In this document: positions 1 through 64,000 of the stretch, piece by piece | How positions within the stretch are numbered: position 1 is the stretch's first letter | How the letters are laid out: every line of letters begins with the position of its first letter | Assembly (NCBI RefSeq): GCF_037042905.1 | Contig: NC_087251.1 | Location: forward strand, 39,930,001-39,994,000 | Reading direction: 5' to 3' | From: Lytechinus pictus | Taxonomy: Eukaryota | Length of the DNA stretch: 64,000 nt | The notes under the pieces: generated by a model | The model's database searches: none | Told to the model about the DNA's origin: nothing | Seen by the model: the letters and a program-made list of their open reading frames with translations, nothing else | Translations under genes and position numbers: made by a program

Positions 1-1666
1 ACTCTAAATTACGTTACCCAAACAGGCAAACAGCTCTTAGCGGACCCAACTTGATATGATGTCCTAATTAAGATATTATACAATATTTCTGATTCTATTT
101 ACACAAAGTAGCCACTCGGTTTTTGCAAGCCCTTTTCCAGCGGTTGGATGCATTTTAATTATAATATTAATAATGATTATTCTTTTTAACCTACATGTAT
201 ATAGCGAAACTACCACAGAAGATCTTGGCGGTCTTGTAATGACAGTTTAAAAAACCATAGGCAATAATTTTTTTTTTATAAAGCCTTGGGAGTACCCCCT
301 TAATTGTGCCCCGCGTACATAATATTCTTTCTTTCCGTTCTTTCAGAAGTCGAGCGGATGATCAAAAGAAAAAAAAAATCCAATAATACTTAGTGAAATT
401 ATTATTTATTAATTATTTAATACAAGTGCATTTCTGTTTTCTCCACTTCTGATATATTTTTCCCTTTTCTTTCTGGATGCATTTATATGAACAATTATTC
501 TTTTTTTGTTGTTGTTCATCAAGGAAAACCACTTCAGCTGGTATTGGCCGTCTTCTATATAACTTTTAACTTCTGATCTTTATTGCCTTCTCTTTTCAGG
601 CTTGATACTTTTAAACATGAATATTCATAATGGCTCTTATTTCCCAGGTTAGACAGTTCCGTTGTGAGAGTTTTTTTTCCAGCGACCCTGCTATCATTAC
701 CATTAACAATGTATTTTTTAATGTAAGGTAACCTTTTCAGATTATTATTGACGTTCTTTTCTTTGTCTTACTAGCACTCCCCTAACCATGCTTCCGTGTC
801 CTACTGACACGATATGCTTTGGTTTCTTTCCCTCATTCTTAGAAGCAGGACGGCTGATACAAAAACAAGAGTCCAATATTATGTGCTGATTGAAATTTAT
901 AATTGATTTATTATGTTATCCAAGTATATTTCCGTTTCTTTGTATACGTCTCACTTTTTTTCCAGACTTGTTTTATTTCCTTCGTTACGAAGGGAGTCCA
1001 CTTCAACTGATGTTAGTGGTTTTCGATTAATCCTTCTTACATTAGTGATGACCGTTATTTTTCGTTAGCATTTGTAAGATAACCCTTAATAAAGACCTTT
1101 AATTTTTTTGTCTTCCATCGGCTATGCTAATGTATGTTATTGTTTCTCTTCTTTCACTCTAAGCAGAGTTGCTGAAAAGAATGGAAAAGTATGCTTCAAA
1201 ATTTCCCTTTCAATCATATATTATCAAATAATTGATTTTGGCATGTAATTTTCGTAACTTGGATCTTATGATCTTTATTCTCTTTTCAGGCTTGATACGT
1301 TTTAAACATTAATATTGATGACGACTCTCTTTTTTTACTAAGGATAACCACTTCAGCTATTATTGGCGGTTTTTCTTCTTTCCTACTAATAAAACAAAAC
1401 AAAATATTATATCGTCTTACTCTTAACAGCAATTGTTATTTTGGTTCAGGTTAGTCGGTTCAGCTTTTAATAGTGGATTTCCAACGCCTTTGCTGCCATT
1501 GCTATTAATAGATTAACATAACAATAACTCTTAATTACCTATAGGTAGCCACTTTAACTTTTATTGGTGGAGTTCCAGCGTACCCTGCTATTGAACATGG
1601 TATTTTTTATTCCCTTCTTTCATTCTCAAAACCAGGGTGGCTGATTCATAGACAGAAAATCCCATT
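1..1666. repeat. Tail of a ~10 kb tandem unit (array continues beyond the window start)
   Basis: ACTCTAAATTACGTTACCCAAACAGG at 1 recurs at 10297 and 20299, with a diverged equivalent at 30842. The following sequence is colinear. Confidence 0.95.
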
Positions 1667-2710
1667 TAACAAAATATTTTTTTAGCAAAATATGTAATTA
1701 CAGGGTTAGGATTCTCGTGAGATCTGAAACTGTGGCCCGCGGGACAATTTTGTGCAACCCGCCAAAACTTCGAAGATGATCAAGGTTAGTAGTTTGGTAG
1801 TGCTCTTTTCAAACATATCAAGTCACTTTTGTATTTACTAATGTGAGGGAAAGATTTCTCATCCAAACTTTTCTAAAGACTCGTCTTAAGCTTGTACTTA
1901 GATTTTAATCTGTTTTTGCTGATATACTTCCCATAACCTGTGTTAAGTATTATTTACCTGCATAGTTCTTATTCATCTCCAATCATGCCAATACATCTCG
2001 GAGAACTAGAATTCGTTCCATTCTGAATTTATATAGAAAAATAATTTAGGAGGTAAAATTACATCGGATATTATATATTTGTCTTCATCCAATATAACGA
2101 TTGTCATGATTATGTTCTCTTCTTTAAAAAAAATTATCTTAAATGTCTGTTTTATCACTTTCACATTCCACAGGCGTATGTATGGGGGCAGGGGGGGGGG
2201 GGGCTTGATGCCCCTTAAAAGTTGAACGATTAAGAAAGACAAAGAAAATAAAGGGAGAAAATGAAAGAAAAAGAGAAAATGGTGACATCGATTTATGAAT
2301 ATTATATCTCGATATATATCACAAAATTGTATTTTGATTTTAAAAGTTCAAGATTTTGCTGACTGTCAACTTTTTGGGAATTTTGCTTCGTAGGTAATAC
2401 CCTTTCCCTCCTTTTTTGGTCAACCAAAGGCCAGCTGCTAGTCGACCAGAATCCATATTGATAAATCCGTAATAAGTCGAGTAGTCACAATCAACTAAGT
2501 GTGCAGTTTCCTAATTGTGCCATAAATATTGCATTTAGGTAATTGCACATTTTGTAAATCAACCCAACATTTTCAACTTAACGGCATGTGACCGAATACT
2601 GGCAGAAGCCCCCCCCCCCCGTTGGTTTGTGACGCCTTTTTGTACCGGTATTCATAATGATTTTTGCATTGGTCTTAATGATACTTTTTATTTTCTTTTT
2701 AATTCCACAG

Positions 2711-3327
2711 TTTTCACAGAATTGAAAATCCGGAAGCTATCCTGAACTTTTTTCCCGAAATATGGACAAGGAGATTGAATGAAAAGTATTATGCACGTTT
2801 CCACAATAAAGACTCAATTCCCGTAAAAGTTTGAGTCTTTATTTACTTATAATTGACTTCACTACATCCATCACGCCTCCTCCAATGTTGAATTTGAGAA
2901 ATGAAGCATGGTGACTGCAAGTTAAAAGTGCTGGATAAATGCCTATTACTTTATGGACACGATACTTTCGGAAGAACTCCAGATGCAGAATCAGTCAACA
3001 AATGTCTTCGTGGACTGATCCCTTTATTTTTCGTGTACGAACTAGACACCATTTGAAGGCAGAGATTCGCCGAGACTAATCCGAACCTCACGGGAGGTTT
3101 GTTGATGGGTCTCTGGACGGTTGTTCTGCCCTTGATTTAGCCATTTGAACTTGATAATATTGTGAACATCAGCAGACAGAGACTTATTTGTGGAGCTGGG
3201 GAGAAATATTTAAAACACTGGATCTTAGAGGGAAATTTTGTTAGGAGCTGAAATCATGTTCCTGTAGACATGGATGCATGCCGATATCAGACAGAGAGGA
3301 CAGATGTCAGACTGAACATTTGTATGA
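2711..3327 (+). pseudogene. Exon-like, higher-complexity block without an open frame (equivalents 13021-13635 and 23120-23728)
   Basis: Polypyrimidine tract plus CAG acceptor at 2710 and ATGA|GTGAGT donor at 3327/3328 in all copies. All three + frames contain stops, and I recognise no protein family. Confidence 0.3.
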
Positions 3328-3699
3328 GTGAGTCCATTTTACCCCTAGAACAACACGGCAATATCACTTACTGATCTTAATGAAAGTTTGACATTTATGG
3401 ATATGGGTTACGGTTTAGTTTTAGTGCCAGGATTTGTAGAGTAAGTTAATTAGGCAAAACGATAGGGTTCCCCCATAGGAGCCTGACCGAAGCTTGATCT
3501 TAGCCCATCTTCATAAATGTTATTGTGTCATATCAAGAAGATTGCTGTGTTGTCACCTACGGGTAATCGAATTCATTTAATATTTTTTAATGCATATGTG
3601 CCGAAAGCTTTACAGCTTTTTTTAAAAGAAAAAGGTTGTAAGGCTTTTCCCCCTACAAATATCGTTGAATTGTTAGCGAGGATTCGGCGTAATTCCTTA

Positions 3700-3923
3700 C
3701 AGGGGCGGTGCCGGCAGTGAGGGGGTGGAGACGTTGCCTCTGAATTTTGTTTAAAGTACTTAAAGAAAATTACAAAAGAGGAGAAGAAAACAAAAACGAA
3801 TTAAACAAAATCAAAATATCGTATTTGTTCCTTGAACTCCATTAGAACAATATTACTCAAATGAAAAAAAAAATGACGTCACCTCTCGGTCGTCTTGCCC
3901 CCTATACCCTGGCGCCGCCCCTG
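3700..3923. mobile_element. Old short TIR element (hAT-like ends) within the unit
   Basis: CAGGGGCGGTGCCGG … CCTGGCGCCGCCCCTG terminal inverted repeat. No TSD visible. The left end is deleted in B and the right end in C. Confidence 0.6.
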
Positions 3924-5477
3924 GGTAGAAATACTTTCACATGCCAAGATTATGGTAGGTGAAATTATCGTAGAAAGCATTAACGACATTCGATATTCGG
4001 GCGTTAATCGATTTCGTATACGAAAGGCATTACGTTTGCCCTCGTAGGAACATCCGTAACGAACGTTTAAAAGGTGAGATATATTACATTTATTTTGTAT
4101 GTTTGATTATTTTTTTTATTTTTCGTTTGATTGATTTGGGTTAGCTTGCTGCCCAATTTACTTCATAGAGCAGGAGGAACTAAGTGCTGAGTAAGTACTT
4201 TTGTGTAATATTGATGGCATGCCAATTATACCTTTTTTTTTGAATTTCCATACAATTTCTACTTTACTTATAAGGATAATAGTGTGGTTCAGTACACAGT
4301 CCCATAGCAGATTGAGTTGTAAACCCCATGGAGAATTATTTCCCATGGTAATCCTCAAAAAGTCAAGTGTGAGTGCGAATGGATGGATCATGAATAGGCC
4401 TATCGATATAGAAACTGATAAAGAACCAAAATTCAAAGTAAAAAAAAAAGACCAAGGATTAGAATAGTTTAATATTCCACTTCTTCCTACATGTAGATAT
4501 GCTCAGATTGTTTTTGTACAATTTTCGTAATTCTTTTTGGACAGTTTAGTTCTAACAATTGACAGTCCCATGCACGTAACAGTAATAGATCTAGACATCG
4601 TTACCATTTTGGATATCACGTGTCGTGTTGACAATACTGAATATGGGCTATCAATCCGTTTCATATTTTTGTTATTTTATACGGGAAATTAATACTTTAC
4701 TATACCATGGTTGTTGCTCAAAGGATCGTGGGTTTTGAATGGGAAAGGGCCATTATATGTGCGTATAAGGAACAAATTGTAACAATCGTATAATATATAG
4801 CTTAAACATAGGCCTAACTTTCTTTATTTTATTATATCTAGATGAAACATTAGGAAATAATTAACAACCTAAAATGTTTACCGCATGGAGATGATGATGA
4901 TTATGATTATGATAGCAATAATAACGCCGGTTATTGTTCAATTCAGTTCAATTCAATAATGGCATTTATTGATGATTATGCCAAATTGTACATGAATTAA
5001 GCTGCAGCTGTAGCTTTCTCGTTTATAAAGGTTGTTGACACAATATATAATTTTAAAAATTATATGAAAATTAATGTAAAGTGTAATGAGGAAAGGACAA
5101 TGTTGTTTTATTTTGTAGATCTAGTGCATAATCATCACATTCAGAAATAATTATCAGAATCGAGATTTTGATTAACATGGATTTATTGTGTTTATGTTTC
5201 AGGTATGGAATACCCCAAAAATACTTACCCAGCATTAGCAAGGTGGTATTTGGACAGTACAAAAAATATTCGCGGCTTTCGTCGTCTTGCCAACCTGAGT
5301 GACTTGAAACCTCAGTTATCATGGTTATGTATACCCGGAGAACAATATACTTGTATCACGTCATGATCATAATGATTCTATGAATGTTGTCGAACTGGTT
5401 TGTGGGGCGAATTTTTAATGCCATGGTTTGTAGAAAAAGTCACGCATCTAGGGCCTTAGTATGAGGCCTTGACTAAA

Positions 5478-5665
5478 TGGTGGCGCTTTAGTTGAAATCG
5501 TCTTCTGGCTTTACTTTCGACGAGGAAAAAACATAAACAGTTGACTTTGTTTTTACGTTTTCGTCCGTCCACTCGTTGAGTCTCTCGTACGATCATTCGT
5601 TTCTTGCTTTTAGTCATCATGCTCAATACGTAGCACCGATCGTCTCGTTCGTTTGAATTATCGCG
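5478..5665 (+). promoter_or_regulatory. CpG-rich candidate promoter/first exon of the unit (equivalents ~15481-15676 and ~25912-26119)
   Basis: Locally dense CpGs in an AT-rich background. Preceded by (GA)GGTGGCGCT and ended by ATCGCG|GTAAGT in all three copies. Confidence 0.4.
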
Positions 5666-6541
5666 GTAAGTTTAATTTCACTAACTCTTATTACAATGAC
5701 TTTGTATACATCAATCAATGGTATCAGTCTATATCTTGTAATTCGTTATTAACATTGCTGTTTAAAATTCTCGTAATTTTGATTTGACACTTTAATACAG
5801 ATACACATTTCTTTACATTTAGTAAAGTGGTGGAGACATAGTTTTTCATAATATTACTGTTGATTTTATCATTAAAAGGGCTTTAGACAAATTAGGTACT
5901 CAGAAAGAATAAAATCAACGATCAAAATCAAACTGGCAACGACAACGGTTTAATATTTTCTATACCGATAGATCTAGATAATAAATAGAAATATAAAAAA
6001 AAGATGATTATATCAAGTGACAACAAACCATAAGGTTTGTATATTTGGTGCGGGTTTATGTATAATTAAATGCCAAACAGTCGTCAGAAACAAATTATTT
6101 TCTATTATTACTATTTTCTTGTTTATGTTCCAGGTGTTGGATATGAATAGGGGCCTTCATCTTTACGCGCTTTGGAAGAGAAGCTTCTGCAACCATATCG
6201 ACTAGCAAATACCCTCTTGGAAATCTAACAAGCTCCGCGAGAGTAATTTTCCTGTGGAACAATTATACAGCAGTTTTTTACACCGATATCAAGTAAAGCT
6301 CATACAACCAAAGAGGTTTAATACAGCTGAACAATTTATCGCATCCTTAGAAAGAACCAGATATTTGGTATTCTGGTAGGGTATGGTTGATTGTGGGGTT
6401 GACTATTTTGGTTGATATCTCGCAATGAGTAATGACGATATATACACAACCTGTAAAAAAAATGTAACGAAGTGTGATGATTTTAGTTGTAATGTCAGAT
6501 TGTTTGAGAGCCAGGATATGTATAAGTATTTTATTCCACAG

Positions 6542-9500
6542 GTTTCCTGCCAGCAGCGATTTGTCAAAACTAGTTTAATTTAGTAATCTTCGTCACCCTT
6601 CCATCAGAAAGCATGTATTTTCCTTCCAATTCCCACTAGCATCGTCACCCTGTCATCAGTGAATAACTAGCCGCCTTCCGTCTTCAACTAGCTTTGTCAT
6701 CCTTTCGTCAGAGAGCAACTAGTCTCCTTCCTTCTACTAATAGTTTCGTCACCCTTTCATCAGAAACTAACAATTCTCTTTCACTTTACCACTAGCTTTG
6801 TCAACCTTTTACCAGAGATCAACGAGTCTCATTCCATGTACCACTAGCTTCGTCACCCTTTCATCATAGAGCAACTAGTCTTCTTCCATTTACCAATAGC
6901 TTCTTAATACTTCCATCAAAGAGCAACTAGCTTCCTTCCATCTACCACTGGCTTCTTCACCCTTTCAGGAGAGCCCAATTAGTCTCCTTCTTTCTTCAAC
7001 TAGTTTCGTCACCATTTATAGCAAGTAGTCTCTTTCATCTACCACTAGCATTGTCATCCTTTCACCAGTGAGCAACTATTATCCTTCTGTCTCACACTAG
7101 CTTTGTCATCCATTCATCAGAGAGCAACTAGTCTTCTCCATCTACCACAAGCTCTATCACCCTTTCATCAGAGAGCAACTAGTCTCTTTCCATCTACCAC
7201 TAGTTCCATCACCCTTTCATCAGAAAGCAAATGGTTTCCTTCCGTCTGCAACTAGCTTCGTCACCCTTTAGAGCAAGTAGTCTCTTTCTATCTACCACTA
7301 GCTTCTTCATCCTTTCATCAGAGAGCAACTAGTCTCCTCCATCTACCACAAGCTCTATCACCCTTTCATCAAAGAGCAGCTAGTCTCCTTCCATCTACCA
7401 CTAGTTTCATCACACTTTCATCTGAGAAAATTAGTCTCCCATCTACCACCAGCTTCATCACCCTGTCATCAGAGAGTCTCTTCCATCTACCACTGGCTTC
7501 GTCACTCTTAAATCAGAGAGCAACTAGTCCCCTTCCTTCTTCAACTAGCTTTGTCACCCTTTAAAGCAAGTAGTCTCTTTCTATCTACCACTAGCTTGTC
7601 ACCCTTTCATCAGAGAGCAACTAGTCTTCTTCCATCTACCACTAGCTTCGTCACCCTTAAATCAGAGAGCAACCAGTCTCCTTCCATCTACCACTAGCTT
7701 CGTCACCCTTAAATCAGAGAGCAACTAGTCTTCTTCCATCTACCACTAGCTCTCGTCACCCTTTCATCTGAGAGTAACTAGTCTCTTTCATCTACCACCA
7801 GCTTCCTCACCCTGTCATCAGACAGTCTCTTCCATCTACCACTAGCTTCGTCATCCTTAAATCAGAAAGCAACCAGTCTCCTTCCATCTACCACTAGCTC
7901 TCGTCACCCTTTCATCTGGGAGGAACTAGCAACCATTCTATCTACCACTGGCTTCGTCACCCTTGCACAGAGAGCAACTAATCTCCTACCACAAGCTTTG
8001 TCACCCTTTCATCAGAGCCTCCTTCCATCTACCACTAACTTCGTCACCCTTCCTTGAGAGAACAAATAGTCTCCTTCCATCTACCGCCAGCTCATCTCCC
8101 TCCATCTACCACTAGTTTTGTCACCGTCTAATCAGAGAACATCTAGTCTCCTTCCATCTAACACTAGCTTCGTCACCCTTTTACCAGAGATCAACTAGTC
8201 TTAACTCCATTTACCACTAGTTTTGAAACCCTTTCATCTGGGAACAACTAGTCTCTCATCTACCACCAGCTTCACCACCCTGTCATCAGATAGTCTCTTC
8301 CATCTACCACCTGCTTCGTCACCCTTTCAGTAGAGACCAACTAGTTTCCTTCCTTCTTCAACTAGTTTCGTCACCATTTATAGCAAGTAGTCTTTTTCTA
8401 TCTACCACTAGCTTCTTCATCCTTTCATCAGAGAGCAACTAGTCTCCTCCATCTACCACAAGCTCTATCACCCTTTTATCAGAGAGCAACTAGTCTCTTT
8501 CCATCTACCACTAGTTCCATCACCCTTTCATCAGAAAGCAAATGGTTTCTTCCGTCTGCAACTAGCTTCGTCACCCTTTAGAGCAAGTAGTCTCTTTCTA
8601 TCTACCACTAGCTTCTTCATCCTTTCATCAGAGAGCAACTAGTCTCCTCCATCTACCACAAGCTCTATCACCCTTTCATCAGAGAGCAACTAGTCTCTTT
8701 CCATCTACCACTAGTTCCATCACCCTTTCATCAGAGAGCAAATGGTTTCCTTCCTTCTGCAACTAGCTTCGTCACCCTTTAGAGCAAGTAGTCTCGTACT
8801 ATCTACTACTACCTACGTTACCCTTTCATCAGAGAGCAACTAGTCTCCTTCCATCTACCACTAGCTTCGTCACCTTTTCATCAGAGAGTCTCTTCCATCT
8901 ACCACTAGCTTCGTCACCTTTTTATCAGAGAGCAACTAATCTCCTACCACACGCTTTGTGACCCTTTCATCAGAGCCTCATTCCATCTACCACTAGCTTC
9001 GTCACCCTTCCGTGAGAGAACAAATAGTCTCCTTCCATCTACCGCCAGCTCATCTCCCTCCATCTACCACTAGTTTTGTCACCGTTTAATCAGAGAACAT
9101 TTGTCTCCTCCATCTACCACAAGCTCTATCATCCTTTCATCAGAGAGCAACTAGTCCCCTTCCATCTATCACTAGTTTCATCACCTTTTCATCAGAGAGC
9201 AACTTGTCTCCATCTACCACTAGCTTCGTCACCTTTTCATCTGGGAGAAACTAGCATCCTTCCTTCTTCAACTAGTTTTGTCACCATTTATAGCAAGTAG
9301 TCTCTTTCATCTACCACCAGCTTCTTCACCCTTTCACATTCCATGTGACAACAAATAGTCTCCTTCCATCTTCCGCCAGCTCATCTCCCTCCATCTACCA
9401 ATAGTTTTGTCACCGTTTAATTAGAGAATATCTAGTCTCCTTCCATCTAACACTAGCTTCGTCACCATTTAATCAGAGAGTAACTCGTCTCCTTCCTTCC

Positions 9501-9601
9501 TACAGTTTCCATCCTAGCTTTTACCATGATCCTATTCAACATTTCACCGTTAATAAGTTCTGCTATTTCTATCGACCATTTCACCCTTCGTCTAAATAAA
9601 G
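6542..9601 (+). ncRNA. Putative giant repeat exon of a spliced non-coding transcript (equivalents 16584-19587 and 26995-30137)
   Basis: Acceptor TTTTATTCCACAG| ends at 6541 and donor AAG|GTAAGA follows 9601. Both are retained in B, and in C as TTTTATTCTACAG| and |GTAAGT. No long ORF; no transcript evidence available. Confidence 0.45.
6585..9500. repeat. 52-bp minisatellite array, copy A
   Basis: Consensus CTTCCATCTACCACTAGCTTCGTCACCCTTTCATCAGAGAGCAACTAGTCTC repeated dozens of times with length variants. Confidence 0.97.
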
Positions 9602-12600
9602 GTAAGAAATAATAGATATTTTGAATGTAATTTCACCTCCTTTTCACATTTAATCTAAAGCCATTAAGCTGTTTCCATATCAATTTATTACGCAACTATT
9701 AAAATCAAAGAGTATCCAATAAGTATGACAAAATCAATATTTAAGGTTACAATTAAACTGAGACTCAAAACTTTATGAGAAACTCCAATCATTATCATTG
9801 ATATAATATTATTAACTGTTTCTCCCATGATTTCAAAAAAGCCCGCCGCCCACCCCCCCCCCAATTTTTTTTTACCTTCTGCCAGGCCAAGCTGGAATCA
9901 AAAAGCATAAAATATTATTGATAAAATCTGAAGGAAACAACAGGGTAATGTTTGAAATGTGAATTTTCTCTTTACTTTAATTTCAGCTTAGTTTTAGCGA
10001 TATTTCATTTTTATTCAGGAGATATCTTTTGACAAAGTAATCACTGTTTTGATGGCAACAAGGACCTATAGAGAACACTGTTATTCAGATGTCACGATGA
10101 TTTCAACAGCAGAATCAGTAACTCAGTGGTATGTTTTTTATTTCCTTTTTCGGCTGGATAAGAGTAAAGACAATGCTAATAATAATAATGCTTATTTACT
10201 CAGGTTAGCCGCTTCGCATCAGCGTTTATTGGCAGTGTTTTACGAAAGTAGTACATTTTTTTAGATAGAGAATGTATCATGATACCAATGCTAACAACTC
10301 TAAATTACGTTACCCAAACAGGCAAACAGCTCTTAGCGGACCCAACTTGATATGATGTCCTAATTAAGATATTATACAATATTTCTGATTCTATTTACAC
10401 AAAGTAGCCACTCGGTTTTTGCAAACCCTTTTCCAGCGGTTGGATGCATTTTAATAATAATATTAAAAATGATTATTCTTTTTAACCTACATGTATATAG
10501 TGAAACCACCACAGAAGATCTTGGCGTTCTTGTACTGACACTTAAAAAAACCATAGGCAATATTTTTTTTTATAAAGCCTTGGGAGTACCCCCTTAATTG
10601 TGCCCCGCGTACATAATATCCTTTCTTTTCGTTCTTTCAGAAGTCGAGCGGATGATCAAAATAAAAAAAAATCCAATAATACTTAGCGAAATTATTATTT
10701 ATTAATTATTTAATACAAGTGCATTTCTGTTTTCTCCACTTCTGATATATTTTTCCCTTTTCTTTCTGGATGCATTTATATGAACAATGATTCTTTTTTT
10801 GTTGTTGTTCATCAAGATAAACCACTTCAGCTGGTATTGGCCGTCTTCTATATAACTTTTAACTTCTGATCTTTATTGCCTTCTCTTTTCAGGCTTGATA
10901 CTTTTTAAACATGAATATTCATAATGGCTCTTATTTTCCAGGTTAGACAGTTCCGTTTTGATAGTTTTTTTCCAGCGACCCTGCTATCATTACCATTAAC
11001 AATGTATTTTCTGATGTAAGGTAACCTTTTCAGATTATTATTGACGTTCTTTTCTCTGTCTTACTAGCACCCCTAACCATGCTTCCGTGTCCTACTAACA
11101 CGATATGCTTTGGTCTCTTTCCCTCATTCTTAGAAGCAGGGCGGCTGATACAAAAACAAAAGTCCAATATTATGTGCTGATTGAAATTTATAATTGATTT
11201 ATTATGATATCCAAGTATATTTCCGTTTCTTTGTATACGTCTCACTTTTTTTTCCAGACTTGTTTTTTCCTTCATTACGAAGGGAGTCCACTTCAACTGA
11301 TGTTGGTGGTTTTCTATAAATCCTGCTTACATTAGTAATGACTGTTATTTTTCGTAGGTTAGCCATTTCAGCTTTTATTGGCATTTGTAAGATAACCCTT
11401 AATAAAGACCTTTATTTTCTATGGTGTATAAAATTTATTTTTTTGTCTTCCATCGACTATGCTAATGTATGTTATTGTTTCTCTTCTTTCACTCTAAGCA
11501 GAGTTGCTGAAAAGAATGGAAAAGTATGCTTCAAAGTTTCCCTTTCAATCATATATTATCAAATAATTGATTTTGGCATGTAATTTTCGTAACTTGGATC
11601 TTATGATCTTTATTCTCTTTTCAGGCTTGATACGTTTTAAACATTAATATTGATGACGACTCTCTTTTTTACTGAAGATAACCACTTCAGCTATTATAGG
11701 CAGTTTTCCATCTTTCCTACTAATGAAATCAAATAATTTGCCTTACTTTTAATAATAACTCTTATTTATTTTTCCACGTTTGTCAGTTCAACTTTTAATA
11801 TTGGTTTTCCGGCGCCTTTGCTATCATTGCCATTAACCGATTAACATAACAATAACTCTTAATTACATATAGGTAGCCAACTTTTATTGGTGGAGTTCCA
11901 GCGTACCCTGCTATTGAACATGGTACGATTTATTCAATTCTTTCATTCTCAAAACCAGAGTGGCTGATTCTTAGACAGAAAGTCCCATTTAACAAAATAT
12001 TTTTAGCAAAATATGTGAATACAGGCTGAGGATTCTCGTGAGATCTGAAACTGCGACCCGCGGAACAATTTTGTGCAACCCGCCAAAACTTCGAAGATGA
12101 TCAAGGTTAGTAGTTTGGTAGTGCTCTTTTCAAACATATCAAGTCACTTTTGTATTTAATAATGTGAGGGAAAGATTTCTCATCCAAACTTTTCTAAAGA
12201 CTCGTCTTAAGCTTGTACTTAGATTTTAATCTGTTTTCGCTGATATACTTCCCAGAACCTGTGTTAAGTATCATTTACCTGCATAGTTCTTATTCATCTC
12301 CAATCATGCCAATACATCTCGGAGAACTAGAATTAGTTCCATTCTGAATTTATATAGAAAAATAATTTAGGAGGTAAAATTACATCGGATATTATATATT
12401 TGTCTTCATTCAATATAACGATTTTCATGATTATATTCTGTTTAAATGTTTAAATGTCTGTTTTATCTCTTTCACATTTCACAGGTGTATGTATGGGGGC
12501 GGGGGGGGGGGGGCTTGATGCCCCTCAAAAGTTCAACGATTAAGAAAGACAAGGAAAATAAAGGGAGAAAATGAAAGCAAAAAGGGGAAATGGTGACATC

Positions 12601-15600
12601 GATTTATGAATATTATATCTTGATATATATCACAAAATTGTATTTTGATTTTAAAAGTTCAAGATTTTGCTGACTGTCAACTTTTGGGGAATTTTGCTCC
12701 GTAGGTAATACCCTTTCCCTCCTTTTTTGGTCAACCAGAGGCCAGCTGCTAGTCGACCAGAATCCATATTGATAAATCCGTAATAAGTCGAGTAGTCACA
12801 ATCAACTAAGTGTGCAGTTTCCTAATTGTGCCATAAATATTGCATTTAGGTAATTGCACATTTTGTAAATTAACCCAACATTTTCAACTTAACGGCATGT
12901 GCCCGAATACTGGCAGAAGCCCCCCCCCCCGTTGGTTTGTGACGCCTTTTTGTACCGGTATTCATAATGATTTTTGCATTGGTCTTAATGATACTTTTTA
13001 TTTTCTTTTTAATTCCACAGTTTTCACAGAATTGAAAATCCGGAAGCTATCCTGAACTTTTTTTCCGAAATATGGACAAGGAGATTGAATGAAAAGTATT
13101 ATGCACGTTTCCACAATAAAGACTCAATTCCCGTAGAAGTTTGTGTCTTTATTTACTTATAATTGACTTCACTACATCCATCACGCCTCCTCCAATGTTG
13201 AATTTGAGAAATGAAGCATGGTGACTGCAAGTTAAAAGTGCTGGATAAATGCCTATTACTTTATGGACACGATACTTTCGGAAGAACTCCAGATGCAGAA
13301 TCAGTTAACAAATGTCTTCGTGGACTGATCCCTTTATTTTTCGTGTACGAACTAGACACCATTTGAAGGCAGAGATTCGCCGAGACTAATCCGAACCTCA
13401 CGGGAGGTTTGTTGATGGGTCTCTGGACGGTTGTTCTCCCCTTGATTTAGCCATTTGAACTTGATAATATTGTGAACATCAGCAGACAGAGACTTATTTG
13501 TGGAGCTGCGGAGAAATATTTAAAACACTGGATCTTAGAGGGAAATTTTGTTAGGAGCTGAAATCATGTTCCTGTAGACATGGATGCATGACGATATCAG
13601 AGAGAGGACAGATGTCAGACTGAACATTTGTATGAGTGAGTCCATTTTACCCCTAGAACAACACGGCAATATCACTTACTGATCTTAATGAAAGTTTGAC
13701 ATTCATGGATATGGGTTACGGTTTAGTTTTAGTGCCAGGATTTGTAGAGTAAGTTAATTAGGCAAAACGATAGGGTTCCCCCATAGGAGCCTGACCGAAG
13801 CTTGATCTTAGCCCATCTTCATAAATGTTATTGTGTCATATCAAGAAGATTGCTGTGTTGTCACCTACGGGTAATCGAATTCATTTAATATCTTTTAATG
13901 CATATGTGCCGAAAGCTTTACAACTTTTTTTAAAAGAAAAAGGTTGTAAGGCTTTTCCCCCTACAAATATCGTTGAATTGTTAGCGAGGATTCGGCGTAA
14001 TTCCTTACAAAGAAAATTACAAAAGAGGAGAAGAAAACAAAAACGAATTAAAGAAAATCAAAATATCGTATTAGTTCCTTGAACTCCATTAGAACACTAT
14101 TATTCAAATGAAAAAAAAAACCACTGACGTCACCTCTCGGTCTTCCCTTTATACCCTGGCGCCGCCCCTTGGTAAAAATACTTTCACATGCCAAGATTAT
14201 GGTAGGTGAAATTATCGTAGAAAGCATTAACGATATTCGATATTCGGATGTTAATCGATTTCGTATACGAAAGGCATTACGTTTGCCCTCGTAGGAACAT
14301 CCGTTACGAACATTTAAAAGGTGAGATATATTACATTTATTTTGTATGTTTGTTTATTTTATTTATTTTTCGCTTGATTGATTTTGGGGCAGCTTGCTGC
14401 CCAATTCACTTCTTAGAGCAGGGGGGACTAAGTGCTGAGTAAGTACTTTTGTATAATATTGATGGCATGCCAATTATATCCTTTTCTGAATTTTCATACA
14501 ATTTCTACTTTACTTATAAGGATAATAATGTGGTTCACTGCACAGTCCCATAGCAGATCGAGTTGTAAACCCCATGGAGAATTATTTTCCCATGGTAATC
14601 CTCAAAATGTCGAGTGTGAGTGCGAATGGATGGATCAGGAATAGGCCTATCGATATAGAAACTGATAAAGAACCAACATTTAAAGTCAAAAGAAGACCAA
14701 GGATTAGAATAGTTTAATATTCCACTTCTTCCTACATGTAGATATGCTCAGATTATTTTTGTAAAATTTTCGCATGGAGATGATTGTGATTATGATAGCG
14801 ATAATAACGCCGGTTATTGTTCAATTCAGTTCAATTCAATAATGGCATTTATTGATGATTATGCCAAATTGTACATGAATTAAGCTGCAGCTGTAGCTTT
14901 CTCGTTTAAAAGGTTGTTGACACAATATATAAATATCATGATGAATACATTTTAAAAGTTATATGAAAATTTATGTAAAATGTAATGAGGAAAGGACAAT
15001 GTTGTTTTATTTTGTAGATCTAGTGCATAATCATCACATTCAGAAATAATGATCAGAATCGAGATTTTGATTAACATGGATTTATTGTGTTTATGTTCCA
15101 GGTAAGGAATACCCCAAAAAATTTCTACCAAGCATTAGCAAGGTGGTATTTGGACGGAAAAAACAACATTCGCGGCTTTCGTCGTCTTGCCAACCTGAGT
15201 GACTTGAAACCTCAGTTATCATGGTCATGTATACCCGGAGAACAATATAATTGTATCACTTCATGATCTTAATGAATCTATGGATGTTGTCAAGCTGGTT
15301 TATGAGGCGAATATTAATGCCATGGTTTGAAGAAAAAGTCACACATCTAAGGCCTTAGTATAGGGTCTTGACTAAATTTGCTCGGTAAATTTATAATATC
15401 ATGTCAAGAAGATTACTGCATTATCGTCCGAACGTTACTTATTCTTAACACGACTGGGATAGTACGACTATTCCTGAAACGGCTAGAGGTGGCGCTTTAG
15501 TTTAAATCGTCTTCTTCCAGCTTTACTTTCGACGAGGAAAAACATAAACTGCCGATTTTGTTTTTACGTTTTCGTCAGTCCACTCGTTCAGTCTCTCGTA

Positions 15601-16627
15601 CGATCATTCGTTTCTTGCTTTTAGTCATCATGATCAATACTTAGCACCGATCACCTCGTTCATTTGAATTATCGCGGTAAGTTTTATTTCACTATTACTC
15701 TTATTGCAATGTCTTTGTATATATCAATCAATGATACCAGTCTATATCGTATAATTCGTTATTAACATTGCTGTTATTCAATTGTCGTAATTTTGATTTG
15801 ACACTTTATTACAGATCCACATTTTTTTTGAATTCAGTAAAGTGGTGGAGACATAGTTTTTCACAATATTACCTTTGATTCTATTATTAAAGGGGCTTTA
15901 GACAAATTAGGTACTTAGAAATAATAAAGTCAATGATGAAAATCAAACTAGCAACGACATCGGTTTAGTATATGTTTTTCTATCGATATATCTAGAACAT
16001 AAGGATGATCATTATCAAGTGACAACAAACCATAAGGTTTGTATAATTATGTTAGATCTAAATACGGTGCGTGGTTTATGTATAATTAAATGCCAAACAG
16101 TCGTCAGAAACAAACTATTTTCTATTATTACTATTTTCTTGTTTATGTTTCAGATGTGGAATCTGAATAGGGGCCTACATCTTCACGCGCTTTGAAAGAG
16201 AAGCTTCTGCAACCATATCGACGAGGAAATACCCTCTTGAAAATCTGACAAGCTCCGCGAGAGTAATTTTCCTGTGGAACAATCATACAGCAGTTTTTTC
16301 ATCGATATCCAGCAAAGCTCATACAACCAAAGAGGTTTAATACAGCTGAAATATCTATCACATCCTTAGAAAGGGATGAAATCTAATGTAATATATCACT
16401 TATTTGGTATTCATGTTAGGGTATGGTTGATTGCGGGGTTGACTTTTTTGGTTAATATCTCGTAACGAGTAATAACGATATATACACAACCTGTTAAAAA
16501 ATGTAACTAAGTGTGATGATTTAGGTTGTAATGTCAGATTGTTTGAGAACCAGGATATGTATAATGAGTATTTTATTCCACAGGTTTCCTACCAGCATCG
16601 ATTTGTCAAAACTAGTTTAATTTAGTA

Positions 16628-19490
16628 ATCTTCGTCACCCTTCCATCAGAAAGCAAGTATTCTCCTTCCAATTACCACTAGCTTCGTCACCCTTTCATCA
16701 GTGAGCAACTAGCCGCCTTCCGTCTTCAACTAGCTTTGTCATCCTTTCGTCAGAGAGCAACTAGTCTCCTTTCTTCTACTAATAGTTTCGTCACCCTTTC
16801 ATCAGAAACTAACAATTCTCTTTCACTTTACCACTAGCTTTGTCAACCTTTTACCAGAGATCAACGAGTCTCATTCCATGTACCACTAGCTTCGTCACCC
16901 TTTCATCATAGAGCAACTAGTCTTCTTCCATTTACCAATAGCTTCTTAATACTTCCATCAGAGAGCAACTAGCTTCCTTCCATCTACCACTGGCTTCTTC
17001 ACCCTTTCAGGAGAGCCCAATTAGTCTCCTTCTTTCTTCAACTAGTTTCGTCACCATTTATAGCAAGTAGTCTCTTTCATCTACCACTAGCGTTGTCATC
17101 TTTCACCAGTGAGCAACTATTATCCTTCTGTCTCACACTAGCTTTGTCATCCATTCATCAGAGAGCAACTAGTCTTCTCCATCTACCACAAGCTCTATCA
17201 CCCTTTCATCAAAGAGCAGTTAGTCTCCTTCCATCTACCACTAGTTTCATCACACTTTCATCAGAGAAAATTAGTCTCCCATCTACCACCAGCTTCATCA
17301 CCCTGTCATCAGAGAGTCTCTTCCATCTACCACTGGCTTCGTCACCCTTTCATCAGAGAGCAACTAGTCTTCTTCCATCTACCACTAGCTTCGTCACCCT
17401 TAAATCAGAGAGCAACTAGTCTCCTTCCATCTACCACTAGCTTCGTCACCCTTAAATCAGAGAGCAACTAGTCTTCTTCCATCTACCATCAGCTTCCTCA
17501 CCCTGTCATCAGACAGTCTCTTCCATCTACCACTAGCTTCGTCATCCTTCAATCAGAAAGCAACTAGTCTCCTTCCATCTACCACTAGCTCTCGTCACCC
17601 TTTCATCTGGGAGGAACTAGCAACCATTCTATCTACCACTGGCTTCGTCACCCTTGCACAGAGAGCAACTAATCTCCTACCACAAGCTTTGTCACCCTTT
17701 CATCAGAGCCTCCTTCCATCTACCACTAACTTCGTCACCCTTCCTTGAGAGAACAAATAGTCTCCTTCCATCTACCGCCAGCTCATCTCCCTCCATCTAC
17801 CACTAGTTTTGTCACCGTCTAATCAGAAAACATCTAGTCTCCTTCCATCTAACACTAGCTTCGTCACCCTTTTACCAGAGATCAACTAGTCTAACTCCAT
17901 TTACCACTAGTTTCGAAACCCTTTCATCTGGGAACAACTAGTCTCTCATCTACCACCAGCTTCATCACCCTGTCATCAGACAGCCTCTTCCATCTACCAC
18001 CTGCTTCGTCACCCTTTCAGTAGAGACCAACTAGTTTCCTTCCTTCTTCAACTAGTTTCGTCACCATTTATAGCAAGTAGTCTCTTTCATCTACCACTAG
18101 CTTTCTCATCCTTTCATCAGAGAGCAACTAGTTTCTTTCCCATCTACCACTAGCTTTTTCACCCTTACACAAGCGACCAACTAGTTTTCTTCAACCAGCT
18201 TCGTAACCCTTTAGAGCAAGTAGTCTTTTTCTATCTACCACTAGCTTCTTCATCCTTTCATCAGAGAGCAACTAGTCTCCTCCATCTACCACAAGCTCTA
18301 TCACCCTTTCATCAGAGAGCAACTAGTCTCTTTCCATCTACCACTAGTTCCATCACCATTTCATCAGAAAGCAAATGGTTTCCTTCCATCTGCAACTAGC
18401 TTCGTCACCCTTTAGAGCAAGTAGTCTCTTTCTATCTACCACTAGCTTCTTCATCCTTTCATCAGAGAGCAACTAGTCTCCTCCATCTACCACAAGCTCT
18501 ATCACCCTTTCAACAGAGAGCAACTAGTCTCTTTCCATCTACCACTAGTTCCATCACCCTTTCATCAGAGAGCAAATGGTTTCCTTCCTTCTGCAACTAA
18601 CTTCGTCACCCTTTAGAGCAAGTAGTCTCGTACTATCTACTACTACCTTCGTTACCCTTTCATCAGAGAGCAACTAGTCTCCTTCCATCTACCACTAGCT
18701 TCGTCACCTTTTCATCAGAGAGTCTCTTCCATCTACCACTAGCTTCGTCACCTTTTTTATCAGAGAGCAACTAGTCCCCTTCCATCTATCACTAGTTTCA
18801 TCATCATTTCATCAGAGAGGAACTGGTCTCTATCCACCACTAGCTGCGTCACCCTTTCATCTCGGAGGAACTAGCATCCTTCTATTTACCACTGGCTTCG
18901 TCACCCTTACACAGAGAGCAACTAATCTCCTACCACACGCTTTGTGACCCTTTCATCAGAGCCTCATTCCATCTACCACTAGCTTCGTCACCCTTCCATG
19001 AGAGAACAAATAGTCTCCTTCCATCTACCGCCAGCTCATCTCCCTCCATCTACCACTAGTTTTGTCACCGTTTAATCAGAGAACATTTGTCTCCTTCATC
19101 TACCACAAGCTCTATCATCCTTTCATCAGAGAGCAACTAGTCCCCTTCCATCTATCACTAGTTTCATCACCTTTTCATCAGAGAGCAACTTGTCTCCATC
19201 TACCACTAGCTTCGTCACCTTTCCATCTGGGAGAAACTAGCATCCTTCCTTCTTCAACTAGTTTCGTCACCATTTATAGCAAGTAGTCTCTTTCATCTAC
19301 CACCAGCTTCTTCACCCTTTCACATTCCATGTGACAACAAATAGTCTCCTTCCATCTTCCGCCAGCTCATCTCCCTCCATCTACCACTAGTTTTGTCACC
19401 GTTTAATTAGAGAATCTCTAGTCTCCTTCCATCTAACACTAGCTTCGTCACCATTTAATCAGAGAGTAACTCGTCTCCTTCCTTCCTACA
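16628..19490. repeat. 52-bp minisatellite array, copy B
   Basis: Same monomer and largely the same order of variants as array A, with block gains and losses. Confidence 0.97.
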
Positions 19491-21592
19491 GTTTCCATCC
19501 TAGCTTTTACCATGATCCTATTCAACATTTCACCGTTAATAAGTTCTGCTATTTCTATCGACCATTTCACCCTTCGTCTAAATAAAGGTAAGAAATAATA
19601 GATATTTTAAATGTAATTTCACCTCCTTTTCACATTTAATCTAAAGCCATTAAGTTGTTTCCATATCAATTTATTACGCAACTATTAAAATCAAAGAGTA
19701 TCCAATAAGTATGACAAAATCAATATTACAGTTAAGGTTACAATTAAACTGAGACTCAAAACTTTATGAGAAACTCCAATCATTATAATTGATATAATAT
19801 TATTACTGTTTCTCCCATGATTTCAAAAAATCCCGCCGCCCACCCCCCCTCCAATTTTTTTAACCTTCTGCCAGGCCAAGCTGGAATCAAAAAGCATAAA
19901 ATATTATTGATAAAATCTGAAGGAAACAACAGGGTTGAAGTTAATGTTTGAAATGTTAATTTTCTCTTTACTTTAATTTCAGCTTAGTTTTAGCGATATT
20001 TCATTTTTATTCAGGAGATATCTTTTGACAAAGTAATCACTGTTTTGATGGCAACAAAGACCTATAGAGAACACTGTTATCCAGATAAGACTGTCACGAT
20101 GATTTGAACAGCAGAATCAGTAACTCAGTGGTATGTTTTTTATTTCCTTTTTAGGCTGGATAGGATTAAAGACAATGCTAATAATAATAATTCTTATTTA
20201 CTCAGGTTAGCCGCTTCGCATCAGCGTTTATTGGCAGTGTTTTACGAAAGTAGTACATTTTTATAGATAGAGAATATATCATGATACCAATGCTAACAAC
20301 TCTAAATTACGTTACCCAAACAGGCAAACAGCTCTTAGCGGACCCAACTTGATATGATGTCCTAATTAAGATATTATACAATATTTTTTATTCTATTTAC
20401 ACAAAGTAGCCACTCGGTTTTTGCAAGCCCTTTTCCAGCGGTTGGATGCATTTTAATAATAATATTGATAATGATTATTCTTTTTAACCTACATGTATAT
20501 AGCGAAACCACCACAGAAGATCTTGGCGTTCTTGTACTGACACTTAAAAAAACCATAGGCAATATTTTTTTTTATAAAGCCTTGGGAGTACCCCCTTAAT
20601 TGTGCCCCGCGTACATAATATCCTTTCTTTTCGTTCTTTCACAAGTCGAGCGGATGATCAAAAAAAAAAAATCCAATAATACTTAATGAAATTATTATTT
20701 ATTAATTATTTAATACAAGTGCATTTCTGTTTTCTCCACTTCTGATATATTTTTCCCTTTTCTTTCTGGATGCATTTATATGAACAATGATTCTTTTTTT
20801 GTTGTTGTTCATCAAGGAAAACCACTTCAGCTGGTACTGGCCGTCTTCTATATAACTTAACTTCTGATCTTTATTGCCTTCTCTTTTCAGGCTTGATACT
20901 TTTTAAACATGAATATTCATAATGGCTCTTATTTTCCAGGTTAGACAGTTCCGTTTTGAGAGTTTTTTTCCAGTGACCCTGCTATCATTACCATTAACAA
21001 TGTATTTTTTGATGTAAGGTAACCTTTTCAGATTATTATTGACGTTCTTTTCTCTGTCTTACTAGCACCCCCTAACCATGCTTCCGTGTCCTACTAACAC
21101 GATATGCTTTGGTCTCTTTCCCTCATTCTTAGAAGCAGGGCGGCTGATACAAAAACAAAAGTCCAATATTATGTGCTGATTGAAAATTATAATTGATTTA
21201 TTATGCTATTCAAGTGTACTTCGGTTTTTTTATACGTCTCATTTTTCCAGACTTGTTTTATTTCCTTTATTACGAAGTGAATCCACTTCAACTGATGTTG
21301 GTGGTTTTCGATTAATCCTTCTTACATTAGTGATGACCGTTATTTTTCGTTAGCATTTGTAAGATAATCATTAATAAAGAACATAATTTTCTATGGTGTA
21401 TACAATTTAAGCTTCAGTCTTCCACCGGCTATGCTAATGTATGTTATTGTTTCTCTTCTTTCATTATAGAAAAGCAGTGTTGCTCAAAAGAATGGAAAAG
21501 TACACTACAAAATTTATTTTTAAATCATATATTTCATGTATCTTTATCAAATAATTGATTTTGGCATGTAATTTTCGTAACTTGGATTATGT

Positions 21593-21977
21593 TTATTATT
21601 ATTAATTGTGGCTACTTAATTAGCGCACAGGTCCACCTTTCGGTGCTCATGGCGCTTTAAAAAGGGCCCTGCCATTATTATTACCCCGGCTAAGATAGGC
21701 GCACACATTTAACCCCACATCTAACCCCACATCTTACCCTCATCTTACCCCTCATCTAACCCCACATCTAACCCCACATCTTACCCCGGCTAAGATAGGC
21801 GCACACATCTTTTTTAAGGAATTACTTCCTGCCGGTACCCATTTACATCACCTGGGTCGAGTGCAGCACACAGTGGATGAATTCCTTGCTGAAGGAAATT
21901 ACGCCACGGCTGGGATTTAATCCCACGTCCTTCTGTTTCAAAGTCCGGAGACTAATCCACTGGGCCACAACGCTCCA
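21593..21977 (-). mobile_element. tRNA-derived SINE, private to copy B
   Basis: Reverse complement of the element at 54249 (TGGAGCGTTGTGGCCCAGTGGATTAGTC…GTAAATGGGTACCGG…AT-rich tail). Absent at the equivalent sites ~1268 and ~11600. Confidence 0.92.
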
Positions 21978-24900
21978 TGAGTGTTATTATTCTCTTTTCA
22001 GGCTTGATACATTTAAACATTAATGTTGATAACGACTCTCTTTTTACTAAGGATAACCACTTCAGCTTTTATAGGCGGTTTTCCATCTTTCTTACTAATA
22101 AAATGAAATAAGATAATATATTGCCTTTCTCTTAACAGTAATTCTTATTTTTGATCAGGTTAGTCAGTTCAGCTTTTAATAGTGGATTTCCAACGCCTTT
22201 GCTGTCATTGCTATTAATAGATTAACATTACACTAAATTTAATTACCTATATGTACTACTGGTTGAGTTCCAGCGTATACCCTGCTATTAAACATGATAC
22301 GAATTATTCCATTCTTTCATTCTCAAAAGCAGAGTGGCTGATTCAGAGACAGAAAGTCCCATTTAACAAAATATTTTTTAGCAAAATATGTGAATACAGG
22401 CTTAGGATTCTCGTGAGATCTGAAACTGTGGCCCGCGGAACAATTTTGTGCCACCCGCCAAAACTTCGAAGGTGATCAAGGTAAGTAGTTTGGTAGTACT
22501 CTTTTCAAACATATCAGATTACTTTTGTATTTACTAATGTGAGGGAAAGATTTCTTATCCAAACATTTCTCAAGACTCGCCTGAAGCTTGTACTTATATT
22601 TTGATCCGTTCCCAGAACCTGTGTTAAGTAACATTTACTTGCATAGATCTTGTTCATCTCCAATCATACCATTACATCTCAGAGAGCTAGAATTCGTTTC
22701 GTTCTGAATTTATATAGAAAAAAAATGGAAATTAAATTACATCGGATATTATATATTTGTCTCCATCCAATATAACGATTTTCATGATTATGTTCTCTTC
22801 TTTAAAAAAAAATCTTATCTGTATGTTTTATTATTTTCACCTTGCACATGCGTATATAGGGGGCGGAGGGGGGGGGGGGGCTTGATAAGTCGAGTAATCA
22901 ACTAAATCTGCAGTTTCCTAATTGCACCCTAAATACTGCATTTTGCTAATTGCACATTTTGTTAATCAACCCAAAATTTTCAACATTACGGTATGTGCCC
23001 GAATACTGGCTGAAGCCCCCCCCCCCCCCCGTTGGTTTGTGACACCTTTTGGTACCGGTATTCATAATGATTTTGCATTGGTCTTAATGCTATTTTGTAT
23101 TTTCTTTTTAATTTTACAGTTTTCACAGAAATAAAAATCTATTGAAGCTATCTGGGGCCTTTTTTCTCGAAATATAGACATGGAGATTGAATGAAAAGTA
23201 CCATGAACTTTTCCACAATAAAGACTCAATTCCCGGAGAAATTTGTGCCCTAATTAACTTATCATTGCCTTCACTTCATCCACCACGCCTCCTCCGATGT
23301 TGAACTTGAGAAATATAGCCTGGTGACTGCAAGTGCCAAGTTCTGGATAAATGGCTATTACTTTGTGGACAGGATACTTTCAGAAGAACTCAAGACGCAG
23401 GATCAGTCAAAAATTTCTTCTTGGACGGATCCCTATATTTTCCGTGCGCGGACTAGACACTATTTTTAAGGTAGAACTTCGCAGAGACTAATCCGAACCT
23501 CACGGGGGGTTTGTTGATGGGTCTCTGGACGGTTGTTCTCCCCTTGATTTATTAATTTGAACTTGTGAACATCAGCGGACAGAGACTTGTTTGAGGAGCT
23601 GCGGAGAAATATTTAAAACACTGGATCTTAGAGGGAAATTTTGTTTCGAGCTGAAATCATGTTCCTGTGGACATGGATGCATGCCAATATCAGAGAGAGG
23701 ACAGATGTCAGACTGAACATTTGTATGAGTGAGTCATTTTACCCCTAGAACAACACGGCAATATTACTTACTGATCTTAATGAAACTTTGACATTTATGG
23801 ATATGGGTTACGGTTTGGTTTTAGTGCCAGGATTTGTAGAGTAAGTTAATTAGGCAAAATGATAGGGTCCCCATATGAGCCTGACCGAAGCTTGATCTTA
23901 GCCCATCTCCATAAATGTTATTGTGTCATATCAAGAAGATTGCTGTGTTGTCACCTACGGGTAATCGAATTCATTTAATATTTTTTAATGAATATGTGCC
24001 GAAAGCTTTACAACTTTTTTTTAAAGAAAAAGGTTGTAAGGCTTTCCCCCCTACAAATCTCGTTGAATTGTTAGCGAGGATTCGGCGTAATTCCTTACAG
24101 GGGCGGTGCCGGCAGTGAGGGGGTGGAGAAGTTGCCTCTGAATTTTGTTTATAGTACTTAAAGGAAATTACAAAAGAGAAGAAGAAAATAAAAACTAATT
24201 AAACAAAATCGAAATATCGTATTAGTTCCTTGAACTCCATTAGAACACTATTATTAAAATGGAAAAAACTGACGTCACCTCTTGGTCGTCTTGCACTTTC
24301 ACATGCCAAGAATTATGGTAGGTGAAATTATCGTAGAAAGCATTAAAGACATTCGATATTCGGGCGTTAATCGATTTCGAATACGAAAGGCATTACGTTT
24401 GCCCTCGTAGGAACATCCGTTACGAACGTTTAAAAGGTGAGATATATTACATTTATTTTGTATGTTTGATTATTTTTTTAATTTTTCGTTTGATTGATTT
24501 GGGGCAGCTTGCTGCCCAATTTACTTCTTAGTACAGGAGGAACTAAGTGCTGAGTAAGTACTTTAGTGTAATATTGATAGCATGCCAATTATATCCTTTT
24601 CTGAATTTCCATACAATTTCTACTTTACTTAGGATAATAGTGTGGTTCAGTACACAGTCCAATAGCAGATTGAGTTGTAAACCATGGATAATTATTTCCC
24701 ATGGTAATCCTCAATAAGTCAAGTGTGAGTGCGAATGGATGGATCATGAATAGGCCTATCGATATAGAAACTGATAAAGAACCAAAATTAAGGTAAAAAA
24801 AAGACCAAGGATTAGAATACTTTAATATTCCACTTCTTCCTACATGTAGATATGCTCAGATTGTTTTTGTACAATTTCCGTAATTCTTTTTGGACAGTTA

Positions 24901-27069
24901 ATAATTCTAACAATTGCCAGTCCCATGCAATAGCTATAGTAATAGATCTAGACATTGTTACCATTATGGACATCATGTGTCGTGTAGACAAAACTGAATA
25001 TGGGCTATCCATCCGCTTCATATTTTTGTTATTTTGTACAGGAATGTTGTTGCTCAAAGGATCAGTGGATTTGAATTGGAATAGTTCGTTATATGCGCTT
25101 GTAAGGAACAAATTGTAACAATCGTATGAAAACATAGGCCTAACTTTCTTTATGATATTATATCTAGATGAAACATTAGTAAATAATTAACAACCTAAAA
25201 TGTTTACCGCATGGAGATGATGATGATGATTATGATAGCGATAATAGCACCGTTTATTGTTCAATTCAAGAATGGCATTTATCGATGATTATGCAAAATT
25301 GTACATGAATTAAGCTGCAGCTGTAGCTTTCTCGTTTAAAAGGTTGTTGGCACAATATATAAATATCATATTGAATACATTATTAAAGTTATATTAAAAA
25401 CAATGTAAAATGTAATGTGGAAAAGACAATTTTGTTTTATTTTGTAGATCTAGTGCATAATCATCACATTCAGAAATAATTATAAGAATCGAGATTTTGA
25501 TTAACATGGATTTATTGTGTTTATGTTTCAGGTAAGGAATACCCCAAAAAATATCTACCAAGCATTAGCAAGGTGGTATTTGGACGGAAAAAAACAACAT
25601 TCGCGGCTTTCGTCGTCTTGCCAACCTGAGTGTCTTGAAACCTCAGTTATCATGGTCATGTATACCCGGAGAACAATATACTTGTATCACGTCATGATTT
25701 TAATGAATCTATGAATCTTGTCGAGCTGGTTTATGAGGCGAATATTAATGCCATGGTTTGTAGAAAAAGTCACACATCTAAGGCCTTAGTATAGGGTTTC
25801 GACTAAATTTGCTCGGTAAATTTGTAATATTATATCAAGAAGATTGCTGCATTATCGCCCGACAGTTACTTATGCTAAACGCGACTGGGATAGTACGAAT
25901 ATTCCTGAAACGCGTTGAGGTGGCGCTTTAGTTGAAATCGTCTTCTAGTTAAGCCTTTACTTTCGACGAGGAAAAATATAAACCGTTGATTTTGTTTTTA
26001 CGTTTTCGTCAGTCCACTCGTTCATTCGTTGAGTCTCTCGTACGATCATCCGATTCTTGCTTTTTAGTCATCACGCTGTATACCTTTTACCGATCGCCTC
26101 GTTCGTTTGAATTATCGCGGTAAGTTTAATTTCACTAGTACTCTTTTTACAATGTCTTTGTATACATCAATCAATGGTATCAGTCTATATCTTGTAATCC
26201 GTTATTAACATTGCTGTTATTAAATTGTCGTAATTTTGATTTGACACTTTAATACAGATACACATTTCTTTACATTTATTAAATTTTTCCACAACATTAC
26301 CGTTAATTCTATTATTAAAGGGCTTTAGACAAATTAGGTACTTAGAAATAATAAAATCAGTGATCAAAATCAAACTAACAACTACATCGGTTTAATATTT
26401 TTTCTATCGATAGATTTAGAACATAAGTAGAAATATCATAAAAAAGGGATGATTATTATCAAGTGACAACAAACCATAAGGTTTGTATATTTGGTGCGTG
26501 GTTTATGTATTAAATTAAATATTAAATTCCAAACAGTCGTCGGAACCAAAATATTTTCTATTATTATTAATTTCTTGTTTATGTTCCAGGTGTGAAATGG
26601 GCTTACATCTTCACGCACTTTGAAAGAGAAGCTTTTGCAACCATGTCGACTAGGAATACCCTCATGAAAATCTACCAAGCTCTGCGAGAGTCAGTTTATA
26701 TACAGCAATTTTACATCGATTTCCAACGAAGTTCATACCACCAAGAATGATTAATACAACTGAACATTTTATCATATCTTAAAAAAAGGATAAAATCAAA
26801 TGCAATTAACAAATTTTATGGTATTTTGGAAGGGTATGGTTGATTCTGGGGTTAACCTTATTTGGTTGATATCTCATAATGTGTAATGAAGATATATACG
26901 TGACTAAAAAAATGTTACTAAGTGGGTTGATTTCAGTTGTAATGTCAGAATTTCTAAGAGCCAGGATATGTATAATGATTATTTTATTCTACAGGATTCC
27001 TTCCAGAAGGGATTCGTCAAAACTGGTGTAATTTTGTAATATTTTAATCACGAACTTTCGTGAAGCTCA

Positions 27070-30040
27070 GAGAGCTTCGTCACCCTTCCATCGGAAAGCA
27101 ACTCGTCTCATTTCATCTACTACTATCTTCGTCACCCTTTCATAATAAAAAAAAACTAGTCTCCATCTACCAGTAGCTTCATCAATCTTTCATCACAGAG
27201 AAACTAGTTTCCTTCCATCTATCACCAGCTTCGTCACCCTATCATCGGAGAGCAACTCGTCTCATTTCATCTACTACTATCTTCGTTACCCTTTCATCAT
27301 AGAGACACTAGTCTCCTTCCATTTACCACCATCTTCGTCACCCGTTCATCAGAAATCAACTAGTCTCCATTTACCACTAGCTTCGTCACCCTTACATCAG
27401 AAAGTATTAAATCTTGTTCTATTTACCACTAGCTTCGTCGCCCTTTCATCAAAGAGCAACTGGTCTCCTTCCCTCTACAGCTAGCTTCGTCACCCTTCCA
27501 CAGAGAGGAACTCCTCTTATTTCATCTACTACTAGCTTCGTCACCCTTTCATCAGAGAGCAACTAGTCTCCTCCATCTATATCACTAGCTTCGTCACCCT
27601 TCCACAGAGAGGAACTCCTCTTATTTCATCTACTACTAGCTTCGTCACCCTTTCATCAGAGAGCAACTAGTCTCCTCCATCTATATCACTAGCTTCGTCA
27701 CCCTTCCACAGAGAGGAACTCCTCTTATTTCATCTGCTACTAGCTTCGTCACCCTTTCATCAAAAAATATTTAAGATAAATGATATTAATACTTTACAAT
27801 AGCACTGTTTATGTATAGATATAATTACGACATGCTTCCTCCAGTATTCACGGATTTATTTTCATATAATAACAATTTACACTCATATCCAACAAGAACA
27901 TGCAATAATATTCACTTAAACAATCCCAGGACACTATTTGCACAAAAAACACTAAGACATCAGGGACCTGATATTTGGAATGCATTGCCAGATTCACTCA
28001 AGCTGACAAGATCATTTTATTCCTTTAAACGAACTATAAAAGAAATGCAATTAAACCAATACCTAACAAATTAAAAAAAGAAAATCATTACCATTGTTAT
28101 CATTATTTTAATTAGACATTGACTTTTATCTAGAACATGTATAAATTAAAATCAAACAACAAAACGTGTTATTTTCTAAAATTCCATGCTAAGGACCAAG
28201 CATCTCCCTCCCCCCCCCCCCCAGTCCCTCATGCACCTGCACGTTTAATGACAATAGATATTAATTATTTTGGCTATATTTCAGGGTTGTTACGTTTTCA
28301 AGCTTTGCTTTTGTGACGACCCTTGCAACCATCCTATGTATTGTGTAACAGAAAATACCACTTAATGATTTTCATTTATGTAAGATATGTTTGAGGATTT
28401 ATATACAAAACTATTGTTCATTATCTTGATGTCAAGTTTCAGATATGTATTTTCATGTCCAGAATTTTGTTATGAAAAATGTTGCAAAAACCAATAAATG
28501 AAATGAAAAATGAAAAATGAAATCAACTAGTCTCCTCCATCTAAACCACTGGCTTTGCCACCCCTTTGCCACCCTTTCATTATAGAGAAACTAATTTTGT
28601 TCAATTTATCTTAGAGAAACCAGTTTTCTTCCATCTACCACTAGCTTCGTCACACTTTTATCAGAGAGCAACTCGTCTCCTTTCATCTATTACTAGCTTC
28701 GTCACATTTTTATCACAAATCAACTAGTCTCCTCCATCTAAACCACTACCTTCGTCGCCCTTTCATCACAGAGAAGCTATTCTCCTTCCATCTACCACTA
28801 GCTTTATCACCTTTCCACTGAGAGCAACTAGTCTCATTTTACCTATAACTAGCTTCGTCACCCTTTCATCAGAAATCAACTAGCCTCCTCCATCTATATC
28901 ACTAGCTTCGTCACCCTTTCATCATATAGAAACTAGTTTTCTTCCATTTACCACTAGCTTCGTCACCCTTTTCTCAGAGAACAACTCGTCTCATTTCATC
29001 TGCTACTTGCTTCGTTACCCTTTCATCAGAGAGCAACTACTCTCATTTCATCTGCTACTAGCTTCTTCGCCCTTTCATCAGAGAGCAACTAGTCTCCTTC
29101 CATCTGCCAAGACTAGTTTCCTTACATCTACCACTAGCTACGTCACCTTTTCATCGGAGAGCAACTAATCTCCTTCCATCTACTACTAGCTTCGTCACCC
29201 TTTCATCAGAAATCAACTAGTCTCCTCCATCTAAGCCACTAGCGTTGTCACTCTTACATCAGAAAGTAACAAACCTTGTTATATTTACCACTCGCTTCGT
29301 CACCCTTTCATCAGAGAGCAACTCGTTTAATTTCATCTTATACTAGCTTCGTCGCCCTTTCATCAAAGAGCAACTCGTTTCATTTCATCTGCTACTAGCT
29401 TCGTCGCCCTTCCACAGAGAGGAACTCGCCTCATTCCATCTACCACTAGCGTCGTCACCCTTTCATCAGAGAGCAATTATTCTCCTCCATCTAAACCACT
29501 AGCTTCGCCACCCTTTGATCCTAGAAAAACTAGTCTCCTTCCATCTACCACTAGTTTCATCACCCTTCCACGGAGAGAAACGAGTTTTCTTCCATTTACC
29601 ACTAGCTTCGTCACTCTTTTATCAGAGAGCAACTCGTCTCATTTCATCTACCACTAACGTCGTCACCCTTTGATTATAGAGACACTAGTCTCCTTCCTTC
29701 TACAACTAGCTTCGTCACCCTTCCACAGAGAGCAATTAGTCTCATTTCATCTGCTACTAGCTTCGTCACCCTTTCATCATAAATAAACTAGTCTCATTTC
29801 ATCTGCTACTAGCTTCGTCAACCTTTCATCAGAGAGCAACTACTGTCATTTCATCTGCTACTAGCTTCGTCACCCTTTTATCAGAAATCAACCAGTCTCC
29901 TCCATCTAAACTACTAGCTTCGTAACCCTTTCATTATAGAGAAACTTGTTTCCTTCCCTCTACCCCTAGCTTCGTCACCCTTCCACAGAGAGCAACCAAT
30001 CTCCATCTACCACTAGCTTCGTCATCCTTTCATCAGTGAG
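27070..30040. repeat. 52-bp minisatellite array, copy C (LINE-interrupted)
   Basis: Same monomer with its own variants (CTCATTTCATCTGCTACTAGC; CCTTCCACAGAGAGGAACTC), interrupted at 27763-28522. Confidence 0.95.
27763..28522 (+). mobile_element. 5'-truncated LINE 3' end (CR1-group: CR1/L2/Crack type) inserted in the minisatellite
   Basis: ORF 27811-28074 (MYRYNYDMLPPVFTDLF…HSYPTR…GPDIWNALP…SFKRTIK) resembles the post-RT C-terminus of CR1-group ORF2. It is followed by a UTR, AATAAA and a TGAAA(AA) tail, and it splits a 52-mer. Confidence 0.88.
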
Positions 30041-31861
30041 TAACTTTGTGGCTCTTACCATGATCATATACTCAACATCACACCGTCAGTAAAGTCTGCT
30101 GCTTCTTTTGATTATTTCACCCTCCGTCTATATAAATGTAAGTAATCGATAATCCTGAACGATATAACATTTTTTTTCACATTTAATCAAGAGCCATAAG
30201 GCAATTTCCATATTATTTTCATTCATTTTACATTTTATTAGATGAGGTAATTCATTAAACCAAAGAGTATTCATTAGGTATGACGAAGAACAATAATTTT
30301 GCAAGTTACAATTAAACTGGAATGTATGATACTCAAAATTTAAACGGAAAGTCCAATTGATACAATGATTATCTGACTTTATCCCATGATTTTGAAAAAG
30401 AAAACGACAAAATCTTATATCTTGTTCCAGGAAAAATTGGAATCAAAGTCCTAAAAATTAGAGAGGAATTTAGTAGAAAAAACAGGGTTGAAAGTAGTAT
30501 TGAAAATGTTATTTTTCTCTTCGTTGTTTTAATATCAGCTCAGTGATTTTTCTTTCCTATTTAGGGGAGATCATGTGATCAAGCAATTGCTTTTATATGG
30601 CAATGATGGCCGAGAGAGTACACTGGTGTACAGATAAGACTGGCGGGATGATTACAAGGGCCGATTCATTAATTCTGTGTGGTATATCCCCCTTTTTTAG
30701 GCTGGACAAGATTGAAGATAATGTTAATAATGGTCATTCTTATTTACTCCAATTAGCCACTTCGCGTCAGCATTTATTGGCAGTCTTCTACAGAAGTAGT
30801 CCATGTTTGATGCAGAATATATCATAATACCCTTGCTAACGACTCTCCTAGCGGAGCCATCTTGATATGCTTCTGTCGTAATTATGATATTATTATACTA
30901 TTAATGACTCGCATTAACTCAAAATAGTCACTTGGTTTGAACTGACGGTCTTCCAGCGGCTGGATGCATTCTAGTTATATTTCTTTTTATTTTGATTATA
31001 TAATATTAATAATGATTATTTTTTACAGTGAAACTACCTGTGGTGCCGGCGGCGGTGTTCTATTGCCCCTGTTAAAATATGCAATGATATTTTTTAAGCC
31101 TTATGAATTCCCCTTTAGCTGTGTCCAGTGCCCAGCTAACATGATGTGTTTTTATTTCACTCACTCAAAGCGGACCATACAACAACAAAAGTCCAATATG
31201 TACTTATTGAAATTATTATGGATTAATTACACAAGCGTGATGTATGTTTCCCTTATTTTGTCTGAAAGCATTTTGATTATATTATGAACAATAATTGTTT
31301 TTATTTCACCAAGGAAAACCACTTCAGCTGGTACTGGCCGTCTTCTATATAACTTATAACTTCTGATCTTTATTGTCTTCTCTTTTCAGGCTTGATAATT
31401 TTTAAACATGAATATTCACAATGACTCTTATTTTCCAGGTTAGACCGTTCAGTTATAATGGTTTTTTCCAGCGACCCTGCTATAATGACCATTGAAATAT
31501 ATTTTATTACCTATTGTAGCCACTTATTAACATCCTTAAACCATGTCTACGGGCCCTGCTAAAATGATATGTTTTTACTTTTTTCTCTCATTCTCAGAAG
31601 CAAAGCGACTGATACAAAAACAATAGTCCAATACATGTACTTCCTGTTTTCTTTTTGATTAATTATGTCAACTGAGTGTATTTCCAATTTCCTTAACTTT
31701 TCTTTTTTCTTCTTTTCCGACTTTTTTATTATGAAAATCAATCATCTTTTTTTTTATTACCAAGGAAAGCTTCTTCAACTGATGTTTGCGGTCGTCTATT
31801 GATCCTGCTTACATTAGTAATGACTCTTGATATTCCTTAACCCTGCCTCTTGTCTTTCGAA

Positions 31862-31915
31862 CTAATATTATTATTATTATAATTTTTATTATTATTATTA
31901 TTATCATTATTATTT
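31862..31915. repeat. (ATT)n microsatellite
   Basis: Direct reading. Confidence 0.85.
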
Positions 31916-32255
31916 CGAACTAGCCCATTCAGCTCTTATTGGTCGTGTTCCAGCATGCTCAACTATTAAGCACGATATGTTTTTATTTCCCTTCTTTCAT
32001 TCTCAAAAGCAGAGTGGCTGATACAAAGAAATTCCCATTCTTTCACTATCTAGCTAGCAGCCTGGCGGTCACTTGGGCAGCTTGGAACTCAAATAAACTA
32101 CCCTTTTTGAATTCCAGACTAACATTATCCTTTTCCCTTGATTGTTTTCGTTGCTCATGTTATGATGAGCTAAAGTTTTTTTTTATCATTCTGGATATTC
32201 GTTCTGATTTCGGTTTGTTTGTGTTGATTATTATTATAAATCTAATTTAATCTAG

Positions 32256-32460
32256 ATTTTGTTTGTTGCTCTTGTATTTTTTAGCATTTTTTTCCTGTTG
32301 TAATTTGTTACGATTTGGCTTGCTCGTTTTGATCATTATACATTTAACTGGATCTTTATTTTGTTCGTTGCTCTTGTCATTTTGAGCATTTTTTCATGTT
32401 TGTTATTTGTTATGATTTGATTTTCTCGTTTTGATTATCATACATGTTACTGGATCTTCA
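32256..32460. repeat. Two-copy ~102 bp T-rich tandem duplication
   Basis: TTTTGTTYGTTGCTCTTGT…AGCATTTTTT…TTTTGAT…ACTGGATCTT occurs twice in succession. Confidence 0.8.
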
Positions 32461-32697
32461 TGTTATTTTAGTCTTTGTATGTATGTTTGTTTGTGCAAGT
32501 TTGTGAAATTTGTTATATATGTATTTATTATTTATCATTTCCATCCATCCACCATATATAATTCACGGGGATTTTATACTAACCATTATCAAGCATTTCA
32601 TGATTTAGTTATTTCCCTTTTGGTTATACGTGTAATCACCTTTTATTTATACTAACCCGGGGTCATGCTGCTACCTTCACGCGGTGACTCTGTTAAC

Positions 32698-32895
32698 GTG
32701 CAAGGGCGTCACTAGTGGGGGTAAGATGCAGACAACTTTGCCGAAATTATCAGTTATCTAGAATACGCCCACAGACTTCTGAGAAAAAATTTGTGTATAT
32801 ATGATTTTTAAAAATAAATCCTAGGTGAATTACTTACCAGTGGAAACAAATCCAGTTGTTAACTTGGTACACACAATCTGGTAACGCCCTTGCAC
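32698..32895. mobile_element. ~200 bp MITE-like element
   Basis: GTGCAAGGGCGTCACTAG … CTGGTAACGCCCTTGCAC inverted ends; no clear TSD. Confidence 0.6.
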
Positions 32896-33419
32896 AACTA
32901 AAGCAGCCATTATCCTTTTATTTTCATGTCATTTCTCATTTTCTCTTGTGACGTTACAATTCAATCGTCAAAGTAATCTCATTAAATTTGAAGAATTACA
33001 CATCACAATTATATCACTAATGGTATGTAAGTCACGTTATTTCATGCAAGCGTTAGTTAATCTAATTTAATGTATAAAGGTAATCCTACTCGATTGAAAT
33101 CTTGTTTTTAATCCAAACGATCGGCTCGCATTTCTCGCTGACATTCCCGACCTTTCGTTTGAGGACGCGCACGCTTATTTACGACGGTAGTTGATTTTGG
33201 AAGAGACTTTTTGGGCCCGTCATCATGGTCGTAAAACTCTGTCCTGCAATGCAAATTGTGTGACATGAGATTATTTTTTTCGTTTCGCATCTGCGACGGA
33301 AACATTCAATATGCGTTTCGTGTGCAAAATTCTGGTTGCTTATATGGTAACAGCGATATATCCGATTGAGGACGACTTTCCAAAGCCACATTTGACTCCT
33401 CCTAGAGCTCGAGAGGCCG

Positions 33420-33718
33420 CCCGGGGGCCCACTTCCATTGATTAGTGGATACCAGGAGCGAATACGCGTTAAAGGGGACAGAGTGGGCAGGTACGTTACT
33501 TATAGGCCTATGTAACGTAATAAGGGTGTCAAAACGATGTTTAAAATGCTGAAAAAAAGGGATATATATCCAATACTTGTAGGGTTTCACAAGCCAAATA
33601 CTTGTTAAGAGATGCATTTTCATAATCTGGAAAAGAATTGCTTCCCTTGTTTAGGGTACTTTTCGAAACCTCATGGTCGTGCCTGGTATCCACTCATCAA
33701 TGGAAGTGGTCCCCCCGG
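33420..33718. mobile_element. MITE with CCCGGGGG-type ends
   Basis: CCGGGGGCCCACTTCCATTGATTAGTGGATACCAGG versus CCTGGTATCCACTCATCAATGGAAGTGGTCCCCCCGG. A related fragment lies at ~45216-45305. Confidence 0.8.
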
Positions 33719-34225
33719 AATTTGAATCTAATCCTCCATTTCTGGGGAAAGTAAAACATAATGCCCATTACATCGTGTGCGAGAGGCATATCGTTTGTGT
33801 AGAAGGAGTAAACAAAAGAAACAAAAGAAACAAAGAAACAAAAGAAACGAGTTCAAACGTATTGCGTATGCTGTGCACATATCAACGCGTGCGAAATTTT
33901 CGGCTGGAGAGGTTGATCTGACCCATGAAATCAATTGCCAGTGATCCACCAATAATCCACATTAAATGTAATATCGATTCGATGGACTGTAATGATCTAT
34001 ATCTAAGCCTTCATTCAGTAAGTTTTTCCTCACTCAATATGTATGAGGCGCCGATTGTACCAATATTATATAGAACAATTATTTGTTATATAATAATTAT
34101 TTATTAAATAATAACTATTATTTATATATAATTTACATTTTATTTGTAAATAATTACTATTATATAAAATAACATTTCTAATTATTTATATATAATTCCA
34201 AGTAATCTTTCTAAAAAAAAAAACC

Positions 34226-34970
34226 TTGAAAGCGAGACAACCACGCAACCAAGCTTGGTCGCTTCGCTGTCTCGCTTTCAACTTGAGTTGCGTTTACGCG
34301 CGTCTGCCCCCATCTCCCGAAAGAAATTCTTTTCAATTTCATTATTTTTATCTCATTATCACTATGGCCTTACGCAGAAATTTCCGGGGGGGTGGAGCTT
34401 GTCATTTGAGCTTGGTCGCGTCGCTGTCTCGCATTCAAGATTTTTTTTAGAAAGTTTACGCGCGTCCTGCTCCCCTCCCCCCCCCCCCCCCGGAAAAAAA
34501 TTCTGCATAAGGCCATGATGATAATGTGATAAAAATAATGAAAATGAAAAGTATATATAAATCAATGGTGCCATATGCTCTTTTTCAGCATGGCCGTTCA
34601 CAGAATTTCTTTCGGGAGATGGGGGCAGACGCGCGTAAACGCTCTCAAGTTGAAAGCGAGACAGCGAAGCGACCAAGCTTGTCATTTTGGCTTGGTCGCG
34701 TGGTTGTTTCGCTTTCAAGGTTTTTTTTATAGAAAGTTTACGCGCGTCATGCTCCCCCCCCCCCCCCCTGAAAAAATTATGCGTGAGGCCATGGTGATAA
34801 TGAGAAAAAAAATATAAAAATAATAAAAATGAAAAGTATATATAAATCAATGTGCCAGGCTCTTTTGAGCATGGCCGTACACAGAATTTCTTTCGGGGGG
34901 GGGGGAGCATGCGTGTAAACTTGTTCTCAAGTTGAAAGCGACACAGCGAAGCGACCAAGCTTGTCATTTG
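34226..34970. repeat. Nested inverted and direct GC-rich repeats inside the foldback element
   Basis: Module GAAAGCGAGACAGCGAAGCGACCAAGCTTG and its reverse complement occur several times; ~34250-34330 is the inverse of ~34602-34680. Confidence 0.85.
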
Positions 34971-35694
34971 GGCACTTTTTGGAGTTTTAAAAGTGAAATA
35001 TGAAGGCTTTCGTGCACACTTTTGGTGAATTTTGTGATAATTTTCAATAGAAAAATAAGTTTTCAAAAATTTAGGGGTCATCATGCCCCCGTATTGTCGT
35101 TGCGAGCATTTTTGGGAAAAATTAATTTAACAAAAACAAAAAAACAAAAAATTATAGAAAGTAGAAGGGCCTGATTCACTTACACTCACTCTCTCAGCTC
35201 ATATGCACTTGATCCGGATTTCGGGCTAAATTACGCCCGACAGTTCCGGGGACCAACCAACGTAATATTTCGATGAAGAGCATTTCGTCGATTCACCGGT
35301 TAGTGGATTTCTAACAAGTGGGTCTCGCGTGCTGGGATCTCACTTCTGGTGTCCACAACACGCAACTTCTATGGCTTAATTTTTCTGTGCGCGACAACAT
35401 GTAATGAACCCTTGGATTGTTCCTACGATCAGAGAGAAAAGGTGAAATACACGCGCGCCTGCGAAGATTGTGAACTGTAGGAAAAATTGTATAAAATTAA
35501 ACTTTTTGATATTTCTACGAAGACGAAGTTATATAGAAAATGAAGAATATTACAATCAGACCATATCCCTAGAAAATTACTTCAAGAAATGCCATTATGA
35601 AGAGGAAACGGACAAAAATTTGTGAAGAAAAATCACGAAAAAGGAAATCATGAATATTCATATCATGGGCGGTCCCACATTTGCATGTTATAGC

Positions 35695-36390
35695 GAGTTT
35701 TCCATTATTTAATAAATAATTGCATTATTCAATAAATAATGGTTATTTGTATATAAATAATGATTATTTGTATATAATGGCAAACTGTAAAAATTGTTTA
35801 TAAATAATGATTATTTATAAATAATGGGATATTGAAACTAAATTATTATTTATAAATAATGAAGTAGATATTTCATTATTTAACAAATAATCTTTATTTA
35901 TAAATAATGGAAAACTCAACATTAAATAATGATTATTTATAAATAATGAAAATAATGGCGCACTCGAAAAAATTATTTATAAATAATGAAGTAGACGTTT
36001 TCATTATTTAACAAATAATCATTATTTATAAATAATGGGAAACTCAACAAATTATTTATAAATAAAGAAATGTGCACTGGCATTGTTAATAAATAATTAT
36101 TATTTATAAATAATAGAAAACTTATTTATAAATAATGGAAAAACGAATTGCAATTATTTATAAATAATGAAGTATGTAGTGTCATTATTTATAAATAATG
36201 AAAAACGAAAATCATTATTTATAAATAATAAAAGACAAATAATCATTATTTATAAATAATGAAAAACAAATAATCATTATTTATAAATAATGAAAAACAA
36301 ATAATCATTATTTATAAATAATGAAAATCAAATAATCATTATTTATAAATAATGGAATGTCGAACTTCTATTATTTACAAATAATGAAGA
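35695..36390. repeat. AT-rich palindromic subterminal repeat array
   Basis: Repeated palindrome ATTATTTATAAATAAT, including ~31-bp tandem units at 36210-36355. Confidence 0.9.
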
Positions 36391-36713
36391 ATTACTTGGA
36401 ATTATATATAAATAATTAGAAATGTTATTTTATATAATAGTAATTATTTACAAATAAAATGTAAATTATATATAAATAATAGTTATTATTTAATAAATAA
36501 TGATTATATAACAAATAATTGTTCTATATAATATTGGTACAATCGGCGCCTCATAAATATGTACTCAATTTGTTTGAAAAACCACTTTCTTATCCATGTC
36601 ATAATCTATTTTAGGTCCTGCATTTCGAATATCTCCAGCCATCAGTCGTAATATACATGCATGTATGGTGGGTGTCGCGGAAAAGGATTTTGCACACGAA
36701 AAGCAGATCTGTA

Positions 36714-36855
36714 GGGCCTGTAACCCCCCTGTAACACAAAGCTTAGCATTGATTGTAGAGCAGTTTTCTACGTTTGATTCTATTGACTATAATGCACAAT
36801 CAATCTTAAAAATCAAGTGTATGATTAAGCGTTAACTTTTGTGTTAGGGGACCCT
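36714..36855. mobile_element. ~135 bp MITE (Harbinger-like ends), diverged copy
   Basis: GTAACACAAAGCTTAGC…GTTAACTTTTGTGTTA; same family as 56809-56943. Confidence 0.7.
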
Positions 36856-37452
36856 AATATTAGCGTCCGTGAGGACTGCGAAAGGTCCCTGCCTTGTTCA
36901 GTGAGATAATATCTGCTAAGAGGATATTGTGGGGCTTAAGACATCCCCTTTAAAGTCCATGCAGAAATTAATCTGCTTGCGATTCGAGTTTTCATTAGTT
37001 TAGCGAGGTGCGCATCCTGTCTGTGATTGCAAAAAATGATGAACATTATATTAGGCCTATGTGATTAATGAGATACGTATCGTCTTCATGAATCCCACAA
37101 AGCAGTTTTTTCAAATGTCCCATTTTCAGGTGAGTATATTAAATATTCTCAGCTCGCGTTTTTCAATCGCACTAATTTTTAGTCAGATACACATCCTGCT
37201 CAAAATTACAAAAAGTGCTTGAATAAAGGCATATATCGCCAAAATATTTCATTTCGTGATTCGCGCTCACATCATTTATGTAGTGAGATTCATGTCCTTT
37301 TCACATTTTTTAATATAAATGTTAAACATTGCTTAAATTGTCCCCTTTCAAGTCGGTATATCTAAAATTGCAGCTCGCGTTTCGCGCTTACATTGTTTAT
37401 TTCAGACACACAGTTTTACAGTTTTCAGGAAGGAATATCAAACATTTGATAT

Positions 37453-37522
37453 TGACGCCGCCGCCGCCGTCGGAAAAGCGGCGCCTATAGTGTCGCTCTG
37501 CTATGCAGGCGAGACAAAAAAG
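37453..37522 (+). mobile_element. Isolated end fragment of a Helentron/HINE-like element
   Basis: Nearly identical to 43770-43844 (GCCGCCGTCGGAAAAGCGGCGCCTATAG…ATGCAGGCGAGACAAAAA). Confidence 0.8.
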
Positions 37523-38117
37523 GGGCAGGCAGGTCAATTCTACACTTTCCACAGTATACAGATCAAAAATAAGCAACTGAAAAGCATTTTTTTCAAGAGA
37601 TTGGATTTATTTAAAAATTCATTCAAGGTACCACCTAGCAGAAGCTGACCTCTTGCATCAATGGGGCAAAACCTGACCCTCACAAAATGACCAGCAGCCT
37701 GATCTGAGCTGGGGTCTTCTTGACAAATCACAAATATGTGACATCACTATAGAGAGACATATTTTTCAGTTTACAGAGAAGGGCACTGGATACTATTGTG
37801 CATGGTATACAACTTTCCACAATGAGAGTGCTTTATTAATGATTGCAATGATATTTTCTGTAGCCAATAGTATATATGCAGACAATGCATCAAATTACCT
37901 AGTGATTATGTTCCTGGGGGCAATAGTTGTCTCTTTTCTATGGGGGGGGGGGGGGGGGGGGGGGGGGGCTGCTCACATTCATCAAAATTTTGCCTCAAAA
38001 AGAAATTTCTCTTAGTTACCCCCCCCCCACCATCCTCTTTCCCAACTACTCCCTTCCCTCTTCCTTGTCATAAGAATGAATCTTCTTTGTAGTCTTTCAT
38101 TCACCCTTGAACAAACC

Positions 38118-38555
38118 GGTTACACTTCGTAATTCCGAAACACGTAAATTGCCTATACCTCGATGTTCGTTAATCCGAACATTTGTGGCGTTATTCCGAA
38201 GGTTCGATAATCCGAAAACGAAATAAGGTTCGATGTTTCGAAGGTTCGTCAATCCGAAAATGAAATAAGGTTCGTTTTTCCGAAGGTTCGTTAATCCGAA
38301 AACGAAATAAAGTTCGTAAATCATTAGTTTTTGGACTAACGAACCTTCGGAATTACGAACCTCATTTCGTTTGCGGATTAACGAACCTTCGGAATTACGA
38401 ACCTCACTTCGTTTTCGGACTAACGAACCTTCGGAATTACGAACCTTATTTCGTTTTCGGACTAACGAACCTTCAGAATTACGAACCTTCGGATAACGAA
38501 CCTTCGGAATATCCGAACCTTCGGAATAACGAAGCTTCGGAATTACGAATGTATG
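38118..38555. mobile_element. Palindromic MITE built from AACGAACCTTCGGAATT repeats
   Basis: ACACTTCGTAATTCCGAA … TTCGGAATTACGAATGT ends, with internal repeats inverted about the centre. Explains the 196-aa repetitive ORF 38097-38687. Confidence 0.85.
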
Positions 38556-39971
38556 TGGAACAAACCACCACCTCATTTCATTTAATCTACTCCCTTCCTT
38601 ACAATCATCTCCCTCTCTCCCTTCTACATGAATAGCATTTAATCCACTGATTGTGCTCTCTTCCCATACCTCCCTGTAACTATCCATTCATGGAAGCATT
38701 TCATGAAGGATTTTCATCGGTGATTTTCACCAACAAATCCTTGCATCTGATACAAAACTTGTCATGAAATGCTCCCTGTATCTGCCCATTTTTTTAATCA
38801 TTTCACATCCTTTCAACATTAACTAGCCATGACGTGTCATTACTCAAAATAAAACTCAAAATATCAATTTTAAAATGAGAACATTGTAGTGTCATACAAT
38901 ATTCTCATTTTAAAATTGAAATTTTGAGTATTATTACAATTCATTATCGCATTTCTTATTCTATTAAACAATTCAATTCATACTGTTCATTGGCAAGTTT
39001 TTTTTTTTTTTTTGGGGGGGGAGGCTTTTCTTTTCAAAAGAGCAAATGGAATATATTACGATTTTGCAAATATACCTTTTTCGGTACATGATACAATCGC
39101 GTTTCTATGAATTTCAATGAACACTGCATTTTGTTCGAAATAGAAAGCAACAGGCAAAATAATTGTTTCCCCTGTCAAGATAATTTATTCAGTCACCATC
39201 ACTAAATGTTTGTTTGCATACTGTAGTGTATCCATTATGCCACCATGAACTCTGAGACCCATTAACCCACAATAAGTTGAAAAAAAAAAATGAACTGAAA
39301 ATGAAAAATGAACAGATAATGATATATTACTTCCTTAAAATGATATAAATAACTTCTAAAAATTGATCAACAAAATGCCACACAAGTAATTATAGAATAT
39401 AGATGAACTATGTGAGAGCTTTAAAAAAGGGATAAAACGTTTAAAATTTAGGAAACCATTCAAACATGAGTTGTTCACACTGTGTGATTCCAAATCTCAT
39501 TGGAACCTCCAAGCAGTCCACAAAAACTTGTTTTAAGTAATTTGGTTTTCAAAAGGCACTTTTTATATAGCTTGTCTAAAAGATTAATTATTTTTACTTC
39601 ATACTGTCCAAATTTCAAGTTGTACTTCAAATTACTTTATGGAATATGATAGTAAAAAAAATAGCAAAAAAAAAATTGTGTGGCATAAACACTCTTTTCC
39701 ATCAATTTGAAATGTTCTTGTCAAATGTTCGATTTTCATCAACCACCAAAAGCATAATTTTCTCACTTTTGATATCATGTGAGATCAGTTGAATTTCTAT
39801 CTAAGTAAAAGCCTCTTAGGTATTTTCAATGGAAGACATTCAATACAGCCAGTAACGGTTTTGTTAACATGTCAGCTAAAGTAACACATACAGCCTCTAA
39901 TAAAGTCTCGGGTATTTAACATGACGCTGTTATTGTAGCATGCAATGTGACAATGTGCGTAAGATAAACAG

Positions 39972-40180
39972 TTCCATGACATTTGCTCCGGCGACAATAG
40001 CTCCGATGTAAACTTCACACACTAATGGAATGGCCATGTTCAACCCTGGATTTAACACTATACCCTATCCCAAACCCATCCCTAAATCTAACATAAAACC
40101 CTATTCCAACCCTAACCCCCTATATCTCAGACAAAATAAAGCCAAGAGCAATTGTTGCCGGAGCAAATTTCGTGTTGCCA
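39972..40180. mobile_element. MITE with CCCTAA-like interior
   Basis: ATTTGCTCCGGCGACAATAGCTC versus GAGCAATTGTTGCCGGAGCAAAT inverted ends. Confidence 0.75.
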
Positions 40181-40745
40181 AATAAACAGTCGATATATCA
40201 CATAACAGATTAATGAATGAAGATACTATACATTGGACATGAATTATACTTACAGACAACAGTGGGGGGGGGGGGGGTGGAGCGAATACTCAAAATGGGT
40301 TTTAAAACATTAACATAGGGTATTATAAAAACAATAAAAACACACAGAGTTGACAAAGTGGAAGTTTACTCTCCCTCAAACCATGGATCTTAAATATATA
40401 GTTTCATGTATCCCCTTCATATATGCTTCCAACTTATGTGCTTCCAATATGCAAAATATGCCAATGTTTATTTTCTAGTTGCTTGCAATGAATTAAGTTA
40501 CTTGATTATTATAATACCCTTCTAAGGATTTACTTAATTATGTCACATGCTGGAATAGTACATTGTAAGAAAACTGCCAGGGTGAATAATTAAATTTCCA
40601 ATCCCATATGAATTTCAAGTTGTATATTTTAGAATCATGAACAAACAATTTAATAAACAAATAAAGTAATAAAGGTAAGTAATTAAATTTTCAAAAGGAA
40701 ATCAATATCATATACACAGTTGGTATCATACTAGTCTCATCCCAA

Positions 40746-41940
40746 AACAAGAGTGTCGCTGGGGCGAGCACATAATACGCCCGCCTGTAACGCGGAAAAT
40801 GGAGTTATTGGTCAAGCAAGATAAGTGGACAGTGACGACTTGACCTTTGACCTGCAAATCAGCAGACTTCCTGGGATCCACGCTAGTATCATACACACCA
40901 AATTATATGAGCCTCGGTTAAGTAAAACTAAAGTTATCGTGTTTACAAGTACTTCAGAAGGGCTGTGACCTTGACCTTTCATTTAATATTAATGTCAAAG
41001 AGCAATACAATAATGATCATCACCAGAAATCAAGTTTCTGTATAAGACTCTCCATAAGCAGGTGAAAGAATGTCGTTAAAATGCGCTCTAAAAATATGAT
41101 TAAAAAAATAAATAAAAAATACAATGTACAATATATACTGATAAATAGCTAAGTACTTCTGACGATTAACTTCGTCCTCCATTTCTACATTTTCAACATT
41201 TTTGTCTCTTTCATCACCATTTAGCTTTCCATATCTGTCATCACTTGTCACTGTGACCTTTGACCTCAAATCTAAGGCCTCAGTATAATACACACCAAAT
41301 TATATGAGCCTAGGTTAAGTTAAACTAAAGTTATCGCGTTTACAAGGACTTCAGAAGGCTAAGATGAAAACATGTCACTGTGACCTTGACCTTTGGACCT
41401 CAAAATCAATAGGCTTCCTGAGAACCATGCTAGTATCACACACCAAATAATATGAGCCTAGGTTAAGTTAATCTGAAGATATCGCGCTTACAAGGACTTC
41501 AGAAGGCTAAGATGAAAACATGTCACTGTGACCTTGACCTTTGGACCTCAAAATCAAAAGGCTTCCTGGGAACTATGCTAGTATCATACACACCAAATAA
41601 TATGAGCCTAGGTTAATTTAATCTGAAGTTATCAAGCTTACAACAAGGACTTAAGAGATGAAAACATGTCACTGTGACCTTGAACTTTGACCTGGGATCA
41701 ATGCTAGTATCATACACACAAAATTATATGTGCCTAGGTGAAGTTAAACTGAAGTTATCGCGTTTACAAGGACTTCAGAAGGCTAAGATGAAAACATGTC
41801 ACTGTGACCTTGACCTTTGGACCTCAAAATCAATAGGCTTCTTGAGAACCATGCTAGTATCATACCCACCAAGAAGATATCGCGCTTTCAAGGACTTCAG
41901 AAGGGTAACAAGAAAACATGTTACTCTGACCTTGACCTTT
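40746..41940 (+). mobile_element. Helentron/HINE-like element with ~148 bp TGACCTT-rich tandem repeats, interleaved with a duplicated gene end
   Basis: Start AACAAGAGTGTCGCTGGGGCGAGCACATAATACGCCCGCCTG, also seen at 46977. Tandem units start near 41374, 41522, 41668 and 41798. Confidence 0.75.
40980..41246 (-). pseudogene. Duplicated fragment of the K2P channel C-terminus plus proximal 3' UTR
   Basis: Matches 41941-42256. Encodes SDDRYGKLNGDERDKNVENVEMEDEVNRQ versus SDDSHGKLNGDERDKNVENVEMEEEVNGQ in the gene. Confidence 0.88.
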
Positions 41941-42156
41941 CATTTAATTTTAACGTCAAAGAGCAATACAATAATGATCATAACCAGAAATCAAGTTTCT
42001 GTATAAGACTCTTCATAAGCAGGTGAAAGAATGATGTAAAAAATGCGCTCCAAAAAATCTGATAAAAAATAAATACATAAAAAATGATACAATGTACAAT
42101 CTATACTGATAAATAGCTACTGTTGACCATTAACTTCTTCCTCCATTTCTACATTT

Positions 42157-42428
42157 TCAACATTTTTGCTGACCATTAACTTCTTCCTCCATTTCTACAT
42201 TTTCAACATTTTTGTCTCTTTCATCGCCATTTAGCTTTCCATGACTGTCATCGCTTCCGTCCTCTTTTTTATTTCCTTGTTTCATGAAGACCTTGGCATT
42301 CTCTGTCCTTTCTGACAGCCAGTCAGTCATCTTAGAGATAACAGTTGCCATGATGACAAGACCAAAGAAGATCCAGAGGAGGGTAAACCATTTGTAGACC
42401 ACAGTGTATGGGATGTCAGAGTTGGTAC
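42157..42428 (-). CDS. K2P (KCNK family, TREK/TALK-like) potassium channel, last coding exon (TM4 and C-terminus)
   Basis: Acceptor CTTGTCATTTCAG| then (G)TNSDIPYTVVYKWFTLLWIFFGLVIMATVISKMTDWL…GQQKC*. Phase 1, matching the upstream exon end (DYVAG). Confidence 0.9.
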
Positions 42429-42479
42429 CTGAAATGACAAGATCATTAATAGCCATTCATAATCAGAATCAAAATATTA

Positions 42480-43844
42480 AACAAGTGGAACGCCTCTGGC
42501 AGTCACGCCTGCATTACGCGATTTAATATAGCAGCAGTGCTAACTTTGAAAACTACTATAAAATAATCATTCACAAAAACACCATTCATACAATGACATA
42601 ATACCATGTTCATTGACCATAAATGACATTTGAACGGAGACTTAAGACTGTCAACTACACCCATGTCCACATTTCATTCACTCTATCCATAAACTTTCAA
42701 AGTTATGATGGCACTTCAACAATTACCCCAACATGGCCTAAGTTTATTGACCTTAACTGACCTTTGACTTGGTTTTGTGACCTGAAACTCACAGGGGATG
42801 TTCAGTGATGCTTGATTACTCTTATATCCCAAGTTTTATGAACTAGATCCATAAACTTTCAGAGTTAGGATGGTAATTCAACAAATACCCCCAACACGGC
42901 CAAAGTTCATTGACCTTTAATGACCTTTGACCATGGTCATGTGACCTGAAACTCGTACAGGATGTTCAGTGATACTTGATTACTCTTATGTCCAAGTTTT
43001 ATGAACTAGATCCATAAAATTTCAGAGTTAGGAAGGTAATTTAACAAATACCCAGGTAATTTAACAAATACCCCCAACACGGCAAAAGTTCATTGACCTT
43101 AAATGACCATTGACCATGGTCATGTGACCTGAAACTCGCACAGGATATTCAGTGGTACTTGATTAACCTAATGTCCAAGTTTCATGGACTAGATCCATAA
43201 ATTTTCAAAGTTATGATGGTAATTCAACAAATACCCCCAACTTGGCCAAAGTTCATTGACCCTAAATGACCTTGGTCATGTGACTTGAAACTCAGGCAGG
43301 ATGTTCACTAATACTTGATTAACCTTATGTCCAAGTTTCATGGACTAGATCCATAAATTTTCAAAGTTATGATAGTAATTCAACAAATACCCCCAACTTG
43401 ACCAAAGTTCATTGACCCTAAATGACCTTTGACCTTGGTCACGTGACCTGAAACTCGAGCAGGATGTTCACTAATACTTGATTAACCTTATGCCCAAGTT
43501 TCATGAACTAGGTCCATATACTTTATAAGTTATGATGTCATTTCAAAAACTTAACCTTCGGTTAAGATTTTGAAAATAATTTTCCCAACATGGTCTAAGT
43601 TCATTGACCCTAAATGACCTTTGACCTTGGTCATTTGACCTGAAACTCAGGCAGGATGTTCAGTAATACTTGATTAACCTTATGTACAAGTTTCATGAAC
43701 TAGGTCCATATACTTTCTAAGTTATGATGTCATTTCAAAAACTTAACCTTAGGTTAAGATTTGATGTTGACGCCGCTGCCGCCGTCGCCGCCGTCGGAAA
43801 AGCGGCGCCTATAGTCTCGCTCTGCTATGCAGGCGAGACAAAAA
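42480..43844 (+). mobile_element. Complete Helentron/HINE-like element with ~160 bp tandem array, in the K2P intron
   Basis: AACAAG start. Subterminal inverted repeat GTCACGCCTGCAT / ATGCAGGCGAGAC, terminal hairpin GTCTCGC…GCGAGAC plus A-run, GCC microsatellite, and six TGACCTGAAACTC-type units. Confidence 0.85.
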
Positions 43845-43895
43845 GGACTGAAAATATATGGAGGATTGGGGTTGGAAATGTTGCTATACATTTAA

Positions 43896-44360
43896 AGGAC
43901 AAGTCTACCCCAATAAAAGGTTGATTTGAATAAAAAGAAATAAATCCAACAAGCATAACACTGAAAATTTCATCAAAATCAGATGTGAAATAAGAAAGTT
44001 ATGAAATTTTAAAGTTTCGCTTAATTTCACAGAACAGTTGTATGCACATCTTGGTCAGTATTCAAATGAGGAGACTGATGACGTCATCCACTATTTCCTT
44101 TCTATTTCATGATATGAAATGTGAAATATTCTAATTTTCTCCTCATTGTCAAGTGAAACGATTAATTCTCCCTGAACATGTGGAATTAGCATTAATACTA
44201 TGTTTCAGTCAATTTGGTCCTTATTGTCAAATCTGTAAAAATTTAATATTGTATATGGTAATTCAAACAATAAAAAACAAAAGAAAGAGTGAGTGCGGGA
44301 CATCGTTGACTGTCTCATTTGCATGTCACTGAGTTGTGCATATAACTTTTTTTTGTGAAA
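43896..44360. mobile_element. Truncated Kolobok-like non-autonomous element
   Basis: TTAA|AGGACAAGTCTACCCC start; homologous to 61910-62502; other end missing. Confidence 0.8.
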
Positions 44361-44801
44361 AATACTAATAATTCCATGTATTTTTTAGTATAAAAACAGT
44401 AATATAAAACTAATTAGTACCACCATAACCAGTCATTCGGTGGATGTTGTTTTGATATGCAACAAAATATAACAGCCCCGGGGAGAAATAGAACTGATCA
44501 TGAACTAGAAAGGGTTCACTCTTTATAATTCGGAGCCCCTTCATACAAAATCCTGGCTGCGGCCCTGGTAGTGTTACAGGTTTTTGATGAATGAAATTAA
44601 ATATAATGAAATAAAATTTGACTTGTGAATTTTAGAAATGTTGCCCCCACACCATAAATATTGTGTCCCCCTTAATCTTTGGCTCATCATGATATAAAAT
44701 ACATGTCCACAGTTTGGAGAAAAAAAATTGAATTAAAATTCTCATTAACTTGAAAAAATTATACCACTCCCAAATATGAAAGGACATAAAGATAATCATA
44801 C

Positions 44802-45149
44802 CTGCTACGTAGTCACCAAAGCCTATGGTTGTCAAAGTGATGAAGCAGTAATACCAAGACTCGTAGAAACTCCATCCCTCGATCACAGAGAAACAAGCAG
44901 CAGGTATTATCAAACCAAATCCGAAAAGGATTATAGCGAGGACCAATCCTTGTACAGTGGGTATCACCCAAGATCTTGTCTGGCATTGTTCAAAGCATTG
45001 TGAGATCTTGTTGATGAGGAGCTTGAACTTAGCATGGATCTTGGCGCCAATCTGGGCCAGGACAACACCACAGAGAGGAATACCAATCAAGGCATATACG
45101 ATGGTGAAGGATTGGCCACCACGAGTGGAAGGGGAGATGTTGCCATAAC
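44802..45149 (-). CDS. K2P (KCNK family, TREK/TALK-like) potassium channel, internal exon (end of P1, TM2, TM3, P2)
   Basis: TTTATACAG|(G)YGNISPSTRGGQSFTIVYALIGIPLCG…EGWSFYESWYYCFITLTTIGFGDYVAG|GTATGA. 348 nt, phase 1-1. Contains both the GYG and GFG filter motifs, with the intron splitting the P1 glycine as is typical of K2P genes. Confidence 0.96.
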
Positions 45150-45697
45150 CTGTATAAAGAAAATAAATAAAGATATATTTAATGCTGCTTTTAATTCAAA
45201 ACTAGCAGTCAGTTAATACTTGTTAAGGGTAGGGTTTCACATGCCAATTAATACTTGTTTCGAGACCCCATAGTCACGCATGTTATCCACTCGTCAATGG
45301 AAATGTTTTGTTTCACACCCAGGGCTCCCACCGCCAATAATGAGCTTCGAGGCAATGCCTCAATGCCCCTACTATATCTATATCTATACTATATCTATAT
45401 CCCTATCTCAGTGTGTATACTCACTTCGGTTCTTTCATTCTCTCCTCAGTCATCACAAGATCCAACTCACTGCAAACATAACTAAACACACTGAAAACAC
45501 ACGCAACAACACAAGCACACAACGTGGTTTGACCCTCACAATTGTTTCTTTGAAGTGTCTGTTTACAATTTTTAGTGTTGTGATGATGGAGTGATTTCAG
45601 TGCTTGAACGATATCTGAGTTGATGTATTCCTAGTATGAATGTGTGACACTTGGTTTACAAGTTTACTGTTTTTCCCCATTATTTGTCAAACTAATC

Positions 45698-46771
45698 CAG
45701 TCAGTCGGCAAGCCCTAAAAAGTAGCTTCTTTTATCCAAGTGATATTCAGGACTAGAGGATTTTTGCATCCTTAATGAGCTTGGTGGGACGAAAACACCT
45801 TTTTATTCGGCCATTGCTGCTCTAAATATTGACAAAATTTAATGTTTTTTGTATCTTTATAAAGAAAAAAAGTAATTCTTTCAGGTCATGTGTTTTGATT
45901 TTTTAAAAGATTGTGTAATATAGGTGAAAATTTTGATCTAAAACATGAAAGAAAATTATTTTCATGCAACAAAAGTCGTTATTTTTCCACTTGATTTCTG
46001 TTTGAGCACAAATGATTCTTAGATCATGATAAAGCTGAGGATCTTAGCTTTAATATGATATAATTTCTATAAGAGGTATTTTAGATGGGTCAGCAGCCAG
46101 CTTTTCATAGGCCAAGTACATTTAGCAGCTCAAAAACAAGAATACTGCGCTTTGATTGGTCATAGAGACCACACACCCACGCAAATTCCAATGTTCCCCA
46201 CACTGGGCCTCTGCAAGGTCACACTCACCATGTGGTAATCTCTTCAAATTACCCGCGCCCGTTGTTTTGAAACATTATTCAGCCAATCAGAACTCTGGAT
46301 TTTATGTTACTCAGAAATTTCAGAAATCTCGTCTTGCATCTTGATGGAAAGAGCTGGCTGCTGACCCATCTAAAAGATGCCACATATCAAGAGTGACATT
46401 GTAAGAAAGTATAGAGTTTGAGCTTTCTGTTGATATAAATAATGTTTGTGCCTAAAACACAAAATTTTGCACAATTTGCAAGTGAAAACAGAGGAAGAAA
46501 ATTCTGTTTGAGGCATCTTTTCAGGTCAAAAATTCACTTATTTTTTAAAATATTTTATTCAAAAGAAATAACCAATATAAAAGAGTAACATTTACTCTTT
46601 CCTATGGTACAAAAATAATCAATATTACTCAAGGAAAAAGTGGTTAAATTCTTTGAGAAAGAAAGTCTCACAATTCACGAGATTTTTGCAGGGACATGAA
46701 TTCAGCCACGAGAGGACTTGGATAAATCTTGCTCATTTGCTTCATTAACACAGGGGCTTGCAGACTGACTG
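45698..46771. mobile_element. ~1.07 kb non-autonomous TIR element with 4-bp TSD
   Basis: AATC|CAGTCAGTCGGCAAGCCC … GGGCTTGCAGACTGACTG|AATC. Inner inverted pair TTTTAGATGGGTCAGCAGCCAGCT (~46079) / AGCTGGCTGCTGACCCATCTAAAA (~46352). Confidence 0.82.
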
Positions 46772-46976
46772 AATCTCAAAAGAACCGCATTTGTGTCCAA
46801 ATACAATGTAAAAGAATGATAAAGTTCTACTTTTGTGCAATTTTGAGATCATTTATTTTATCATACAATATACCTGCATCCCTGCAAAGGTAAAGTAGAA
46901 CAAATAGGCCTATCCTCCGTACATAATTGACTGAAAGTTATTTCAATGACGCATAAAAAATTAAAAAAAATTAAAA

Positions 46977-47235
46977 ACAAGAGTGTCGCTAGGGCGAGCA
47001 CATAATACGCCCGCCTGTAAAGCAATATCAATAGAATTCCTGAGATCTATGCTAGTATCATACAAACCAAATTATATGAGCCTAAAGGTTAAGTTAAACT
47101 GAAGTTATCGCGTTAACAAGGACTTCAGAAGGGTAAGATGAAAACATGTCACTGTGACCTGACCTTTTCACCTCAAAATCAATAGGCTTCCTGAGATCCA
47201 TGCTAGTATCATACACACCAAATTATATGAGCCTA
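46977..47235 (+). mobile_element. Helentron/HINE-like fragment (same family as 40746)
   Basis: Same start and ~148 bp unit sequence; cut off at ~47236. Confidence 0.8.
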
Positions 47236-47239
47236 TAGG

Positions 47240-48741
47240 CACTAGCGTACCTAAGGGGGGGCAGACTGCCCCCCCCTGACGAGTCACAAGCAAAAAAAAA
47301 AAGGAAGCGAAAAAGGGGAAAGAAATGAGGAAAAAGGAAAGAGAAAAATGGGGGAAGGGGAAAAAGAAGAAAGAGTTAAAGAGAAAGGGAAAACAAAAAC
47401 TGGACTGCAGACTGTCGGAAAAAAATGATAAACTGTCGGGCACACGGGGCTGTTCCAACTGATTCAGTATTTTACTTCCACCATCTTTGTCAGTAAATGT
47501 CATTTAAACTGTACACTTTTATCGGTAAATTGTGATTTTTACGCAATGTGACTTTTAGAGCTCTCTGTACCGATAGTGAGGACGGACTGGGCTGACCAGG
47601 GACAGGAAAAATGTAGAGAACAACTTTTAGGTAATAAGATAAATGTCTAGTTTTCAGGTTGAAATATCAAAAATTTAAGTTAGAAACCAATTTGTTCACA
47701 GTTACAAAAAGTGCTTATAATATCCAGTTCTTAGGCCGGAATTTCAAATATTTCAGGTGGCGCTTCGTGCTCACATATAACTGTTTAGGCATATATCCAT
47801 CCTGTTCATAGTTAAATGAAGTGCTTAGAATTTCCGGTTTTCAGGTCGGAATATAAAAAATAAAAAATATCAAAAATACATAATTAGAAACCAATTTGTT
47901 CACGGTTATAGAAATTGCTTAGAATATCAAGTTCTTAGGTTGGAATATCAAAAATTTCAGCTCGAGCTTCGCACTTGCATAAAATTCCATCTTGTTCATA
48001 ATTATAAATGAAGTGCTTAGAATGTAAGGTTTTCAGGTAGAAATATAAAAATATTTCAGCTTGCGCTTCGCGCTCACACCAATTAATTGTTTTTAACTAC
48101 CATCTTGTTCATAGTTCAAAAAAAAAAAAAAAGGTGCTTAGAATGTCCAGTTTTCAGGGGGGAATATCTCAAATTTTCAGCTCGCTCTTCGCGCTCGCAT
48201 CAATTAATTTTTCAGTTAGAATCCAATTTGTTCATGGTTACTAAAAGTGCTTAGAATATCCAGTTCTTAAGTCGGAATATCAAAAGTTTTAGCTCGCGCT
48301 TCGCGCCCGCACGACTGTTTAGATACCCATCCTGTAAAACTGCTTAGAATGTCTAGGGTCCAGTAAGGAATATCAAAATTTTTAGCTCACGCAAACGCTC
48401 GCATAATTTATTAAGGAAGATACCCATCCTTTTCATTAATAAGTGCATAAAATGTATCGTTTTAGGTCTACATTTTCAGAAAAAAATTAACTCGCAATTA
48501 TTATTTTTATATTATTTTTGTGTAAATTGTTAGGCACGTGTCAGTGAAAGCGAAGACTTTTTGGGGGTGGGACTTGTCAAAATTTTTGTAAACAATAATG
48601 TCCCCCTCGAAAATCCAGGATCTGCCCCTGGGTTGGATATCTAGTTTTGGTCGTCGGACGTCAGTAATCGGTACTGATATCTGTCGGTAATCAAGGTCCT
48701 CCATCCCCCCCCCCCACTGGAAAGGCCTAGCTATACCCCTG
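47240..48741. mobile_element. Degenerate hAT-like non-autonomous element or composite with ~120 bp internal tandem repeats
   Basis: Ends CTAGCGTACCTAAGGGGGGG and CCTAGCTATACCCCTG. Positions 47640-48500 repeat GTGCTTAGAAT…GGAATATCAAAA…CAGCTCGCGCTTCGCGCTCGC. Related diverged repeats lie at ~37000-37440. Confidence 0.55.
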
Positions 48742-49884
48742 CTTACACATTCCTCTGGTTATTACCGCCCCCTTTGTATCCGATCCCTTCGTCCGCCTAT
48801 CTATTTTTTTTCCCAATTTCAATTCCCTCAACCTTCTGACATTCCTGCCAGTGAGTGAGTGATTTTCCCCATATCTAGTGATATATCATGTTACTGTAGC
48901 ATATATTTTCTCGTTCATATTTATTTTTCATGAGTGAATGGATGCATTTATTTTTGTTTTTAACTGTGTATATGGAAATAAAACAAATGCAAATCAATAC
49001 ATGAATACAACTGATTTCAATGTCAAATACCTCTTTTATAACGTCTCCAAATGAGCAGAATTGGGAACATAATGTAACACCTTCAAAGAGGAATAAAAGA
49101 AGTATTTTAATATAAACATTGCAATTACCACTTGATTAGAAATATATCGATCATGATCCAATACATTTCATTTCTGGAATGATATACAAAAAAAAATAAT
49201 TTCGACAATAAAGTGCAATCGCCTGATAGCAAGTATCAGTAGTAGCAAGATCCCAACTGTTTTAATGGGCAGCCCCTGGGTAACCTTTCCCACCTTCAGT
49301 GCCACTTCCAGACCTACACATCCAAACGTAAATGGGGGGGTGGGCTGCAAAATGCAGGGCAACGAGGACTGCGAGGTGCCCAAATATCCGCGTGTATTGG
49401 TAATTTTTTGACCAAATGTATAATTTCTGCACGTTTCACATCATGTAAAAAAGGCTAAATAATAATTTTAAAAAATGTTCGCTCGCTCGAATATTAAAAA
49501 CTGAAGTTGATATTCGGACAATGATTATCAGCCCCCCCGTCCATGCCTACTACCCCCCCCATGTTCGTATCAATTACACAGATTGTACTGTATATTTCAT
49601 GATATATGCCAAATAATTCCAAAATACATCATCCGTCATGAATGCCATGCAAAGCCTCTAATTGATATCCCCATGAAATCTTGTAAATGAGCTTATCCTT
49701 AGTCTCGTCTGCAAATCTGCCCTGACCTAATTTCTCCACACAGTGAGAGAGGCCATGTAGCACCCAAACCAACAAAGAATGAAAAAGGCAGCAATCCGGT
49801 AACCCCCCCCCCCCCCACCCCACTACAGCAAGAAAGTCAGATTTCCAAAAATGTGTATGGCACGCCTATAGGGAATCAATTCAA

Positions 49885-50195
49885 GATATATTTCACTTAA
49901 ATAACTTATATATGTTTCTCTTCCACTAAATCATTTCACTCAAAGAAATTCATATTTCACTTTTAAAAATATATTCCACTTCATCAAAAAAATATATTTC
50001 ACTTAAAAAAAAAGATATTTCACTTTTCAAAAAAATATATTTCACTTTTCCAAAAAAAACTATATTTCACTTTGAAACAAATATATTTCACTTTTCAAAA
50101 AAACATGTTTCACTTTTGAAAACAAAATATATTTAACTTTTCAAAAAAAATTTGTTTCACTTTAGAAAAAAAAAATTCACTTTTCAAAAAATATA
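49885..50195. repeat. AT-rich ~24 bp tandem repeat
   Basis: ATATATTTCACTTTTCAAAAAA repeated with variation. Confidence 0.85.
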
Positions 50196-50290
50196 TTTCT
50201 TTTCGACAAAGAATCATTTGGTTTATTGCCATATCGTCTACTGTCATTTTGTCCACTCACCACATGGTCTTCTTTGTATACAGCTGATAG

Positions 50291-50806
50291 AACAAGGCAA
50301 AAGCGATTTTGTGTCTCGCCCACTTATGAAAATAACCAGAAATATTGTGATTTGCTAGGGCACGCAACTGAATTGTATCAAAACTTCATTGTGAAATGAC
50401 TGGGATGGACTAAAACTTGTCAAAAAAGTCTTGCAGGTAAACTGTAATGTTGACCCGAAAATAACCTTTTACCTTACCATGTGACCTCTGACTGCAGCAT
50501 AACATGCAGGTCGCCTCCAAGCAAATCACATCCAAGTTTGGTTGAAAAGTGACTTACGGTTGCAAAGTTAGGTGTCATAAGAGAGTCTTGCAAGTAAACT
50601 TTAACGTTGACCTGAAAATGAACTTTAACCTTACCATGTGACCTCCGAATGCAGCATAACATGCAGGTCCCCCAAGTCCATCTACCACCCAAGTTTGATT
50701 GAAAAGTGACTTACCGTTGTGGAGTTATGTGTCATATGGCTTGTGACGGACGGACGACATTTGGATCCCTAAGTCTCGCCTTCACCTCTGGTGGGCGAGA
50801 CAAAAA
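50291..50806 (+). mobile_element. Helentron/HINE-like element (another family)
   Basis: AACAAG start; subterminal inverted repeat GTCTCGCCCAC / GTGGGCGAGAC; GACG microsatellite; terminal hairpin plus AAAAA; two ~160 bp internal units. Confidence 0.85.
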
Positions 50807-50859
50807 GGGCTACTCTTTCATCTCCATATAGTTTTAAGGCAATTTATGTGGCTTGCTTT

Positions 50860-51370
50860 ACAACAGAAATAGCTTTTTGCCTCAATGGGGACTCCAAAAT
50901 GGCAGATTTTCCCATAAATAGGCAAAATACGAAAAAGGGGTGGGTATACTTTGGCAGGCCCCTGAGGGTGTTAGGCTTCGATTACCTAGCACTTCTTTAT
51001 ATGCAGCTGATAGAAAAAGAAGTGCTCTTTTGTCTCCAAGTGATTTCATGACAATAAAAGTGGCTTCACTTCATAGCAGAAATGTTCCTTTTGCCTCAAT
51101 GGGGCCTCAAAATGGCAGATTTTTACATAGACAAAATACTGAAAATGGCTGGGTGAGTTTGGCAGACCCCCCCCCCCCCCGCCCCTGAGCGAGAAGGTTG
51201 CCAGTACCTCTTTACTCCTTTGTCTTAAAGTGGTTTCAAATGAATAAAAGAGGGTTTATTACATGGTAGAAATGCTATCTGCCTCAATAGGGACTTCAAA
51301 ATGGCAAATTTTCCAAGAAATATACAAACTTCGGAAAAAGGATGGAGTGACTTTGGCAGCCCCCCCCCCA
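50860..51370. repeat. Three diverged ~200 bp tandem units
   Basis: TGCCTCAATRGGG…CAAAATGGCARATTTT…TTTGGCAG at ~50878, ~51092 and ~51280. Confidence 0.75.
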
Positions 51371-51954
51371 ACCCTTGGGTGAGGCCTTTCGGCCAATGAA
51401 CCCTATAAAAGAATTAACAATTAAAGAAATTAGTTAAATATGAGTTTGATGAAAGAAAATGGAATATGGTTGGGAATCTTGGGATCAAATTATTTCCCCA
51501 GTGAACAAGAAATGCTAATTGATTCATGCAGCGTTGGATCTCAAACTAACGGCACTACAAGATTGTGAAAAGTAGCCCATAGTGTTTAAAAATATTGCCA
51601 AAATCTTCATTTTGTTATGAAAAACGCATATTTAGTCCCACTGTAGTTACATAGAGCGCCTCAAACACAAAATCACTTTATCGTATAAATTTTTTCATAT
51701 CTACTTGAGATGGAAGTGGATATTGTCCATGAGTGTATTCCTATTTTGAAGGCTTGATGTCTAAATTTTATTTTTTAATGTTACTGTAGCGTTAGAGCTG
51801 TCACCCAGCAACATTTTGATACGTGAATGACGTATTTATGGCGTATACAAGCGGAGATATGGCAACTTACATTTCACCTTACCCTTAAAGGATATTGATT
51901 TTTTTCAACTTTTTGCTATTTTACATTGCTCTTTAAATTCGACTGTAGAAAAAA

Positions 51955-52555
51955 GGTACCTTGTAGTTCCATTCCCTGAAGTCCTCCACCAGGAAGGGTA
52001 ACTCAGGGCTGACGAGAGTGGGAGTATTATTACTATGTTTTGTTTTGTTGCAGGTTTTGCTTGTTTAGTTTTAATTCAAGTATGTCAGTGCTTTTGGAGG
52101 ATACCGTATTGGCTGTGAGACTATTCCAGCAGGAGATTGCTTCAGGGAAGAAGGAATTAGCCAGTTGGGTAGTTGTGATGAACTTTGAAGTGACGTCATA
52201 CAGTTCATCATGGGATCGTCTTAATCTTGTTATTTTTCTTATGGCATATTCATTTAAGTCAAGTTGAGTTTCTCCATGGATGATCTTATATAAGTTGATG
52301 ATTCGGTGATTTCGCCTCCTTTCTTCGAGAGACATCCAGCCAAGTGTTGTCATGTTTGTAATGCTGGATCCCCGTGTGTAGTTCCCTGCGACGAACCGGG
52401 CGGCTCGTCTCTGAACCATTTCCAGCAATTTGGTGTTCTTGACTGTGCCTGGGTGCCATGCTATCGAAGTATATTCCAGGTGGGGTCTAACAAGTGTGTG
52501 ATATAGACGTTCCTTCACTGTTTTAGAGCAGTGATAGAAGTTCCTTCTGATGAAG
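51955..52555 (-). mobile_element. 5'-truncated CR1-group LINE (RT C-terminal region)
   Basis: FIRRNFYHCSKTVKERLYHTLVRPHLEY…W.P…LEMVQRRAARFV…LGWMSLEERR…LYKIIHG…NSFFP…WNSL. Confidence 0.92.
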
Positions 52556-52899
52556 ATACCACAATTTGATACTACCTACCTAGCAGTAATCTAGAGGGTC
52601 CATACTACCCCCTTATGGTATCGAACCTTTTCTGTGATGTTGGTTGTACAAACTCTTTAAATAAGGCCATATGAGATTTTTCTCCTGGACTAGCAATGTA
52701 TTATCTGTGTATTAAAATTTTGTACATAGCTGTTGGCGCTGAAAAGCGTAATAACAGACGTCAAAAGCGTACTAGCGTAATTTGATATGAACAGCGTAAT
52801 AATTACCGGTAGGCTTTTCCCCTAATGGTTGGTAGCTCTGTGCCTTGATCGATGAGCTTATATTGCAGATACCGGTAGTCTCTGAGATAAATCAAATTT

Positions 52900-54575
52900 A
52901 AGGAGGGCTAAATGATTACAAATCTTTAAAAATTCATAATCAGGAAAATGGGTAATACACAGTGCTGGGTGATTTTCAATATAAATAAATGAAAGTAATG
53001 GTATTAAGATGACTGATATCTTTATCCGTTCCAAATCATAAAAAAATCTCATGGATAAGAAGGTTTATTTCTTGTCCTGGAAATTTCAGTTTTCACATGT
53101 TTCCATCATTTTTGCCTACAGCATATACATCTTTTTATATCAATGAATAACCCATTTTGGGCACAGGTATTATTGGTCTTTTCAGATCTTACCCGCCTAA
53201 TTGTTGATGACGTTGCATGTCAAGCCCTTTGGAATAATCCAAAAATTGAAATGAATAATAATGTAATATCTTTCAAATCTTGGTGTGTTAATGGGGTGCA
53301 TTTTGTTAATGATATTTTGGGAACAGATGGAAAATTTCTCTATTTTGATTTTCAAAGCAAATTCAATGTGCACGACACTTTTCTTCAATATTATGGCATG
53401 TGCAACGCTATTTGATATGGTTTCAATAAATACCTTATACCAAAGGCTATGGAGCCTATTATTCCAGAAGCACTTCTTTTGATAAAGTATAAAAGGTTGT
53501 GCTCATATTTACAATATTTTTTTAAGTTGAAAGACTGCAAGTCTCATCAAATGGAAATAAATGTTTGACTTTGACAAAACTATATGGAGGTTCTACTACC
53601 AATTTTTTTTTTATTCAACTGCAGATGTAAACATGAGGTGGTTTCAGTTCAAAATATTGAAAAGAATTATTTATATGAAAGATGCTTTGTTACGATTTGA
53701 ATAAGTTACAGATAACTTTTGTACTTTCTGTTATAATGATAAAGAAATAAATAAATATTATGCACATTTCTTGTTCTAGTGCCCACACAAACGAAATATC
53801 AACTCAAACGGGTTTTCTCGTAACAATTTGCATATCAAAATTTCAAACCCGAATAAATTATTAGGATTTTATGGAAACAATGGTGCTCTTTATAATTGTA
53901 TTTTATAATCGTTAAAAAAAATTGCAGTGAAATGCAAACACTGTCTTCCAGGTTTCAACCATATTTTGTTTGAAATAAAATCTTATTATGGTATGGAAAA
54001 TTATATAGGCCTATATATAATAAATCTGAATTTCTGAAAGAGAAGAAATCTGTAAAAAGGAGGTCATCTTTTACTTTATTATCTATTATTAAGTCTCTCA
54101 GATATCATTCTCTGTAATAAATATATTTCTTGTATGGAGTTTTTCTTTCCTTTGCACTTTGATTTTTCTTTCTAAAACAATGTTACAGCAATTTCATGGA
54201 ATATTGTATTGTACATATCTAAATTTTGTGTCATATACTGTGTTAATATGGAGCGTTGTGGCCCAGTGGATTAGTCTTCGGACTTTGAAACAGAGGGTCG
54301 TGGGTTCGAATCCCAGCCATGGCGTAATTTCCTTCAGCAAGAAACTGATCCACAGTGTGCTGCACTCAACCCAGGTGAGGTAAATGGGTACCGGTAGGAA
54401 GTAATTCCTTAAAAAGCTGTGTGCGCTATGAACGCCTAGCTTAGCCGGGTAATATAGGAGCGCCTTGAGCACCTAACAAGGTGGATATGTGCGCAATATA
54501 AATACCCTATATTATTATTAATAATTCAATTATGTATTGTCGAAAAATATGTATTATAGTGATTTCAATAAAGGA
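52900..54575 (+). mobile_element. Decayed L1/Tx1-type LINE 3' portion, interrupted by a SINE
   Basis: NNPFWAQVL…LWNNPKI…SW…GVHFVNDIL…FLQYY, then WFQFKILKRII and a CTFC motif in broken frames. AATAAA near 54567. Left boundary approximate. Confidence 0.75.
54249..54523 (+). mobile_element. Full-length tRNA-derived SINE
   Basis: A box TGGCCCAGTGG, B box GGTTCGAATCC, tRNA-like head, central CCCAGGTGAGGTAAATGGGTACC core, (ATT)n tail. Confidence 0.93.
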
Positions 54576-55322
54576 ACCATGTGGAACAAAAAATATTGAA
54601 AAATATTTAATATTCAATTATGAAAAATTAATCATTACTTATTGACCACAAATGCTGCTCTATTGCTTAAAACTAAATCGGAACTTCGTAATTGGTATCA
54701 AAATCCTTGGTTTTCATGGACAAGCACCAACGAATTATATTTTTTCAGATTCTGCAATATAACTTATTATCACAGATATTTTGCTGGCACTACTCGACTA
54801 ACATCAAAATCAAATATCAATACAAAAATACAATTTACAGAATCTGTGACATTAACATCTGTTAGATACATATTTGGTGACAAAACATAATATCTTACAA
54901 CCTCAGATGAAGGAATAAGCTAATAAATGTTTGAAAGACATGCAAGTAATAAACAGACAAATTTTAAAACAAAATCATACCAGTTAAATATTATAATTAA
55001 CACAGAAAAAAAATTCATTCCCTCTGAAATTATTTTGAATGATTACTTCACACAGGCCTACTACTTGAGATAAGAATTGCGAAGTATATCATTGAACATA
55101 TTGTTTTGACTGAAAATGTAATTTTGGTCCCCCTCATTTTGTAGCGGTATTAATATTGCCTTAACAAAATCAACACATTTTCCATCTTATTCTTACGATG
55201 TCAATATTAAAACAAAATTAAAAGGAATTGAATGAAATTTAAAAGGAAGACGTATAAGTGCCGAATACTGCAGATATATTTCTATGCAACTCTTTTGTGT
55301 TAATTTACTGATCAATACCCTC

Positions 55323-55737
55323 AACTAGTGGAATGCCTCTGGCAGTCTCACAGGTGCATTTAGCGATTCAATGCAGGAGCAGTGCTAACTCTTAAAACAA
55401 CTAAGATAAAAAATAATTCACAAAAAACACGATTATATATGATAATAAAATACTAAGTTCATTGACATCAAATGACCTTTGACCTTGATCACATGACCTG
55501 AAACTTGCAAAATGATCAGTAATGCTCGATTACTGCTACATTTATGTCCAAGTTTCATGCATTACGTAGATCCATTTATTTTTCAAAGTAACAGACATTT
55601 CAGAAAATACCTCCCTTCCATCAACATGGTAAAAGTTCATTGACTATGAATTACCTTAGACCCGAATCACCTGACCTAGAACTCATGGAAGACGATTACA
55701 TCCAGTTTTCATGAACTATGCCCATATACCTTCTAAG
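55323..55737 (+). mobile_element. Diverged partial HINE-like element (family of 42480)
   Basis: AACTAGTGGAATGCCTCTGGCAGTCTC start and TGACCTTTGACCTT units. Confidence 0.75.
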
Positions 55738-56190
55738 TTAATAATAATAATAATAATATATAGCATTTAGAGTGCACCTTCTATCTAGTTTGCTATTCAG
55801 AGGCACAGAGGGAATTATTACACAGAAGGGTGGTGTTATATGAAATATGATGAGAATAAATGTCTTAAGGTTGGCTTTGAATGACTCTATATAGACTTGG
55901 CATTGCGTATTGTTGATGAGAGTGCATTCCACAATGTTGGAGCACTATGAGCAAAAGCTTTTTCACCAAATGAGCATTTGATTCGAGTACCAGGTTAAGA
56001 TCTCAGATTTCTAGAGGGTACATATTCTGAGATAAGATCATTAAAATAATGAGCACAACCATGAAGAATTTTCCATGTAAGCAACAAAATCTTGAATTTT
56101 ATTCTCTCCACCACAGGCAACCAGTGAAGTTCTTTTAGAACAGGCGTTATATGCGTATATTTAGAAGTTTAACAAAGAATTCGGGCGGAA
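55738..56190 (-). mobile_element. L2-type LINE 3' end
   Basis: The minus strand reads HITPVLKELHWLPVVERIKFKILLLTWKILHG…GEKAFAHSAPTLWNAL, followed by a (TAT)n tail. Confidence 0.9.
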
Positions 56191-56808
56191 AGATGGTTAT
56201 TTCTGTTTGCGGTTAATTAATTATACAAATTTATGCATATACCTTGCAATATTAGGCTATATTTTTATAATTCCAGCTCAAACGTTTATAATTTTTGGTA
56301 TAAATAGCATTTGCATCATTATGAATAATTGTATGGCATTTAAAATATAATATGATATCACAGTCAATATTTATGTATTTCATTGTTCTTTGAATTTCTG
56401 GTGGTGATCCAGCAATGAATTTCTTGAACCTGTCTGTATTCAAAGCAAAGGTGTTTAATGGTCACTTTTTATGAGATTAATCAATTCATTCATATTCAGA
56501 ATTTTAGATGATTAATACATAAATTCAAGTCAAGATAATACTGTGTAATTATACATCCCTTTATTGTTTTCCCCAATCAGTTGCATTGAACATCCTTTGG
56601 TGTAATTGTTCCCTGCCCAACACAATTTGATTACATACATTTAGTGTCTTTTTCTTTTGCAATATGAAGAGAAAATATTCTGCTGAAAATGTGATGTCCC
56701 GTGTGTTTCTCTATTATGCTGGTCAAATTGTAACAATTTGTCAAAACTTCTCATAACTAAACCCACATAAAAACTATTTCATTCTTATGTTGGAGACAAA
56801 TAACAGAC

Positions 56809-56943
56809 CTGGGTCCCGTAACACAAAGGTTAGCGATTGATCGTACTCTTGATTTTCACGATTGATTGTACATTGTAGTCGATGGAATCAATCGTAGAAA
56901 AATGTTCCAGGATCATTGCTAAGTTTTGTGTTACGGGCCCCAG
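56809..56943. mobile_element. 135 bp MITE (Harbinger-like ends)
   Basis: CTGGGTCCCGTAACACAAA … TTTTGTGTTACGGGCCCCAG. Confidence 0.85.
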
Positions 56944-59348
56944 TAGTCAGTTCTTTATAACACTATTTACAACAGACATTTATTAGGTTTGCTGCAACAT
57001 CGTCACTGCTCCGACATCTTGGTAGCAGCCATAGTTTCTCCATAGAAGTGGTCACATGTAATAACATAGTATGGTCTACGCTTGCCGACCTTTATCAGTT
57101 ATCACCACAGAAACCATCTTATTCCTCATTTTGCCTATCTGCAAGTAGACCTATAAAAAGCCAGACTGTGATATTCTAAGGTTCCACTATGAAAAATTTA
57201 CTCCCTGTACTTCTAATGTCAACGAATTTCGATCATTGGACTTCATTAACATATCTCCACATAATATCTTTACCAATGCAGTACTGCACCTGTCCTCTCG
57301 AGGACTGCCGCTTCATCAAACTTAGAGGCAGCTAGTCCAGATTGGACCTTGTTGTTTGGAAGTGCTTTTTCCCAAAGCTAACATAGAGGGCACATGTCTC
57401 CCAATCTCTAATCAGCGCCAATCCACTCATCTTCCCTCCCCAACAAGGTCCAGTACAAAACTTTGCTGTACCGGAAAAGCTAGGCATCAATCAAACAAGT
57501 TACACGGTAGGGGGTCAGGTGCCCTAGTCTCACACACCAAACAAGACACAATTTTACCCAAAACAACTTCACCTCTAACAGGGTGAAAAATGCAAAGTTG
57601 TGTTGTTTTTTTTACACTGTAAACATAAGGCTCCGTGTTCATGCACTTCAAAAATATCTATTCAGCGCCTTCCTCTCTCGCCAAATGATTCCACCCATGA
57701 ACCAAGTATCAAAGTTTGAATAAGTAGACTACACCAGTCACAAGGAGGCAACAGCTGGTAAACATCTCTGGCTCAGGCAGCATCAACAGATCCTGGCCCC
57801 CACCCCCATCGTGGTCAATGGGCAGTGGAGGGTCAGGGGAAACCAGACCAGTGGCCAACAGGTACGACTAGTCTCTTGTACCAAACTTTTGCCTCCACTC
57901 AAATATAAGTTTACCCCCAAGGACGATGAAAATACACAGATGTGACCGATGTTCTACAGAATAGACATATTCCACCATGATAATTTGATATTCACATTTT
58001 GTTCTATTGAAATGTTTTTTCTCTTACCCAATGATTTCATCCGTGGAATAAGTATTACAGTTTATAAGACTAGACTACGAAAACCAGGACCCTGTTGCTT
58101 CCATGAAATGACCTCCTGACCTCCATGATAAGGGGCAGTCAGTGGTTTTTGTATATGGAGCTATATATAGCTCCATGGTTTGGACATGGTTTGATATGCA
58201 TGTGTTTGCAGTGTATTCCATACTGTGGACATCATGTCCATACCCAGCTAACTATAATAACAAGGAATAACATTCATGAAAGATCCTAGAAATGCTTTCA
58301 AAAGAAATTTTTAAGAACATTTGTATAACATTAATGAAACAATATTCCCCTGATGTTAAACATGAAATAAACGTTAATATTATGATGCCAAGCAGATATA
58401 TTTTCCTAAATGTTACATAGATCTTTACCCATAGTTGATGAAAAAAAACATTCTTAAGACACAAATTATATTTTTCTAACGTTTTTATAATGTTACATAA
58501 TTAATGTGAATATTTTTTTTTCAAACGTTCGATGTTATGACTATGATGATGATAAAAAAAGTCATGAATGTTTGTTTTCAAAATATTTCGACAAAACATT
58601 TTTGATAATGTTAGGATTTTCTTAAATATAGTAGATACATGATAATTTTGCCGTTTTTGCATATTGAATTAATATTTTGATAGGAACACAATAACATTTT
58701 ATTGACATCTACATGTACATGAATTGGATGTAAATGAAATAGCATTTTGAAAATGTTGTTAGAATACTTGAAATGAAATGATCGATATGAAATATGGTTT
58801 TACAACATAACAAAGCATTCTTGAATGTTTTCAAGTGTTTTCCAAAATGTTAACTTTAAAAAATATATTAGAAACATCCTGATAATTTTAACATAAATTG
58901 TTGAGAAACAAAACAGATATACAATTTTATAATGTTATATACATGTACGTACATTGGATGTGATAATAAATGTTATGAAACTATATGTTTATGTATCATT
59001 TTGACTTAACGTTCTTGAAAAAAAAAAATCCTAATATTTTTCAAAAGCGTTAATTAAATGTATCATTAACATGTTTTTAATTCAATGTTTTATGATGATA
59101 TGAATATAATTTTTTCAGAAACTTGATAATACTACTAACATTTTTGTAAGGTTATACATTTGATGTAAAATAAACATTTTAAAAATGTTGTAAGAATATA
59201 TAACATCAACCGTTCAACGAAACATTTTTGAAATATAATTTCCAGAAATATTTTAAAATGTATTAGAAACATCCTTATTTTTAGTAGTATAATTTTAACA
59301 TTTTTTTGTATTTTGCTGACATTTTGATAAAATTATTGGGATCTATGA

Positions 59349-60196
59349 TTTTTAACTCATCCGGCCCGAAGGGCTAGATGAGCTTATGCCGTGGCGTGGC
59401 GTCCGTCCACTATTTCAAAATGCTTCTTCTTCGCCATTTCTAGTCCGGAATCAATTCTGTTTGCTTTATATGATAGCACTAGGCATGCTAGGTAGGGGAT
59501 TCAAAACTTCTTCATAGAATTTTGAAACTCATTAAATATGCTAATTTATGCGCATTTTTAAAAAATCACAAAAAATGCTTCTTCTTAATTAGTTGACCGA
59601 TTTTGAATTGTTTGCTTCCATCTGGTAGAGCTTCATGAAGGTCACCAAACTTCTACACAAAATTTTGAAATTTGGCCGGAGTAGAAAATTATTTATGCTA
59701 ACTTATGCGAAATTCATAAATCACAGAAAATGCCTCTTCTTTATTTGTTGACTGAATTTCAAAATGCTGCCCGCTTCGTCATTTCAAGTCTGATTTTAAT
59801 TCTGTTTGCTTTTAATATGATAGCATTAGGTGGGGGATTCAAACCTTCTACACAGAATTTTGAAACTCATTAAATATGCTAATTTATGCGCATTTTTCAA
59901 AATTCACAAACAAATGCTTCTCCTTCGTTATTTGTTGACCTATTTCGGCTTCCTTTTGGTAGCACTTCATGAGGTTCACCAAATTTCTACACAGAATTTT
60001 GAAATTTTGACTAGGAAATCTATTCATAGATCACAAAAAAGCTTCTATGTAATTTCTTCATCAATTTCAATTCTATATCCTCAATTTATGTCACCAATAT
60101 AATTCACTACAGTGACGTCAACTGGGCTGAAATTAAAATTGTGTTAAATATCGTTGCGAGATGGTGGATGAGCTCCACATCATTGATGTGCTAGTT
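59349..60196 (-). mobile_element. Helentron/HINE-like element in reverse orientation
   Basis: T-run plus hairpin CTCATC…GATGAG and GTCC repeats at the left; GGATGAGCT subterminal repeat and CTAGTT at the right; internal duplicated ~340 bp block. Confidence 0.75.
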
Positions 60197-60592
60197 TTAA
60201 AAGGTTGTAATACTAGTATCATATCAATGACATCAAACGTTCTTAGAATGTCATAACTGAAACTGCTTTATAGTATTTTCACTAAAAAAAGAGAGAAAAT
60301 ATTGTTTTAATACATATTTATGATATAACATCAGACATCTGATCATTTAAGAAATAAATTCATTTTACTATCATCGTTTTTATAATGTTATACATTATGT
60401 GAAAAAAATAATGTTGGTAGACTATGACAATAACATAAAACATCATTCCCGAAATGTCATGATTATGATTATGCTTCTCAAATATTTTAACAAAACTTAT
60501 TTTTAGAAATGCTTTTCCAATGTTAAAAAAAAATGTTTGAAAAATTAATCAGAAACATCCTAATTTTGACATTTTTATGATATCATTTTTAA

Positions 60593-61174
60593 AGGACAAG
60601 TCCACCCCAGAAAATTTTTGATTTTTATAAATAGCGAAAAACTCTAACAAGCACAACGGTGAAAATTTGATCAAAATCTGAAGTAAAATGAGAAAGTTAC
60701 GAAGTTTTCATTATTTTTCACAAAACAGTTATATGCACGACTCGGACATGCAAATGAGAGAGTTGATGTCCCTCACTCACCATTTTGTGTATGATATTGT
60801 TTGAATTATAAAATGTATTTCGATTTTTACAGATTTGACAATAAGGACCGAATTGATCGAACCATAAATTGTTAAAACAAAGGTAATACCACGTGTTCAG
60901 GGAGGAACAAAACTTTGTTTCACAGGACAACAGGGATATAATTGGAATATTCAATATTTCATATAATAAAATACAAAAGAAATAGTGAGTGATGTCATCA
61001 GTCCCCTCATTTGCATACCTGTCCAAGATGTGAATATAACTGTTTTGTGAAAATTATAAAGCGAGACTTAAAAATGTCATAACTTTCTGATTTTGATTTA
61101 ATTTTTCAGTATTATTCTTGTTGGATTTTTTCTCTTTTTATTCAAATCAACTTTTTATGGGGTGGACTTGTCCT
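60593..61174. mobile_element. Complete Kolobok-like non-autonomous element
   Basis: TTAA|AGGACAAGTCCACCCC … GGGGTGGACTTGTCCT|TTAA. Confidence 0.9.
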
Positions 61175-61909
61175 TTAAGAAACAAATAATTATCATGCCA
61201 TGGGTGTGACAATAACAAACTTTCCCACAAAATTATGATAATATATATTTTTTTTAATAACTAAACATTTTTGAAAAAAAAAAAGGTTTTCTAATGTTTT
61301 CCTGAAGTACTAATGAATTGTACAACAAACATTCATATTTTGATGTTTTTATGATATCATAATTTTTTGAAACATAATAACATTTTACTATAATATCTCT
61401 ATAATTACGGTAAATAGATATAAAAAATACTATCTTAAAACTTTGGTAAAATTTAATGATAATAGCATTAAAGGTTCTATAAAAGTTATGAAAATATGTT
61501 CTCAAAATGTTTTAGTTAAAAATTCTTGAAAAATGTTTTTTCTTTTGTTTTCCCAAAATGTTGGAAAAAAATATTGAACTCATTTTTTTTAATCGTTTTT
61601 ATAATATAATTTGGATATGAACGGGGCAGCAACAGGAGGGCACCAGGCCCGACAGATGAATCATGATGATGCAAAACTATACTTTTGATCATTTCAGACA
61701 TGTCTTATACTTCATAGACATCACCATTATTGTTATAAAAATTGCAATGCACTTTCCGCCTTCATCTGGTGTTTACAAATGCGAAATGATGTTGATATTT
61801 TTTTCGAGTTATACCATATTTTTAACTTGTATTTAAGTGTAACAAAGCTTGCGTGCGCTTGCGAAATCTCTTCTATCCAATGAACGGCCTTATACCTCTC
61901 AAATCTTAA

Positions 61910-62502
61910 AGGTCAAGTCCACCCCAGAAAAAGGTTGACTTGAATAAATAGAGAACTCAAACATGAATAACGCTGAAAACTTAATCAAAATCGGATGTAA
62001 AATAAGAAAGTTATGACATTTTAAAGTTTCGCTTATTTTTCACAAAACAGTTCTATGCTCAACTCAGTAATATGCAAATGAGAGAGTCGATGATGTCACT
62101 CACTCACTATTTCTTTTGCTTTTTATTGTTTGAATAATACAATATTTCAATTTTTACGAATTCGACAATTAGGATCCCCTTGCTTGAACCACAAAATGTT
62201 AAAATAATGGAAGTTCAGGGAGGAATGAGACTTTGTTTTACTTGACAATGACGATAAAATAAAAATATTTCATATTTCATATAATAAAATACAAAAGAAA
62301 TAGTGAGTGGATGATGTCATTGGTCCCCTCATTTGCATGCCGACCAGGATGTGCATACAACTGTTTTGAAAAATTAAGCGAAACTTTAAAATGTTATAAC
62401 TTTCTTATTTTACATCCGATTTTGATGAAATTTTCAGTGTTATGTTTGTTTGATTTTTCTCTTTCTATTCCAATCAGCTTTTTGTTGGGGTGGACTTGTC
62501 CT
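61910..62502. mobile_element. Complete Kolobok-like non-autonomous element
   Basis: TTAA|AGGTCAAGTCCACCCC … GGGGTGGACTTGTCCT|TTAA. Confidence 0.9.
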
Positions 62503-63372
62503 TTAAATTATAAGGCCAAATCTACTGAAAATAATAAAATACTTCTTTTATGTATGATAGAATAATTTTGATTGGCGCATATACTATTTTTGTGAGCGCT
62601 GCTAAAAACCAAACAACAACATCTTGACTTTAACAGTGAAAATAGTAATTGTGACGATGGTACAACGTTGGAATGTAGTTTGTTCCTGGGTTGTTCGAAC
62701 AATTACGTTATGCCAACGTTGGCATGGTTGGGAAACATTCAACGTTGGGAAAACGTTTGGCCATCTGGACATATTCATTAGCCAGAGAATGACCAAAATT
62801 TCAGCTTATATATACGTGACTATGTTTACGTACCTGTTAAAAGTTTCACAAAAGTATGGAGCCTGATTAACATATCATTAATTCATTAAATAGATCATTC
62901 ATAGGTGAAATTTTAAGGTATATATATATAGAAAAATTGTTATTAAATGTATTCTGCCAGGTATCGGAGAGTCGTCTCATATATAGGAATCAATGGCAGG
63001 TTTCAGTGGATAGGTGTAGATATAGAACGATAGGTTGAGATAAGGATAGGATTAGAATATTTTTATGGGATAAAGTTGTAGAGATGAACTTCACCTTGAA
63101 AGCACATTAAAATTTTGAAAACAGTCACTTGTTACATTAGTAAGATACCATTGCAACATTTTCTCAACATTTTTAGAATACTAAACATTAACAAATATAT
63201 TTTCAAATTTTTTTTAAACTGTTACTGTTAGATATACTTGCTAACTTAATATACAATTGTCCGTCAAATTGAATAGCTCAAGGAAGGATGAAGTTTATCA
63301 AATTTGAACACAATTGGTACTTGCCGGAATTTTCATAATTTTCAATTTCTTGATAAAAAACCCATTTGATTT

Positions 63373-64000
63373 GGTCAAGTCCATCCCAACAAAAACTTGA
63401 TTTGAATAAAAAGAGAAAAATCCAACAAGCATGCATAACACTGAAAATTTCATCAAAATCGGATGTGAAATACACTCTTAAAAACGTTGGGCAACATACG
63501 GTCCACACAACAATTGGTTAAAACTTTATCAAATTCTGAGTAGCTTTAAACCAATAATGTGTGCTTTTGGTGAAAACTACACAGTATTGGTTGAAAACTA
63601 CCCAGAGTTGGATAATGTTTTAACCAATTGTTGTGTGGACCGTATGTTGCCCAACGTTTTTAAGAGTGTAAGAAGTTATGACATTTTAAAGTTTCACTTC
63701 ATTTCACAAAACAGTTATATGCCGCACATCTCGGTTGGTATGCAAATGAGGGAACTGATGACATCACTCACTCACTATTTCTATTATATTCTATTATATG
63801 AAATATTTTGATTTTCTCGTCATTGTCATGTGAAATGAAGTTTCATTCCTCCCTCAGCTGAACACGTGGAATTCCATTATTTGAACATTTTGTGGTTCAG
63901 GCATGCAAGGAGGTCATAATTGTCAATTTCGTAAAAAAATGAAATATTGTATAATTCAAACAATAAAAAACAAAAGAAATAGTGAGTGAGTGACATCATC
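63373..64000. mobile_element. Kolobok-like element running off the window, interrupted by a MITE
   Basis: GGTCAAGTCCATCCC start and body homologous to 61910-62502. Confidence 0.85.
63473..63668. mobile_element. Young 196 bp MITE with CACT ends and TA TSD
   Basis: TA|CACTCTTAAAAACGTTGGGCAACATACGGTCCACACAACAATTGGTTAAAAC and its perfect inverse |TA. Sister elements show the empty site GAAATAAGAAAG. Confidence 0.92.

Follow-up and report, generated by a model that had tools for sequence, protein, structure and literature searches.

A tandem-cassette locus with a terminal HDV-like ribozyme fold in Lytechinus pictus, a candidate long non-coding RNA gene

Organization of the locus

The stretch of Lytechinus pictus DNA analysed here (64,000 nt, hereafter the window) contains the last three of six tandem cassettes of a locus of about 83 kb, the other three lying upstream. 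The locus extends past the cassettes as far as a ribozyme fold at 32659–32907.

1..1700, + strand: tail (Y part) of cassette 3 of 6; cassettes 1–3 are upstream of the window
1700..12020, + strand: cassette 4 of 6
12021..22395, + strand: cassette 5 of 6
22396..32039, + strand: cassette 6 of 6, the terminal one, with 67% identity between its Y part and those of the internal cassettes
6588–9499, 16630–19485 and 27073–30044, + strand: 52-nt C/U-rich array, one per cassette
21600..21987, no strand: insertion present, among window copies, in cassette 5 only (12-nt microsatellite plus part of a dispersed repeat)
27763..28520, no strand: AT-rich insertion splitting the cassette 6 array

Repeat periods of 10296, 10002 and about 10543 bp, claimed from the sequence alone, were borne out, with position 1 matching 10297 and 20299. 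The fourth repeat start was located by the match of position 34 to 30845; position 1 corresponds to ~30842 given a short deletion. Cassette boundaries fall at ~1700, ~12020, ~22400 and 32039. Upstream of the array the window copies are 89–95% identical, while downstream of it identity is 95% for internal copies and only 67% for the last. Across subfamilies array units span 26–52 nt and are alike in being poor in G, dense in YCAY and centred on a UUCAUCA core; they fold no better than shuffled sequence. The 52-nt unit was also considered as a mucin exon and rejected, being out of frame.

A multi-copy locus of separate 10-kb genes, as originally proposed, is not supported. Because each locus has one ribozyme (13/13) and, where found, one 5′ module (7 of 11 loci examined), the 10-kb units look like internal cassettes of a single large gene rather than separate genes. 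The 5′ module was not found in the other four loci examined (D, E, F and H), so that a single promoter per locus is a conjecture.

The absence of an intact ORF was upheld: the longest ATG ORF in 1–33000 is 107 aa, against 82–152 aa in 20 shuffles. None of nine family ORFs tested gave a Pfam match. One D cassette contains a 222-aa frame free of stops; it is broken in almost every other copy, has no Atlas or Pfam match and was discarded. ARAGORN found no tRNA-like gene, and Rfam searches of window positions 1–34000 and of seven family loci returned chance-level matches only, with no snoRNA, tRNA or miRNA family in the unit.

Conserved hairpins and predicted exons

Each cassette carries a set of stem-loops within predicted exons:

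3340..3575, + strand: long RNA rod H1 (236 nt), the most conserved part of the cassette; homologous copies at 13648..13883 (cassette 5) and 23740..23973 (cassette 6), both + strand
3058..3131, + strand: hairpin Ha, pre-miRNA sized; copies at 13368–13441 and 23470–23543
3603..3649, + strand: hairpin Hb, stem of ~21 bp; copies at 13911–13957 and 24001–24047
2711..4073, + strand: predicted hairpin exon (acceptor 15/15, donor 4073 15/15, possible alternative donor 3327); copies at 13021–14320 and 23120–24436 in cassettes 5 and 6
5203..5665, + strand: predicted exon with decayed second rod H2; copies at 15102–15676 and 25532–26119
6134..9601, + strand: predicted array exon, alternative acceptor 6541; copies at 16154–19587 and 26590–30137
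9602..10018, + strand: predicted intron kept across the family; terminal copy at 30138–30564
30565..32658, + strand: predicted last exon, bounded by the predicted cleavage site, with no conserved donor beyond 30138

Splice sites proposed by the sequence-only reading were scored by retention of the dinucleotide in distant cassettes, those of loci C, D and E; most were kept. Acceptors 2710 (15/15), 5202 (14/14), 6133 (15/15) and 10018 (15/15) and donors 3327 (15/15), 5665 (14/15) and 9601 (15/15) all persist, and acceptor 6541 is kept in 11 of 15 cassettes, being lost in locus C. Donors 1784 (0/14) and 10128 (2/15) failed. As background, just 22–34% of the remaining GT, AG, AC or CT dinucleotides reach a retention of ≥90%. 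Donor 4073, absent from the earlier list, is kept in 15/15 and reads AG|GTGAG in 9/9 subfamily representatives. Blind scoring of both strands, also suggested at the outset, gave the same direction (7 of 33 candidates kept on + versus 1 of 18 on −), as a weaker result than the dinucleotide test. Splice signals are thus retained above background on one strand (+), as expected of a spliced lncRNA gene. In internal cassettes the Y exon must be closed by a donor that differs between lineages (the 1784 type is kept in 0/14, and there are other candidates), which counts against the model. The predicted last exon is U-rich and carries a 102-nt repeat at 32256–32458.

Ha and Hb flank H1, and all three stem-loops lie within one predicted exon. 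Between lineages H1 is 91–94% identical, compared with 60–78% across most cassette segments. It folds at −80.1 kcal/mol (z −6.0) on the + strand versus −59.1 (z −2.75) on the −, and more stably on + in 55 of 56 copies. Covariation is pronounced, with 94% of cells paired and double changes in 15 of 51 pairs, a level reached by 0 of 500 shuffles. The 3′ arm of Ha, which holds a 16-nt invariant stretch, is better conserved than the 5′ arm, where wobble changes occur. Within the window, copies differ at 2 of 283 hairpin sites versus 177 of 2995 elsewhere. Against constraint, minor pair types in 26 close H1 copies include 17 that preserve and 21 that break pairing, and the excess conservation of hairpins is not significant in 3 of 11 copy pairs.

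The structures of H1, Ha and Hb and of the ribozyme described below are under constraint in the aligned copies, and no reading frame is; this suggests that each cassette copy's hairpins remain under continued selection. Because these structures are constrained while no frame is kept, the suggestion of an amplified decayed gene is disfavoured; the family may have a deeply decayed coding origin. Segment 3327–3700 was rejected as a MITE, since this RNA rod of the + strand occurs in the family alone, and a hammerhead reading of CUGAU...GAAA in rod and array was rejected by eye since core bases are missing.

A ribozyme fold at the 3′ end

32659..32907, + strand: HDV-like ribozyme fold, compared with a published descriptor (PMC4870747 supplement)
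32659: G1; P1 pairs 32659–32664 with 32686–32691
32667–32672 with 32902–32907: P2; P3 lies around L3 at 32676–32682
32698–32712 with 32881–32895: base of P4; the J4/2 C is 32898
32650..32656, + strand: UACUAAC, its last A three bases before the predicted cut, in 24/26 copies

The sequence is predicted to form a nested double pseudoknot of P1, P2, P3 and P4 with a G1 wobble, and it shares its strand with the hairpins and conserved splice signals. The descriptor specifies TYYHCGY in L3, RN after P1 and CNRA with the catalytic C in J4/2 (PMC4870747 supplement), and it is satisfied, P4 length excepted, in 25 of 26 copies. All 26 have P2 fully paired (6/6) and the J4/2 C; both P2 and P4 show compensatory changes, and P4 spacing ranges from 189 to 3123 nt. 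The ribozyme pattern gave 24 genome matches versus none for a reversed control, and the 3′ half was found ≤4 kb away in 26 of 28 copies. The ribozyme occurs on the + strand of each locus, and no further match was present in 864 kb searched on both strands. Two metagenome scans gave no matches, a result with no bearing on other animals.

Genome matches to a rod arm lie upstream of a same-strand ribozyme in 76 of 78 cases (lists compared by eye). In three loci H1 is present with no ribozyme in 26–30 kb of downstream DNA, and for two ribozyme copies the upstream DNA examined, 14 and 35 kb, is free of hairpins.

We take UACUAAC at 32650–32656 to be a branch-point or STAR-protein motif. The spacing between ACUAAC and G1 is constant in 24 of 26 copies, and the background density of the motif is 0.23 per kb. 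A second ACUAAC lies at 32577–32582 and, across the family, 54–85 nt upstream in 10 of 13 loci. No YAG precedes the predicted cut site. The predicted 3′ end differs from the MALAT1/NEAT1 type, having no tRNA-like element for RNase P to cut and reading UACUAACCC rather than an A-rich triplex tract. Sequence common to loci A and B, which may be two haplotypes, stops ~240 nt past the ribozyme, and that common to subfamilies stops within a few hundred bases past P2.

Family and origin of the amplification

The locus belongs to a dispersed family of about 25 members, which differ in age and occupy at least nine contigs. Four paralogues have 5, 4, 8 and 3 cassettes with the same cassette junction as here. 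About 20 further relatives lie on other chromosomes, with a single array in each of eight examined in full; in single-array relatives the exon homologous to the H2 exon holds an intact rod, often repeated. There are 4–5 rods per gene in loci F–K and 3–8 in loci A–E. The cassette junction is identical in lineages AB, C and DE, so that we reject independent amplification in each lineage in favour of a single origin. Cassettes cluster by lineage with 100/100 support. Comparison of junctions and cassettes shows one ancestral tandem duplication followed by homogenisation within lineages, with copy numbers of 3–8. Most of the cassette diverges as unconstrained DNA would, and partial family copies exist.

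A model for the locus and its alternatives

We consider the locus to be protein-less, made of six internal cassettes and closed by an HDV-like ribozyme fold, with a likely spliced, non-polyadenylated lncRNA as its product and a multivalent nuclear scaffold as its likely role; we hold this reading at about even confidence. It retains much of the lncRNA proposed from the sequence alone, since hairpins, ribozyme and conserved donors and acceptors support a non-coding, spliced-type, repeat-rich gene on the + strand, but not its multi-copy locus.

Pol II would begin transcription ~50 kb upstream of the window, at the conserved 5′ module, and splicing would leave ~7 kb per cassette, an RNA of ~40 kb in total. 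The ribozyme would then cut between 32658 and 32659, giving a cyclic-phosphate end with no poly(A), which might be guarded or retained by U2 or a STAR/SF1-type protein seated on the ACUAAC, a motif that is usually doubled. Rods may bind dsRNA-binding proteins, and arrays KH/RRM proteins. Unequal crossing-over probably multiplied rod and array together, in a lineage with a decayed second rod, and scaffold valency may have grown through this cassette amplification. The protein partners and the scaffold role of the predicted RNA are proposed by analogy.

The main rival to the scaffold reading is a polycistronic small-RNA precursor of pri-miRNA or hairpin-RNA type, in which the spliced RNA carries Ha, H1 and Hb and amplification raises the dose of small RNA. 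We regard it as rather unlikely, although the shared exon of the three stem-loops, the pre-miRNA size and arm asymmetry of Ha and the repetition of rods within genes fit it. A long fold-back does lie in a predicted spliced exon, as in hairpin-RNA loci, and those described in flies in PMC10317233 are likewise spliced, tandem and variable in copy number. However, both arms of H1 vary and compensatory pairs are many, a pattern closer to that of a structural element than of a guide. Outside the family, no near-perfect match was confirmed for the two arms searched at one mismatch, the four outside matches checked showing no family hairpin and no evident target. Rfam gave no match, and a precursor role leaves arrays and ribozyme unexplained.

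Improbable in our view is ribozyme-gated branching, whereby U2 uses UACUAAC while the ribozyme removes the 3′ splice site, yielding a nearly tailless lariat (a circle) and a donor-ended 5′ RNA, as for telomerase RNA in fission yeast. The fixed spacing of ACUAAC to G1 and the lack of a YAG ahead of the cut favour it, and spliceosomal cleavage is documented for fungal telomerase RNA in PMC4299874. Yet the last conserved donor, 30138, is already paired with the conserved acceptor 30564, no later donor is common to loci, and the second ACUAAC fits a bipartite protein site equally.

It is more doubtful still that the family is dead or selfish DNA, whether a decayed gene or a large mobile element that is non-autonomous, dispersed through DNA duplication and with hairpins as fossils or DNA-level signals. 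Dispersal over loci of mixed ages, partial copies and the unconstrained divergence of most of the cassette agree with such an origin. The family loci, on the other hand, reveal no shared ends, terminal repeats, target duplications, autonomous ORF or protein-family match, and the strand asymmetry based on G-U pairs points to RNA. Family copies also keep the ribozyme and downstream flank and were therefore not made from cut RNA. HDV-like ribozymes do occur at the 5′ ends of non-LTR retrotransposons (PMC8256844), but that this one begins a downstream retroelement inserted site-specifically behind UACUAAC, unrelated to the upstream locus, is very improbable, given that similarity between subfamilies ends so soon past P2, that no element ORF follows among the ORFs listed and that the ribozyme tracks the upstream subfamilies.

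Relation to known systems and significance

Repeated exon-hairpin units are found in C19MC and the miR-430/427 arrays, and repeat-rich untranslated egg RNAs include Xlsirts and the sea-urchin maternal interspersed-repeat RNAs; none of these is known to end in a ribozyme. The HDV-like ribozymes known from animals mostly sit at the 5′ ends of retrotransposons or within an intron. We did not find this family described in the literature searched, family motifs included; known sea-urchin ribozymes and miRNAs may overlap with it, as supplements and miRNA tables were mostly outside that search.

The closest known system is a small HDV-like family of S. purpuratus (PMC4870747 supplement, Figs S15–S17), which has the same fold and a near-identical core: a GGGGU start, ACC-UUCACGY-GGU, UGUUA after P1 and AACUAA in J4/2. 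The L. pictus ribozyme differs in P2 sequence and in P4 spacing (189–3123 nt versus a limit of ~54 nt). It is a single copy at the 3′ end of a large locus predicted to be spliced.

The predicted RNA resembles MALAT1 and NEAT1_2, described in PMC13403906 as long nuclear RNAs that owe their 3′ end to cutting by a structured element instead of polyadenylation. An engineered HDV ribozyme has served there as a stand-in for mascRNA (PMC13403906); here the cutter is a natural predicted ribozyme, and the gene is multi-copy and predicted to be spliced. Xist and Rsx are likewise spliced and ORF-less, with tandem-repeat domains alike by k-mer content rather than linear sequence (PMC6633197), but each is one X-linked gene; the present family is dispersed rather than confined to a single sex-chromosome locus, and is set apart by its conserved rods and by the ribozyme fold at its end. 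Hairpin RNAs of Drosophila, hp-CG4068 among them, share splicing, repeated long hairpins and fast copy-number change; as presented in PMC10317233 they are capped, polyadenylated and target-derived, in contrast to the old, covarying rods here, for which no target-like match was confirmed.

We propose, tentatively, a natural class of animal genes in which the RNA is completed at a branch-point motif by the ribozyme it contains, and in which the number of modules determines strength. In one such lineage the rod exon is repeated 4–5 times; in the present one the 10-kb cassette is repeated 3–8 times, with non-polyadenylated RNAs of ~40 kb. If this is true, such RNAs would escape poly(A) sequencing; the model predicts a cyclic-phosphate end at 32658. 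A long spliced RNA ended by a ribozyme would be a further way of forming 3′ ends and would provide orphan sea-urchin ribozymes with a role. With 3–8 copies, the five members that have amplified cassettes would form a natural dose series for repeat and hairpin valency in lncRNA function.

Cassettes and the family of loci

The ~10-kb unit had been read as a gene in its own right; comparison of five loci indicates that it is instead a cassette within a larger locus. Self-comparison of the window confirmed the tandem periods proposed from the sequence alone (10296, 10002 and 10543) and the identities between copies, and the proposed lack of an intact ORF held: no ORF exceeds chance length, and nine family ORFs gave no match in Pfam. 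A genome search placed the unit in five clusters.

Cassette-amplified loci
Locus A, the window locus (window at C7:39930001-39994000), 6 cassettes
Locus B, C7:34.75-34.80 Mb, 5 cassettes
Locus C, C7:30.05-30.10 Mb, 4 cassettes
Locus D, C1:34.17-34.25 Mb, 8 cassettes
Locus E, C15:15.59-15.62 Mb, 3 cassettes

Among the matches listed, unique upstream sequence and a terminal part (window 31.8-33.1 kb) are common to all five. In each lineage (AB, C and DE) the internal spacer changes at one point from sequence resembling the terminal part to sequence resembling the upstream part, ~1455-1466 nt before the RNA rod H1 in locus C coordinates; because this point is identical in every lineage, the tandem arose once. 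Cassettes clustered by lineage with full support in a tree using all 26 rows, a sign that the copies were later homogenised and changed in number.

Queries built from the terminal part and from the predicted exon that carries H1 (the hairpin exon) recovered ~20 further loci. Eight of these loci (within F-P), taken in full, have their parts in the same order and a single array apiece, in units of 26, 36, 42 or 50 nt. The ends examined differ between loci and showed neither terminal repeats nor target duplications; dispersal of the family therefore looks like segmental duplication. The 5' part of member G (C15:14.98-14.99 Mb) holds an ~8.8-kb insertion with an LTR-retrotransposon-type ORF of 1704 aa.

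The cassette tail, or Y part (window 1-1700, 10130-12020 and 30680-32039), is composed of ancient, divergent repeats, each a few hundred bases long, and ~480-nt tandem repeats occupy its position in F-I. An insertion in cassette 5 includes a 12-nt unit repeated seven times (21704-21787), and 21799-21978 matches 54248-54426 inverted at 91% identity. Nearby, a two-pore potassium channel gene (PF07885) contributes an exon at 44632-45195 (-), whose best-identity matches are hemichordate and echinoderm proteins; with the likeness of the predicted ribozyme to one from a sea urchin, this makes an echinoid the likely source. LINE-like decayed coding remnants, identified by eye, lie at 52033-52575 (-), which had no Pfam match, and 53059-53502.

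Arrays and constrained hairpins

Predicted RNA features in the window
2711..4073 (+), hairpin exon
3058-3131 (+), flanking hairpin Ha
3340-3575 (+), rod H1
3603-3649 (+), flanking hairpin Hb
5203..5665, exon with the decayed second rod, H2
32659-32907 (+), HDV-like ribozyme

Between lineages, H1 is 91-94% identical, its neighbours 83-86% and most segments 60-78%. The rod's fold on + reaches -80.1 kcal/mol (z -6.0), compared with -59.1 (z -2.75) for the - strand. Of 56 strong copies, 55 are more stable on +; the strand difference averages 19.9 kcal/mol, and 26 control windows give 1.9 +/- 7.9. In an alignment of 17 selected representatives, 94.2% of cells are paired and double changes occur at 15 of 51 pairs, which none of 500 shuffles matched; slid controls give 35-45%. 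The alignment itself supplied the structure, and relatedness inflates counts of this kind. Minor pair types among 26 close copies comprised 17 that keep the pairing and 21 that disrupt it.

The hairpin exon also contains Ha and Hb. Ha favours + in all ten representatives (alignment energies -27.3 and -4.1), with similar z on both strands in a single window copy. For Hb, z is -5.1 on the + strand and -1.5 on the - strand, and 188 of 190 aligned cells pair with zero double changes. Selection on the hairpins still continues among the copies within the window, where hairpin sites changed at 2/283 against 177/2995 and at 10/281 against 312/3290; eight of 11 copy pairs tested were significant and three were not. 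In A-E and F-I, 5-12 kb ahead of the first H1, there is also an older hairpin exon that has decayed (~C7:39884600 at locus A).

Loci F-K carry the rod 4-5 times at a spacing of 1-1.5 kb, flanked, in the units aligned, by equivalents of acceptor 5202 and donor 5665. The second rod has decayed in A-E (69% identity, weak folding), where the whole cassette is multiplied.

The 52-nt array of every unit has a strong C-over-G skew. Across nine loci, arrays are 11-12% G, with 54-69 YCAY per kb (background 17) and 7-25 UUCAUCA per kb (background 0.2); four pieces tested folded no better than shuffles.

Splice signals

Of ten + strand splice sites that the sequence-only reading had named as kept in every copy, seven retain the dinucleotide in at least 90% of distant cassettes (background 22-34%), a comparison that favours them, as they were picked for being kept within the window; 1784 and 10128 failed, and 6541 is lost in lineage C. 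A blind scored check of both strands kept 7 of 33 candidates on + and 1 of 18 on -. More distant relatives give stronger support: donor 4073 occurs as AG|GTGAG in 9/9, donor 5665 as GTAAG in 8/8, acceptor 5202 in 7/8 and acceptor 10018 as YAG in 7/8, while a strong donor follows the array within ~105 nt at 12 of 13 loci. The donor needed to close the Y exon of internal cassettes varies between lineages; each lineage may have recruited its own, or Y may be fused to the hairpin exon.

Locus ends

A ~70-nt block (32641-32713) keeps ~90% identity even in the farthest loci. Scanning with our own descriptor rather than the published one, we found exactly one HDV-like 5' half per locus, on +, at 13 of 13 loci, and no others on either strand of 864 kb. 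Across an insertion-tolerant P4, the 3' half follows at a distance of 189-3123 nt, and within 4 kb in 26 of 28 copies; all 26 have full P2 pairing and the J4/2 C, and 25 agree with the published descriptor, P4 length aside. The core matches a small HDV-like ribozyme family of S. purpuratus, as given in the PMC4870747 supplement. By every feature testable here, the predicted ribozyme belongs to the HDV-like family. Palindromic-looking insertions of ~0.8-1.1 kb sit within P4 of loci K and M, leaving the core undisturbed.

In 24 of 26 copies, two bases separate the end of an ACUAAC from G1, and a second ACUAAC lies 54-85 nt upstream at 10 of 13 loci. Compared by eye, 76 of 78 genome matches to the rod arm lie upstream of a same-strand ribozyme. 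Exceptions were three H1 loci with no array or ribozyme in the 26-30 kb examined downstream, and two extra ribozyme ends with no hairpin in the upstream DNA examined.

Exceptions to the pairing of hairpin exon and ribozyme
C3:21.51 Mb (-), hairpin exon, Ha arm three times in tandem
C12:23.19 Mb (-), hairpin exon
C5:12.22 Mb (+), hairpin exon
C7:34710639 (-), ribozyme end 35 kb downstream of locus B, P1 pair broken
C7:30150196 (+), ribozyme end 46 kb downstream of locus C

A further exception, at C1:22.05 Mb, is a decayed locus whose 52-nt array stands close to a rod and a ribozyme 5' half, both decayed. In 7 of the 11 loci examined there is a single copy of a conserved module bearing a donor-like site, a putative first exon; in locus A it lies ~50 kb upstream of the window.

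A putative scaffold RNA

We propose one ~83-kb precursor in which splicing would leave about 7 kb of each cassette and which the ribozyme would cut at 32658/32659, the ACUAAC pair then holding or protecting the cut RNA. This RNA would serve as a scaffold, its rods and C/U-rich arrays offering binding sites for many proteins. Taken whole, the proposal of a spliced, ribozyme-cut, ACUAAC-held, multivalent scaffold has about an even chance of being right. The locus resembles MALAT1/NEAT1_2 in its predicted 3' end and Xist/Rsx in its repeat build, but does not fit the defining features of either group. No description of the family was found in the mostly openly accessible literature searched.

A small-RNA precursor is a possible but clearly less probable reading; the locus is similar to fly hairpin-RNA loci, but without a confirmed target. 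Ribozyme-gated lariat formation seems unlikely, and selfish or dead DNA somewhat more so. A downstream retroelement is very improbable.

Under the scaffold proposal, amplification of the cassette would raise the valency of the RNA, and may substitute for the decayed second rod.
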